Positions 1 through 56,391 of a stretch of 56,391 bases of DNA are shown here, piece by piece. How positions within the stretch are numbered: the stretch's first letter is position 1; each line of letters begins with the position of its first letter. Below the pieces are notes generated by a model, which was given only the letters and a program-made list of their open reading frames with translations, ran no database searches and had not been told where the DNA came from. This DNA is from a virus (taxonomy: Duplodnaviria; Caudoviricetes). The stretch lies in IMG/VR virus record IMGVR_UViG_3300023274_000003, positions 1 to 56,391 of that record; one strand, written 5' to 3'. The translations under genes and the position numbers were made by a program.

Positions 1-133
1 TTATGGCCCGTGCCAATAGTAAAGAAAGTTCTCTTTTCTTTACTAGCATCAGGATTAACTATTGCCCATATGCAAGGAGTATCGAATTGAGTTTGAAGGC
101 TTATTATATTAGCACCCTTCGGCATTTCAATTA
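1..133. repeat. Terminal direct repeat (assembly circularity overlap), copy 1
   Basis: 1-133 matches 56260-56391 except one extra T (GGCATTTCAA vs GGCATTCAA). Confidence 0.95.
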
Positions 134-179
134 CCTGTTCATCTGTTACTTCTAGTGGGAATTTCCAAATAGTTTGCAT
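1..179 (-). CDS. 5' part of a small phage protein that spans the circular join (MQTIWKFPLEVTDEQVIEMPKGA...)
   Basis: ATG at 179 overlaps the stop of 179..361 (TAATG) and reads in frame into the 56172..56384 ORF. Confidence 0.85.
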   Translation of the reverse strand, partial: MQTIWKFPLEVTDEQVIEMPKGANIISLQTQFDTPCIWAIVNPDASKEKRTFFTIGTGH

Positions 180-361
180 TATCGTATTTTATTAAGTGAT
201 TGAATTGCATCGTTTAAACTTTTGAGTGAATCATTGATTAGTTTAACTCTCTCGCTATTTTCTAATAGAAAAATATCAAATTCCATTTCTGCTTGGCATT
301 TATCTCTGCACTTTATAAGTGCATTAGAAATTGTTTCTAAGTTCTTAATTGTAGTTTTCAC
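179..361 (-). CDS. Hypothetical protein
   Basis: ORF in co-directional gene string, coupled to downstream gene. Confidence 0.55.
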   Translation of the reverse strand: MKTTIKNLETISNALIKCRDKCQAEMEFDIFLLENSERVKLINDSLKSLNDAIQSLNKIR

Positions 362-389
362 AGGTCTTTAGCTGTTTGTAGTTGAGAGG

Positions 390-650
390 TCATAGCTTTG
401 GTATTTCCATATAGTGGGTGATGCCAGAAATCAAACTTTCTCTTGCACTACAATACACTCCTCTATTGCTGCTTTCTAGCTTTCCTACTTGTGCCTGAAA
501 AGGGTTGAATGCTATTACATCATCTTCAGGCAAGTTATTCACATCAACCGGAACAACAATAGCATTAAATATGTCATCCGCTACACGTTCTGACTTTACG
601 AACCCGATACCTAGCTCAGCCATTAATATTTCTATTATTTTCTCTTTCAT
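390..650 (-). CDS. Hypothetical protein
   Basis: 86-aa ORF in gene string. Confidence 0.65.
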   Translation of the reverse strand: MKEKIIEILMAELGIGFVKSERVADDIFNAIVVPVDVNNLPEDDVIAFNPFQAQVGKLESSNRGVYCSARESLISGITHYMEIPKL

Positions 651-716
651 AGTGCTTTAAATTCGTTTACTTGTGAGACATTAGTTTATCGAAGTCGGTT
701 ATCCATTCTAAAAAAA

Positions 717-1325
717 TTAAGCATACCTCATAAAAGTTTTGTTTTTCCCATTTAATTGAGCAAACATACGTGTGGAAGTGATACCTATTGAGTCTGCCGC
801 CTCAGACAAGCTGAAGTAAAATATACCAGTAAATATATTTACAATTATTCTGGTTTTTCTCGTATTCCTATTCTGTTCGAGCCTTGTAGCCCATTTGCAA
901 TTACTAGGGCAGTAATCTCCATCATTATCAATTCTTTCTATAGAATGACGACATGAGGGCTTATGTCCCATATCTTTCAAAAACACAGAAAATTCATTCC
1001 ATTCTTTGCAAAACTTTATACCACGAGCCCCATAATACTTATAAGACTTTATATTTGGGTTTTGGCACCTTTGTTTCATCGACATCCAGGTGTTGTACTC
1101 TGTAGTATTTGACTCTCCGTGTATTACTTTTTTCTGAAACTTTCTTTGCAAACATCCACAACTCTTAACTTTGTTTGCCTTTAATACGCAACCGTAAGCA
1201 TCCGTTCGTCCACCACAGTCACAAACGCAAGACCATAGCGAGTTTTTATTTTTCATTCCAACGAATGAAATCACAGTAAGCATGTGGAACTTTTTGCCAA
1301 TCAGGTTTGATAGTCTTTTATTCAT
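717..1325 (-). CDS. HNH homing endonuclease (free-standing phage type)
   Basis: WxCxCDCG, SCGC, W..MKQRC.NP, YGARGI, SIERIDNDGDYCPSNCKWAT..EQ.RN motifs; likely start is MNKRLS at 1325. Confidence 0.85.
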   Translation of the reverse strand: MNKRLSNLIGKKFHMLTVISFVGMKNKNSLWSCVCDCGGRTDAYGCVLKANKVKSCGCLQRKFQKKVIHGESNTTEYNTWMSMKQRCQNPNIKSYKYYGARGIKFCKEWNEFSVFLKDMGHKPSCRHSIERIDNDGDYCPSNCKWATRLEQNRNTRKTRIIVNIFTGIFYFSLSEAADSIGITSTRMFAQLNGKNKTFMRYA

Positions 1326-1377
1326 ATGTTTAAGTATTTTAACAACCCCAAATCTTCCAGTTGTTTCTTTATCTCGT

Positions 1378-1773
1378 TCATAGGTAGGAGGGTTTGAAAC
1401 ACCATTTGAAAATTTCTTTATAAAAATCAGCCATATAGCCATTCACCATTTTGTGCCATTTCTTGGTTTTGTAGTGATAAATAATTATACCCAAATAACC
1501 TTTTTCGTCAACCGAAATTACTTCACACGAATAGTCTTTATCTGATAGTTTCGGCGGCAATACATCTTGCGTGAATGAACCTCTGTATTCGCCTAAGGTT
1601 TGGCAATCGGAAATTTTAACTGTTTCAATCTTGTTTTCGTTGTATCTAACAATAATTGATTCTCTATGTAAAACGTTGTTCCTAGGGAATAGACTTGAAA
1701 ACATTACTATTTGATTGTTGTATACCAAGTAGTTTATTCCATCTACTAATTCTTTTGCTTGTTCAATAGTCAT
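1378..1773 (-). CDS. Hypothetical protein
   Basis: 131-aa ORF. Confidence 0.65.
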   Translation of the reverse strand: MTIEQAKELVDGINYLVYNNQIVMFSSLFPRNNVLHRESIIVRYNENKIETVKISDCQTLGEYRGSFTQDVLPPKLSDKDYSCEVISVDEKGYLGIIIYHYKTKKWHKMVNGYMADFYKEIFKWCFKPSYL

Positions 1774-1789
1774 ATCTTTTCTTGTTTAT

Positions 1790-1894
1790 AAAATTAGCCG
1801 CCTTTCAGCATGGTTCTACAACATTGACCACTCTTATTATGTTTGTTGCCGCAAAACAGGGTACCCCCGCCTACGAATAAGCATGACTAATTTT
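1790..1894 (-). ncRNA. Candidate structured intergenic RNA
   Basis: 10-bp closing stem (AAAAUUAGUC/GGCUAAUUUU) enclosing UUCG- and GAAA-capped hairpins on the minus strand. Confidence 0.4.
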
Positions 1895-1901
1895 AATGAG
1901 G

Positions 1902-2297
1902 TTAATATTTCTTACCGTGCTTGTATGGCCTCAATTCATTATATTTCATTTTCATTTGAATATGCCATTGCAGGTCAATATTCATATATTGCGCAATGTC
2001 CATAATCCTTATCATTGCATCGGCCAGTTCATCCTGAATAGTATTCTTTACTGACACCTCAAACTCTTGTTGAAAATACTTTTCATCTTCGCTAGATACC
2101 TCTTCATTAATATCTAGTTCTTTCAAAAAATGATTACTTCGATATATCTTGTCTTTTCTGTCTGCCTCCATTGCTTCTGATAATTCAGAAACCGTTAGCA
2201 TAAGCATTTTAGGTAAATCAAGTCCTTGTTCCCAAAAACCTTTTGCTTTGGCGTTAGAATGTATTTCTTCGGATAACTCTGCTATTGTCTTTGTCAT
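1902..2297 (-). CDS. MazG-like nucleotide pyrophosphohydrolase
   Basis: ELSEAMEA...DELADAMIRIMD...KMKYNELRPYKHGK all-alpha NTP-PPase pattern. Confidence 0.8.
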   Translation of the reverse strand: MTKTIAELSEEIHSNAKAKGFWEQGLDLPKMLMLTVSELSEAMEADRKDKIYRSNHFLKELDINEEVSSEDEKYFQQEFEVSVKNTIQDELADAMIRIMDIAQYMNIDLQWHIQMKMKYNELRPYKHGKKY

Positions 2298-2311
2298 ATT
2301 GGTATAAAATG

Positions 2312-2400
2312 AAAAACCTCGCCTATCCGCTGTACGAGAGCATCAAGGCAAGGCTTTAATATTATTGGTTAAAAGATACTTATCTCGTACATAAGTCTTT
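2312..2400 (-). ncRNA. Kissing-loop two-hairpin RNA/leader, copy 1
   Basis: Hairpin loops GUACGAG (2384-2390) and CUCGUAC (2332-2338) are complementary; second hairpin ends in U-tract. Confidence 0.65.
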
Positions 2401-2699
2401 TTTCGGACGTTCAAATGATTACTTCATGTTAAAAATGATTTAGATGGAAAATAGATGTTTATCTAAATTGTACTTGAATAAACAAACTTAAAAACTATTT
2501 TTGAGACTTGCAAATAAAGTTGTCCACAGTACACTACTCTATTTTAGATAAAACCTGATTAGCCCATTGAACCCAATTCTTCATTTCTTTTATAGATTCT
2601 TTTGGAAATTCGTATTCATCACTATTGAGTAGTGCCATTAATGTTTCGTTTTGTTCAGATAAGGCTTTCTTTACTATAAATATTTCCTCTTCTGTAAAC

Positions 2700-2978
2700 T
2701 CAAACATTCTCTATTGATTTACAATGAGCAATATTTTTTAGCATAAAAGAAATTTCCTTCTCTAGTTCATCAAGTCTCAATGGAACAATATTTGCAATTC
2801 TGGTATCCGCATTCTCTGTCATTGGGTGAAAGTCAACCCGACACCAATAGGAGTAATTACCAAGAGAATCTAAGAAGTTTTTAACGAGCTTATCCCTTAC
2901 ATCATCTGATTCGGTTTGCTCAATCGTGATTACAGGCGAGGGAGAGCCTATCACGTCAATTGTGATTTTACTTTTCAT
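2700..2978 (-). CDS. Hypothetical protein
   Basis: 92-aa ORF downstream of TATTTTTG promoter box (3027-3034). Confidence 0.65.
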   Translation of the reverse strand: MKSKITIDVIGSPSPVITIEQTESDDVRDKLVKNFLDSLGNYSYWCRVDFHPMTENADTRIANIVPLRLDELEKEISFMLKNIAHCKSIENV

Positions 2979-3154
2979 TGTATTGTTGTTTTACCTAATT
3001 GCCTGAATTGGTCAACTGGCTTACAACAAAAATATGAATAAAAAATATACTTTCCTACCAAAACTTATCCACATACAATTTGCAAAACCCGACAAAATAA
3101 AAAAACCTCAAAGAAATATTCTAAGAGGTTTCTAAATCCATTGCGATGCCCTAA

Positions 3155-3547
3155 TTATATCAACCCTGATATGTTTTTCCAGTTCTCAATATCTGCATGA
3201 GTAACTTTGTCTTTGTTTATCTCTGAAATGTTTTTTGTGCGTTCTTCACTTAGTAGATAGTTTCCGAAACTTACCAATTCGTTTCGGTCTAATTCTATAC
3301 TTTCAGTTTCTGGTGTAATGTAAATATAGTGATAACCTGCGGGATTGTTTGAGATATGACTTACAGAACCTCTGTCTTGCATTGGGCCATGATCGGGAAT
3401 GATTTTTAGATTAACCGTTTTCTCTGACCATACCCTTGTGATAATTGCAGGAATATAACCCGTGTTGTGGTTGCTTTTCGCTACTTCGTCAGTAGGATTG
3501 GGCATAAATTGGACAATCTGCCCAACGTATGGATTGATTTTTAACAT
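3155..3547 (-). CDS. Hypothetical phage protein
   Basis: 130-aa ORF followed by terminator-like hairpin near 3100-3133. Confidence 0.7.
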   Translation of the reverse strand: MLKINPYVGQIVQFMPNPTDEVAKSNHNTGYIPAIITRVWSEKTVNLKIIPDHGPMQDRGSVSHISNNPAGYHYIYITPETESIELDRNELVSFGNYLLSEERTKNISEINKDKVTHADIENWKNISGLI

Positions 3548-3616
3548 AATCGTATAATTTTAAAGTTTTAAAAGATTGAAATTAATGAGTTTTGTTGTAA
3601 AATCCAAGCAAAACAA

Positions 3617-3624
3617 TATCTTTG
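3617..3624 (+). promoter_or_regulatory. Bacteroidota -7 promoter box TATCTTTG for membrane cassette
   Basis: TAnnTTTG consensus 18 nt before ATG 3643. Confidence 0.6.
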
Positions 3625-3642
3625 TAAAGAATTATCAAACCA

Positions 3643-3939
3643 ATGGCAAAGAAGAAAAGAGTAGACATGGCCGACGGATGGGATGCCCCTTGGTGGGTAT
3701 ACCTTTCTTTAAAGCAATCAAACATTGCGGTTGGTACTTTATTGGGCTTTGCTATTGGGCAGGGGTCTTTTTTTGGCGCAACAGGTGTATTAATACTTAC
3801 GCTACTTAGAGACCAGTTTCAAGGACTATTAAGAGAAAAAGCCAAGAATGATACGCCGCCTGATTCGACAACATTCAGAAGTACAGAGGTAGGCCCTAAG
3901 GGTACAACAGAATCAAGTGTGACAACAGGAAACGAATGA
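3643..3939 (+). CDS. Small membrane protein
   Basis: Gly-rich hydrophobic hairpin; ATGA overlap with next gene. Confidence 0.65.
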   Translation: MAKKKRVDMADGWDAPWWVYLSLKQSNIAVGTLLGFAIGQGSFFGATGVLILTLLRDQFQGLLREKAKNDTPPDSTTFRSTEVGPKGTTESSVTTGNE

Positions 3940-4448
3940 AGCAGCTATTTTATGGCATGATGGAGGACATGGCTGATTTCTTCGCAGAGATTAAGCTGAA
4001 TCTATTTTATGCCTCACTTAGCTATATTATAGGGGAATATCTGGTACATCTTAAAAATGCTATTACTACCTATATTTTTGACGATTTCGCATTTGGTGTA
4101 TTCTTTTGTATCATGTTGCTTTGCGATGCCTTCGCCTATGTAAACCGAATGAGGATAGACAACAAAGGGCTAAAAATGATACACATCAAAGACGGCGGAG
4201 AAAGGTTTTTTGACAACGTAATTAAGTTTGGTATAGGATTGATAGCGATTCATGGCCTAGCGAACTACACAGTGAACGGGGTTAAAAACGAATGGTTTAC
4301 TAATGTACCCAACTGGTTTTTTGCTTTCTGTATGCTAAAGGTAGCTACAAGTGTATTTAAGAACTTAGGCATAGACATTTCTAAATATCTGGACGTAGTA
4401 AGTGAAAAGTTCAAAGATTTCAAAGTAAAGCCGGACGATAAAGAGTAA
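3936..4448 (+). CDS. Holin-like multi-TM protein (resembles phage holin family 4)
   Basis: 3-4 TM segments, ..D....K......H.....S.FKNL.G spacing and charged C-terminus. Confidence 0.5.
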   Translation: MKQLFYGMMEDMADFFAEIKLNLFYASLSYIIGEYLVHLKNAITTYIFDDFAFGVFFCIMLLCDAFAYVNRMRIDNKGLKMIHIKDGGERFFDNVIKFGIGLIAIHGLANYTVNGVKNEWFTNVPNWFFAFCMLKVATSVFKNLGIDISKYLDVVSEKFKDFKVKPDDKE

Positions 4449-4465
4449 CTAAATTTTAAAGCAAT

Positions 4466-4630
4466 ATGAACAAGCACCTAATTGAAGAAAAGCTGAGGCA
4501 GATTGAGCAGCTTACTAAGGAAATCCGAGAGGAATTGAAAAAGGACAGCCCGCAAACATTAGACGGCGACGATGGCGGCGCACCGCATCCGCCTACCCCT
4601 CCGCCACCTCCTCCGCCACCAAGGGGATAA
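4466..4630 (+). CDS. 54-aa peptide with C-terminal poly-proline (not in ORF track)
   Basis: MNKHLIEEKLRQIEQLTKEIREELKKDSPQTLDGDDGGAPHPPTPPPPPPPPRG; TAATG overlap with next gene. Confidence 0.75.
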   Translation: MNKHLIEEKLRQIEQLTKEIREELKKDSPQTLDGDDGGAPHPPTPPPPPPPPRG

Positions 4631-4986
4631 TGAAGCATTATTTAGTGCTGGCGTTAGCTTTTGTCGTGTACATGGCTAACGCCTTATTTGTAGCTTTTTT
4701 CTATTACGATTTTGAATGGCTACGGTCTGCTACATGGCTGGCGGATCACCTTTGGCAAGTGATTTTACCTTTGTATATTGCCTTAGAGTCAAAGTACAGG
4801 ACAATAAAGGCACTGGCTTATTATTGGGCTATCTTTGCTTTCTTTAGGTTTCTTTATACACTTTTTACTTATACTTTGAAACTGCCGATAATCTCCGAAA
4901 GATATTCTTATTTATTTATTCATTGGGTATTTATTGTCTCACTTGTGTACGGATTTATAAGGCTAATCTGGAAACCTAAAGTATAG
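4630..4986 (+). CDS. Four-TM membrane protein
   Basis: Four hydrophobic, aromatic-rich segments. Confidence 0.75.
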   Translation: MKHYLVLALAFVVYMANALFVAFFYYDFEWLRSATWLADHLWQVILPLYIALESKYRTIKALAYYWAIFAFFRFLYTLFTYTLKLPIISERYSYLFIHWVFIVSLVYGFIRLIWKPKV

Positions 4987-5065
4987 GTATTTTTACGTGT
5001 TTTGTATCTTTAACTAGGAAATAACAATTAAAGTTAATACTTTCGGTTTTTAACTTTATGCTGTT

Positions 5066-5350
5066 GTGGGACGAGTAGCTATCAATGTCATTTTGCTGAA
5101 CATATTAAAAGGATTAGAGCATACATTGTTTGTTTTCCTGATTGGCTTTTATGACTTCCTGCAAGCGCAATTAGCGTTAAGCATATCAGAGAAGAAAGAA
5201 TTAATATTGTTCGCCTGTGGGCTTATCTGGGGCTTATTCAGGATTGGCAGGGAGTGGGTAAAGACTGACCAGCAGCGAATAGAAAGAGACATTAAAAAAG
5301 AAGAACATCGTAAGCTTAAACACGAAAACGATATTTTAGAAGGCAAATAG
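5066..5350 (+). CDS. Small membrane protein, possible holin/antiholin
   Basis: Hydrophobic N-half, highly charged C-tail. Confidence 0.5.
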   Translation: MGRVAINVILLNILKGLEHTLFVFLIGFYDFLQAQLALSISEKKELILFACGLIWGLFRIGREWVKTDQQRIERDIKKEEHRKLKHENDILEGK

Positions 5351-5372
5351 TTTTTCATAGGGTTGAGATAGT

Positions 5373-5408
5373 AAAAGCCGATATGTATTGTATCGGCTTT
5401 ATTTTTTT
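5373..5408. terminator. Bidirectional intrinsic terminator
   Basis: AAAGCCGATA-loop-TATCGGCTTT between convergent genes. Confidence 0.75.
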
Positions 5409-5589
5409 ATACTTGCTGCATTCCTTTTTCTAAAATCAAAGTGCCGCACAACAAAACCTCTCTTAATAGTCTATTGTAATAATCTTGTGGTATCGTTATT
5501 TGTCCGTCTGATTTTTGATAAGCCCTTTTTGAATACTCTGCTACAATCTTTAGCCTTTCATCAAATCTGATAATTTCTTCTTGTGTCAT
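5407..5589 (-). CDS. Hypothetical protein
   Basis: Last ORF of minus-strand string. Confidence 0.55.
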   Translation of the reverse strand: MTQEEIIRFDERLKIVAEYSKRAYQKSDGQITIPQDYYNRLLREVLLCGTLILEKGMQQV

Positions 5590-5628
5590 TTTGTTCTAAT
5601 ATGTTTTTAAATATAGTTGATTAATTAT

Positions 5629-5961
5629 TTAAGAGTCTGCCCATATTCTAGCATTTGGGTAAATTTCGCAAGCCTCTAAATATTCTTTACAAAAACGAAT
5701 CAAGTCTTTTCTTTTACCCCATCCGTTAGTAGCATTAAACTTGTCATATTTTTCAGCATTGGATTCAAGTTCTAAAATGCCTTTTCTTAAAGGTGAAATC
5801 AAATCTTTAGCCGTTACGCTTTTACTTAACGTCTCTGGCCTCCAGAGGACATGATACAATTCGGAAACAATAGCCATATCAATTAAATTGTTTGTAATGT
5901 TTCCAGAATAGAGGACTTCATCATCAAAATCTACTCTAAATAAAGTTACGTCTAAGCTCAT
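5629..5961 (-). CDS. Conserved phage hypothetical protein
   Basis: MSLDVTL...NIT.NL..MA....LY..LW.P....NGWG pattern familiar from phage proteins. Confidence 0.7.
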   Translation of the reverse strand: MSLDVTLFRVDFDDEVLYSGNITNNLIDMAIVSELYHVLWRPETLSKSVTAKDLISPLRKGILELESNAEKYDKFNATNGWGKRKDLIRFCKEYLEACEIYPNARIWADS

Positions 5962-5974
5962 ATTCGTAGTTTAA

Positions 5975-6238
5975 TTATTTGTCTAATATTTTGAGTAAAG
6001 CGAAGAAATCTTCTTTTGAAGACGGAATAATAAACACTTCTTCTGGCTTGCCTTTCATGGGGACTACTTTCAAACGGCTATAAAGTGCCGGAATGGAAAT
6101 ATATTTATTGCTATTTTGGGGGTTCAAGAAAGTTTCTCTTCTTGTATAGCTATTAAAGGAGAGAGGTAAATATCCTTTTTGGCTCATATACTCCTTAACC
6201 CATTCTTCGGCTTGCTCTTTTGTAGCATATTTGTTCAT
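5975..6238 (-). CDS. Hypothetical protein
   Basis: ATGA overlap with upstream gene. Confidence 0.6.
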   Translation of the reverse strand: MNKYATKEQAEEWVKEYMSQKGYLPLSFNSYTRRETFLNPQNSNKYISIPALYSRLKVVPMKGKPEEVFIIPSSKEDFFALLKILDK

Positions 6239-6618
6239 TGCGTTATCGTGTTTATGTCGATGGCTTGACCGCTGGGGATTAAGTTAAAGACGTCGAAGTG
6301 TTTTGAAATCAAATACACAACAACATCGTATGGAAATTTATTAACAGGTTTCTTTCTAATAAACCCATCTAAAATATCATATTGTGTTAAACTGTAAATC
6401 TCCTTACATTCTTCTACTGTCAAGTCTTTCATTGGTCGGAGAATAGGCTTTATAACTACGTATCCCACCATTTTATTAACTCCTAATGCACTATTGATAG
6501 TAATTGTGTCGTTACTAGGGTATTCGTCAATAGATAATTCCAAAATCTGTATAGGCTCTCCTTCATGTATAAGCCTCAACCCATAAGGCAAGTAAACTAC
6601 TAAGTTTTCTAGTTTCAT
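6235..6618 (-). CDS. Conserved Bacteroidota phage hypothetical protein
   Basis: YLPYGL...KPILRPM.DL...L...HFDVFNLI..G.AIDINT pattern. Confidence 0.7.
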   Translation of the reverse strand: MKLENLVVYLPYGLRLIHEGEPIQILELSIDEYPSNDTITINSALGVNKMVGYVVIKPILRPMKDLTVEECKEIYSLTQYDILDGFIRKKPVNKFPYDVVVYLISKHFDVFNLIPSGQAIDINTITQ

Positions 6619-6644
6619 GTTGTTAGTTGGTTAATCTGCTTGAA

Positions 6645-7133
6645 TTAAATACCTAACTTTTCTTTAATTTTCTTATCGGCTTTTGCATTGATACGGTCTT
6701 CGATATTTTTATCGGTCAGTTGGTATTCAATTTTATCCGCAGCAGAGTTGATAGCATCAATAACTACTTTCATTGTAGAATTAATTTTAGACTCTGCGTT
6801 GGCAATGATTTGCGGTTTGTCTGACAAAAGTTCTGTAACGGTGTCGTTAATTACCTTCTTTATGTCAGAAGATATTTCTTTTGCTATTAAATCTTTTACT
6901 TCGTTTCTCAACTCCCATGCTTCGTAATGTCTATTTTTAGGTTTAAAAACAAGGAGTTGCATTTCCTCTTTAATCTTTGCGTCTACTATTTCTCGTGTTG
7001 TCTGATTAATAGTAGCCCCAAGCCATTTTTTAGCAAATGCTGCCGCAACGCTTTGACGAACATCAAATTCTATTTGTGAATCTCCATTTAAAAGACGTTC
7101 TAATGCTGCTAAACTGTTGATTTGAATTTTCAT
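6645..7133 (-). CDS. Hypothetical helical/coiled-coil protein
   Basis: Likely start MKIQIN at 7133, directly after kissing-loop copy 2. Confidence 0.7.
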   Translation of the reverse strand: MKIQINSLAALERLLNGDSQIEFDVRQSVAAAFAKKWLGATINQTTREIVDAKIKEEMQLLVFKPKNRHYEAWELRNEVKDLIAKEISSDIKKVINDTVTELLSDKPQIIANAESKINSTMKVVIDAINSAADKIEYQLTDKNIEDRINAKADKKIKEKLGI

Positions 7134-7146
7134 AGTATTATTAAAT

Positions 7147-7255
7147 AAAGAAACCAGTCCCAAAAGATGCGAGGCTTTCGAAACTGGTTCTTTGGATTTT
7201 GTCGGTTAAGACAATTTCTTGTATCTGCTCGCATTCAGATATTAACACAAATATA
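7147..7255 (-). ncRNA. Kissing-loop two-hairpin RNA/leader, copy 2 with promoter
   Basis: TATATTTG (7248-7255); loops containing AUGCGAG (7228-7234) and CUCGCAU (7167-7173). Confidence 0.65.
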
Positions 7256-7423
7256 CTCTTAATTCTTAATATTCCAAACCTTCTTTACGAAAGAATTGAT
7301 AAATAGTGGCAGGGTTTCTATTTAATAATACAGCTATTCTATTGCCTGTATATCCTTGAAAATATAGCTTAATGATTAAAAGTTTTTCTTCCTTTATCAT
7401 TCTGTAAGGTTTACCTTCTCTGG

Positions 7424-7768
7424 TCATTTTTGCATAAGTTCTGGATTGTCATAAATATTACCAACAATCGTGCAAGAGTCGGACAAAACAGCTTCTTGCA
7501 TTAAGTAGATTGCGTTTTCAAATTCAATCTCTATTAACTCTTTCCCGTCGCTCCACTTATCCACAATGTCACCTTCATAAATACGGTTTTCGCCTTTATC
7601 TTTTAATCCGATATATTGACCTACCGTTTCTGGATATACTTCATATTTAACTCCAGCATTAAACGTGCTGACTATGTAATATATACCACCGATGGTAATA
7701 GTTAAGCTACCAATAGCCCAACTTTCGTTTTCCTTTCTTTTACCTCTGAATTTAATTTCTCTTTTCAT
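7424..7768 (-). CDS. YopX family protein
   Basis: REIKFRGKR...W..GSL...PETVGQYIGLKDK....IYEGDIV...IVGNIYDNPEL. Confidence 0.9.
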   Translation of the reverse strand: MKREIKFRGKRKENESWAIGSLTITIGGIYYIVSTFNAGVKYEVYPETVGQYIGLKDKGENRIYEGDIVDKWSDGKELIEIEFENAIYLMQEAVLSDSCTIVGNIYDNPELMQK

Positions 7769-8003
7769 CTTGTATTTGTTGTTTAACTGTGGCGATTGCT
7801 TCCTTTAAAATCTTAATTCTTGCGTCCTTACCAGTTGGAAGTTGTTTTGAAGCTATTTCAAAAAGAACTATCAACTCTTCTGTAAAATCTAATTCGTGAA
7901 CATAAAGGAAATAATGATAATAACCCTGACAGATAACTCCACACCATTTTTCATAATCCGCTAAAGCTTGTTCATAAATCTCTAACTCCTGTTCTTTTGT
8001 CAT
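7752..8003 (-). CDS. Hypothetical protein
   Basis: ORF in gene string. Confidence 0.55.
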   Translation of the reverse strand: MTKEQELEIYEQALADYEKWCGVICQGYYHYFLYVHELDFTEELIVLFEIASKQLPTGKDARIKILKEAIATVKQQIQDEKRN

Positions 8004-8177
8004 TGCTTTAATAGGTTTTGTAGGTTTTTAATAAATTGTCTCAAACATATTCTACGTTCATAGAGTTGTACTTCTCTTGTTGAGCCAATTTGTAATTTGG
8101 CTATTTCTACGCCTAGTATTTTTATTTCCTGTTCGTAACTGTTAATGAGTTCTTTTATTTTATTTTCTGTCATGATT

Positions 8178-8363
8178 TTAATACTCGCTTAATGAATCTA
8201 ATATATTAGAAAATCTGCCTTTATTCTTTATGTCGTTTTCTATCCTAATACAAGCAAGAAAATCATTTTCTTGCTTCGCCTTTTCAAGTTCTAAAGTCTG
8301 TTCTATGATTTCTTTTCTATAAATATGAATAAATACCTCTATCTGTTTTTTTATTTTTCTCAT
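8178..8363 (-). CDS. Hypothetical protein
   Basis: ORF in gene string. Confidence 0.5.
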   Translation of the reverse strand: MRKIKKQIEVFIHIYRKEIIEQTLELEKAKQENDFLACIRIENDIKNKGRFSNILDSLSEY

Positions 8364-8376
8364 GTTTTTAATTATG

Positions 8377-8580
8377 TTAATAGTGCTTGCTGAATTGAAT
8401 TGCTTCTAGGTTACTGCCTACGGTGTCAAATGGTATTCTACAAATAGAATTTACAATTTTAGTTCGTTCCTCCTCGAACTCTTTAAAGTCTGAAATTGTA
8501 CCATTATCGCCAGCATTGTAAATAATAGAGGCTAGATATATTCTAATTGCTCTAACACGTTGCCTTTTAGTTAATTTCAT
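8377..8580 (-). CDS. Hypothetical protein
   Basis: ORF in gene string. Confidence 0.55.
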   Translation of the reverse strand: MKLTKRQRVRAIRIYLASIIYNAGDNGTISDFKEFEEERTKIVNSICRIPFDTVGSNLEAIQFSKHY

Positions 8581-8758
8581 TGTATTGAGTCTTTAAATTG
8601 TTTTATTGAAAGTATAGTATCGAAATTCTTTTCTTTTGCTACAACGTAATTGCCGTGTTTGTTGCAAGCGGATCGTTTTGATTCAAATAATCCACGACTA
8701 TCTGAAATTCTTCTGAGCCATCATTAAAGACAGCCCAGCTATAAGGGAGTTTGTTCAT
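8577..8758 (-). pseudogene. Frameshifted paralog of the N-terminal half of 18491..18940
   Basis: MNKLPYSWAVFNDGSEEFQIVVDYLNQ then, in another frame, FDTILSIKQF; compare MNTLPKTFGVLNDGSQLFK...FDSIITLEQF. Confidence 0.6.
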
Positions 8759-9393
8759 GTAAATAAATTTTCTTGTTTAATAATTGGAACATCGAATAAA
8801 GGCATGGCTATTTCTTTTTGAAACCTTGCGTTCCCATCCCTGAAGTAATCTTCATCTATTTCAAAGCCCCAGAAATCAAAGCCTTTTTTATAGGCAGCAA
8901 TACGGCTTGATTGGGAGCCTAAATGAGTGTCAAGGATTTTATCTCCAATTTTAGCATAATTTTTTATTAGCCAATCGTATAAAGCTCGAGGCTTCTGGGT
9001 TGGATGAATCTTGTTTTTTTCGTCTTGAACTGATTTTCTAAATATTTTATTCGCACCATCGAAAGATGTCCATGCAAAGTCGAACATTCCGAAACTTAGT
9101 GCTTCAGGTTGCATCTTATCCCAAATTACACAGTGCTTAGTTGGGGGAAGTGCGTAATAATTACCCCCCCAAATAATTTGATTTTTTGAAACTCTAAATA
9201 ATTCATCGAAGTAATTCATACTTATAGGCTCGTCGTCCCAGTTTTTGGCTTTTAATCCCTTATCTGTTACCAATCTTGGACTTTTTCCTATTCCTATTCC
9301 AAACTCTGGATCCACAATAGCCAAATCGAAAAACTTATCAGGGAATCTTTTCATGCCTTCGACACAATCTGAATTAAATACTTCGCTTATCAT
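8755..9393 (-). CDS. DNA N6-adenine/N4-cytosine methyltransferase (beta-type order), atypical motif IV
   Basis: DLAIVDPEFGIG, HPTQKP..LY.W, ILDTHLGS.SS, GFEID. Confidence 0.85.
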   Translation of the reverse strand: MISEVFNSDCVEGMKRFPDKFFDLAIVDPEFGIGIGKSPRLVTDKGLKAKNWDDEPISMNYFDELFRVSKNQIIWGGNYYALPPTKHCVIWDKMQPEALSFGMFDFAWTSFDGANKIFRKSVQDEKNKIHPTQKPRALYDWLIKNYAKIGDKILDTHLGSQSSRIAAYKKGFDFWGFEIDEDYFRDGNARFQKEIAMPLFDVPIIKQENLFT

Positions 9394-9426
9394 TATCTTA
9401 AAGATTTAGATGGTAAATTAAAATGG

Positions 9427-9618
9427 TTACTTAATAATAATTTCATTGCCCATAACTGGTTCAATCTGAATTGTGCATCTTTCTTGATGAAACTTATTTA
9501 TCACTATTTCACCAAACTTGTTTTCTGAAATTCTAAACTCTGAACCTAAGTCATTGTAAACTTTTAGATAGGTACATTCAACTGGTTCTTCTTGGGCTCT
9601 GTTAGTTTTGATTGTCAT
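9427..9618 (-). CDS. Hypothetical protein
   Basis: ORF in gene string. Confidence 0.5.
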   Translation of the reverse strand: MTIKTNRAQEEPVECTYLKVYNDLGSEFRISENKFGEIVINKFHQERCTIQIEPVMGNEIIIK

Positions 9619-9809
9619 TGTCTTAGTGATTTTGCATTTGATGGTAAAGTAATTACTTGCGCTTTTTGATTAACTTATAATACTCTTTGTCAATGTCTTG
9701 ACGAGATGTATTATCCATTATTACGTTCCAACCTTCTTTTAAAGGTTCTGAAATATGAGCCACATGGTAGGCTCTTTGTTTTGAGTTGTATTCTAATCTA
9801 AACATAGTT

Positions 9810-11264
9810 TTAAAAGTCAAATTCTACCGGTGCGACATTTGGAAAAGGATTCGATATAGGATGATGATAATTAATTACTTCATTAGGTTTATTTGCATAA
9901 AAGTTATTAGTGGGTAAATCGTGATACCATACAACCACATCTTTTTTGCCGTTTCGGTTCTTGGCAAAATCCCCTACCATGAGTTTCTTAGTTGATAATG
10001 TTTGAGGTTCGCCTTCTAGGTTTAAGTCTACGTATTCTAAGTCGTTATCCTCCGGCCTCCAAAGCATTAGCACTACGTCAGCATCGCTTTCTATATCTCC
10101 CGATCCTCTGAAATCTGCAATAGAGGGACGGCCGTTTCTTTTTTCTGCTTCACGGTTCAAAGAGGAAATAACTACAATAGGCATATTTAAAGATTTAGTT
10201 AATTTCTGTAACTTATCAGAACAATAAGTAACTGCCCGCATCACCTCTTTATATTCGGTGGGTATTTTTTGAATAAAGTCTATAAATATAACTTCCACCC
10301 CATACTTAGAAACCCATAATTGAGAAGTAGAAGAAATTTCTTCCATTGATTTCGGATTATCGTTATAATAAATAGGCAAGTCTTTCACTTTGGCGATAGC
10401 ATTCTGAACCTGGACTAGATTTTTCATATCTATTTCTTCCGGCACGAAAGAGTCGTTTGTGTAAAGACCTTCTAATTCACTTACCACCATTCTATTCGTA
10501 ATATCTTCGGCTGACATTTCTAAACTAAAACAACCTACGGCAATTCCTTCTTTACCCATTTCTTTCATCATAGCGGAAATCAAAGCAGATTTTCCAACAG
10601 AAGGTCTAGCACCTATGTAGACAAGTTTGTTTTGACCCCTCCTTAGTTTTAAACGAGAATCCAGGAAAGGAAAACCACAAGACATTTGCTTTGATTCTCT
10701 GGAGTTACCTAAATCCTTAATCGTCTGATTTAAGATTGAAAGATTCGTTTTTTGTCTGCCTCTAAAGATTGACTGACTAATTTTACTCACTCCTTCTATC
10801 TCATTAGAAAGTACTTCAAAAACGTCTGAAGTGTCATCAAATGCACTTTTAATAGTATCCTCTGCATTTTCAATCAAAGCACGTTTAACGGCTGTTTGCT
10901 GAACGATACGAGCATTATATTCATAGCTTGAATAAGAAACTTCACTTTCTTTTACTAATCTGAAAAGATACTGTACCCCTCCGACAAATTCAAGTTCTCC
11001 GTTTTGTCTTAAATCGTTCATTACACTAAGAGTGTCTACAGGCTCAAACTTAGATTTTAACCTTACGATTGCATTAAAAATCCTTTGGTTACAGTCTTTA
11101 TAAAACGCCTCTGCCTGTAAGATATTAAAAACAGATTCTATGATCTGAGGTGATGAAATCATTGCACCTATCACCGCTTCTTCTAGTTCTATGGCTTGCG
11201 GTGGTAATTTGCCGGAACTTAGAATTGATTGTTTTTCTAAAGGTTTTTTTGTTCTCTTATCCAT
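9810..11264 (-). CDS. dnaB: Replicative DnaB-family helicase
   Basis: PPQAIELEEAVIG N-domain; GARPSVGKS Walker A; FSLEMS; RGSGDIESDAD; AKNRNG. Confidence 0.95.
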   Translation of the reverse strand: MDKRTKKPLEKQSILSSGKLPPQAIELEEAVIGAMISSPQIIESVFNILQAEAFYKDCNQRIFNAIVRLKSKFEPVDTLSVMNDLRQNGELEFVGGVQYLFRLVKESEVSYSSYEYNARIVQQTAVKRALIENAEDTIKSAFDDTSDVFEVLSNEIEGVSKISQSIFRGRQKTNLSILNQTIKDLGNSRESKQMSCGFPFLDSRLKLRRGQNKLVYIGARPSVGKSALISAMMKEMGKEGIAVGCFSLEMSAEDITNRMVVSELEGLYTNDSFVPEEIDMKNLVQVQNAIAKVKDLPIYYNDNPKSMEEISSTSQLWVSKYGVEVIFIDFIQKIPTEYKEVMRAVTYCSDKLQKLTKSLNMPIVVISSLNREAEKRNGRPSIADFRGSGDIESDADVVLMLWRPEDNDLEYVDLNLEGEPQTLSTKKLMVGDFAKNRNGKKDVVVWYHDLPTNNFYANKPNEVINYHHPISNPFPNVAPVEFDF

Positions 11265-12096
11265 AGTTTTTAATTGAGGTTGATTTTGTCTTTACTTTTA
11301 GTTCTTTAGCGGCCCTTTTCTTGAAAGAGTTAAACACGTGCTGAATCTCATTAAATCCTTTGAACTTGTATTCGTTAAGTAATCCGTTCATGACATGGAA
11401 TAAGTCAGTTTTTAAGGCATTTTCGGAATTGTCACTTGATGAATAATCTTTTATAATTTTTAATTCTTGATAAAGTAGATTGAAACTACCCTCTATTTTC
11501 GATTTTAAAGTACCTAGAAACTGATTAGTATCATAAGGATATAGTTCGTATTCTACCCTTATTAAATCGCTTCTTACAGTGGCTATATTGTTAGCTAAGG
11601 TTACTATGTATTCTTCTGCATTTATTCTAGTAGGCATTCTTTCGTAATAGTATTCCTTATGAGTAAGAAAGAGACTTACGGATTCTTTATAATCTAAATC
11701 CTTATAAGAAGAAAGTTTTGGCGATGACGACGAATCACTATCATTGTCATTATCACTATCTTTTTCATTCTTACTTTCACTATCATTATCGGCTTTCTGT
11801 GGGTTTTGTTGGGTTCGAGAAAAACCGACTGGGTTATTTGGGTTTTGTTGGGTTATTGGTCTGCCTCCTTTTTCTCCATTCTTTTTATTTCTTTCTACTA
11901 CTGCATCGTACTTTTGATTGTCTCTATCAAATTGATTTTTGAAAGAAGTAAATATAATGTCTGTAAATTGGTCTAGGTTCAATTCTTTTCCTCTATTATA
12001 GTCAATGATAGCCTGAAACAAATTAGCCTTCATTTCAACCGTCAATTTGTCTACAATATCCAAGCTATCTAAATGCAGTATAAAGGATTTCTTCAT
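11257..12096 (-). CDS. Phage replication initiator (DUF6291-like N-terminus)
   Basis: KSFILHLD..L....LFQAIIDY...NGEKGGRP then low-complexity linker; directly upstream of DnaB. Confidence 0.75.
   Translation of the reverse strand: MKKSFILHLDSLDIVDKLTVEMKANLFQAIIDYNRGKELNLDQFTDIIFTSFKNQFDRDNQKYDAVVERNKKNGEKGGRPITQQNPNNPVGFSRTQQNPQKADNDSESKNEKDSDNDNDSDSSSSPKLSSYKDLDYKESVSLFLTHKEYYYERMPTRINAEEYIVTLANNIATVRSDLIRVEYELYPYDTNQFLGTLKSKIEGSFNLLYQELKIIKDYSSSDNSENALKTDLFHVMNGLLNEYKFKGFNEIQHVFNSFKKRAAKELKVKTKSTSIKNYG
11730..11860. repeat. Iteron-like repeats inside initiator gene (candidate origin)
   Basis: TGGGTTTTGTTGGGTT at 11800 and 11839; five TGGGTT at ~10-bp phase; TCACTATC x3. Confidence 0.55.
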
Positions 12097-12152
12097 TGTT
12101 TAATTAATCAAAAGTCAAAATCAATGTTTTTATAGTTGTGTGGATAAGTAGA

Positions 12153-12956
12153 CTAAATAGCTTTAGGAAATTCTTCTTTTTTTGAATCGAAAACCAATAA
12201 TTTTACCTCCCGATTAGACCTGAAATTATTCCATGTTTTAAGAATGAGCGCAGTTATAATTTGCTTTGGCAACTTAGAGACAGCCATTTTATCGTTAATG
12301 AGTTTATTTCTAAGTAAGACAATCGATTTGTTTTCTATGTCCATTCCGGTACAAAGTTGGTTCATAAATCTCTCGCAGTAATCTTGATTTATATCATTTA
12401 AGAACAAATACAGTCCACCGATTACGCTACCAACAAGGATATTGCTGAATTGATTTGACAAATTACACGCAACGCTAGATATGTGGTCGTAATATGTTGG
12501 ATTTTTATTATATTCAGCCAGCAAAACAGAGTTCGTTAATTTAGTATTATTCTTGCTTCTGTAATAAGCTAACCCGAGACGCAATGTTAAATAAAAATTA
12601 ATTATGGAAGCGGTTCTACTTGCGCTCTTTACATTTCCAATAGAAAAGGTATCTGAAGCGGTTCTCTTTACGCCTGTGTCCAAAACATCAAAAATATCTT
12701 TGGATAACCCGTAGGCAAAACTAAAAGCAATTGGCTTGTTTGCTTTAATGACTGCCATCATTCTGTGTTGACCATCAAGTAAAACGCCATCAGAAGACAC
12801 CTTTATAAACTCTCCGGTGTTTTCTTTCCACCTGCCGGAAATCATATCTTCAGCATACCTAAGTACGACAGATTCCTTTATCTGCCTGTTAATTGTGTTA
12901 TTCCCTAAAAAGTCCTTTGCTAATTCAGGGGTTACTAAGACTTGTTTAATTTCCAT
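12153..12956 (-). CDS. ParB/Srx-like (DGQHR) domain protein
   Basis: VTPELA...N..NR......V.RYA.DM..G.W...G.LLDGQHR. Confidence 0.75.
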   Translation of the reverse strand: MEIKQVLVTPELAKDFLGNNTINRQIKESVVLRYAEDMISGRWKENTGEFIKVSSDGVLLDGQHRMMAVIKANKPIAFSFAYGLSKDIFDVLDTGVKRTASDTFSIGNVKSASRTASIINFYLTLRLGLAYYRSKNNTKLTNSVLLAEYNKNPTYYDHISSVACNLSNQFSNILVGSVIGGLYLFLNDINQDYCERFMNQLCTGMDIENKSIVLLRNKLINDKMAVSKLPKQIITALILKTWNNFRSNREVKLLVFDSKKEEFPKAI

Positions 12957-13014
12957 CTTTATATTTTTTTAATTAAAATTATGAACACGTTGTAAACTAA
13001 ACGGGCAAAAAAAA

Positions 13015-13170
13015 TTACTTAACGGTTAGAATGATAAATGTTATCCCGTCAATAGTTAATGTATTAAGCTCTTTTTGCTTAATTCTCTTGTAAATTGTCG
13101 TTCTGCTGAGTTCGTAAATTTTAGCATAGTTACTAATTGTCAGCATTTTTGGCAACTGTAATTTTTCCAT
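13015..13170 (-). CDS. Small HTH DNA-binding protein (excisionase/MerR-like)
   Basis: LTISNYAK...LSRTTIYKRIK...L....IDG; near-leaderless start after TATATTTG (13174-13181). Confidence 0.65.
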   Translation of the reverse strand: MEKLQLPKMLTISNYAKIYELSRTTIYKRIKQKELNTLTIDGITFIILTVK

Positions 13171-13262
13171 GTACAAATATAGGTAAATGAACAATATGTT
13201 CAAACTATTTTCTTATTTTTATTTTATCCACAAGTTATCAACAATTACTTATTAATAATCAA

Positions 13263-13685
13263 TTATTCTATAATCAAGTTGAAGTCTACCGTCAAAAAAT
13301 AATCTATGGTATTTGTAAACCCTAACTCTTTGTGAAGGATGGCGTGAGCTTTTTTAGGATAATAGTCATTATACTTTACCAGTTTTTTAATAATTTCTAT
13401 TTCTTCTTTCTGTTTTTGGGCGGGGTCTTTTTTGTAGAAATGCAAATAAATGTCACAAGAGGTTTTTTCATTTATATCTGTAAAGGTAATATACCCTATT
13501 CTTATAACAATCTTATCTAATTCCCATACTTTCCCGTCAATTCTATATGTTTTTCCATAGTCGTGCTTTTGTCTGACTTTTTCTTTTATTATTCTTTCAA
13601 TATTTTCTTTTAGGGTCGTTGCTACGGATTCGGCATTTTGCACATTTAAATATGCGTCTCTGAGTTTTTCTATATACCAATTCAT
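13263..13685 (-). CDS. Hypothetical protein
   Basis: 140-aa ORF. Confidence 0.65.
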   Translation of the reverse strand: MNWYIEKLRDAYLNVQNAESVATTLKENIERIIKEKVRQKHDYGKTYRIDGKVWELDKIVIRIGYITFTDINEKTSCDIYLHFYKKDPAQKQKEEIEIIKKLVKYNDYYPKKAHAILHKELGFTNTIDYFLTVDFNLIIE

Positions 13686-13721
13686 ACTTTTAATACTGTT
13701 TATAAGTAAATACCTAATTGA

Positions 13722-14135
13722 TTAAATTATTATAAATTCATCTCTTGGTAGAAATATTGCTTTTGCTTTGCCTTTTGCGACCTGTATTTTTATTCTATAT
13801 TTAAAACCATTATAGCCACCAGCTTCACAGCATTGTAGCACCTTGTATGGGGTATTTAATTCAATTGTCGTGGTTTTCCCTCCAAGTTTGGTTACAGCTA
13901 TAATACTTCCCCTAACTGGAAGCCAGCCAACACGTTTCTTTTTAATGGGCTCTTTTTTTAGTGTCTCTAAGTATAAATCAAAAAGCTCTTCTACTGTTTT
14001 TAAATTATCATCAAAACAATCGCTTGGGCTAAATCCTATTGATTGGGTTAATTCTCCTGTGTAATAGTGGAAATGAGTATCTCCATTGTCTAAATTTTTA
14101 AGCCATTTGGCAAATCCTATTGCAAGTTCTTTCAT
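13722..14135 (-). CDS. Hypothetical protein
   Basis: 137-aa ORF. Confidence 0.65.
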   Translation of the reverse strand: MKELAIGFAKWLKNLDNGDTHFHYYTGELTQSIGFSPSDCFDDNLKTVEELFDLYLETLKKEPIKKKRVGWLPVRGSIIAVTKLGGKTTTIELNTPYKVLQCCEAGGYNGFKYRIKIQVAKGKAKAIFLPRDEFIII

Positions 14136-14296
14136 ATCTTTATCTGTTTAATTTTTCCACATTTCTTACAAATCAAAGTGTGTTTACATTCGTAAGGCAA
14201 TCCATCATCTACGTCAAACTTTCTACTTGTGTGATATGTGAGCCAGTCGTGACTACACCCTAATTTCCCTAATACTTTCTTTATTAAATCTTTCAT
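14132..14296 (-). CDS. 54-aa Cys/His (putative Zn-binding) protein, not in ORF track
   Basis: GCSHDW...CKKCGK; ATGA overlap with next gene. Confidence 0.65.
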   Translation of the reverse strand: MKDLIKKVLGKLGCSHDWLTYHTSRKFDVDDGLPYECKHTLICKKCGKIKQIKI

Positions 14297-14319
14297 AAGT
14301 ATATCTCTATATGATTATA

Positions 14320-14856
14320 TTATAACTTGTCTTTTATTTTGCCTAAAATATTTATTCTATCTTGTGAAACTTCTTTAAGACCTTGTCTTGTCTCAAATAT
14401 TACAATCATTGAATCGTGCATTCCTGAGTTCTTAACGCTTTCCATGCCTTCAGGCACTTTCCATCCGTTTTGATTATAATTAACCGCTTGTCCTTTGGTA
14501 TTTATCCCTACAAATGGAATACGACCCTCAACGAACCTGATTAATTTTGCATTTATCTGAATATGCTGTTGAAATATATTTGTGCTAGTCGATACTGGTA
14601 AAAGCATAACACAAAGTTTGCCTTTTTTGCTTTCTTCAATAGCCTTCATAATAAACGCTTCTTTTAGCTTTCGAGAGTAAGGCGGATTAATAAAGTTTCT
14701 TTCTTTCCATTCAATTTTCAAGCCGTCTTGGTGTGTCTCTGGATTGTATTCATAAGGGCATGGGTCGAAATTAAAGTCAAACTCCTTGTTTAATTCGTAA
14801 TAGAATCTTGCTGGAGTAGCCCAGTTGTCACTATGTGGTAAGTTTCTGTCTTTCAT
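14320..14856 (-). CDS. Phage N6-adenine DNA methyltransferase (phage Dam family)
   Basis: NWATP...EFDFNFDPC...FINPPYS...VMLLPVSTST...IRF..GRIPF. Confidence 0.9.
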   Translation of the reverse strand: MKDRNLPHSDNWATPARFYYELNKEFDFNFDPCPYEYNPETHQDGLKIEWKERNFINPPYSRKLKEAFIMKAIEESKKGKLCVMLLPVSTSTNIFQQHIQINAKLIRFVEGRIPFVGINTKGQAVNYNQNGWKVPEGMESVKNSGMHDSMIVIFETRQGLKEVSQDRINILGKIKDKL

Positions 14857-14891
14857 AAGTATATCCCAATTTGATTATTATACATTTCTAA

Positions 14892-15206
14892 TTAAAAACT
14901 TGCACCCTTTTGTTTTAAATATCTAAACATATCAATCAAACCATACGCTAAAACTTTTTCCGAGTTAGAATAAATTTGGTCAAATCCTTGTTGTTCCATG
15001 AATTTAGAAAATTCCTCTTGCTCAGAACTAGATAGGCAGTCTTTAGTAGCCTGATTAAGTCTATTTTCGTCCACCACGATAGGATAAATTTCTTTTAGGG
15101 TTGCAGCCATGTATCCATTTATAGTTTTTGATATATTTTTATTGGACACTTTGAAGGACTCTAATGCATCCTTATCAACTGATAATGTAATTTTTACTTT
15201 TGACAT
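14892..15206 (-). CDS. Protein with ribbon-helix-helix-like N-terminus
   Basis: MSKVKITLSVDKDALESFK...NISKTINGYM; likely start at 15206. Confidence 0.55.
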   Translation of the reverse strand: MSKVKITLSVDKDALESFKVSNKNISKTINGYMAATLKEIYPIVVDENRLNQATKDCLSSSEQEEFSKFMEQQGFDQIYSNSEKVLAYGLIDMFRYLKQKGASF

Positions 15207-16412
15207 ATTGGTATATATTTTAAAATTATATGCAATAATATAAATAAAGTATTTAACAAACAAATTATTTTATGTATATTTGTGTAATGAAAGTTTTTAA
15301 AACATATAAGTACAAGCTAGGTCTTTCCAAAGTACAATCTAATCAGGTTGATAAGTGGATTGGTGCATGTAGGTATGTTTATAATTTGGCTTTAGAATGC
15401 AAAATTGAAGCATGGAAGAAAAGGGTTTCGGTGTCTAAATTTGACTTAATAAATCAATTGCCATCGTTAAAAGATGTGGACTGGATAAAATCCGTTCCAT
15501 CACAAAGCCTTCAAGATGTAGTTGAGCGTTTAGATAAAGCCTATCAAAGCTTTTTCAAGGGTGGAGGATTCCCTAAATGGGCAAAAAGGGGAGAGTATAG
15601 TTCAATATTATTTAAGACTGTCTATGTGAAAGATAGTGAATTTGTCCTTCCAAAACTCGGGAAGGTCAAGGTCTATAAAGATAGAATGCCCAAAGGCAAG
15701 TTAAGTGTGGCAAAGATAACAAAAGAAGCTAACGGCTATTTTTTATCAGTAACTTTCGAGTCTGAATCAGAAAACCTCTATCCTACCGACGAGAACCAAG
15801 TAGTAGGCTTAGATATGGGTATAACATATTTTTTGACTGATTCAAATGGTGTTTTTGTTGACAATCCACGTCATACAAAAAAGTATGAAAGGAAGTTAAG
15901 AGTAAAAAACAGGGCATTAGCACGGAAGAAAAAGGGTAGCAATGGTTTTAAGGAAGCTAAGAAACAAGTTGCTAAACTTCATTCTAAAATTGCCAATGTT
16001 CGCAAAGATTTTCTACATAAACTTAGTTTCCAATATGTCAAAGAAAATTCATTAATCGTGTCTGAGGATTTGAAAGTTAAGAGCATGATTAAGTTTGGTA
16101 ATCTTTCAAAGCACATTTCGGACACAGGTTGGTCAATGTTTTTTGATATGCTAGCATACAAAAGCAAGTTTTACGAAAAGACCTATGTAAGAATTGACCC
16201 TAAATTTACCTCTCAAAAGTGTAATTCATGCGGTCATACCTGCAAAGAAAACCGGATAACTCAATCAAAGTTTCTTTGTGTAAAATGTGGGCATAATGAA
16301 AATGCAGACTTTAACGCTGCTCAAAATATTTTAGGCAAGGGCATTGTCTTAGTTCGTCAACGTGAAACATTAGTTTGTGCGTAGAACTTAGAATTACAAT
16401 TGTAATATGTCA
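15201..16412 (+). mobile_element. Solo-TnpB element (IS200/IS605 family, IS1341-like, no TnpA)
   Basis: tnpB in opposite orientation to neighbours; 3' end palindrome ATTACAATTGTAAT then ...TGTCA; left boundary is inferred. Confidence 0.6.
15287..16384 (+). CDS. tnpB: RNA-guided endonuclease TnpB
   Basis: N-terminal HTH (GACRYVYNLAL), RuvC D (GLDMG), E (SEDL), D (NADFNAA), TSQKC..C...C..C Zn ribbon; near-leaderless start after TATATTTG 15275-15282. Confidence 0.95.
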   Translation: MKVFKTYKYKLGLSKVQSNQVDKWIGACRYVYNLALECKIEAWKKRVSVSKFDLINQLPSLKDVDWIKSVPSQSLQDVVERLDKAYQSFFKGGGFPKWAKRGEYSSILFKTVYVKDSEFVLPKLGKVKVYKDRMPKGKLSVAKITKEANGYFLSVTFESESENLYPTDENQVVGLDMGITYFLTDSNGVFVDNPRHTKKYERKLRVKNRALARKKKGSNGFKEAKKQVAKLHSKIANVRKDFLHKLSFQYVKENSLIVSEDLKVKSMIKFGNLSKHISDTGWSMFFDMLAYKSKFYEKTYVRIDPKFTSQKCNSCGHTCKENRITQSKFLCVKCGHNENADFNAAQNILGKGIVLVRQRETLVCA

Positions 16413-16432
16413 GACATTTCTCTTAGCTCTTT
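16330..16432 (+). ncRNA. Putative omega-RNA 3' scaffold plus guide
   Basis: Position overlapping tnpB 3' end is standard for TnpB; hairpins present; guide predicted to begin at 16413; 5' boundary unknown. Confidence 0.5.
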
Positions 16433-16513
16433 CAAAGATATATGCCAATTTGATTGTTGTAATGTTCTCTTAACTCTAATCTTTCTAAGGTAGAGTATTC
16501 TAAATTCTGTCTT

Positions 16514-17083
16514 TTAAGTTCTTTTACTATTTTTTCTTTCCCTATATGTTAGATTGTTACATTTTCTAGTTTTCAGTCTATACTCCTCTCTTATTAATAT
16601 CAATTCTTCTTTTGTTCTTCTAGTCGCTTCGAATCTTTCACAAACCTCGTCCCTTATCTTTATAGCCTCTTCAAGTGTATCATATTTTCCAAAGTACGTT
16701 TTTATACCCATTATTCGGATTCTCACTTGAAACCTATTGTTTATATTGCTTATACCAGGAGTTAAATAGCCTTTAAATATCTTTTCGTGATTAGCGTTTT
16801 CTCTGCTTGTTACAAACTCTAAATTAGATAAATAGTTGTTTGTTTTATTCAGGTCTTTATGATTAACATATGTTTTAGTCTTTTCTAAAAAAGCATTTGC
16901 CACGAGAACATGAATCCTAAATGATTTGCATCTAAGATTTACTGATAAATATCCGGTATGTTTACATAAAAAAGGTTTTAATATCAAGTTTCTTTTTATA
17001 GACTTTACGCTGCCTAATGAACTAACCAAATAAAACCCTTCGTATCCATTTACACTTTTCCAAATTTCTTCTTGATTTTTCAT
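16514..17083 (-). CDS. NUMOD4-HNH homing endonuclease with AP2-like C-domain
   Basis: EIWKSVNGYEGFYLVSSLGSVKS; IHVLVANAF...VNHKDLNKTNN...NLEFVT..EN; YFGKYDTLEEA...RD. Confidence 0.9.
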   Translation of the reverse strand: MKNQEEIWKSVNGYEGFYLVSSLGSVKSIKRNLILKPFLCKHTGYLSVNLRCKSFRIHVLVANAFLEKTKTYVNHKDLNKTNNYLSNLEFVTSRENANHEKIFKGYLTPGISNINNRFQVRIRIMGIKTYFGKYDTLEEAIKIRDEVCERFEATRRTKEELILIREEYRLKTRKCNNLTYRERKNSKRT

Positions 17084-17087
17084 AAAT

Positions 17088-17188
17088 AAAAAAAAGATTT
17101 GGCTTTCGAGGTCGTGGTCTCTACTTGCCAAATCTTTAAGATTAATATCTTTTTACTTGCAATCCACGACAATTGCGATACTAAATTA
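17088..17188 (-). ncRNA. Kissing-loop two-hairpin RNA/leader, copy 3
   Basis: Loops containing GUCGUGG (17164-17170) and CCACGAC (17111-17117); long U-tract; TAATTTAG promoter-like box upstream. Confidence 0.65.
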
Positions 17189-17206
17189 AGAGAATAATTG
17201 ATAAAA

Positions 17207-17503
17207 TCAAAGTAATTGTTTAATTAATTCTAGGGTTTTTACAGAATGAAGCGTACTAGGTGTAACCCTTAAAAGCCTCCATCCCAATACTACCGCTTGA
17301 TTGTACTTTTCCATATCTCCCATAAATCCTTTTCCCCTAGTATGCCTGCCTTGTGTAAATACTCCGCCCTCTACCTCAATAGCTATCTTTTGCGAAATTA
17401 TCGCATAATCAAAACGCCATTTTCTTTTAGGGTGAAACGGATGTTCTTTAGTTACTTCAATACCATATAAAGACTTTATGAGCATTGTAAACTGGTCGTT
17501 CAT
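17207..17503 (-). CDS. PD-(D/E)XK / Vsr-like phage endonuclease
   Basis: EHPFHPKRKWRFDYA...IAIEVEGG...GRH......D.EKYN.A...GW..LR. Confidence 0.85.
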   Translation of the reverse strand: MNDQFTMLIKSLYGIEVTKEHPFHPKRKWRFDYAIISQKIAIEVEGGVFTQGRHTRGKGFMGDMEKYNQAVVLGWRLLRVTPSTLHSVKTLELIKQLL

Positions 17504-18432
17504 TGTCTTTCAAACTGTTCCATTTGCTGGATATTAGTTAATTTATTTTGTATGTCTGTTTGACTGTACAGGTTTCCCGAACTTAGAGGGTCTAATTGTC
17601 TATCTTTTAAGAATTTAATTGTTTGTTGTGCATGGTTTCCACTCATACTTGGCAATTCTCTAAAAATAGCCTGTGATTGTTCGGGTGTTACATTGGCCGT
17701 CATTAAAAGGCTTTCTATTAATCCTTCTTGACTTGGAGTAATGGCATAATCTTGTTCGTCTAGCTCAATTGCATTAGCTAAGTTATCTAAATTCTTAGAT
17801 TTAGGCAAATACTTAATTGCCCTACGGATAACGGTTTTACGGCACATTTCTACAAAATCAGACTCCCAGATACAAGAGGATATTTTACCCGATTTAAAAG
17901 CCTTATAAGATTCACTACGACCTCTAATGTCTTCTATTTCTGCAATACTCATAGCTTCGAACTGATAAGAACCGTCAGCCAGTTTTGCTTGGGCATACAC
18001 ACCAATTATATTTTCGTTTTTCTTATCCTTTGCGAACGGGTTCATCTTGTGATCTATGCCGAAGTTTGTTGCCGTGTATTCTTCTCCTAAATAGACCGGA
18101 TAACATGAAACCGATGTAACACTACCAGTGTCGGTTAAAAGTTTGATTAAGCCTTGATATGAAGGCTCTAAACACGCTTCATTTACTTTCTTTTGATTGT
18201 TCCATCGGGGAACTAGATAAGCCAGCTTTAATACAGGATTTAAAGAAAGCCCGACATTGGCAATGTTCATTACGGCCGCAAGTATTGAATTAAGTTCACA
18301 CTCTTGTAGTTGTTTGCTTTTTGCTACTAACTGCCGCGCAAAAGATATTTCTTTGTCGTAAAATTCTCTACTGGTTAAACGTATAAAGTTACGTTCTTTG
18401 TCGCCTTCAAGGGCTATTTTGCTAATTTCCAT
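17500..18432 (-). CDS. recT: RecT-family single-strand annealing recombinase
   Basis: GLSLNP....AYLVPR...SYQGLIKL...GVYA.A.L..G...W..DF.EM.RKTVIRRA.KYLP. Confidence 0.9.
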   Translation of the reverse strand: MEISKIALEGDKERNFIRLTSREFYDKEISFARQLVAKSKQLQECELNSILAAVMNIANVGLSLNPVLKLAYLVPRWNNQKKVNEACLEPSYQGLIKLLTDTGSVTSVSCYPVYLGEEYTATNFGIDHKMNPFAKDKKNENIIGVYAQAKLADGSYQFEAMSIAEIEDIRGRSESYKAFKSGKISSCIWESDFVEMCRKTVIRRAIKYLPKSKNLDNLANAIELDEQDYAITPSQEGLIESLLMTANVTPEQSQAIFRELPSMSGNHAQQTIKFLKDRQLDPLSSGNLYSQTDIQNKLTNIQQMEQFERQ

Positions 18433-18490
18433 TGTTTTTATTATTTAAGGGCTGTTAAAATTGAGACAAGTACTCTCGAATGCAGGTTCG

Positions 18491-18940
18491 TTAAATGAGT
18501 TCTTTTTTAGTTACTAGCTTATAAAGCATCTTAAGTTCTTCTACTGTATGTATAACTATATCAGCCTTTGGGCAAATCCAGCCATTAGGTAATATATTTA
18601 ACCAGGGTTTAAAAATATATTTTATTGAAAACGTTTTATTACAATAGGTTCTATAAAAAGGCGTTTCTCCTGTTTTCTCGAACCCATAATCTACAATATT
18701 GTCTTCTGTTAGTATTTGTTTCTCTTTTGTCATTTCTATGAATTGCTCTAAAGTGATTATTGAATCAAATATTGTTGGGTCTTGCGAGTGAGTTACTCCA
18801 TCAAAATCGATTCCATAGTGCCACCCTTTCATGCACCCCGTTAAATCAGCCTGTTTGCTATTAAGGAAAGGTATTACTGTATCTTTAAACAATTGACTGC
18901 CATCGTTAAGGACTCCGAATGTTTTTGGTAAGGTGTTCAT
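18491..18940 (-). CDS. Hypothetical protein
   Basis: 149-aa ORF with a degenerate paralog at 8577-8758. Confidence 0.7.
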   Translation of the reverse strand: MNTLPKTFGVLNDGSQLFKDTVIPFLNSKQADLTGCMKGWHYGIDFDGVTHSQDPTIFDSIITLEQFIEMTKEKQILTEDNIVDYGFEKTGETPFYRTYCNKTFSIKYIFKPWLNILPNGWICPKADIVIHTVEELKMLYKLVTKKELI

Positions 18941-18944
18941 AGTT

Positions 18945-19352
18945 TTATTTGTCGTTCATTGAGTGTAAAGAAGGATATCCAGAAAATGTTCCATTGGCAT
19001 AACTACATCCTAAGCAAGTGCCTACGCCTTTTTTTACTGGAGTAGAACAATCCAAACATCCACCGTGAAAGATTTTCTTTTCTTTGGATTCGGGATAAGT
19101 TTCTATAAAAATAAGATCTTCCTGTCTTTCTGTTTCACGGTTCAAATTTCTTAGTGAATCGTCTGAGGTTTTTCTAATAGACGATAGTTTTGATAGTATT
19201 TTTAAATATTCTGCCCTTATCCTATTAGATTCTATACTTAATTTCTCGTATTCTTTTAAAAGCCTAAGATGTTCTTTTTGCTGTTGTTCCATTGCTTTGT
19301 TTACGGACTTAGAAACAAGTTCGTTTATAATTCTTAATAGGTATTCTTTCAT
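18945..19352 (-). CDS. Coiled-coil protein with C-terminal CxxC..CxxC
   Basis: CLDC...CLGC. Confidence 0.65.
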   Translation of the reverse strand: MKEYLLRIINELVSKSVNKAMEQQQKEHLRLLKEYEKLSIESNRIRAEYLKILSKLSSIRKTSDDSLRNLNRETERQEDLIFIETYPESKEKKIFHGGCLDCSTPVKKGVGTCLGCSYANGTFSGYPSLHSMNDK

Positions 19353-19397
19353 TTATTTTCAATATTAATGGTTATTACACTAAACTCTGATTCTTCA

Positions 19398-19832
19398 TTA
19401 CTCTTTTTGAATGAGTGCTTCTATTTCTGAAAGATAGGGAATAGGGGGATTGTAGGGTTTGCAATATTTCCATCCATACAAATTACTGCCACTGGGATTA
19501 TGATGACAATAGTACTTTCCATTTAGAAAAACTTCAAATACTTTCTCTTCCCAGTCGTACCCATCTTCAAAATCTCTTACCAAAACTTTTTCCTTTTGTT
19601 TTGGTGTCCATGTAGTAGGGGTTTTAATGGTGAAGTTTGCTTCAATAAAGTCAAAGAAAAATCTATCTTCCTTGCCTGCTAACGTAACTTTGACGCAATT
19701 TCCAAATACTTTTTCTACTTCAAATCTTCGTCCTTTCTCGATAATCATATCTGGTTTTCCTTCGTTGTTTTGGATAGTCCAGTCGGTATTTAGTATCAGT
19801 ATGTCCCCTATTTTGATGTTTTGAGTATTCAT
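19398..19832 (-). CDS. Hypothetical protein
   Basis: KVLVRD....W...F......Y......W..C.PY pattern. Confidence 0.65.
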   Translation of the reverse strand: MNTQNIKIGDILILNTDWTIQNNEGKPDMIIEKGRRFEVEKVFGNCVKVTLAGKEDRFFFDFIEANFTIKTPTTWTPKQKEKVLVRDFEDGYDWEEKVFEVFLNGKYYCHHNPSGSNLYGWKYCKPYNPPIPYLSEIEALIQKE

Positions 19833-19836
19833 AATA

Positions 19837-21577
19837 TTAATAGTTAAACAGTTGAGTAATTAAAATATAAAGTAACCCGGTAATTAGTAAGGATTTAACG
19901 GCGAACCTCAATACCTTGTAATATTTTGCTTCCATCTTTTGAAAGAACTTTTGAGTTTTTGACTTGGTTAAGGAGTTTAGAAAATCATCTATACTCGTTT
20001 CTTTATAGTCCCATTTGATGTTTTTATTCAAAGAATCAACGGCTTTCTTTGCTCTGAATAGATTTGTTGTAGTTGGTTTCATATTCTTTATTTGTTGCTC
20101 GTAGTAGTTCATTTGATTAAATCTTTTAATTCTTGTTCCCATTGTTCAACTAATCCATACTCTTTCATTGTAATGAAGTCCCAATTTTCATACCTTTCGA
20201 TAGCACCTTTTAGCTTTATTACCCTATCTATCTTCTCTTCTGTAGAAGGAAAATAAGGAATTTCTAAATTCTCAAGCCAGAACCATCTTGGGCAAATGCC
20301 AATAGGCGGTTTAAATACGCTGAAGTAATTCATTTGATAAAGTTATTAAAATCTGTTTCGTTTAATTCTATTATGTTTGTGATTGTACCTGTATCTTCCG
20401 ACAAGAAAGACTTTTCTTCTATTAACTTTTCAGTTAAACTTTTGTTGGGGTACTCATTCTGTACTAAAGTAAGTAGTACGCATTTACCGCCAAGTGTGTT
20501 GTATTTATAAAATACTATAAAATATCTCATGATTCTTCTTGATTAATGATTGTCCGATAGTTTCTATACGTCATAATACAATTACCTAGTAAGCAAGGTA
20601 AAAGGATACACCAGGCTAAGAACTTTTCAATAAAAGGGTAGCCTGTAAAGCATACGGCAATGCTCATAAAGAACAGAACAATTGTATAGAATCCAAACCA
20701 AAGATAATTATCTTCAATTACTCTCTGTTGGGGTGTTTTCATTTTCAGTATTCCGGTTTAAATGATAGTTTGATTTCTTCGATGTCTACATTTTCTTCTA
20801 TGTCTTCAATCAATGCTTTAGTGAGTATTTCTCGATCACTAAACTTAAACCCATGTACCTTAATCTCAATATACACTCTATGATAAAACATAAGCGTTTT
20901 TAATGCTTCAAATGTTTCTTCTTTGGGGGTTAGTTCTTTCTTTGTCATGTTTTTGGACGTTTGAAGATGGTTAAATGTATCGATAATTAGGATTCCATTC
21001 AGAACTATTGGAAACGCTCATTCTTTTTTGGTGAAAATCCTCTTTAAAATCTGTAATAAATGGTGTCAAAGGCAACCCTAAAAGCTTTTGAACAGTTCTG
21101 ATTCTTTTCCTGTTTTCCATTAATGCGTAACAAGTGCTACACGTACTCATGTTTTTGCTTTTGTTTATTTGATAGTAATAGAAAGGTTTCTTGTGTGCCT
21201 CATCCTGAGCGTCGCAATGCCAAAAATCATGGCCTTTTTCAAACAATGCAGTTTGACAACTTTCTAACATTTTCAAACAATCTTTTAAGATTCTCTTAGT
21301 TTTCTTGTCCATGATTTACATTTTATCGTCTGACGACGGGGGTTAGTTATTCTGAGACAATATTTATATTTTCAATAACATCATCAAGGTTGCCAATCAT
21401 TTCGTCTAATGAAGAAACGTTTTCTTCCATCTTTTGACCTCTTTCGCTAGATTGTAGGTTTTCTGATAGATTATAGAAAGATTCTTCTTCTTCATCTTTT
21501 ACTGACTCTATTATCTGTTTAGCATCTTCTATTAGAGAGATAGCTTTTTCTAATTCTTTTCTTCTTGATTTGTTCAT
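19837..21577 (-). other. String of seven small early hypothetical genes (19837-20142, 20109-20333, 20330-20530, 20527-20742, 20745-20948, 20971-21312, 21347-21577)
   Basis: Tightly packed co-directional ORFs, several with ATGA overlaps. Confidence 0.65.
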
Positions 21578-21601
21578 TGTTTTTATATTAGTTAATGTTA
21601 G

Positions 21602-21685
21602 TTGTCACGAAGGGAATCGAACCCAAAACTTACACCTGTATTTATATCCGACTCGAACGGAGAGTTTACACCAAGTACGTGACAA
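21602..21685 (-). ncRNA. tRNA-like RNA with two T-loop hairpins and no anticodon arm
   Basis: 8-bp closing stem TTGTCACG/CGTGACAA; TCCG-TTCGAGT-CGGA and GGG-TTCGATT-CCC. Confidence 0.5.
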
Positions 21686-21690
21686 TATTA

Positions 21691-21933
21691 TTAAAAAGAT
21701 ACACTCAAGATATACTTCTCTATCTCTTTAGCATCGTTAAAATGCTTTTCTATGAAGTCTAATACCTTGCCTGTAGTAGTATTAGGCGATACAATCATAA
21801 AATCTATAAAAGGTGTACCGTTTTCAAGCGGATAAGATACTGTGATAATATCTTTGTTCTGGTCTACCTCAAAATCTGGTATGGTGTTGAAGTTATATTC
21901 TGATTCGGCTTGTGCTTGTTGTAAGATGTTCAT
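21691..21933 (-). CDS. Hypothetical protein
   Basis: 80-aa ORF. Confidence 0.6.
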   Translation of the reverse strand: MNILQQAQAESEYNFNTIPDFEVDQNKDIITVSYPLENGTPFIDFMIVSPNTTTGKVLDFIEKHFNDAKEIEKYILSVSF

Positions 21934-22220
21934 GTTATTTAAAGGGTTATTAGATTTGTTTTGGCACTAACGCAGTTCCCGCAGTTGAGATTAATATTTT
22001 TTAATTCCATTTCTTTTGCAATATTCATTCGCCTGAGAACCTGTATTGAATCCCTGCATCATATTTACACCCCCTATTTTAACAAATCCGTCAGAATATA
22101 CTCTTACATTTAAAATTTCTGAAAATTTAGTAATTAAAGTAAATTCGGTGTTAATGGTGAAAGTTATCATTTTCTTGTTTGTTTTAATTTGATAGTATAA
22201 AGGTAATACTTATTTTCATT

Positions 22221-22255
22221 TATGCAATATAAGTATTGCAAAAGTTATCCACATT
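22221..22255. promoter_or_regulatory. 35-bp operator + DnaA-box repeat, copy 1
   Basis: TGCAATA-N4-TATTGCA palindrome followed by TTATCCACA; 33/35 identical to 22990-23024. Confidence 0.7.
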
Positions 22256-22448
22256 CTTGCAGATATTTATTTTCTAAGGCAAATATCTTTGCTAGTTCTT
22301 CTAAGGTTTCAAAAGAAGGACTAAACTTACCGGATTCTATTTGACTAATTGCCTGGTGTGTGATAGGGGGGGTAAACTTTTCTCCTAACATCGTTTGTGA
22401 CCAGCCACGACTTAAGCGTAATTCTTTTATTTTTTCGTTGATTTTCAT
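22245..22448 (-). CDS. XRE/Cro-family HTH transcriptional regulator
   Basis: KIKELRLSRGWSQTMLG......QAISQIESGK..PS.ETL..LAKIF. Confidence 0.9.
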   Translation of the reverse strand: MKINEKIKELRLSRGWSQTMLGEKFTPPITHQAISQIESGKFSPSFETLEELAKIFALENKYLQECG

Positions 22449-22648
22449 ATATTAAACTCCTTTTTAATTTCTTCGCTTAAATTTTCATATAATTCATCCA
22501 TTACTGAGGATTTTCCTAGATTAAGATATTCCCATTGTTTCTTATTTAGTTCCTTATCTTCTTTTTTCTTCCACCATGCTTCATTATATTCTATCTTTTT
22601 TGAAGCTATAAGGGCCACTATTTTTTGAAGTTCATTTTTATAATTCAT
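22445..22648 (-). CDS. Hypothetical protein
   Basis: Overlaps neighbours. Confidence 0.6.
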   Translation of the reverse strand: MNYKNELQKIVALIASKKIEYNEAWWKKKEDKELNKKQWEYLNLGKSSVMDELYENLSEEIKKEFNI

Positions 22649-22931
22649 ATGCTTTCCTTACGGCTTTATATGTTTTTTCTTGTTGATTACAAATAGTATG
22701 CTTTATCTTAATGATTTTACCATTAGCCTCGATAATGGACTCGTAAGTTTCAAAATGAATTTCTCTTTCTGAAACTATGTAGTACTTCTTTTTGTCTCTT
22801 GGTGTTTCCAACGCAATTCTTTTGCCTATAACTGATAGGTCTTTTTCAATTTCTTTCCAAGTTTTTTCTTGTTCTGACTTTGAATACATTTTTATTATTG
22901 TGCCACTTGTAGATAGAATAGATGTTGCCAT
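22638..22931 (-). CDS. Hypothetical protein (first gene of early operon)
   Basis: Follows TATATTTG at 22967-22974. Confidence 0.65.
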   Translation of the reverse strand: MATSILSTSGTIIKMYSKSEQEKTWKEIEKDLSVIGKRIALETPRDKKKYYIVSEREIHFETYESIIEANGKIIKIKHTICNQQEKTYKAVRKAYEL

Positions 22932-22989
22932 TGTCTTAGTTATTTTATTGTTCCGTTTAACTGATACAAATATACAAGGATAAAATTAA

Positions 22990-23024
22990 TATGCAACATA
23001 AATATTGCAAAAGTTATCCACATT
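22990..23024. promoter_or_regulatory. 35-bp operator + DnaA-box repeat, copy 2, in early/late divergent region
   Basis: Between divergent TATATTTG boxes at 22967-22974 (-) and 23068-23075 (+). Confidence 0.7.
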
Positions 23025-23112
23025 TATAATTATTTTTGAAATTATTTTTAAGTAGTAAGAATATTTATATATTTGCTTTGAAAAGAAGTGAAGTTTAATT
23101 AAAAAGTATCTT

Positions 23113-23430
23113 ATGAAAGACTCAAAAATATTTGAAGCCGAAAAAGATATCCCGTCACCGGAACCAAGTTCTTTGCAGTACGACGGAGAAAACCCTACAA
23201 GATTTTACCCTTTTCATGTAGTAGGTCAGGGACAAGTATTCATTGACGACAAAGGTGTATTGCATATTAAGAATAACAATGGCGTAGGCTTTACTTTATC
23301 GGTTGATCCTGACTTGACTAAAGAGGATGAGGCTACATTAGTTATGTCTGAGAAAGGACTTATCTTAAAAAAGAAACAGCCACTAAACCTTGATGGCATG
23401 GCTCACAACTACTTAACCCCACAGGAATAA
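23113..23430 (+). CDS. Hypothetical protein
   Basis: First plus-strand ORF after promoter. Confidence 0.65.
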   Translation: MKDSKIFEAEKDIPSPEPSSLQYDGENPTRFYPFHVVGQGQVFIDDKGVLHIKNNNGVGFTLSVDPDLTKEDEATLVMSEKGLILKKKQPLNLDGMAHNYLTPQE

Positions 23431-23431
23431 T

Positions 23432-23725
23432 ATGTTATTACAGATAGATACTACCAGTAAAACTATAGAACTCTTAGAAGAAGCCTCTTTTAATGAGCTA
23501 AAGGAGTTTATAGAACTACTACCCGATGGGCAGGAATATAAAATTATACCTACAGAGTCTCAGGATCCGCCATGTGTGAATAGCGAAAGATTTGTTTATA
23601 AGCAAGAACCTAACGACTGGAAGCATGAACCGGAACAGAAGACTAAAAAGATGGTCAGTGATTTGCAGGATGCCCTTGAAAAAGACCTGCAAGCGAAGAC
23701 TATAACCAAGAAAGCTATTGAGTGA
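23432..23725 (+). CDS. Hypothetical protein
   Basis: 97-aa ORF. Confidence 0.65.
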   Translation: MLLQIDTTSKTIELLEEASFNELKEFIELLPDGQEYKIIPTESQDPPCVNSERFVYKQEPNDWKHEPEQKTKKMVSDLQDALEKDLQAKTITKKAIE

Positions 23726-23807
23726 ATATAATTTTACCGTGATTTGCGTACACTTTGTATTGCTTTTTGCGGTATAAACACCAAAAACATAGAGAAGAAA
23801 CCAAGAA

Positions 23808-24038
23808 ATGGGATATTTAAACTACATAGAGCAACCACAAACAGGGAAAACAAAAATTTTCAATATAATTTCTAATGGACAAGATTTAGGGGTTATTAAG
23901 TGGTTTTCTAATTGGCGTAGATATTGTTTGTTTCCGAAGTCGGAAGTATTATTCGATTCAAGTTGTTTAAGTGAAATAAAAGAGAAGTTGAATTCTCTAA
24001 TGTTAGAAAGAAAAGATGGCAGCACCGAAGGGAAATAG
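23808..24038 (+). CDS. Conserved phage hypothetical protein
   Basis: KT......LG.IKWF..WR.Y...P.....FD..CL pattern. Confidence 0.65.
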   Translation: MGYLNYIEQPQTGKTKIFNIISNGQDLGVIKWFSNWRRYCLFPKSEVLFDSSCLSEIKEKLNSLMLERKDGSTEGK

Positions 24039-24438
24039 ATTTTGGGAATTGTGGGAAAAAGAAAGAGATAAGAAGTATACATCCGAATCTCTTTGGGATA
24101 AAGCTATTGAATACTTTGAGTATTTTGAAGAGAATCCACTACAAGAGCAGGATTGGGTAGGTAAGGACGCTTTCGAAGTAATTAAAAACAAAATGCGTGC
24201 AATGTCTATCACTTCTTTCTGTGGGTTCTGTGGAATATCGCTACACACGTTCCTAGATTATGAAAAATCTGAAAGTATGGTTCATATCGTAACACGCATA
24301 CGTAGCATAATTTACTCTCAGAAGTTTGAGGGGGCAGCCGCAGGACTGCTTAACCCTAGCATCATATCCAGAGAATTAGGTCTTGTAGATAAAAAAGATG
24401 TTTCGATTACCGCAGAACAGCCGCTATTCAGTGAATAA
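24016..24438 (+). CDS. terS: Terminase small subunit (P22 gp3-like)
   Basis: MAAPKGNRFW...QKFEGAAAGLLNPSIISRELGL; upstream of TerL. Confidence 0.9.
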   Translation: MAAPKGNRFWELWEKERDKKYTSESLWDKAIEYFEYFEENPLQEQDWVGKDAFEVIKNKMRAMSITSFCGFCGISLHTFLDYEKSESMVHIVTRIRSIIYSQKFEGAAAGLLNPSIISRELGLVDKKDVSITAEQPLFSE

Positions 24439-24440
24439 GT

Positions 24441-25652
24441 ATGTTCAAGTACACCACAGCCATACGTAAACTACGGGCATTAAATAAAAGAATTAAAAAA
24501 GTGCCAGGCGGCACAAGTGCTGGTAAGACTTTTGGGATTCTCCCTATACTAATAGACAGAGCCACTAAAACGCCTTTGCTTGAAATATCGGTAGTATCAG
24601 AATCAGTTCCTCATTTAAAAAGAGGAGCAATCAAAGATTTTAAAAAGATTATGCAGGTCACTAACAGGTGGAACGCTGACCACTGGCACGGAACGGACTT
24701 TAAATATACTTTTTCAAACGGTTCTTATATAGAGTTTTTTAGTGCAGATCAGGAAGAAAAGACCAGAGGCCCACGAAGAAATATATTATACATTAACGAG
24801 TGTAACAATATACCCTTTGAAACGTATCATCAGTTAGCTATTCGTACAGATATAGAGATTTGGTTAGATTATAACCCAACACACGAATTCTGGGTACATT
24901 CTGAATTAAAAGGAGATGATGATGTAGATGAGTTAATCCTGACTTATAAAGACAATGAGGGCCTATCGGAAAGCATTGTTAAGGAGATAGAGAAAGCCCT
25001 TTATAAAGCCTTTTTTAATCCTTCTTTGCCTTATGAGAAGTTGTTTGAAGAAAAGAACATTAAGAACGCTTATTGGTCTAACTGGTGGAAAGTATACGGG
25101 TTAGGACTAACGGGTTCTTTAGAGGGCGTAATATTCAGCAACTGGTCACAGATAGACTCAGTACCCGAAGGGGCTAAACTTATTTCTTTTGGACTTGACT
25201 TTGGGTTTACTAATGACCCTACGGCATTAACAGGTGTATATTTATTTGAAGGCGATTTGATTATTGACGAGGTATTATATCAAACAGGACTGCTTAATAG
25301 TACTATCAGGGATTTAGCCAAAGACTATGGTATAGGTAATCAACAGATTATTGCTGATAGTGCCGAGCCAAAAAGTATTGCCGAATTAAAACTAGGCGGA
25401 TTAATGGTTAAGGAATCTCTAAAAGGTAAAGATTCTATTATGTTTGGCATAGACTTTCTGCAACAATATCATATGAGAGTAACTAAAAGGAGTACCAATA
25501 TAATTAAGGAGTTAAGGAATTATATCTGGGATAAAGACAGAGAAGGAAATAAGCTCAATAAGCCTATAGACGCTTTTAATCACGGAATAGATTCTATCAG
25601 GTATGCGGTAAGTTATTTGTCTAAGCCGGCACTTACATGGACAATGAATTAA
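24441..25652 (+). CDS. terL: Terminase large subunit (PBSX/SPP1-like)
   Basis: GGTSAGKT Walker A, YINE Walker B, DYNP, GLDFGFTNDP, ADSAEP, NHGIDSIRY. Confidence 0.95.
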   Translation: MFKYTTAIRKLRALNKRIKKVPGGTSAGKTFGILPILIDRATKTPLLEISVVSESVPHLKRGAIKDFKKIMQVTNRWNADHWHGTDFKYTFSNGSYIEFFSADQEEKTRGPRRNILYINECNNIPFETYHQLAIRTDIEIWLDYNPTHEFWVHSELKGDDDVDELILTYKDNEGLSESIVKEIEKALYKAFFNPSLPYEKLFEEKNIKNAYWSNWWKVYGLGLTGSLEGVIFSNWSQIDSVPEGAKLISFGLDFGFTNDPTALTGVYLFEGDLIIDEVLYQTGLLNSTIRDLAKDYGIGNQQIIADSAEPKSIAELKLGGLMVKESLKGKDSIMFGIDFLQQYHMRVTKRSTNIIKELRNYIWDKDREGNKLNKPIDAFNHGIDSIRYAVSYLSKPALTWTMN

Positions 25653-25653
25653 A

Positions 25654-27057
25654 ATGACAATAAAAGACACGGTTAATCGGTGGCTGGGTAACAACCAGAA
25701 AGCAATCACATTGCCTAATCATGCCGCAGTACCTTCGCAGCTACTGTGGCACTTAATGGGGGGCGTTCCTGTTATCTGGTACACAGGCAATACAGACACC
25801 TATCTACGCAAAGGCTTTGAAGGAAACCACGTAGTTTTTACTATTGCCGACTGGTGTGCCAGAAAACTAGCCGCCATTCCTCCTATCCTCTACGATACCA
25901 AAGACGAAGGAGCCGCCAAAGACTATAAGTTTCTTAGAAAACACCTAAGTATTGAGAATATCGCACAGGCGCAGAAAATAAAAGCCCGTGCATTCGTTGA
26001 GGTAAGAGAGCATAAGATTCTTGACGTGTTGATGCAGCCAAACGAATTGATGCCTTACGACGAATTTATGTACGGATGGTATATCTTTAAAAAGTTTGTA
26101 GGCAAAGCCGATATACAAGGAATTGCCACTACGGGGGTAAATCCAGGAATAGCTAACTTATACTTACTCCCATCTAATTACATACAGGCAGTCGCAGGGC
26201 AGGGGCTAACTGTTATCGATCACTTTATTGATACCCGTCAGCCTTCAGTTCATATTCCGACCGAGCAGATACTGGAGATCAGAAACTTTTCAGCCAATTA
26301 TCAATCAGCAGGGGCGCAGTTACAAGGTATGTCAGTCATGCAGGCGGCCTCTAAACTTCTTACCAAGTCCAACGACTCGTTATCTGCGCAGGCCGAAACT
26401 TTGCAGAATAGAGGGGCAAGGGGTATATTGGCACCTAATTTGTCAGGGGCAGACCTGGCAGGCTTACAACTGCCTAGTGGGGCGACAATGGATACTATGA
26501 ACGCCGAAATGCGTAAACGACTGTCAGAAGCGGGTAATCAGGGAGTTATTACGCACTCTATCCCTATGAGTTATATAAGCATAGGAATGACTTCAGTAGA
26601 AATGCAGACCTTAGAGTCTGACAAACTAGATAATGCGGCTTGGGCCTCTTTATTCCATGTAGATAGCCGTGTAGTGCTTAATGACCATCAGAGCAGCACC
26701 AAAGACAATATGCAAACGGCCAGACTTGATTCTATCTTAGACGGGGTGTTACCTGAAGCGGAAGCGTTCAAGAACGGAATAAACGCATGGATGCTACCTA
26801 CTTACGATAATAAAGGCAGATACTATTTCGACATGGACTATACTGTTTTGCCGGAAATACAAAGGCAGTTACGGGACACAGCCAAAGAAATGTCAGATGC
26901 GGGCATCTTTACCCCTAATGAAATAAGGGAGGTCTGGAAGTACGATGCTTACCCACACGCTAACGCTAATAAGATACTAGTCGCTACTACCAAACAGTTG
27001 CTCGATGACATGGACAGTTCATTGCCGGACGTTGAAAACACAGGAGACTATCAATGA
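25654..27057 (+). CDS. Portal protein (HK97-like)
   Basis: Position after TerL, 467 aa, QGMS...RGIL...FTPNEIRE. Confidence 0.85.
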   Translation: MTIKDTVNRWLGNNQKAITLPNHAAVPSQLLWHLMGGVPVIWYTGNTDTYLRKGFEGNHVVFTIADWCARKLAAIPPILYDTKDEGAAKDYKFLRKHLSIENIAQAQKIKARAFVEVREHKILDVLMQPNELMPYDEFMYGWYIFKKFVGKADIQGIATTGVNPGIANLYLLPSNYIQAVAGQGLTVIDHFIDTRQPSVHIPTEQILEIRNFSANYQSAGAQLQGMSVMQAASKLLTKSNDSLSAQAETLQNRGARGILAPNLSGADLAGLQLPSGATMDTMNAEMRKRLSEAGNQGVITHSIPMSYISIGMTSVEMQTLESDKLDNAAWASLFHVDSRVVLNDHQSSTKDNMQTARLDSILDGVLPEAEAFKNGINAWMLPTYDNKGRYYFDMDYTVLPEIQRQLRDTAKEMSDAGIFTPNEIREVWKYDAYPHANANKILVATTKQLLDDMDSSLPDVENTGDYQ

Positions 27058-27266
27058 AATCCTTAATACTACTTATACATAAATATCTTTCTTTGCTTTG
27101 TATAGGGTTAGGTGTAATTCATGTTATAATCACTATATTTAGCTTACTATTTAAAGTGAATGATGCCTTTTTAAAGACTCCTATGGGGCTGGTTATTCAG
27201 GGATTTATCTATGCTTATGCTATATCATTTATTTTAACTAATCTATCAAGGGATGACCAAAGATGA
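27054..27266 (+). CDS. Small two-TM membrane protein
   Basis: Two hydrophobic helices; ATGA overlap with portal stop. Confidence 0.6.
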   Translation: MKSLILLIHKYLSLLCIGLGVIHVIITIFSLLFKVNDAFLKTPMGLVIQGFIYAYAISFILTNLSRDDQR

Positions 27267-28092
27267 AAAAATAGCCTATGCAAAGAAATACCATACATTC
27301 AACAGTAAAATTGAAAAGTATGGCAGGAAGATATTCTTTAAAGCACTGAAAGAACAAACCAGCAGCTTACTGGATTATTTAAAACGAGGCGGTCAGTTGT
27401 ATGAAAGTATTGTAGATATATTTATTACACCCGATACCATTAAGCAGGCTCTATCGGGATTCTATCGAAGCGTATCGCCTAAGTTCTTATCTTTCTTTCA
27501 ACAGCCCTTGCAGCCTACCCCTAGTAGTATTCTTTCTTTCAGGGATGCACAGAAACTAGCTGAACTTTCCCGCATTGCCGAATCGGCCGAAGTATTACAA
27601 AAAGTAACCAATATTACCGATACTACCCGCAGGATTATTAAAGAAACCATTAGTAACGGATTTCTGCAAGGCAAACCGCAAAGGGAAATAATTAAAGAAA
27701 TTAACACCAAGACCAAAGGGCAGATTATATTAAAAAGGGCTACCTTGATAGCCAGAACCGAAAGCACTTATATCTCATCTAAAGCCGCAGAGGTAAACGT
27801 GATGTTTTCACCTTTTGCGATGCAGAAAGAATGGATACCTATTGTTGATATGAAAACCCGTGATACTCACCTACATATGCTATCAAAGAAACCAGTACCT
27901 AAAGAACAGCCGTTTAACGTCGGCGGCGTACCTATGAAATATCCAGGCGATCCGGCAGGAGGTGCGGCCAATTGCTGTAACTGCAGGTGCTGCATCGTCT
28001 TTTCCCCTATTACGCAGGATGAAACTTTATCCACAGAAACTACCGAAGGAAATATTTTAGTAAATCAGATAGTAGAGAACCTTTTAAGATGA
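27253..28092 (+). CDS. Minor head protein (Mu gpF/SPP1 gp7-like)
   Basis: RATLIARTES...KEW....D..TR.TH...F.VGG..M.YPGDP......NCRC. Confidence 0.9.
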   Translation: MTKDEKIAYAKKYHTFNSKIEKYGRKIFFKALKEQTSSLLDYLKRGGQLYESIVDIFITPDTIKQALSGFYRSVSPKFLSFFQQPLQPTPSSILSFRDAQKLAELSRIAESAEVLQKVTNITDTTRRIIKETISNGFLQGKPQREIIKEINTKTKGQIILKRATLIARTESTYISSKAAEVNVMFSPFAMQKEWIPIVDMKTRDTHLHMLSKKPVPKEQPFNVGGVPMKYPGDPAGGAANCCNCRCCIVFSPITQDETLSTETTEGNILVNQIVENLLR

Positions 28093-28286
28093 TTACACAC
28101 CCTTACCCTTTTAAAGAACAGCCTTGTTGTGAGGAGTTCAAAGAACTGGTACAGACCAGAGAAATAGACCAGATGTCTAACCAGTGGACGATGTACACCA
28201 CCAATAAGGATAATTACGGCCCACGTTACCAAAGAATTAGTTATTGTCCCTTTTGCGGGGATAAGTTAGAGGAAATTAAAAACTAA
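28089..28286 (+). CDS. Small Cys-containing protein
   Basis: PCCE...ISYCPFCG.KL. Confidence 0.65.
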   Translation: MITHPYPFKEQPCCEEFKELVQTREIDQMSNQWTMYTTNKDNYGPRYQRISYCPFCGDKLEEIKN

Positions 28287-28290
28287 TTAC

Positions 28291-28390
28291 TATATTTGTT
28301 TAACAGTTCATTTGAAAAAGGTAGGATGTTTTCAAATGGAAATAATCACCTTTTAAGCCTTGCCAAATCCTACTGGTCAAGGCTTTTTAT
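28291..28390 (+). ncRNA. Kissing-loop two-hairpin RNA, copy 4 (stand-alone)
   Basis: TATATTTG (28291-28298); loops containing GUAGGAU (28321-28327) and AUCCUAC (28367-28373); U-tract; no co-directional downstream gene. Confidence 0.65.
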
Positions 28391-28401
28391 ATAGTTATAA
28401 A

Positions 28402-29428
28402 TCATAAATCCTTTAACGCTTGACAATATTCATACATTTCAAATACTTCATACATACAAATAAGGCCATCAACTTCGTTTGGTTCTAAATGGCTAAGATG
28501 GAAACGAACAACCTCAACGGGTAGCAAAAGAAATTCTCTTAGCTTCTCTTCCTGCTCGTTGATTTTAGCCATTATTCCCCCTATCTCCATTAGTTTAGCA
28601 TGGGCATCTTCTACGGATATGTTAAGGGTTACGGAGGCGGCTACCAGCTTAATAAAAGCTTCTTGTTCTGCTTTGTCAAAGGTCATTTTTAGAGGTTTGA
28701 TTTTTTCTTGGGAAAACACACATAGGATGAAAGCTACCCTCATGTATAGGTTTCCCATCAATACATACACTTTCAATTGTTATTGTAAAGTTTCCCTGTC
28801 TTGCTATTTCACGAAGTTTTTTAACGGCATCTTTAATTGAGATAGGAGTTTGGTTCTTCGATAACTCCCTCATTTCTTGTTCGCATTTTTCTAGTATCTT
28901 ATTCATCTTGTCCAAATTTATCAATAAACATTTCATCAACTATTTTAGTTTTTCATTTATTTCAAGTTCTTGATTAAAAAGTAAAAAGTATAGATTCTGA
29001 AAAGAGTGTATGGTATTGATAGGTATTTGCGTATCATTCATATATACTCCCTTTAAGTTTTCACCCTCAAAACGTATGTATAGTTTAAAGCCATCGCCAA
29101 GCCATAATAAGTTATCGGATTTAACTATTCCAACACCCTTTATATATCTTTGTAGCGACTTTTTTGTGATAGGAATATATCCCGCCCACCATTCATATTT
29201 TAAAGGAAACTTCTTTCTATTGACTACATAAAACACAACGCCATTGCCGTTTATTTCGGAAACTTTTATTGCGTCTCCATATTGTGTTTGCAGGATATTC
29301 CCTAATCTTAACTCTTTTATGTCTACATTCATTTCAATAACCAGTCCCTTAAAGGTCAATGCCTTAGCTAACTTGATGTGGTCTTTTATATTCCACTCTT
29401 CATCTTCTTTGCTTAATTGCTTTCTCAT
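28402..29428 (-). other. Three hypothetical genes inverted within the head module (28402-~28686, 28676-~28906, 28940-29428)
   Basis: Packed minus-strand ORFs; exact starts uncertain. Confidence 0.6.
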
Positions 29429-29634
29429 ATCTTAAAATAGTCTTTTAACTGTCCATAGGTTACAGGGTCAGCACCCCGACTGCCGTTGTTGTTTACTTTC
29501 TTACCTAAATGTTTACGCACCTGCTTTAGTTTCCTCATGGCCGTACGTGGGGAACATTGAAACACCTCTTGCACGTCTTTTACGGTTGCTATACTTGTGA
29601 TAATTAATGCCATAATGTATATAAATAGTGCCAC
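29425..29634 (-). CDS. Small HTH-like DNA-binding protein
   Basis: TVKDVQEVFQCSPRTAMRKLKQVR; true start probably the internal MALIIT. Confidence 0.6.
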   Translation of the reverse strand: MALFIYIMALIITSIATVKDVQEVFQCSPRTAMRKLKQVRKHLGKKVNNNGSRGADPVTYGQLKDYFKI

Positions 29635-29701
29635 TCTATAAGCAAAGATATAAATATTATTATTTAATATCCTATTTTTATTAGAAAAAATCTCTCACAA
29701 G

Positions 29702-30427
29702 TTGGAAACAGCCACCTTTAAGAACATTGCTACAGAATTATTAGATGAAACAGGCGACGGGCGCACCGTTCGTGCAAGGGTTTCTAAATTCGGCAATATT
29801 GACCACGACGGAGATATGATGATGCCAGGATGCTATAAAAAAAGCATTCAGGAACGAGGGCATGAACTATTCCACCTTTCCAACCACCGGATGCTACCAG
29901 AGTTTGTTCTTTCAAAAGCTACTTTTGAAGAAGATAAAGACGGACTGGTAATGACATCCACCCTTCGCAATACACAGCACGCAGAAGACATATTAGAGGG
30001 GTATAAGACAGGGATATGGAGCCAGCACAGCGTCATGTTTGCTGCCACCAAAGGAGGGTACGAAAAAAAGACTACAACCAAAGGCGAAACCTATAACGAG
30101 TTTACAGAAGTAAAGCTATATGAAGGGTCAACCGTAGTATTAGGTGCTAACCCTGACACCCCTACTTTAGGTCTAAAGTCATTCTTTGAGACTGAATATA
30201 AAAGCGACATCAAAAAAGCCTTTGACCATCTGCGTAAATTAAACACTGCCTTTAGAAAAGGAAAATTCACAGACGAGTTTTTCCCGCTCATAGAAATTCA
30301 AATCAAATTAATAGAATCCTTTATCGAAGAAAGTCAGCAAAAAAGCATTGAGCCGGCACTAGTCACTCAACCGCAAGAGGGCAAAGGTAAGGAACTGTTT
30401 ACACAAATCTTAGCATCATTAAAATAA
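29702..30427 (+). CDS. HK97-family prohead protease
   Basis: SKFGNIDHDGD....G...K, H, HSV.F, EVKLYEGS.V..GAN..T; TTG start. Confidence 0.9.
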   Translation: METATFKNIATELLDETGDGRTVRARVSKFGNIDHDGDMMMPGCYKKSIQERGHELFHLSNHRMLPEFVLSKATFEEDKDGLVMTSTLRNTQHAEDILEGYKTGIWSQHSVMFAATKGGYEKKTTTKGETYNEFTEVKLYEGSTVVLGANPDTPTLGLKSFFETEYKSDIKKAFDHLRKLNTAFRKGKFTDEFFPLIEIQIKLIESFIEESQQKSIEPALVTQPQEGKGKELFTQILASLK

Positions 30428-31680
30428 TGGAAATACAAGAAGCAAAAACAGAGATTTTAGGAGCGATTGACTCACGCCTCAAACAATACGAGGCACAGGT
30501 GAAAACCGCAGGAGACGCCGCCGCATCCACTACCACAGAATTGAAAAATCTGTCAGATAGGTTTGCTGATATTATCGAGAAGCAAACTAAACTCGACGAG
30601 AATCAAGGGGTATTAATCAAACAAGCAGATGCACTTGAAATGTGGGCAAAACGTCAGAACCAATCGTTCGACCAGCGCATCAAAGGGTTTTACGAAGACC
30701 TCAAAGAAAAAGCAGATGCAGCCTCTGGCGATCTGGCAGCGTTAGGCACCCGTAAAAGTCGCAGTGTTAATTTTGACCTGGAACATGGCCAGGACTATGT
30801 ATCTCAAAAAGCAGTAGGTAATATTACTACTTCTTTGAGTGCTACCGGAACGTTACCTGTTCAAATGGCTCCTAACGTAGTGATGCCGCAAAACAGAAAG
30901 GTACATATCCGTTCGCTGATTCCTTCAACCCCGATGACTGCCGTTAATTACTCTTATCCTAAGTTTACAGATGGAGAGGGAACGCCAGCGATTCAAACGG
31001 AAGGCTCAGCTAAAGCGCAAGGGGATTTAGATGTACAGTACATCACGTTAAATCCTGTGGTGATTGCCTACTGGATGCGTGTATCTGAGCAGATGCTTTC
31101 AGATATTCCGCGTTTACTTTCTGTTATCTCTAACCGTATGGTTGAGCAGTTGTTGAATGTAGAAGATAACGAAATCTTAAACGGCCCGGGCGGTAATAAC
31201 CGATTAAACGGTATTATCACACAAGCGACTGCCTTTGCTCCACAAGGTTCGGCTAATAAATCTAACGCAGACCGTTATAACTACATTCTGAGTGCCTTGT
31301 CTCAATTAGCACAGACTAATTACATGGCTTCAGGTATTGTAGTGAATCCGTACTCATACTACGAATTTATGCAGGTAAAAACAACGACTAACGACTATAC
31401 CGCGCCATTGTCAGGTATTACATGGATTGATAATACCCTTCGTTTAGCGGGTGTTCCTGTTTATCAGACTACCGCAATGGCTCAGAACTCGTTTGTTGTA
31501 GGTGACTGGAATCAGGCGGAGTTCTTAGTAAAAGATGCCATGCAGGTAGACCTTTCCAGAGAAGACAACGACAACTTCACCAAGAACTTAGTAACCGTTC
31601 GTGTAGAAGAAAGAGTTGGTCTGGCTGTTTATTATCCACAAGCATTTCTCTATGGGTCGTTCAACGCCATCTCATCATAA
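30427..31680 (+). CDS. Major capsid protein (HK97 fold, N-terminal delta domain)
   Basis: EG..K....IA....VS.QML.D...ED..ILNG.G...GI...GD....F.KN.V..RVEER. Confidence 0.95.
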   Translation: MEIQEAKTEILGAIDSRLKQYEAQVKTAGDAAASTTTELKNLSDRFADIIEKQTKLDENQGVLIKQADALEMWAKRQNQSFDQRIKGFYEDLKEKADAASGDLAALGTRKSRSVNFDLEHGQDYVSQKAVGNITTSLSATGTLPVQMAPNVVMPQNRKVHIRSLIPSTPMTAVNYSYPKFTDGEGTPAIQTEGSAKAQGDLDVQYITLNPVVIAYWMRVSEQMLSDIPRLLSVISNRMVEQLLNVEDNEILNGPGGNNRLNGIITQATAFAPQGSANKSNADRYNYILSALSQLAQTNYMASGIVVNPYSYYEFMQVKTTTNDYTAPLSGITWIDNTLRLAGVPVYQTTAMAQNSFVVGDWNQAEFLVKDAMQVDLSREDNDNFTKNLVTVRVEERVGLAVYYPQAFLYGSFNAISS

Positions 31681-32299
31681 TTCACAAGTCAGGGAGGGGT
31701 TATTCCCTCCCGACTTTATCAGTAAATCAATCGTTCTTAATCTGGACGAAAGAATCGACAGGCTAAGCCAGACTACTGAGGAGTTACAAAAAGTAGGGGT
31801 AAGGTTTGAAAGATTCGCCGCCATTAAGCACGCCGAAGGGTGGAAAGGGTACAACCAGTCTATTCTAGCTATTTTAAATAGAACGGAAGGATGGGGTAAT
31901 ATATTCTTAGTAGAAGACGATTGTAGTTTTATAGGTGACGTAAGCCATGTAAAAAGGGCTGTACGGGAACTGCCTGACAATTGGGACGGGTTATGGCTAG
32001 GGTCGAACTTGCAAGGAGTTCACACCAATAAGCACTCAGCACACCTTTACAAGCTAGAGAACGGATGGAATACACACGCAATTATATTAAGTCCAAAGTT
32101 CCGCAAGTGGTGTTTAGAGAATTATCAGCAGTGGGAAAATATCCCTTTTGATGAGTTTCTAAGGGTTAATCAGCCTAATAAAAACTGTTATGTCGTTTAT
32201 CCGATGGTAGCGATTCAACGGGCATCATATTCTAATATTATCAACGACTTCGCTAATTACGAATCACGGTTCGAGGAAGTCCAACAATTCTTTTTATGA
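31652..32299 (+). CDS. Glycosyltransferase, GT25-like (GT-A); start uncertain
   Basis: IVLNLDERIDRL...ERF.AI...G...S...VEDD...LP.NWD.LWLG...THAI. Confidence 0.75.
   Translation: MGRSTPSHHNSQVREGLFPPDFISKSIVLNLDERIDRLSQTTEELQKVGVRFERFAAIKHAEGWKGYNQSILAILNRTEGWGNIFLVEDDCSFIGDVSHVKRAVRELPDNWDGLWLGSNLQGVHTNKHSAHLYKLENGWNTHAIILSPKFRKWCLENYQQWENIPFDEFLRVNQPNKNCYVVYPMVAIQRASYSNIINDFANYESRFEEVQQFFL
31686..31716 (+). terminator. GC-rich hairpin right after capsid gene (partial terminator or stabiliser)
   Basis: AAGTCAGGGAGGG-loop-CCCTCCCGACTT. Confidence 0.5.
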
Positions 32300-33264
32300 G
32301 GATACTCTTTCATCTGCACGCTTACCCACCTGAACTATTGGCAGGAGCCGAAACGATGGCCCGCCGGATTGCTAAATTTCTAAAGGGTAAAGGACATGAA
32401 ATAAAGGTGTATTCACAAACAGCCAAAAGCATACAGTTCATTGATGAAATACAGGTAAAGCCTTACGATACAAGCGTAGATGATGATTCAGACTGGCAAT
32501 GGGCTGATTTAGTTATTACTCATTTAGGTGCTACTGCGTATTGTCTGAACAAGTCGAGATTCTGGAAAAAGAAACTGGTGAATCTGATTCATAATTCTTT
32601 TTTTGACCAGTTGACCTGTTGCCGTGTAGCTAATAACTATCTGGTTTATAATTCGCCTTATGTCAAAAGAGAATTAGAATCGCATGGATACACGCACCCC
32701 AATGTTATTTGTATCCCTCCGGTAGACTACAGAGAATATGAAGACGTGCAGATTACAGGTGAGTATATTACGCTTGTAAACCTTAACGAAAATAAAGGAG
32801 GAAAGATATTTATTGAACTGGCTAAAAGATTGCCACAGTACAAGTTTCTAGGCGTAACAGGCGGATATTATGAACAGCACAAACAACAGCTTCCTAACCT
32901 CACTTATATACCACCGCAAGGCGATATTAAGAAGGCATACCAGAAGACAAAACTATTGTTAATGCCTTCCGAATATGAAAGCTGGGGGCAGGTGGCTATC
33001 GAAGCATTAAGTTGTGGTATTCCTGTAATCAGCAGTAAAGCGCAAGGGTTGTGCGAGGCATTAGGGTATGCAGGAATGAATGTAGAGCGAGATAATATGG
33101 ATGGATGGATAGCATCTATCTGCGCTATCATGGAAGACAAAGACAGATACGATAAGTTGTCTTTTTTAGCCAAGAAAAGAGCCAAAGACCTAGACCCTAC
33201 CCCTTATTTAGAAGAGTTAAACAGTTTCTTAGTAGATATAAATCAGCGATTATGGCAACAATAG
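32296..33264 (+). CDS. Glycosyltransferase, GT4-like (GT-B)
   Basis: YPP...AGAE......L...GHE; NKGG; LLMPSEYESWGQVAIEALSCGIPVI (EX7E). Confidence 0.9.
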   Translation: MRILFHLHAYPPELLAGAETMARRIAKFLKGKGHEIKVYSQTAKSIQFIDEIQVKPYDTSVDDDSDWQWADLVITHLGATAYCLNKSRFWKKKLVNLIHNSFFDQLTCCRVANNYLVYNSPYVKRELESHGYTHPNVICIPPVDYREYEDVQITGEYITLVNLNENKGGKIFIELAKRLPQYKFLGVTGGYYEQHKQQLPNLTYIPPQGDIKKAYQKTKLLLMPSEYESWGQVAIEALSCGIPVISSKAQGLCEALGYAGMNVERDNMDGWIASICAIMEDKDRYDKLSFLAKKRAKDLDPTPYLEELNSFLVDINQRLWQQ

Positions 33265-33365
33265 AAACGCCCGCAAAGGAAGAGGAAAAACCCCTTAAAA
33301 AGAAAAAGGTAGAATTGGTTAAAACTAAAGAAAGAAAAATCCGTGTTGACAACGAATCTAATTGA
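33252..33365 (+). CDS. 37-aa Lys/Glu-rich peptide, not in ORF track
   Basis: MATIETPAKEEEKPLKKKKV... fills the gap, overlapping both neighbours. Confidence 0.5.
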   Translation: MATIETPAKEEEKPLKKKKVELVKTKERKIRVDNESN

Positions 33366-33888
33366 TGTAAGCATATCCGACGAAGGAAGCGAAGTAGTAG
33401 ATTTAACCTACGTTAAACTCTATTGTCAGATAGATGGTAGTAATCACGATGCGCTTTTAATGACGTTAATTAAATCTGCCCGCCAGGATGTTGAAAAGTA
33501 TGCAGATATATCTATTGTCACTAAGACTATACGGGCCGAATGGACTTCAGTATCTGAATACGCTATTCTACCTAAACCCCGAATTAATGACATTGACTCT
33601 GTTTTTGATAGTCAGGAAAACGAGCTGTTTTTAGATTCAGCTTACCAGATAAGAGGACAGGATAAGAAACGCATTATAGGGGATTTTTCTAATGGATTAG
33701 TAGTGACTTATGGGGCGGGATACGGAACGGACGTGCCGGAAGATTTAAAAATGAGTATCACTAAAAAGGTACTCATGGATTTTGAAGCACGGACAGGGTT
33801 AAGTGTTAGTAACTCACAAAGCCTGTTACTTCCTAATAGCTGGGAGAAAACGGCTATAGCTTACAGACCTACATGGATGATTCTTTAA
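33343..33888 (+). CDS. Head-tail connector (gp6-like)
   Basis: L..VK.Y..ID...HDALL..LIKSAR..VE...YGAGY...VPEDLK. Confidence 0.85.
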   Translation: MLTTNLIDVSISDEGSEVVDLTYVKLYCQIDGSNHDALLMTLIKSARQDVEKYADISIVTKTIRAEWTSVSEYAILPKPRINDIDSVFDSQENELFLDSAYQIRGQDKKRIIGDFSNGLVVTYGAGYGTDVPEDLKMSITKKVLMDFEARTGLSVSNSQSLLLPNSWEKTAIAYRPTWMIL

Positions 33889-34214
33889 GAATAGAAGCAG
33901 GAAAGCTAAGGGAACGAATTAGTTTCTATACTACCGCTGCTACACAGGACGAGGCAGGAGGGTTTCCTGAAAGTACAAAAACGTTTGCTTTTTCAGTGGC
34001 TTGTATGTTAGCACCTAAAATAAGTATGCGAACCTATGAGGGACAGAAAACAGAGTTTACCGAAACATGGGATTTATTGATGAGATATGATAGTAACCTC
34101 GTACCGGATGGACAGATGCTGGCTTTTTTCAGAAACGAGTATTTTAATATACTAGGAATCGAAAATGTATTAACGAGAAATTTGGTCTTAAAAATAAAGA
34201 TAGCCAGGCATTGA
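33873..34214 (+). CDS. Head closure/adaptor protein
   Basis: AGKLRERISF......DEAGG; synteny. Confidence 0.8.
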   Translation: MDDSLRIEAGKLRERISFYTTAATQDEAGGFPESTKTFAFSVACMLAPKISMRTYEGQKTEFTETWDLLMRYDSNLVPDGQMLAFFRNEYFNILGIENVLTRNLVLKIKIARH

Positions 34215-34645
34215 AAGCGAAAGTTACAGGGTTGAATACGATTCTAAGGAATATGAAAATCTATTCCGAAAGACTAAAAACGGATTTAATTCAACAGACC
34301 GAAAAGTCAGGCACAAACATTGAAAGGGCGGCTAAAATGCGGGTAATTAAGGACTTTGTATTAAGGCAGTCTATCTTTTCAAGAATGAATTACCAGAAGG
34401 GAGTAGCAGAGGTAGGGGCAACCGCATTTCATGCACCTTATGTAGAGTTTGGAACAGGGCTAAAGGTAAAGGTTCCACAAGGCTATGAAGAATTTGCGAT
34501 GCAGTTCTATGTAAACGGAAAGGGCAGAATGTCGCCACAACCTTATTTAATTCCATCTTTTTTAGAAGAAATGACACACTATAAGTCAAATATTCAAAAA
34601 CTGGTGCAAAAATATAGTGGATTAAAGTCGATTAAACGATTATGA
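34211..34645 (+). CDS. HK97 gp10-like neck protein
   Basis: APYVEFGTG...PQPYL.P. Confidence 0.8.
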   Translation: MKAKVTGLNTILRNMKIYSERLKTDLIQQTEKSGTNIERAAKMRVIKDFVLRQSIFSRMNYQKGVAEVGATAFHAPYVEFGTGLKVKVPQGYEEFAMQFYVNGKGRMSPQPYLIPSFLEEMTHYKSNIQKLVQKYSGLKSIKRL

Positions 34646-35061
34646 AAGATACAGGCTTACCAGTCAGAACAGCATACACAACGCTACTAAAAGGCTTAGG
34701 GTTTAACTGTTACGACTATAAAGCCCCTGACAGCGCAACTGTTCCTTATATTATTTTAGGGTCACAGAACCAGCAGCCAGAAGATACTAAAAACAGATTT
34801 GGCTATCGATCAACGATTAATCTGGATTTTGTCATGTCTTTTAAAGACCAGTATGGAGGAAGGAAGCAGCTAGATTTGATGGTTAATACGGTACTTGAGG
34901 CATTAAAGCCAGAGCCTGGACAAGTAGGAATCAGCGTAACAGGGTTTAGTATTTACGGGACGACTATTCCGATGCAGTTTGACTTTCCACCCGAAGTAGA
35001 GAATACACAGACGATTTATAGACGAGTAATTACAATAGAACATTTATTAGAACAACAATAA
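34642..35061 (+). CDS. Tail terminator/completion protein
   Basis: YD..P.....PYI..G motif; synteny. Confidence 0.7.
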   Translation: MKDTGLPVRTAYTTLLKGLGFNCYDYKAPDSATVPYIILGSQNQQPEDTKNRFGYRSTINLDFVMSFKDQYGGRKQLDLMVNTVLEALKPEPGQVGISVTGFSIYGTTIPMQFDFPPEVENTQTIYRRVITIEHLLEQQ

Positions 35062-35062
35062 G

Positions 35063-35485
35063 ATGGCAAAATCAAACGCTTCCAGTCACAAACTTTCTTT
35101 AATCGAATCTAGTGTTGAGAAACCAGTAGCGGAATTAACCAATATTACATTCGGGGGAAGTACGGACTTAATAGACCTTACCTCTAAGGATAATAACGGA
35201 TTCAGGGATATTTTGCCTGGGTTGCAGTCTTTTACCTTAAATATTGAAGGTTTTGTAGACTTTCAGACCACAGCTAATAGTCGAAATATTGACGATTTAG
35301 TAACGGCTAAGAGAACTAAAGTCCTTGTTACCTTTAAACTAGCCAACAGCACCACAGGCGACACTGTTTATCTGGGGCTGGCGTATGTGACTGCTTTTGA
35401 GATTACCTCAGGCACAGAGACAGGCTTAACTTTTACGGCCACCTTTGAAGTAAAAGGCGATATAACAGTAGGTGCTAATTCATAA
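35063..35485 (+). CDS. Tail tube (major tail) protein
   Basis: IDLTSKD..G....LPG..S......G...Y.G.A.VT......TF.ATF...G. Confidence 0.85.
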   Translation: MAKSNASSHKLSLIESSVEKPVAELTNITFGGSTDLIDLTSKDNNGFRDILPGLQSFTLNIEGFVDFQTTANSRNIDDLVTAKRTKVLVTFKLANSTTGDTVYLGLAYVTAFEITSGTETGLTFTATFEVKGDITVGANS

Positions 35486-35488
35486 AAT

Positions 35489-35950
35489 ATGAGAGGATAT
35501 TTCGAGATACCAGAAGAGGGTAGGTTTCTGATAGGAACCTACGCTCTAAGAAAATTAACCAAAAACTATAATTGTTCACCTAGCGAACTGTTTAATCTGG
35601 CTAGTGACGGTATAGAGTCGTTAAGCTTTACGGTTCTACTATTAAAGTACAGCAGGGAAAATGCACGTTTGCAGGCTAACGGACAAGAAAACTTTAAAGA
35701 GGTCACAGAAACCGAAATTGAATTTATTCTTGACAAGATAGGCGTAGACGAAGCCATTAACCGCACCATCATTGATGCGTTGTGTCAGTCTATATCCGGC
35801 AAGTCTTTGGCAGAGCTGGAAGAAGAAGGGCGCAAAAAGATGCAAGAGGAGCAGCAGGAAATCGAGGAAGAGGAAAAAAAAATTGGTTCGATTACTGGCG
35901 CGCCATCGAAAAAATCGGATGGCGCAAAGGAATCAGACCTGTCGAACTAG
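35489..35950 (+). CDS. Tail assembly chaperone (G-like)
   Basis: Between tail tube and tape measure; contains A9 slippery run. Confidence 0.75.
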   Translation: MRGYFEIPEEGRFLIGTYALRKLTKNYNCSPSELFNLASDGIESLSFTVLLLKYSRENARLQANGQENFKEVTETEIEFILDKIGVDEAINRTIIDALCQSISGKSLAELEEEGRKKMQEEQQEIEEEEKKIGSITGAPSKKSDGAKESDLSN

Positions 35951-36198
35951 ATTGCCTGACCCTGTATGACATAGATGTTTTATATGAATGTCAAAGGGAA
36001 GAAGACGAGTTTGTTTCTAAAAATACACGTATAATCGCTTACTATATCGCTTTAGCCAGTGATAAATTCAGAAAGGGATTAAAAGAAACCGACATATTTA
36101 CTTTGCCCTCAGAAATACCTAAGGTACAAAGAATCAAAAAATGGGAAACCGAATACACTGACAGGGTTTTAAGAACCCTTTATTCTCAAAAGAAATAA
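35874..36198 (+). CDS. Tail assembly chaperone extension (GT-like), reached by -1 frameshift
   Basis: A9 at 35874-35882 leads into -1 frame KKNWFDYW...GIRP.E...LT..D. Confidence 0.8.
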
Positions 36199-38415
36199 AT
36201 GGCAGGACTAGGCAACTTTACATTAACCGTTGGGGTAGATACTTCAGCATTGACAAGGGGCTTAGCCAGTGCATCTTCACAACTTACTGCCTTTGCCTCT
36301 AGGGCTGAATCAACAGGAACCCGACTATCTCTTGCAATCTCTACACCTTTAGCCCTTTTAGCTAAGAGGGCTATTGAGTCGTATGGTGAACTAGAAGCCC
36401 TTCGTATGTCTTTACGTACAGTAGAAGGGTCAGCCGCTAACACAGCCCGCAGACTAGCCGTATTAAACGAAGTAGCTAAATTGCCAGGGGTAGGCTTTAA
36501 AGAAGCGATTCAGGGTGATGTCAGACTTCGTACGGTCGGGATAAGTGCTGACCTTGCCAAGCGTTCGATGATGGCCTTTGGGAATGCGATTGCGATTGCC
36601 GGAGGGGGTAAAGCGCAATTTGAATCGGTAATAAATCAGTTGACACAGATGTCCACAAGGTCAAGTGTGCTGATGGAAGATTTAAAACCAATCACTACCG
36701 CCGTTCCTGCCGTTTCACGGGTTCTTCAGCAGCTATACGGTACGATTGATACTGAAGTTATTTCGGCTAAGCTGAAAAAGACCGGAACCTCTACCAAAGA
36801 GTTTATTGCGCAGATAACGGCCGAACTGGAAAAGCTACCACCAGCTACGGGAGGTGTAAAGAATGCGATTGAAAACTTAGGCGATAGCGTTTTTAAAACC
36901 TTTGCGCAAGTAGGTGAGACTATCAACAAGAATGTTGGTGTAAAAAACTGGCTTGATAGTATTGGAAGTTCTTTAGAAGAAGCGGCCAGTGGCTTTGCCA
37001 GATTATCCCCTGAGGCACAGAAAGCTATTTTAGCTATAAGTGCCGTAGCAATCGCTTTACCTCCTTTTTTACTTTTAGCCGGAACGATTCTTCCTGCCTT
37101 ACAAACGGGCTTTTTAGCCTTGCTAAGTCCCATCAATCTGGTAGGAGTTGCTTTAGGGGCTGCGGCAATTTACGCAGTTTCCCATTGGAACAAGGTTGAA
37201 GATATTATCTACCGGATAAAAACTAATTTTCAAAGAACTCTGGCTGACATAGGTTTAGGCATTGCGGGAGTATTAAGAGACACAGAAGGGGCGGCTGACA
37301 TTGCCAGTGCATATGTTAAAAGCAGAGGAATTAACCCTGAATCGCAACGAGACGCTTCGGCGCGTGGGCGTTTCATGTACAAAAAGGGGGGGCAACAGGA
37401 TTTGGCTAATTTAGCCCGCATCAAGCAGGAAGAAGAAATAGCTAAAAAGCAAAAAGACATAGCCGCCTCCGCCTCGTCAGTCAGCACAAAACAGGAACAA
37501 GACAGAATAAAAGCCATTAAAGATTTGTCTGATAATCTATTAAAAGACAGACAAAGGGCAGAGGTAGAAGCAATAGCTAACAAGGCTGAAAGGGCAAGGG
37601 CTGGCGCGCAAATGCAGTACAATGAAGAAGTAAAAGCGTATGCTGACTCTATCAATGCTTTAAAGGCAAGTGTAGCAGAGAAGAAACCACTATGGGAAGG
37701 GTATACACAATTTGTTATAGCAAAAGACAAGGAGTTAAAACAAAAACTAAGAGAGAACGACCTACTATCGGAGTTTACCAGTAAGCCATTAAAGAGTATT
37801 GGTTCAGACGATAATTCTAAAGATACCCAAGCCCGTATTTCAGCCATTATGGGTATCTCTCCCGATGGCGTAGATAAATACGCCGTTTCTCTAAATCAGC
37901 GCATGAAAAACGCTGCCAAGTACCTACAGGAACAAGGGGAGAGCAAGATGGATACTAATAATCTTGAACAGTTTTTAGGACTAGCGGAAGGAACAATTAC
38001 GGGGGATACTTTTGCTAAATATGCTGAACAGGCTAACATCTTAATAGATGCCAATCAGCGTATTAAAGAAAGCTTTCAGAACATGGCAGCCGATTCGTTA
38101 GCCTCGCTTTCGATTGTGGTGGGGGAGATGATAGCAGGAACGGCTACAATTGAAGATTTAGCCAATACTTTACTTTCAAGCATATCCCAATCTTTAGCGC
38201 AAATAGCTAAACAAAATATTCTAATCGGACTATTCACGGGTAACGTGGGCATGGTAGCACAAGGCGTATTAGCCGGAATAGGGGCAGGTATTACCGGCGG
38301 ACTTGCCAAGAAACAACAGCAAAATCAGCAAAACTCACAAGGAAACAGGACAGTAGTCAGGGGTCAGGAAATAGAAACAGTCAGAGCGAGGTACGATACG
38401 ATTAAAAACTTTTAA
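36199..38415 (+). CDS. Tape measure protein
   Basis: Ala/Gly/Leu-rich helical protein after chaperones; tape-measure N-domain (QLTQM....EDL). Confidence 0.9.
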   Translation: MAGLGNFTLTVGVDTSALTRGLASASSQLTAFASRAESTGTRLSLAISTPLALLAKRAIESYGELEALRMSLRTVEGSAANTARRLAVLNEVAKLPGVGFKEAIQGDVRLRTVGISADLAKRSMMAFGNAIAIAGGGKAQFESVINQLTQMSTRSSVLMEDLKPITTAVPAVSRVLQQLYGTIDTEVISAKLKKTGTSTKEFIAQITAELEKLPPATGGVKNAIENLGDSVFKTFAQVGETINKNVGVKNWLDSIGSSLEEAASGFARLSPEAQKAILAISAVAIALPPFLLLAGTILPALQTGFLALLSPINLVGVALGAAAIYAVSHWNKVEDIIYRIKTNFQRTLADIGLGIAGVLRDTEGAADIASAYVKSRGINPESQRDASARGRFMYKKGGQQDLANLARIKQEEEIAKKQKDIAASASSVSTKQEQDRIKAIKDLSDNLLKDRQRAEVEAIANKAERARAGAQMQYNEEVKAYADSINALKASVAEKKPLWEGYTQFVIAKDKELKQKLRENDLLSEFTSKPLKSIGSDDNSKDTQARISAIMGISPDGVDKYAVSLNQRMKNAAKYLQEQGESKMDTNNLEQFLGLAEGTITGDTFAKYAEQANILIDANQRIKESFQNMAADSLASLSIVVGEMIAGTATIEDLANTLLSSISQSLAQIAKQNILIGLFTGNVGMVAQGVLAGIGAGITGGLAKKQQQNQQNSQGNRTVVRGQEIETVRARYDTIKNF

Positions 38416-41400
38416 TGGCATATACTACTAAATACATTGCACAAGCCTACGGGCTTTCTTCTACCCCCTGGCGGGTTGAATTACTGGTAGATGGATACGA
38501 CGACGACCCTATCCAGTTGGATTTGGTTGAAAACGGCGTTCTGATTGGTTATGACCGTGAAGAAAACCGTTTCAATCCTATCTATAGCAGGTATGCGATT
38601 ATTTCCCTAAAAGTTACGGGTGTATTTAATTTAGACACCCTACAGTTTGATGATGAACGCAAATTCCAGGTCAATATCTATAAGGATAATAGTCTGGAGT
38701 TTGTTGGGTGGTTAGTGCCTTTTTACTCTACTGAAGCCTTCGAGGATACCTCTATTACGACCTTAGATGTAATGGCTAAGGATACGATTAAACAGTTGTC
38801 GAATGTAGATTTTTACAACCAGTACCCCGAACGTATTAGTAACAAGCAGTCGTTTAAGGAAGTAATCAGTCTTGGGTTAAAAGAATTAGGCTATCCCTTA
38901 TATCTGGAAATCTACTATAATAAGTACGATGTTGCGATGTATAAAGAGGCGATGGACTGCCCTTTGTCTCAACTGTATTTTGATATTTACCGCCTGCAAA
39001 ACGAAGACGGAACATGGATGAACTTTTATGAGTGTATCCAGTTGCTACTCGCTGAGCATGATTTAAGATTATTTCAGGCACAGGGTAAGTGGATTATTAT
39101 TTCCCCGATTGAAGTAGTAGACGGCTCGGTATCAGGTAGAAGATTTGAACCGGAATATGGGTTCTATATGTCTACAGTAACCCTTGATACTAATCAGCTT
39201 ATTCATAAAGGCGGACTACCTATTAAAAGAAATGCCGTTAGAAGAAAAGATATTCCTATTCAGTCCTTTACGGGGATGTACGAATATGGACTACTTTCTA
39301 ATCTGGTTTTAAACGGAGACTTGCTACGGTTTACAGGAGACACCCCCGACTACTTTACTAAAGGCGGCGACTGGTCGGAAGGCGAATTAACCGATATTGT
39401 TGGCGGGGGAGTAATGATTGACCGTACTTACATACGTAAACTGTTAGAAATCCCTACCGAAACTGCACCCGACCCTATTCTCTTGAAGAATCAGTTTCTT
39501 ATCTCTGACCAGATAGATATCACTTCCTTAACAGCCCTTAGGTTTAAGGCTGATGTGTACGGCGATGATGATATAGACGAAATAAGAATAGCCCTTAGAA
39601 TGACTAAAACCTCATCGCCTGGGGCTGTGTTTTATGTAGACGGTGCGGGAAATGTATACAACGTTCCGATGTCTATTTATGTACAGAAAGGAACGGAAAA
39701 CAAAGCCTTTTCGATTGATGTATCGTGGAACAGGGAAGACCCTGCCTTTGATTTTAACCTTCGTTATGCCAACGTTTTAGAAATTATCCTTTATCCTGGC
39801 ATAAGATACCGGACAGGTGAACCTTCTAATTTACACGTAAAATTCAGAAACTTAGAATTAACCGGAACGCCGTATGTATATGACGCTAATTATGTAGGCA
39901 GAAAATACCAGTACACCAATACGGATTTACCTCACTCTAAAAAAGAAGAGGTATTCAACTTCGGTTTTCAGGACAACGTTATAGACACGCTGTCAGACTT
40001 CAAGTTAAGAAGTAGTATGTTTGTGGGGGAGACTATTATCAAAACCACCCAATGGAAAAGAACTACTGAATCTACTTATAGAAGCCTGATAGAATCAGTT
40101 CTGATCGACAGATTAGTGCTGACTTCAAGGTTTGGTGACATTTTAGAGGCAAGTATTAAAGGGTATCTGAGTTTCTTTCAGACCCCGCAACTAACGGTTG
40201 GCAGTAAAAGATTCCTGATTTTATTCGCCGAATACAACCTTCAGGACGATTCTACCGAAGTCGTTTTAACCGAACTCTATACCAACGAAGTAGATGTTTC
40301 TTATAAATTAATCGACGTATTTAAGGATAAGGAAATAGATGTAAGCGACGGAACGAGTACCTCACAAACAGGAGTAGGGGAGAATTTCGACCCGCCAATT
40401 ACTTCTAAGGGGGGAGGAACTACGTATGGAGGTCTTTACCCGGACGGAGGAATTGATTCGCTCCCTAGCGACACAATCGACCCTAAAGCAAAGAACCCGG
40501 GCAAACTTTTAATCGGCAGGGCGCATGCATTATTATTGGAATTGGGAAACCTTGATAGCCTGACTAAGATTTTCGGGCGTTTTGGACTCCTGAATGAAGA
40601 TAATTTTTTAGGGGAGTTCAAGACCGCCGGAATTACTTCTGATCGGGAGTATACCTTCCCTGATAGAGACATAATTATAAATGATTATGACTATTTAGTC
40701 AATACGCCCGACTTTTACCCTCCTTTAGTAGATGGAACAGCTAACCATCTGGTTAGATTCGGGGCAATGGGAGATGCATTAGTAGATTCATTAATTATTG
40801 ATACAGGAACAAATGTAGGCATAGGTAGTTTGTTTAATATTGACCCTATTACGGGTGGATTAGTAGGAACATCGGCAGAATTTACTACACTAAACGTGCT
40901 GAACACTTCGACCTTTAACGATACGGCAACTTTTGAGAATTATATCTTATTGCCAGACTTACCAACCGATCCTTACCATGCAACCAATAAAGCCTATGTC
41001 GATTCTTTAGCCTTTGTAAAAAGAGGGGACACGGTAAAAACGATTGCATTAAGCAGTGTTACCAAGTCAGGCACGCAGACAGTTTCAGGATATGCTTTAA
41101 GCGCAGGCGAATACGTATTATTAACGAATCAGGCAAGTCCGGCAGATAATGGCGTATGGGTAGTAGCTAGTGGGGCATGGTCACGTTCCACTACGGATGA
41201 TTCAGATGCTGAAATCAGGGGGGCTTATCATTATATTACTGACGGGACTTATGCCAATCAAAGATATATAAATACCAATACATCAGCCATTACCCTCAAT
41301 ACGACCCCGATTACTTACGGGATAGACTTTGGGGCAGAAACCGATCCGGTATGGACGGCGTTTAAGACCACTAACGCGATTACCAGTACCTCGGTAACCC

Positions 41401-44400
41401 ATTGGAACGATGCTTATAGCTGGGGCGATCATGCCGATGCGGGCTATGCTTTGGCGACTAGAACGATAACTATTAATGGAACCAGTGGACAAATTGCCAG
41501 TTCGGCAAGCAGCCAGGATTTAAGTGCAAACCGTACATGGACATTAAGTTTAATAGCTACAGGCGTAACGGCCTCGACTTATAAAAGTGTCACAGTTGAC
41601 ATTTACGGCAGAGTAACGGCCGGAACCAATCCGACTACACTCGCAGGCTATGGGATTACAGACGCCTTGCCTTCCACAGCCATTAACGGCACAATAAATC
41701 AGGTAGCTAAATTTGCTTCTTCTGATAGCATAGAAGATTCAAGTATTACTTCGGTAGGTGCAAGTGTGGGGATTAACAGATCGTCGCCTGATTCCTCTTA
41801 TGCCTTAGACGTGAACGGTTCTGCATTGCTAGGCGGTGCTTTAATAGGTAATTCGTCTTTAGGCGTAGGGATTGCAAACTACTTAGGGACTTCTCCCCGC
41901 ATCGGGGCGATTGGTGGCACGAATCTTGATTTTAATTCTCCAGCTAATTACGTATGGTACACAGGTGGGGGTACCGAAAGGTTCAGGTACGATTCAAATG
42001 GTTTTAAGGTTGGAACGGCAATTAACCCCAGTAGTTTAATCGTTGTAGGAAACGTAGAATATAGCGGTCTCTTATATGTAGGCTCCACGCCGTCAAGTGG
42101 AACCAACGGACAATTCTTAAAACGCGTGGCAACATCCAACGCATGGGCAAATTTAGCTATTTCTGATGTGGCAACTTTGCAAACATCATTAGACGGAAAG
42201 CAACCCTTAGACGGCGATTTAACAGCTATTAGTGCTTTGAGTTCTACGGGATTTCTAAAGAGAACGGGTACGAATACATGGGATTTAGATTCGTCTACCT
42301 ATCTTTCTGCTTCATCCGGCACTACCAACAAAGTTGCAAAGTTTACATCGTCTACGGCACTGGGGGATTCCAGGATTACTGATAACGGAACGTCAGTGGG
42401 AATAGACAAATCCTCGCCCGATGCGGGGTTTGCTTTAGATGTGAACGGGGCAATTCTAATGACTGGATCGGTATCAGGAACAACTTCATTAGGCGTTGCC
42501 ATAGGGAACTACTTAGGTACTACGCCAAGAATCGGGTCTTTAGGCACGCACCTTACTTTCAACTCGTCTGGAGACTATATCTGGTATACTGCGGGGTCTA
42601 TAGAAAGATTCAGATACGATTCAGGAGGTTTTCAGGTAGGAACCGTTACCAACCCCTCTACGATTTCAGTAACCGGACAGTTATCGTATACAGGATATTT
42701 ATACACCGCTTCTGGATACGGCACAGATGGGCAGTTTTTAAAACGTACTTCGTCTTCTAATGCGTGGACTGCTATAGGGATTAGCGACGTAACGTCTTTG
42801 CAGTCCACCCTTGACGCAAAACAGCCCCTAGATGGTGACCTTACCGCTATTGCTGCTTTATCTACCGTAGGGTTCGCTAAACGTACCGGAACAAATGCGT
42901 GGGCAATAGACACAAATAGCTATCAATTGCTTGATGCTGACCTTACCGCTATTGCCGCCCTTACAGGTACAGGGATTCTTAAACGTACCGGAACGAATAT
43001 ATGGGCATTAGATACGGGTACTTATCTTACATCTACGGGTACGGCTAATTATATCTCTAAATTCACCTCTTCGTCGGCTATAGGGAACAGTGTATTATAC
43101 GAAGACTCTGGAAGTATAGGTATTAACGCTACAACCTTAACCGGATATGCACTTAGAATTACCAAAGACTTTCCGACTTCTACATCATACGGGATAAGTG
43201 TAGAGGGATCAGCTACAGTAGCCTCAACAAATGCTTATGGATATCATAGTGCGCTAGGTTCTGGTGCAGACGGAAACCCTACAAATTTAAGACACTTTTA
43301 CGCTACCCAGTCCCCCTTAGTTGGTGCAATTCAAAATCAGGCAGGATTCTATGCCGGATTAAGTTTGGTAGGGGCTACTAATAATTATGGATTTTACGGG
43401 AATATCCCTATCAGTGGCAATTCATGGAATTTGTACATGGCAGGAACAGCTAATAACTACCTGAACGGGAATCTATGGATAGGCACTACTTCTTCGACCT
43501 ATAAATTAGACGTAAATGGTACAGTAAGAATTACGGGGGCTTTTGAACTTGATTCTACCCTGATAGATACAGCTAACAGCGCAGGTGCATCTGGATATGT
43601 TTTAAGTTCAACCGGCACGGGTACTTCGTGGATTAATTTAGCTACGATTTATCAACCCCTAGACGGTGATTTGACGGCAATCGCCGCTTTATCAGCCAAT
43701 GGATTTGCCAAGCGTACAGGCACTAACACATGGACAATTGACACAAGTAGTTATCTTCCTACGTCATCGATAAGCGGAACAAACAACCGTGTAGTTAAAT
43801 TTACTTCAGCTACTACGATAGGGGATTCGCAGATATTCGACAATGGAACGACCGTAGGGATAGGCAGAGGAAATTCTCCTGATACCGGATTTACACTCGA
43901 CGTGAACGGGCCTATATTATCAAGTGCCGCAGTGTACGGGTCTACTTCGTTAGGTGTTGCTATCGGACTTTATTTAGGCGTAACGCCCAGAATAGGCAGT
44001 ATAGGGGGGACTACATTAGATTTCAATTCGCCCGCAAATTACATTTGGTATACAGGCGGCTCTACTGAAAGATTCCGTTATGACTCATCAGGATTTAAAA
44101 TAGGGACAACGGGTAATCCATCGACACTAACAGTCGTAGGGACTGTATATTACAATGATTTGCTGTACGTTGGTAGTTCGCCATCGTCAGGGACTGACGG
44201 ACAGTACCTAAAACGTACATCGTCTTCTAACGCATGGGCTAATATAATTATAGGGGATGTCACAGGGCTACAAACCGCCCTTGATGCTAAGCTATCCGGC
44301 TCTGGCACCACTAATTATTTGCCAAAATATACGGGTAGTCTTGTATTGGGGAATAGCCTTATTAATGACAATGGAAGTGGTATAGGAATTGGCACAACTG

Positions 44401-47400
44401 CCACCGCCGGACGTGTTTTGTTGATTACACAAGCGATAACCGGGAACGTACAGTCGTATGGCACGTTAATCTCCAGTGAAATTCAATCAGGCGTTACAAC
44501 GTCGGTTGATTATTTCAGAACAAGCACAAGCACTCAAGCCGCATCTTTTACGCTTGGAAGTCTTACGCACTATCATGCATTGCAGGGCGTATTCGGTGCT
44601 GGAAGTAGTGTAACGAGTCAATACGGCTTCTGGGTAGATTCCTCCATGACTGGAGCGTCTTCAATCAATGCCGCTTTCAGAGGGTCATTAGCTAAATCTT
44701 CTACTACATGGAATACTTACATGGACGGTGCCGCTAATAACTATATGGCAGGCTCTTTGGGTATTGGCTCTGTAGGTTTGACACAGTTTAATTTGCGTAT
44801 CAGCAAGATTATCACAGGGAACGTTAATAGTTATGGTGTATATAACTCAGGGGATGTGCAAGCGGATGTAACCTCTAGTGCGAGGTATTTTAACACGGCT
44901 GTAAGTACGCAGGCAGCTAGTTTTGGGTTGGGGGCGATATATCACTATTCGGCAACGCAAGGCACTTTTGGCGCAGGAAGTACAGTATCTGACCAAATCG
45001 GGTATTATGTGGATAGTACATTGACTGGGGCTACGAGAAATTACGGATTCTACGGGAGTATAGCGTCCGGCACCGATAGATGGAATTTGTACATGGCAGG
45101 AACAGCCCATAATTACCTGAAAGGTAATTTGTGGATAGACACCTTATCAAGCTCATACAAACTTGACGTAAATGGCACAGCAAGAGTAACGGGGGCTTTT
45201 GAACTGGACTCTACACTAATTGATACGTCAAATAGTGCAGGCACATCTGGATATGTTCTCACCTCAACCGGAACAGGAATCTCATGGATAAATGGGTCTA
45301 CCGTATTCCAGCCCTTGGATGGTGATTTAACAGCTATTGCAGCCCTTTCTACTAATGGATTTGCTAAGCGGACAGGCACAAATACATGGACGATTGACAC
45401 AAATAGTTACCTACCCACTTCGTCTATCGCAGGGACAAATAACCGTGTCACTAAATTTACTTCAACATCTACCATAGGAGATAGTCAGATTACGGATAAC
45501 GGCACCAGTGTAGGGATTAACAGAACAAACCCCGATGCGGGGTTTGTTTTAGATGTGAACGGGGCAATGCTTACCAGCGGTTTTGTTGTTGGTACGGTTT
45601 CGCTAGGCATCGCAATAGCAAATTATTTAGGCACTACCCCAAGGATAGGTAGCTTGGGCGGAACAACCTTAGAGTTTAATTCGCCTGCCAATTATATTTT
45701 CTACACAGGGGGTAGTACCGAACGATTCAGGTATGATAGTTCTGGCTTCCAGGTTGGAACAGGGGCTAATCCGTCTCAGATATCAGTAAAAGGCGATATT
45801 GTCTACAACGGACTTCTTTATGCTGGCAGTTCGCCCTCTAGTGGCAGTAGCGGGCAATTCTTAAAAAGAGGGGCTTCTACGAACGCATGGGCAACTATGT
45901 CCATTAGCGACGTAACGTCTTTGCAGACATCACTGGATGCTAAGTTAAGTATAGCTAATATTAATTCGTACCTATACCCTCCTGCCTCACACACGCATAC
46001 GATTTCTGACACAACAGGTTTGCAAACAGCATTAGATAATAAGCAACCCCTTGATGGAGACTTAACATCTATTGCTGCATTGACCGGAACGGGTTATGCC
46101 AAAAGGACAGGCACTAACACATGGACAATTGATAATAGTTCATTCGCCTTATCTTCGTCTATATCCGGCACTACCAACAAAGTTGCAAAGTTTGTCTCGT
46201 CTACTACTATTGGGGATTCTATTATCACTGATAACGGGACATCGGTGGGCATTAATCAACCTTCCCCTAATTCGTTATACAAATTAGATGTAGGCGGCAG
46301 TGTCAAGGTAGACGATATGAATGTAGGAGAGTCGATATACTACCAAATGTCTATGTATATGGGGCCAGCCTTGAGTAATTATGCCCGAATTGCCACTGGT
46401 GCAGCTACTCTTGAACACTTAGCTACGTCTAATTTTACCTGGTCGTATTACAGCAGCGGGATTGTTCAGAAAATGAAACTTACCCCAACCGGGTTAAAGA
46501 TAGGCGCAGGGAATGCCGCCTATGGGCTTGATGTATCTGGCGACGTGTCATATAGCGGTCTTCTGTATGTAGGGAGTAGTCTGTCAAGTGGAACTAATGG
46601 GCAATTTCTAAAAAGAACCGCGAGTAATAATACGTGGTCTACGTTAGCTATCGCAGATACGACAGGACTTCAGGCTGCCTTAGATACTAAAGCGTCTCTG
46701 GTTGATTTTAATACACTTTGGGACGCAAGATGGACAACCACTCAAGCCGCAGGGGTCACTTTTGGCGGAGAGGTATTAATTTCAGGGGTATTATTGGTTG
46801 ATAACGAGGCAATAATTAACAATGATTTACAGGTAGGGGGGTTACTGGCAGGATTTAATGGATTTAACCTTACAGGGCACTTTAACGACAATACGGGGTC
46901 AGCAGGAACATCGGGCTATGTCCTTTCGTCTACCGGAACGGCTACTGCATGGATTAATCCAACTTCCAGTCTACTTACCGGATACGCCATAGGGGGGGAT
47001 ACCGCAATATCTGCGACTGATTCAATTTTACAGGCATTCCAGAAGGTGCAAGGTCAATTAAGTGCAAAAGTATCTGGAACGCTTAATTATTTACCAAAGT
47101 TTAGTTCTACCACTGCTATAGGTAATAGTATTATTTATGAAAATGGTGGGGTAGGAATAGGTACAACCTCGGTAACAGCCTACGGGCTGAGGCTAACAAG
47201 CAATATTACAGGGGGGCTTAGTGCCTATGGTATCGAATCAAGCGGACAGGTACAAACGGGAGTTACGACCTTAGCGTCTTATTTCAGAACGAGCGCATCG
47301 ACGATTACGGGATTTACCCTTACTACCTTAAATCACTTTTCGGCAGTACAAGGGACGCTGTCTGGAACCGTAACTTCGCAGATGGGATTTAGTGCAAATT

Positions 47401-50400
47401 TCTCATTAACCGGGGCTACTAATAATTACGGGTTTTACGGGAATATAGCCGCCGCCACTAATTCATGGAACTTTTACGGGAACGGAACGGCTAATAATTA
47501 CATGGCCGGGGCGTTAGGGATAGGTAGTACATCATTAACAGGCTTTTCCCTTGTTTTAGGCAAGACAATAACAGGGGCTACTTCGTCATTTGGTATATTG
47601 AATGGGGGTCAAATCCAGTCGGACGTTACGGTTTTAGCAGAATATAACAGAACAACTGCCTCTACTGCGGCGGCATCATTTACCCTCCCGAATCTCATAC
47701 ACTATCACGCAACTCAAGGGACTTTCGGGGCAGGTAGTTCAGTGACTAATCAGTATGGCTTTCAGGTTAGTTCAAATATGACAGGGGCAACAAATGTAAA
47801 CATTGCATTCAGGGGGGCGCTTGCATCTGCTGCTACCAACTGGAACGCATACATGGACGGAACTGCTAATAACTACATGGCAGGTTCTTTGGGTATTGGT
47901 AATAATACGCTTACCCAGTACAATTTACGGATTAGTAAAAACATTACAGGCGCTCCTACTTCCTTTGGGGTTTATAATTCCGGCGACGTTCAATCTGGGG
48001 TCACGTCGAATGCGGTTTATAACAGAACCGTTGCCTCAACGGCAGCAGCATCATTTACGCTTTCACAGCTTTATCACTATCAGGCAACGCAAGGCACATT
48101 CGGGGCAGGTAGTACCGTGACAACGCAAGTAGGCTATTACGTTGATAGCACGACCACTGGAGCTGCCAATAACTATGGTTTTTTTGGCGCGATAGCGTCG
48201 GGGTCTGGCAGATGGAATATTTATATGTCCGGAACAGCTAATAACTACCTGAACGGGAATCTATGGATAGGCACCACATCATCTTCTTATAAGCTGGATG
48301 TAATAGGGACCAGTCATTTCTCACAGGATAGCACTTTCGACGCTAATATTGTCGTACCAACTGCGCCTACATTAAGTAGTCACGCCACCAACAAGGCTTA
48401 TGTAGACTCTTTGTCTTTTATAAAAAGGGGTGATGTAGTAAAAACCATATCCTTAACCAATATTACATTATCTGGCGCACAGACTATCAGCGGATACGCC
48501 GCAGTAGCAACGGATTATGTGTTAGTAGCCGGGCAGACACTTCCGGCGCAAAATGGTGTATATGTGGTAGCAGCAGGCACATGGACGCGTAGCACAACCA
48601 ATGATTCAGATGCTGAAATCAGGGGGGCTTATCACTTAATCACCAATGGCACATACGCCAATCAAAGGTACATTAATACTAATGCGTCTACGATTACAGT
48701 CAATACAACAGGAATTACGTATGCTTTGGATTTTGGGGCAGAAACAGACCCTGTCTGGAGTGCATTTAAATCTGCCAACCTGATTACGGACACTTCGATA
48801 ACTAACTGGAACAGTGCTTATGGATGGGGGAATCACGCATCCGCAGGGTACGCACTGGGCGCAACAACTATTACAATCAATGGAACATCTGGCAGGGTAA
48901 CGAGTTCGGCTGGGGCGCAAGATTTATCAGGCAATAAAACATGGGCATTAGATTTGGCTTCAGGAATAGCAACGCCAGGGACTTACAAGTCTGTTACGGT
49001 AGACACTTACGGACGGGTTACGGCAGGCACAAACCCTACTACTTTAGCTGGGTACGGAATCGTAGACGCATTGGGAACTGCTGCCATCACAGGCACAGCT
49101 AACAAGGTAGTTAAATACGCCACGACTTCGACCTTAGGGGACTCTCAAATCACCGACAACGGAACGTCGGTCGGAATTAACCAGTCGTCACCTAACGCCT
49201 CGTATAAGCTAGATGTGAACGGTTCGGTTTTAGCTACGAGTGGGGTATTTGGAACAGTAACTGATTATATTAAAACTTCATTTTCGACTAACGCTATTCT
49301 GGAATCTTCTGCCGCCCTTGATATTAAAGGAACAACAACGTCCTTTTTCAGTAGTGGCACACAGAAAATGTCCATCAATTCGACTGGGGTAAGGATTGGC
49401 ACAAGTACAGCCTCTTATCCTTTGGATATCTTAGGGAATTTTAACTATACAGGACTTTTACACGTAAGCGGGTCTAATGGAACATCGGGCCAATTCCTGA
49501 AAAGAGGCGCAAGCACAAACGCATGGGCCACACTTGCGGTAGCGGATATATCCGATATTGCGACAGCATATCAGGCTAAACTTTCAGGAACAGGGTTTAT
49601 TAAGATTAGCGGCACAACTATTTCTTATGACAATTCTACCTATCTGACCACTGCTACGGCTACGGCTACTTATCAGCCTTTGCTTGATGATGGCACAGGA
49701 CTTGTACGTTCAACCGCTGGGGCAATTACCTACGATAACACCTCCTACTTATCTACCTCAACAGCGGCCAGCACGTATCAGTTGATTTTAGGTGGTACAG
49801 GCTTTGTTAAGTCGGTCGCAGGGGTAATCAGTTACGATACCAGTACGTATTTAACTACCGCTTCGGCCTCGTCTACTTACCTGACTTCTACCATCGCAGC
49901 TAGTACATATCTATCTATTTCTAACGCTACTGCTACGTATGCCACCAAAGAAGATGCGGTATTACTTCTGACAGATGAAGGCGAAAGAGGATTTAAACTC
50001 TATTCCGATACAGACAAGGCGTTCGGGGAGGCATTTGTATTTATAGATTCAGACACAGGGGTGTTCGGTCTTCATGCTTATAGAAAAGACAGTGCTTTGG
50101 CTGACATGGTTCAGTATGGCATTCAGATTGACAAGGACGGACTGGTGTATCATTTGATGGACGACACCAACCGATACAGATTCCTGACCGAACTTGATTT
50201 GCTGAATCTAACATGGAGTGGCGGGAAAGTAGATAAGGATATTTTAATGGATAGTTACAATACTATATTCTGGAATAAAACAGGGACTGACTACGATGCA
50301 AGAATGTATGGATATAAAAGTGTGGGCGGACTCAGGGGCTTACAAATAGAGTCCTCGTATGACATAACCATAGGTGGCAAGTGGGTTGAGTTATTATCTG

Positions 50401-50576
50401 ACAAGTATCCAGGGGGTGCAGTAAACGATGATAGCGGCGTAGTCATTGACGGGGTACTTTTTGATTTACAGGGTGTTTCGGCTTTGGTAGGACAAACGGC
50501 TAAGTTTCAGATTACTAACAGTTCGCCCGTAAGTAGTGGTAAGTACCGATATAAAGCAACTTTAATAGCAGGGTAA
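38415..50576 (+). CDS. 4053-aa tail tip/fibre polyprotein with many internal repeats
   Basis: Follows TMP; ATNKAYVD, QPLDGDLTAIAAL x6, VTVD.YGRVTAG, KF......GDS repeats; Ser/Thr/Gly-rich. Confidence 0.85.
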   Translation: MAYTTKYIAQAYGLSSTPWRVELLVDGYDDDPIQLDLVENGVLIGYDREENRFNPIYSRYAIISLKVTGVFNLDTLQFDDERKFQVNIYKDNSLEFVGWLVPFYSTEAFEDTSITTLDVMAKDTIKQLSNVDFYNQYPERISNKQSFKEVISLGLKELGYPLYLEIYYNKYDVAMYKEAMDCPLSQLYFDIYRLQNEDGTWMNFYECIQLLLAEHDLRLFQAQGKWIIISPIEVVDGSVSGRRFEPEYGFYMSTVTLDTNQLIHKGGLPIKRNAVRRKDIPIQSFTGMYEYGLLSNLVLNGDLLRFTGDTPDYFTKGGDWSEGELTDIVGGGVMIDRTYIRKLLEIPTETAPDPILLKNQFLISDQIDITSLTALRFKADVYGDDDIDEIRIALRMTKTSSPGAVFYVDGAGNVYNVPMSIYVQKGTENKAFSIDVSWNREDPAFDFNLRYANVLEIILYPGIRYRTGEPSNLHVKFRNLELTGTPYVYDANYVGRKYQYTNTDLPHSKKEEVFNFGFQDNVIDTLSDFKLRSSMFVGETIIKTTQWKRTTESTYRSLIESVLIDRLVLTSRFGDILEASIKGYLSFFQTPQLTVGSKRFLILFAEYNLQDDSTEVVLTELYTNEVDVSYKLIDVFKDKEIDVSDGTSTSQTGVGENFDPPITSKGGGTTYGGLYPDGGIDSLPSDTIDPKAKNPGKLLIGRAHALLLELGNLDSLTKIFGRFGLLNEDNFLGEFKTAGITSDREYTFPDRDIIINDYDYLVNTPDFYPPLVDGTANHLVRFGAMGDALVDSLIIDTGTNVGIGSLFNIDPITGGLVGTSAEFTTLNVLNTSTFNDTATFENYILLPDLPTDPYHATNKAYVDSLAFVKRGDTVKTIALSSVTKSGTQTVSGYALSAGEYVLLTNQASPADNGVWVVASGAWSRSTTDDSDAEIRGAYHYITDGTYANQRYINTNTSAITLNTTPITYGIDFGAETDPVWTAFKTTNAITSTSVTHWNDAYSWGDHADAGYALATRTITINGTSGQIASSASSQDLSANRTWTLSLIATGVTASTYKSVTVDIYGRVTAGTNPTTLAGYGITDALPSTAINGTINQVAKFASSDSIEDSSITSVGASVGINRSSPDSSYALDVNGSALLGGALIGNSSLGVGIANYLGTSPRIGAIGGTNLDFNSPANYVWYTGGGTERFRYDSNGFKVGTAINPSSLIVVGNVEYSGLLYVGSTPSSGTNGQFLKRVATSNAWANLAISDVATLQTSLDGKQPLDGDLTAISALSSTGFLKRTGTNTWDLDSSTYLSASSGTTNKVAKFTSSTALGDSRITDNGTSVGIDKSSPDAGFALDVNGAILMTGSVSGTTSLGVAIGNYLGTTPRIGSLGTHLTFNSSGDYIWYTAGSIERFRYDSGGFQVGTVTNPSTISVTGQLSYTGYLYTASGYGTDGQFLKRTSSSNAWTAIGISDVTSLQSTLDAKQPLDGDLTAIAALSTVGFAKRTGTNAWAIDTNSYQLLDADLTAIAALTGTGILKRTGTNIWALDTGTYLTSTGTANYISKFTSSSAIGNSVLYEDSGSIGINATTLTGYALRITKDFPTSTSYGISVEGSATVASTNAYGYHSALGSGADGNPTNLRHFYATQSPLVGAIQNQAGFYAGLSLVGATNNYGFYGNIPISGNSWNLYMAGTANNYLNGNLWIGTTSSTYKLDVNGTVRITGAFELDSTLIDTANSAGASGYVLSSTGTGTSWINLATIYQPLDGDLTAIAALSANGFAKRTGTNTWTIDTSSYLPTSSISGTNNRVVKFTSATTIGDSQIFDNGTTVGIGRGNSPDTGFTLDVNGPILSSAAVYGSTSLGVAIGLYLGVTPRIGSIGGTTLDFNSPANYIWYTGGSTERFRYDSSGFKIGTTGNPSTLTVVGTVYYNDLLYVGSSPSSGTDGQYLKRTSSSNAWANIIIGDVTGLQTALDAKLSGSGTTNYLPKYTGSLVLGNSLINDNGSGIGIGTTATAGRVLLITQAITGNVQSYGTLISSEIQSGVTTSVDYFRTSTSTQAASFTLGSLTHYHALQGVFGAGSSVTSQYGFWVDSSMTGASSINAAFRGSLAKSSTTWNTYMDGAANNYMAGSLGIGSVGLTQFNLRISKIITGNVNSYGVYNSGDVQADVTSSARYFNTAVSTQAASFGLGAIYHYSATQGTFGAGSTVSDQIGYYVDSTLTGATRNYGFYGSIASGTDRWNLYMAGTAHNYLKGNLWIDTLSSSYKLDVNGTARVTGAFELDSTLIDTSNSAGTSGYVLTSTGTGISWINGSTVFQPLDGDLTAIAALSTNGFAKRTGTNTWTIDTNSYLPTSSIAGTNNRVTKFTSTSTIGDSQITDNGTSVGINRTNPDAGFVLDVNGAMLTSGFVVGTVSLGIAIANYLGTTPRIGSLGGTTLEFNSPANYIFYTGGSTERFRYDSSGFQVGTGANPSQISVKGDIVYNGLLYAGSSPSSGSSGQFLKRGASTNAWATMSISDVTSLQTSLDAKLSIANINSYLYPPASHTHTISDTTGLQTALDNKQPLDGDLTSIAALTGTGYAKRTGTNTWTIDNSSFALSSSISGTTNKVAKFVSSTTIGDSIITDNGTSVGINQPSPNSLYKLDVGGSVKVDDMNVGESIYYQMSMYMGPALSNYARIATGAATLEHLATSNFTWSYYSSGIVQKMKLTPTGLKIGAGNAAYGLDVSGDVSYSGLLYVGSSLSSGTNGQFLKRTASNNTWSTLAIADTTGLQAALDTKASLVDFNTLWDARWTTTQAAGVTFGGEVLISGVLLVDNEAIINNDLQVGGLLAGFNGFNLTGHFNDNTGSAGTSGYVLSSTGTATAWINPTSSLLTGYAIGGDTAISATDSILQAFQKVQGQLSAKVSGTLNYLPKFSSTTAIGNSIIYENGGVGIGTTSVTAYGLRLTSNITGGLSAYGIESSGQVQTGVTTLASYFRTSASTITGFTLTTLNHFSAVQGTLSGTVTSQMGFSANFSLTGATNNYGFYGNIAAATNSWNFYGNGTANNYMAGALGIGSTSLTGFSLVLGKTITGATSSFGILNGGQIQSDVTVLAEYNRTTASTAAASFTLPNLIHYHATQGTFGAGSSVTNQYGFQVSSNMTGATNVNIAFRGALASAATNWNAYMDGTANNYMAGSLGIGNNTLTQYNLRISKNITGAPTSFGVYNSGDVQSGVTSNAVYNRTVASTAAASFTLSQLYHYQATQGTFGAGSTVTTQVGYYVDSTTTGAANNYGFFGAIASGSGRWNIYMSGTANNYLNGNLWIGTTSSSYKLDVIGTSHFSQDSTFDANIVVPTAPTLSSHATNKAYVDSLSFIKRGDVVKTISLTNITLSGAQTISGYAAVATDYVLVAGQTLPAQNGVYVVAAGTWTRSTTNDSDAEIRGAYHLITNGTYANQRYINTNASTITVNTTGITYALDFGAETDPVWSAFKSANLITDTSITNWNSAYGWGNHASAGYALGATTITINGTSGRVTSSAGAQDLSGNKTWALDLASGIATPGTYKSVTVDTYGRVTAGTNPTTLAGYGIVDALGTAAITGTANKVVKYATTSTLGDSQITDNGTSVGINQSSPNASYKLDVNGSVLATSGVFGTVTDYIKTSFSTNAILESSAALDIKGTTTSFFSSGTQKMSINSTGVRIGTSTASYPLDILGNFNYTGLLHVSGSNGTSGQFLKRGASTNAWATLAVADISDIATAYQAKLSGTGFIKISGTTISYDNSTYLTTATATATYQPLLDDGTGLVRSTAGAITYDNTSYLSTSTAASTYQLILGGTGFVKSVAGVISYDTSTYLTTASASSTYLTSTIAASTYLSISNATATYATKEDAVLLLTDEGERGFKLYSDTDKAFGEAFVFIDSDTGVFGLHAYRKDSALADMVQYGIQIDKDGLVYHLMDDTNRYRFLTELDLLNLTWSGGKVDKDILMDSYNTIFWNKTGTDYDARMYGYKSVGGLRGLQIESSYDITIGGKWVELLSDKYPGGAVNDDSGVVIDGVLFDLQGVSALVGQTAKFQITNSSPVSSGKYRYKATLIAG

Positions 50577-50598
50577 TTTGCAAATACATTTTTTTATT

Positions 50599-50606
50599 TA
50601 TATTTG
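50599..50606 (+). promoter_or_regulatory. Internal promoter (TTTG-N18-TATATTTG)
   Basis: Both Bacteroidota -33 and -7 elements upstream of 50627 ORF. Confidence 0.6.
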
Positions 50607-50626
50607 TATATTATTCACTTAAAACA

Positions 50627-51034
50627 TTGTTTATGAAAGTAGGATTCAGAAAAATTAATTTCCTTACCTCAATGGTAGCCCGTCTGCTTCAAAGTACTGA
50701 ACTGTCTTATGAAGAAAGAAAGAACCTTAAAAAAGCCAAAGACTACTTACAGGACGTAGCTTTGTCCAGTACGACGGAGATTAATCACGCAAACGAGATT
50801 TACAGTGAAATGTCCAAGCATAAGACCTATGCGGAAAATGCGGACAAATCATTAGAACTTCTTGAGAAGAAGCAAAAAGATGTAGCGGGCGCAGTAGCAA
50901 AGGAATATGAGTTCAGCTTTGAACCCTTTGAGCTTACAACCAAATTCACCGGAGACGATAAGACAGATTTTTATTCGGTAGCCGTTGAACTGGAAGATTA
51001 TATTTTAAAGATAACAGACAAAACAAAGAAGTAA
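50627..51034 (+). CDS. Hypothetical helical protein
   Basis: 135-aa ORF; start may be ATG 50633. Confidence 0.7.
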   Translation: MFMKVGFRKINFLTSMVARLLQSTELSYEERKNLKKAKDYLQDVALSSTTEINHANEIYSEMSKHKTYAENADKSLELLEKKQKDVAGAVAKEYEFSFEPFELTTKFTGDDKTDFYSVAVELEDYILKITDKTKK

Positions 51035-53536
51035 ATGCCTCTCAGTAAACCAGTCTTTCAGGACATAGTCGTTTATAACCCTACCACATTAAAACATGCA
51101 GGGTTATTTTTCCGGTATGGAGAAAACGATATAAACGGCAGCGATGTGATGCAGTGGTACTATATGGAAACAGACGCATCAGGTAGAATCACTAACACCA
51201 GAGAAAATGCCCTGAATGACTATTTTACTGACATTAACGATGCCATTGCTACGCCGCCTAGCGGGTATGGAGACGTACCCGCAGGGGATAATTTTCAGAA
51301 CGAAAACACCGTAGCTTACTTGCAGCAATATCCCACAGCAGAGGGCAGAACTACCACCTCACCCTCTATTGTAAGGACTAAGCAGGAATATCTGCAAGCA
51401 GTAAATAATGGGGCCACAGAAATTATGATATGGGTAGAATGGGGATTGATTTACAATGACTATGCTGCCCAGGTTACCAATTCAGATAGCAATTGGGCGT
51501 ATATTTTTGATTTGGCAGACTATGCTATCGGACTGAATGCAAAAGTAAAACTAAGTTTCCGTATATGTACCGACTTGAACAACTCGCAAACCTACGGGGC
51601 TGCAAACTTTGTCAATGGTAGTGACAAAATAGATTTGTGGGCTAATGTCATGCAGGACGATCAGGGCTATCCGGCACGTATAGAATACGGTAGTGGTCAC
51701 GTATCTTTAGCCTACGAGCCAGGGGTAACGATGGCTCTGGATTTTGTTAAAAAAGCCTTAGTTAAACTTACAGTAAGATATGGGTCAAAATTTGTGATGT
51801 ATAGTGTAGCTATGACTGCACAGAAAGAGGCGGGGTATAACTTTGAGAACCAGCAGTACACCAGAACACAAAGAGCCGGAACTGTTTCTATCAGCGGAGG
51901 CGGAACAACCCTTACAGGGTCTGGCACGAACTTTACCACAGATTTTCAGGTAGGGCATCCGGTATTCTTTCCAGACAAGGAATTTGTACGGGTGACGGCC
52001 ATTGCATCTAACACTTCTATGACAGTCACCAGTCCATTGTATAGCTACTCCAATTCTATTTATTACAGTCAGGGAGATGTCAAGTCTGAAAGATACCAAA
52101 CCTCTTATGATTTTAGTCCGCCTGCCGTAGCTGCTTTTAAAACAGCGATGCAAGCCAAATACACCTTAATTGCTACCCTTAACACCTCATGGGGGACTTC
52201 TTACGGTAGTTTCTCCGAAGTAGAGCCGCCACGTTCAGGGCAACTGTATACAAACTCTACTCCAGAAGTAGCCAGTAGTATCTATAGCAACAACAGGGGC
52301 AAAGACTGGTGGCAGTTTAACTTCAATCTTTTTAAGGGATATATGGAGGATTGCCGTCAGCTTGGGGTAGATTATGCGCCTCAGGCCAAGTTTGCTTTAG
52401 AGTTCGGGGCTATTACTTATCCTTATTCAGACAGAAGAATGACTGTGCTGGCCAGCGAGTGGGACGATTCGGCAGATATGGTTAAAGCGCAGATGGGCAT
52501 TTCTTCTTCAAGGCCGGATTATTCTATTTCAGTCGACGTGATGCGTACTAATATCACTAAGAAGAAGGGAACGGAGATTAACGATTTTGATATGAGGGAA
52601 ATCTACGGGGCAACTAATCCGACAGACATAGAAACTTATGGAAAAGAAATAGCCTATAGTGCGATAGACAACGGGGCTAAATATATTCTAATTATCTCCG
52701 ACTCTATTAATTCTAATTACTTCTCAGCGATGATGAACGTCCTTAAGGGTGTAGTACAGAAATTCGCTCAGCCGCCTAATACAGTTAATGTAGAAAAAAC
52801 GGTCAATCAAAGTATAGGCAAAGTCTTAGAGAATCCCAATTCTATCTTAGCTGACTGGAAATCAGTTGGTGCGGGCAATAGTGTACGGGCAAGCGTTCCG
52901 GTGAGTGATGACTACGGGTTTACAGCCAGTAGTGGGTGTCAGTATCCTTTAAGTTTATACACGCTTCATTCGTTCTGTCTGAAAGACAATTCAATTAAGT
53001 CTTTCCCTTATACAAATGCCGACGGAAGTACCAATTCCGCTAATTTTCCTACTTATCAAAGCACAAAAGTAAGAATCTTAGCCCCTACGCACAGCATCAC
53101 CTATACGGGCAGTAGTGGCAATCTGGCGATGGTCAAATGGCGATTAGTAGGACAGGACGGTATCACTTATATTTCAAACACACAAACCGCAGGCTGGTAT
53201 TATGTAATGCCGGATGTAAATGGGAATCAACCTGCCCAAAACAACAACCACCCTGATAGAAGGTATATTAAGACCTCAGCCGAAGATGCTATTTACTACC
53301 TGCCGATTCAGTCCTATACTATTTATATGACGAATCTAACGGCTTTTGCGGTTACTTTTCAGGTAGATTTTTTAAATCCAAGCACGATGCCTTTCCGCAA
53401 GAAATTAACATCAGCAATGGGCGAACAATCGTATACTTTTAGTACAAGTGGAATCCCTTACAATGAACTAAGACAAGTGAAAATAAATTGTAACAGATAC
53501 GAGCAAACCGATAGCACCTGGGCAGACATTCCTTAA
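51035..53536 (+). CDS. Glycoside hydrolase, GH42/clan-A-like, with inserted beta-rich domain
   Basis: YDFSP.A..AF......KY..I..LN.SWGT.Y.SF.EV.PP...DW..F signature; candidate catalytic Glu in QKEAGY and ALEFG. Confidence 0.7.
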   Translation: MPLSKPVFQDIVVYNPTTLKHAGLFFRYGENDINGSDVMQWYYMETDASGRITNTRENALNDYFTDINDAIATPPSGYGDVPAGDNFQNENTVAYLQQYPTAEGRTTTSPSIVRTKQEYLQAVNNGATEIMIWVEWGLIYNDYAAQVTNSDSNWAYIFDLADYAIGLNAKVKLSFRICTDLNNSQTYGAANFVNGSDKIDLWANVMQDDQGYPARIEYGSGHVSLAYEPGVTMALDFVKKALVKLTVRYGSKFVMYSVAMTAQKEAGYNFENQQYTRTQRAGTVSISGGGTTLTGSGTNFTTDFQVGHPVFFPDKEFVRVTAIASNTSMTVTSPLYSYSNSIYYSQGDVKSERYQTSYDFSPPAVAAFKTAMQAKYTLIATLNTSWGTSYGSFSEVEPPRSGQLYTNSTPEVASSIYSNNRGKDWWQFNFNLFKGYMEDCRQLGVDYAPQAKFALEFGAITYPYSDRRMTVLASEWDDSADMVKAQMGISSSRPDYSISVDVMRTNITKKKGTEINDFDMREIYGATNPTDIETYGKEIAYSAIDNGAKYILIISDSINSNYFSAMMNVLKGVVQKFAQPPNTVNVEKTVNQSIGKVLENPNSILADWKSVGAGNSVRASVPVSDDYGFTASSGCQYPLSLYTLHSFCLKDNSIKSFPYTNADGSTNSANFPTYQSTKVRILAPTHSITYTGSSGNLAMVKWRLVGQDGITYISNTQTAGWYYVMPDVNGNQPAQNNNHPDRRYIKTSAEDAIYYLPIQSYTIYMTNLTAFAVTFQVDFLNPSTMPFRKKLTSAMGEQSYTFSTSGIPYNELRQVKINCNRYEQTDSTWADIP

Positions 53537-53544
53537 TAGCCATG

Positions 53545-53622
53545 AAAAAAGAAAAGCCCTAAATAATAGGGCTGTATTCATTGCAAATTGTTACATCACT
53601 GAGATGGTGACATACAAATATA
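53545..53622 (-). ncRNA. Candidate small antisense-oriented RNA (promoter-hairpin-terminator)
   Basis: TATATTTG 53615-53622, 8-bp hairpin with G-U pairs valid only on minus strand, AGCCCTA/TAGGGCT terminator with U-tract. Confidence 0.5.
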
Positions 53623-53629
53623 GTAAGAT

Positions 53630-54091
53630 ATGATAGAATCGCAATACGATAGTACAAAAGATACGTTATTACACGTAAAAAGAGTTGCAGAACTCTTAAA
53701 CGAAGCTGCAATAGAATTAATAAAAAGGGCTAACGTGCATGACAATTCAAAGTTCATTAGTCCAGAAAAAGAACTATTTGATGAGTACACTCCTAAACTA
53801 AAGAATTGTGTGTATGGTAGTGATGAATATAAAGAGTTCTTGCAAGGGCTTAAAGTTGCTTTGGATAATCACTATACTAACAACTCTCATCATCCAGAGC
53901 ATTATGAGAACGGTATTGATGGGATGGATTTGTTTGATTTGATAGAAATGTTTTTTGACTGGAAAGCCGCAACTGAAAGGACAAAGGACGGAAACATATT
54001 TAAGTCTATCGAAATAAATAAAAACAGATTTAAAATGTCTGAACAATTGGTTTCTATATTTGCTAATACAAGTATTCGATTAGGCTATTAA
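53630..54091 (+). CDS. HD-like metal-binding protein (DUF5662-like)
   Basis: H...V...HDNSKF..E...HY..N.HHPEH...D.IEM..DW.AA. Confidence 0.75.
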   Translation: MIESQYDSTKDTLLHVKRVAELLNEAAIELIKRANVHDNSKFISPEKELFDEYTPKLKNCVYGSDEYKEFLQGLKVALDNHYTNNSHHPEHYENGIDGMDLFDLIEMFFDWKAATERTKDGNIFKSIEINKNRFKMSEQLVSIFANTSIRLGY

Positions 54092-54092
54092 C

Positions 54093-54659
54093 ATGATAAT
54101 CAAGCAAAACTTTTTTAATATTGTTCGTCAGGAATTTGGCAAACTCAATCAATCACAAGTTGAGGGCTTTGATTTTATCTTAGATTCTTTAGCCGAACAA
54201 GAGGATATAACAGATTTGAGACAATTTGCCTACATCTTAGCCACTATCTGGCATGAGACGGCGGCAACTATGCAACCGATTGAAGAGTTTGGAAAAGGCA
54301 AAGGCAGACCCTACGGCGTGCCTGACCCTGTTACAAAGCAGGTTTACTACGGGCGTGGCTATGTGCAAATAACCTGGAAAACAAATTATCAGAAGTTTGC
54401 TAATTTATTGAACGTTAATTTAATTTTAAGACCAGAGTTAGCCCTTGATAAAAACATTTCAATTAAGATTTGCCTTATAGGCATGAAAGAGGGATTTTTT
54501 CGCCCTAGTCATACATTAGGGGTATATTTCAACGATAGAAACACAGACTGGATTAATGCCCGTAAGATTATCAACGGTGCAAGGCAAGGAGAAAAACTAC
54601 CCGACAAAGCCAAAGAAATATCAGAATACGCACAGAAATTTTATAAGGCATTGCAATGA
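54093..54659 (+). CDS. Endolysin, GH19 chitinase-like
   Basis: AYILATIWHET..M.PIEE...YYGRGYVQITW..NY...ARKIING. Confidence 0.9.
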   Translation: MIIKQNFFNIVRQEFGKLNQSQVEGFDFILDSLAEQEDITDLRQFAYILATIWHETAATMQPIEEFGKGKGRPYGVPDPVTKQVYYGRGYVQITWKTNYQKFANLLNVNLILRPELALDKNISIKICLIGMKEGFFRPSHTLGVYFNDRNTDWINARKIINGARQGEKLPDKAKEISEYAQKFYKALQ

Positions 54660-54813
54660 AAACTAAACAAGAAATGGGGCTTGAGCTTGTAAAAAAGTTA
54701 TTGACAGATTACGAAGCGAAGCAATTAAGGGATGCAAAGAGAAAAGAAATGCTAAGATACCACTTAACATTTATAACAATAGCGAAGTCGGGAAATCTGA
54801 CTTTGGTATAAAT

Positions 54814-54949
54814 AAAAAAGACCTCCTAAAGTAGAAAGTCTTTTCCTGAAGTACTAACCCATAATCACTATCTTAAAACTATTTTTCGTATCCCTACCTA
54901 CCCTTTATCCGCACTAACAAGCGGGGTTTAAAAGGTGAAAACAAATATA
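54814..54949 (-). ncRNA. Candidate small RNA ending in a bidirectional terminator
   Basis: TATATTTG 54942-54949, CCGC-8nt-GCGG hairpin, terminator 54814-54844. Confidence 0.4.
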
Positions 54950-54951
54950 AA

Positions 54952-55296
54952 CTAAAGAATTAGAATAACAAAGAAAATTGCATTTACTATTAATGAGCCG
55001 ATAGCGATTTTGTTCTTATTTCTGATTTTCTTCTCTGCCCGTTTAATCTGTGCGTCTTTAATCTTCGATGAATCGCTTAATACTTTATTCTGATTGTCTA
55101 ATGTCTTGGCAATTACACTTAACAGGAATCCAGCAGCATTGCAGGAATCACGCTGACGAAAGGCATTGTTTGCGGCCCTGAGTTCTTCTTCTGTAACGGT
55201 GAATACCTGTGCTTTACTTCTTACGGGTATTACGCTTAAAGCGATCATAAGCATCATTAGCAGGCTCATTGAAAATCTTCTGTTTTTCTTTTGCAT
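54952..55296 (-). CDS. Exported protein with C-terminal TM (possible spanin component)
   Basis: Signal-like N-terminus, coiled coil, C-terminal hydrophobic anchor; overlaps upstream gene. Confidence 0.5.
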   Translation of the reverse strand: MQKKNRRFSMSLLMMLMIALSVIPVRSKAQVFTVTEEELRAANNAFRQRDSCNAAGFLLSVIAKTLDNQNKVLSDSSKIKDAQIKRAEKKIRNKNKIAIGSLIVNAIFFVILIL

Positions 55297-55480
55297 CTTC
55301 TTGAATGGTTTGAATTGATTGTCTAATCTTTGTATTGCAGTCGTTATTTCCCTTGGCTAATCCTGCTTCATATCCTCTATCAAAAGCATTTAACTTCCCT
55401 GTAAGGAAAACTACTATAAATACAATTACAATAGCTACAAGGGCTATTAATTCCCAATGTGTACGATTAAGTTTTTTCAT
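55214..55480 (-). CDS. N-terminal TM + coiled-coil protein (possible i-spanin-like)
   Basis: Single TM then helical periplasmic region; out-of-frame overlap with 54952..55296. Confidence 0.5.
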   Translation of the reverse strand: MKKLNRTHWELIALVAIVIVFIVVFLTGKLNAFDRGYEAGLAKGNNDCNTKIRQSIQTIQEDAKEKQKIFNEPANDAYDRFKRNTRKK

Positions 55481-55671
55481 TGTACAAGTTTTTTATAAAT
55501 ATAATTTAATAGTGCAAAAGGCCAACCAATAAAGGTTACCGCAAATAATAGCATCACTTCGCCGTATTCTCCAGCATGAATTTTATGGTTATCTTTAAAA
55601 AATAGTTGATAAGTAAAGACTAAACCTACGCCTAAACTTAAAAGTAAATGAATGATGATGTAATATTTCAT
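55477..55671 (-). CDS. Small two-TM membrane protein
   Basis: Two hydrophobic segments, GWPF motif. Confidence 0.6.
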   Translation of the reverse strand: MKYYIIIHLLLSLGVGLVFTYQLFFKDNHKIHAGEYGEVMLLFAVTFIGWPFALLNYIYKKLVQ

Positions 55672-55703
55672 AAGCCTGATAATTTAAAAAGTCTGATTAG
55701 GGA

Positions 55704-56051
55704 TTAAAAATAAATTATATCATATCTCTTTCTTTGGTCTTTAGCCATATCAATAGAAATTTTAGTTCCTTTGCTTTTGCCGTCCCAGAATGCAATTAAT
55801 TCGTCACATTCATTAACTATCAATCGGTTTCTAATTGCTCCTGCCGCCTTGCCGTATTTATTCCAATCGGGTAAATGTACGATAATAGGAATATTATTTT
55901 CTTTAGCCCAATTACTTGCAAAGGTATCCGCACCTTCAGCACCTCCGCTTATTACAAGCGTTACCTTATCTTTGTAAGGCTCTAATTTGTAATCGAATCT
56001 TTCTTTATTAGAAAACTTTCTACTGCCAATTATTGCTAGTTTCATATCCAA
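55704..56051 (-). CDS. SLOG-superfamily (YspA/DUF2493-like) protein
   Basis: LAIIGSR...ISGGAEGADT...PDW.KYGKAAG.IRN...IAFWDGKSKGT. Confidence 0.85.
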   Translation of the reverse strand: MDMKLAIIGSRKFSNKERFDYKLEPYKDKVTLVISGGAEGADTFASNWAKENNIPIIVHLPDWNKYGKAAGAIRNRLIVNECDELIAFWDGKSKGTKISIDMAKDQRKRYDIIYF

Positions 56052-56171
56052 TAATCGTTTAAATCTTCATCATCAGCTAAACAATAACATAGAAAACCTA
56101 CTATAAGGATAGGTATTAAATAGATGTAGTGTTTAATTGTTTTCATTTCTTTGTCCGTTTTAATCGTGAAA

Positions 56172-56391
56172 TTATTTCAATTCAAACACATGAAAAACAA
56201 GAACTCCTCCCTGTATAGAATAACTGCCAATATGTACTAAGCCTGTAAAATTGGGGTATTTATGGCCCGTGCCAATAGTAAAGAAAGTTCTCTTTTCTTT
56301 ACTAGCATCAGGATTAACTATTGCCCATATGCAAGGAGTATCGAATTGAGTTTGAAGGCTTATTATATTAGCACCCTTCGGCATTCAATTA
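56172..56391 (-). CDS. 3' part of the protein spanning the circular join
   Basis: MPKGA.I...Q.Q.....IWA.V......GTGH.......GS.....VFHVFE. Confidence 0.8.
56260..56391. repeat. Terminal direct repeat, copy 2
   Basis: Matches 1-133. Confidence 0.95.

What the first reader, a model, noticed from the sequence alone, without database searches (positions are those of the whole stretch)
2312..28390. Family of four kissing-loop RNAs, each with a different 7-nt loop code
Seen: four intergenic ~90-110 nt elements share one architecture without sharing sequence: Bacteroidota-type promoter box, hairpin 1, AU-rich spacer, then terminator-like hairpin 2 whose loop is the exact complement of loop 1. Pairs: GUACGAG/CUCGUAC (2312-2400, minus, before MazG-like gene), AUGCGAG/CUCGCAU (7147-7255, minus, before 6645 gene), GUCGUGG/CCACGAC (17088-17188, minus, before NUMOD4-HNH) and GUAGGAU/AUCCUAC (28291-28390, plus, no downstream gene). 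Four different, internally complementary loop pairs amount to covariation within one genome. Inference: a loop-loop pseudoknot that controls termination/translation of the next gene (attenuator) or yields stable small RNAs; distinct loop codes would keep the switches orthogonal. I cannot assign it to a named RNA family.
Basis: partly seen in the sequence, partly recalled or inferred. Interest (0 to 1): 0.85.

Follow-up and report, generated by a model that had tools for sequence, protein, structure and literature searches.

The report
Phage leader RNAs with kissing loops
A Flavobacteriales-type phage carries four short promoter-to-terminator RNA units in which the loop of a 5' hairpin is the exact complement of the loop of the terminator hairpin, and related phages keep this pairing through compensatory changes, so it looks like an undescribed family of structured phage RNAs whose function still has to be tested.

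Summary
A strict scan for hairpin, spacer, then T-tailed hairpin with at least 7 complementary loop bases returns exactly these four. Twenty shuffles of the window gave a mean of 0.5 hits.

The architecture recurs in terminase-related IMG/VR phages. In one orthologous leader with six loop alleles, 5 of the 7 loop-loop pairs change on both sides and 100% of cells stay paired. In 824 kb of related DNA, all 8 GC-containing hits on the transcribed strand have a terminator as second hairpin.

No Rfam family matches, and four literature searches found nothing like it.

Best reading: promoter-proximal leader or small RNAs of about 85-95 nt, folded by a 7-bp intramolecular kissing complex, that most likely set read-through into the next gene (pyrophosphatase, HNH endonuclease, primase and others). 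A stand-alone small RNA is a serious rival, because E4 has no downstream gene.

Transcription, termination and function are all inferred; no RNA data exist. I rate it a new variant of a known kind, interest about 0.7.

The parts
2312..2396 (-). E1, whole unit: H1, 20-nt A/U-rich linker (2358-2377), H2 and T-tail. The start codon of the pyrophosphatase (MazG-like) gene lies at 2295-2297.
   Evidence: the downstream protein matches PHROG pyrophosphatase at 8.8e-40
2378..2396 (-). E1 hairpin 1: 6-bp stem, 7-nt loop GTACGAG at 2384-2390
2313..2357 (-). E1 terminator hairpin 2: 12-bp outer stem with 2 G.U pairs, internal loop, 4-bp inner stem, 7-nt loop CTCGTAC at 2332-2338, then TTTTTCATTTTA
7143..7255 (-). 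E2, whole unit: TATATTTG box 7248-7255; H1 7222-7241 (loop pairing segment 7228-7234); linker 7191-7221 with a small middle hairpin; H2 7151-7190 (loop pairing segment 7167-7173; 4 G.U pairs among its 16); T-rich tail. ATG of the 162-aa gene at 7131-7133.
   Evidence: (top-ranked terminator-like site)
17084..17188 (-). E3, whole unit: TAATTTAG box 17181-17188 (one mismatch to TAnnTTTG); H1 17159-17176 (pairing segment 17164-17170); linker 17138-17158; H2 17093-17137 (pairing segment 17111-17117); T8 tract. ATG of the NUMOD4-HNH gene at 17081-17083.
28291..28390 (+). E4, whole unit: TATATTTG box 28291-28298; H1 28307-28340 (pairing segment 28321-28327); linker 28341-28354; H2 28355-28385 (pairing segment 28367-28373); T5. 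The next co-oriented gene starts only at 29702; ORFs on the opposite strand (28402-29634) follow.
   Evidence: hit by the covariance model built from relatives (E 1e-4; 3.7e-5)

Best explanation
Each element is a short transcription unit at the head of a gene. It has a Bacteroidota-type promoter, a 5' hairpin (H1), a 14-31 nt spacer that often holds a small middle hairpin, and a canonical intrinsic terminator (H2) ending 7-34 nt before the next start codon.

The 7-8 nt loops of H1 and H2 pair with each other. This gives a 7-bp intramolecular kissing complex that stacks the two hairpins into one rod.

I think the unit works as a promoter-proximal termination gate. Most transcripts end at H2 as an RNA of about 85-95 nt, and a set fraction reads through into the downstream gene. 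The kissing contact between the already folded H1 loop and the nascent H2 loop would tune how fast or how stably the terminator hairpin closes. A private code for each copy would keep the contact in cis.

Shown here: the architecture, the complementarity beyond chance, the strand specificity, the obligate link to terminators, the covariation in orthologues, and the recurrence in related phages.

Inferred: transcription from the box, termination at H2, formation of the kissing complex in the cell, the direction of its effect on termination, and the regulatory purpose.
For: - Architecture and statistics.
- Strand specificity: the H2 stems contain G.U pairs (4 of 16 in E2; 2 of 12 plus 1 of 4 in E1, by my reading). 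These would be C.A mismatches on the other strand.
- Terminator link: with no T-tail filter, the 824 kb of related loci give 9 hits. Eight have a T-tailed second hairpin and the ninth is the mirror image of one of them. In the window it is 4 of 4.
- Promoter at the 5' edge of H1: a TAnnTTTG or TAnnTTTA box lies 2-12 nt before H1 in E2, E4, G001, G003 (3 elements), L065, L066 and the L069 family. A one-mismatch form occurs in E3, G002_b/c and L003.
- Covariation: in alignment A2 (12 distinct orthologues, six loop alleles), 5 of the 7 loop-loop pairs change on both sides and 100% of cells are paired. 0 of 500 shuffles reach the observed values, and sliding the partner by 1-3 columns drops pairing to 28-44%. 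G002_b and G002_c are paralogues 780 nt apart that differ by one compensated pair, GUUGGAG/CUCCAAC against GUAGGAG/CUCCUAC.
- Negative controls: 7 unrelated terminators with the same stem have only 3-6 nt of upstream complementarity. Of 119 random instances of one H1 stem, 3 reach 7 nt and none of those lies in a terminator loop.
- Blind retrieval: a covariance model built without the loop pairing finds 7 non-training places at E below 0.05, and 6 of them carry at least 7 nt of loop complementarity.
- Cis-leader context: a co-oriented ATG lies 7-34 nt after H2 in most elements. The combination of promoter, element and NUMOD4-HNH recurs in the window (E3), L066 and G001, although the HNH proteins are only 35-38% identical. 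In the L069 family a strong terminator (10-bp GC-rich stem, T7-T8) stands between a consensus promoter and primase, DUF6291 or methylase genes. Those genes therefore need read-through.
Against: - E4 has no co-oriented gene for 1.3 kb.
- Its syntenic counterpart in L023 starts 5 nt after a tRNA-Met gene and has no promoter box of its own. Both facts fit a stand-alone stable RNA better than a leader.
- A gene close downstream is the default in a compact phage genome, so that context argues only weakly for a leader.
- No alternative antiterminator fold was identified. The pairing involves the terminator loop, not its stem, so it is not obvious whether it would help or hinder termination.
- E1 lacks a recognisable promoter box.
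- The window's own four elements have no orthologues in what I could search, so the covariation evidence comes from relatives.
- No transcript data of any kind exist.
Confidence: 0.45

Rival explanations
1. The elements are stand-alone small RNA genes. The terminated RNA of about 90 nt is itself the product, acting in trans or as a decoy or scaffold. The kissing complex gives it a compact, nuclease-resistant rod shape. The downstream genes are simply the next genes along.
For: - E4 is a promoter-to-terminator unit with no co-oriented gene after it.
- The syntenic L023 element directly follows tRNA-Met, like the small stable RNAs found in phage tRNA clusters.
- The promoters are strong consensus boxes and the terminators are strong.
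- In the L069 family the spacer is better conserved than H1, as a functional single-stranded segment would be.
Against: - No seed-like segment is conserved across families. The spacers of E1-E4 share nothing clear.
- The association with HNH genes recurs across 35-38% identical homologues.
- The units sit at the head of replication operons that have no other visible promoter.
Confidence: 0.3
2. The element is a 5' UTR stabiliser or insulator of the read-through mRNA. The kissing rod would protect the 5' end from RNases and keep the leader from pairing with whatever coding sequence follows. This would suit a mosaic genome in which promoter-leader cassettes move between genes.
For: The same leader, and both major alleles, occur in front of four different downstream genes. 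The T-tract leaves the start codon in an unstructured stretch.
Against: A canonical strong terminator is a costly way to build an insulator. E4 has no mRNA to protect. This reading gives no reason for a T-tract in every case.
Confidence: 0.12
3. The loops address a third partner such as a tRNA anticodon loop. L2 (CU-NNN-AC) looks like an anticodon loop and L1 like its specifier, which would make a T-box-like sensor or a decoy for anticodon nucleases.
For: In my hand tally of 21 codes, the pyrimidine-type loop has C at position 1 in 18, U at position 2 in 17, A at position 6 in 19 and C at position 7 in 19. Positions 1, 2 and 6 match the tRNA format seen.
Against: - In 28 distinct tRNAs from two Flavobacteriales genomes, position 38 is A in 25 and C in only 2, so no code equals a sampled tRNA loop. 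The best match is 6 of 7 (tRNA-Trp).
- U at position 2 and A at position 6 in both loops, with G-C at the helix ends, is equally what a fast, stable kissing pair would need.
- The two loop types are swapped between H1 and H2 in L065 and G001.
- Only part of the tRNA sets was sampled.
Confidence: 0.03
4. The pattern is chance, or it is a DNA-level feature: inverted 7-mers acting as protein-binding or recombination sites.
For: At the DNA level each loop is a 7-mer flanked by inverted repeats, formally like a recombinase core site.
Against: - The controls argue against chance.
- G.U pairs make the stems strand-specific.
- The stems differ between H1 and H2 and between elements, so no common protein site exists.
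- The tie to T-tailed terminators and to promoter boxes is obligate.
Confidence: 0.03

Closest known systems
Antisense-RNA-mediated transcription attenuation of plasmids pT181 / pIP501. Recalled; for the engineered pT181 attenuators I saw only the abstract of PMC3753616 in the listing.
   Same: A hairpin loop in a 5' leader makes a kissing contact, an intrinsic terminator stands just before the start codon, and loop sequence sets the specificity, so different loops give orthogonal units.
   Different: There the partner is a separate countertranscript from the opposite strand, and the contact switches the leader between antiterminator and terminator folds. Here both loops lie on the same strand of one RNA, the second loop is the terminator's own loop, and no TAnnTTTG box lies on the opposite strand inside any of the four elements.
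Lambda / Stx-phage PR'-tR' unit: a constitutive promoter whose transcript ends at once as a short RNA (6S RNA, StxS) unless it is antiterminated. I saw the abstract of PMC7547250 in the listing.
   Same: Strong promoter, short terminated RNA, then genes that need read-through. The terminated by-product can itself be a regulatory small RNA.
   Different: That unit depends on Q protein acting at a DNA site, occurs once per phage, and has no loop-loop pairing. Here there are four units per genome with a kissing complex, and no antiterminator has been identified.
ColE1 RNA I / RNA II loop-loop complexes and Rop (recalled)
   Same: Loops of 7 nt that pair over their whole length. Single base changes create new specificities.
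   Different: Those complexes are intermolecular, between transcripts of opposite strands, and control replication priming.
Guanidine-II (mini-ykkC) riboswitch (recalled)
   Same: Two hairpins joined by a variable linker act through a loop-loop contact in a 5' leader.
   Different: That riboswitch needs conserved ACGR tetraloops and a ligand. Here the loops are 7-8 nt, variable and fully Watson-Crick paired. Rfam gave no hit.
Phage P4 CI RNA with seqA/seqC, and the P1/P7 c4 RNAs (recalled)
   Same: A phage leader-derived small RNA pairs with complementary segments of the same transcript to cause early termination. Heteroimmune relatives differ by compensated changes.
   Different: Those pairings are longer and not loop-to-terminator-loop, the RNA is processed rather than terminated, and there is one system per phage.
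HK022 put RNA and phi29 pRNA (recalled)
   Same: put is a two-hairpin leader RNA that acts on RNA polymerase without protein. pRNA has covarying complementary loops.
   Different: put has no terminator and no loop pairing. The pRNA loops pair between molecules to form a packaging ring. Neither was hit in Rfam.

Membership tests
Any Rfam 15 family | Score at or above the family's gathering threshold | tested here: not met
   0 matches in the window at gathering threshold. At E up to 10 around E1 the only overlap is isrJ at 16.9 bits against a gathering score of 37, E 8.5. In five related loci only tRNAs and two sub-threshold hits elsewhere were found.
Intrinsic (Rho-independent) terminator | G/C-containing stem-loop immediately followed by a U-tract | tested here: met
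   All four H2 hairpins meet it. E2's H2 is the top terminator-like site of the consensus scan. E1 and E3 are missed by that scan because of their internal loops.
Intrinsic (Rho-independent) terminator | RNA 3' ends at the U-tract | not testable with these tools
   No RNA run holds the stretch.
Bacteroidota housekeeping promoter (-7 box TAnnTTTG; consensus recalled) | Box a few nucleotides upstream of the proposed 5' end | tested here: inconclusive
   Exact box for E2 and E4, one mismatch for E3, none within 80 nt for E1. The motif overall is not enriched in the window: 84 found against 71 expected.
RNA kissing-loop complex | Both segments lie in hairpin loops and are Watson-Crick complementary | tested here: met
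   7-9 nt in all four elements. Cognate duplex energies are -10.3 to -12.4 kcal/mol.
RNA kissing-loop complex | Pairing kept by compensatory change in homologues | tested here: met
   Met for the related L069-type leader: 5 of 7 pairs change on both sides and 100% of cells are paired. Met also for the paralogues G002_b and G002_c. It could not be tested for the window's own four, because no orthologues were found.
RNA kissing-loop complex | Linker long enough for an intramolecular, near-coaxial complex | tested here: inconclusive
   Linkers are 14-31 nt in the window. My back-of-envelope geometry says a rod of about 25-27 bp needs roughly 12-14 nt or more. No 3D modelling was done.
pT181-type antisense attenuator | Countertranscript promoter on the opposite strand within the leader | tested here: not met
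   No TAnnTTTG match on the opposite strand inside 2312-2400, 7147-7255, 17088-17188 or 28291-28390. This is a consensus-only test.
Guanidine-II riboswitch | ACGR tetraloops on both hairpins | tested here: not met
   Loops are 7-10 nt and have no shared ACGR. No Rfam hit.
T-box-like tRNA sensor or tRNA anticodon-loop mimic | Loop identical or complementary over 7 nt to a host tRNA anticodon loop | tested here: not met
   Of 28 distinct Flavobacteriales tRNAs, 25 have A at position 38, where the elements have C. The best match is 6 of 7. Only part of two genomes' tRNA sets was sampled.

The most novel reading that the evidence does not exclude
These could be natural, self-contained and protein-free 'addressable' termination switches. 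The 5' hairpin captures the loop of the nascent terminator through a U-turn-framed 7-bp kiss (GU-NNN-AG with CU-NNN-AC), and the variable core gives each copy a private address. The terminated RNA carries both loops, so it could also kiss nascent copies of its own leader in trans. That would make each gene's read-through depend on the dose of its own leader RNA: a same-strand analogue of plasmid copy-control circuits, diversifying like incompatibility groups. Six alleles on one otherwise conserved leader would fit that picture.
Probability: 0.2. Interest if true: 0.85.

Novelty: new variant of a known kind. Interest (0 to 1): 0.7.

Why it matters
Gene regulation in phages of Bacteroidota is poorly known, and no RNA-based control element of this shape is in Rfam or in the papers I could search.

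The elements are small, numerous and easy to recognise. They are backed by clean covariation, and they sit in front of replication genes, homing endonucleases and an antirepressor. They therefore offer a direct handle on early and middle gene control in a large uncultured phage group.

The semi-conserved frame with a free 3-5 nt core is a natural set of orthogonal kissing pairs, which RNA engineers currently have to select in vitro.

If the pairing does tune an intrinsic terminator through its loop, that would be a mode of termination control not covered by the usual stem-competition (antiterminator) model.

Tried and rejected
- **Rfam.** Nothing at gathering threshold or at permissive E-values.
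- **Expression.** No RNA holder is listed for window 1800-7500. The contigs of the two DNA runs laid on 1-20000 either equal the window (X1, the possible source) or do not cover the elements (X2). This gives no information on variants.
- **Orthologues of the window's own elements.**
  - Megablast of window 1-25000 against the phage collection gave no match.
  - Single-protein scans found 0, 1 and 1 distant loci.
  - 17 loci with distant homologues of the E2 downstream protein show no element upstream.
  - A metagenome scan with the gene next to E4 gave two short, distant contigs without an element.
  - Three Flavobacteriales genome loci around related terminases have none.
- **Second orthologous family.** It served only as a negative control.
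- **tRNA-mimic idea.** Not supported.
- **Leader-peptide idea.** The AUG in E2's loop 1 opens a 34-codon frame ending in ATGA on the next start. E3 has no AUG, and the L069 family has AUG directly followed by UGA (read by eye), so this is not general.
- **DNA-level recombination site.** Rejected because the stems are not shared and the G.U pairs are strand-specific.
- **Antisense promoter.** None by consensus.
- **Covariance model.** The model from relatives finds E4 but not E1 or E3, and E2 only at E 9.6. By that test the four are not shown to be one homologous family. One model hit (L106 1452-1537) lacks loop complementarity.
- **Other promoters in the window.** The TATATTTG boxes I read at 13174-13181, 22967-22974 and 23068-23075 have no such leader. 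The promoter-to-terminator unit at 54814-54949 shows no clear kissing pair.
- **Supplements.** Paper supplements were not consulted.

Full report
**What the window is.** It is an IMG/VR virus record, linear and estimated 72% complete.
- It has a long leftward block of small early and replication genes: DnaB-type helicase, RecT, methylase, DUF6291.
- It has a rightward packaging and structural block: terminase, portal, head morphogenesis, protease.
- The terminase is about 70% identical in DNA to Flavobacterium psychrophilum phages over 15% of the query.
- In species genomes its closest protein relatives are in a Flavobacterium MAG (67%), Chishuiella and a Flavobacteriales MAG. The host is therefore very probably a member of Flavobacteriales.
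- No close relative exists in the cultured-phage collection.

**The observation.** The four elements are as described (coordinates checked). On its transcribed strand each has:
- a 5' hairpin with a loop of 7-10 nt;
- an A/U-rich spacer of 14-31 nt;
- a hairpin with a T-rich tail whose apical loop of 7-8 nt holds the exact reverse complement of seven bases of loop 1 (nine in E1).

The four RNAs fold better than shuffles, with z-scores of -3.0 to -4.4.

In loop 2 the geometry is uniform. Seven paired bases either fill the loop (E1) or follow one unpaired 5' base (E2, E3, E4).

The stems contain G.U pairs: 4 of 16 in E2's H2, and 3 in E1's H2. The structure therefore exists only on the stated strand, which points to RNA rather than DNA.

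**Is it more than chance?**
- A strict scan of both strands asked for H1 with a stem of at least 5 bp and a loop of 6-10 nt, a gap of 5-50 nt, H2 with a stem of at least 7 bp and a T-tail, and at least 7 complementary loop bases. It returns exactly the four elements.
- Among 158 adjacent hairpin/terminator pairs, 18 (the four loci) reach 7 nt. Among non-cognate loop combinations, 69 of 23,818 do.
- With no T-tail filter but at least 3 G/C in the match, the window still gives these four only. Twenty dinucleotide shuffles give a mean of 0.5 and a maximum of 3. 366 kb of unrelated phage DNA gives 3 hits, none of them a terminator.

**Relatives.** The terminase retrieved 80 IMG/VR loci.
- The strict scan of these 80 loci plus the FpV9 genome fetched (866 kb in all) found 9 hits. 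Eight are G/C-containing and lie in the terminase loci; the ninth is an A/T-only match in FpV9.
- Whole records of five relatives, and relaxed scans, added more.
- In all I curated 21 distinct loop codes: window 4; G001 1; G002 3; G003 3; L003, L065, L066 and L116 one each; and one orthologous leader family with six alleles.
- In 824 kb of the related loci, scanned without any T-tail requirement, all 8 hits on the transcribed strand end in a T-tailed hairpin. The ninth hit is the mirror image of one of them. The link to terminators is therefore part of the motif.
- A TAnnTTTG box, or a one-mismatch form of it, lies 2-12 nt before H1 in most elements. The L023 element instead starts 5 nt after a tRNA-Met gene.

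**Covariation.** A pattern search with only the H2 stem of the L069-type leader returned two kinds of hit. There were 15 members of that leader across 15 loci, and 7 unrelated terminator types.
- 14 of the 15 leaders had at least 7 perfectly matched complementary bases upstream, and the 15th (L133) reaches seven pairs when one G.U is counted. The unrelated terminators had 3-6. One further GC-rich locus, L116, had 8.
- I aligned twelve distinct orthologues carrying six loop alleles: AUACCAG/CUGGUAU, GUAGGAG/CUCCUAC, GUAGCAGA/UCUGCUAC, GUGCCAG/CUGGUAC (with one G.U), GGUCGUAGC/GCUACGACC and GGUGGUG/CACCACC.
- In that alignment the loop-loop helix has 7 pairs. Five of them change on both sides, and 100% of cells are paired. 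By contrast the H2 stem is nearly invariant.
- 0 of 500 shuffles reach the observed values. Sliding the partner by 1-3 columns drops pairing to 28-44%.
- Two paralogues 780 nt apart in one contig differ by a single compensated pair.
- A covariance model built from this family without the pseudoknot retrieves seven non-training places at E below 0.05, and six of them carry the loop complementarity. They are the L023 element, L116, E4, G003_b, G002_b and G003_c, plus one place without complementarity.
- E1 and E3 are not retrieved, and E2 only at E 9.6. Common descent of all four window copies is therefore not shown.

**The code is framed.** In my hand tally of the 21 codes (where the complementarity exceeds 7 nt I chose the register), the pyrimidine-type loop reads C (18 of 21), U (17), three free positions, A (19), C (19). 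The partner loop reads GU-NNN-AG.
- Both loops thus have U at position 2 and A at position 6, with G-C pairs closing the helix.
- This resembles an anticodon loop. However, 25 of 28 sampled Flavobacteriales tRNAs have A where the elements have C. I therefore read the frame as a preference for a U-turn-like, fast-pairing loop (recalled from work on antisense RNAs) rather than as tRNA mimicry.
- The tally is not made of independent events: six codes come from one family and three from another.

**Context.**
- In the window the downstream genes are a pyrophosphatase (PHROG match at 8.8e-40), a 162-aa protein of unknown function, and a NUMOD4-HNH endonuclease. E4 has none.
- In relatives they are NUMOD4-HNH (twice more), an antirepressor (ANT/KilAC), a primase (BT4734-like N-terminal domain plus PriCT_2), DUF6291, an MT-A70 methylase and several unknowns.
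- The same leader, and both major alleles, precede four different genes. The code therefore does not address the gene.
- E4 lies after the head-morphogenesis gene, and so does the L023 element.

**How it most likely works.** What is established is a family of promoter-proximal units of about 85-95 nt that end in a strong terminator and are folded by a selected loop-loop helix.
- My preferred function (0.45) is a termination gate that sets read-through into the next gene. The main argument is that consensus promoters are separated from replication and endonuclease genes only by these terminators.
- The chief rival (0.3) is a stand-alone small RNA, favoured by E4 and by the tRNA-adjacent L023 copy.
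- Nothing here tells whether the kiss strengthens or weakens termination.

**Comparison with known systems and novelty.** The closest analogues are listed below. Each shares a part of the architecture; none has a same-strand kiss between a 5' hairpin and the terminator's own loop.
- pT181/pIP501 antisense attenuators
- the lambda/Stx PR'-tR' short transcript
- ColE1 loop-loop complexes
- the guanidine-II riboswitch
- P4 CI RNA

Four literature searches returned nothing describing this motif. I saw only listings and abstracts, plus the outline of PMC4872101.

Noticed in passing
window 15272-16384 (+): A TnpB-type gene (OrfB_IS605, Cas12f1-like TNB and HTH_OrfB_IS605 domains) sits inside the phage's early region, on the opposite strand to its neighbours and next to the NUMOD4-HNH gene. 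A TATATTTG box overlaps its start (15275-15282). Its guide RNA and element ends were not examined.
   Followed up: no
window 54814-54949 (-): A further unit with a TATATTTG box (54942-54949), about 120 nt with no ORF, and a strong T-tailed hairpin (54814-54846). It has no clear loop-loop complementarity, and its fold z-score is only -1.0. It may be a small RNA of another kind.
   Followed up: partly
window 7131-7234 (-): The AUG inside loop 1 of E2 opens a 34-codon frame that runs through the whole element and stops in ATGA, overlapping the start codon of the next gene. The other elements do not share this.
   Followed up: partly
window 4650-4683 (+): A 10-bp T-tailed hairpin inside ORF 4630-4986. 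Its 14-nt loop contains TTGTCGTG, the same 8 bases as loop 1 of E3, so it could also pair with E3's terminator loop. The number of such non-cognate matches is at chance level.
   Followed up: no
window 38415-50576 (+): A single open reading frame of 4053 codons in the structural block. Not analysed.
   Followed up: no
window 21601-21684 (-): A tRNA-Ser (anticodon CGA) gene in the early region.
   Followed up: no
window 4582-4620: Several other contigs of the source run attach here with unlike flanks. The stretch reads as a repeat of CCN/CCT codons, so it is low-complexity coding sequence shared with other organisms.
   Followed up: no
L023 13581-13764: In a related phage the kissing-loop element begins 5 nt after a tRNA-Met gene and has no promoter box of its own. 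It lies at the position syntenic to E4, after the head-morphogenesis gene.
   Followed up: partly
window 28402-29634 (-): A block of ORFs on the opposite strand, one of which has a PHROG match of unknown function. It is inserted between the head-morphogenesis and head-protease genes, and E4 faces it.
   Followed up: partly
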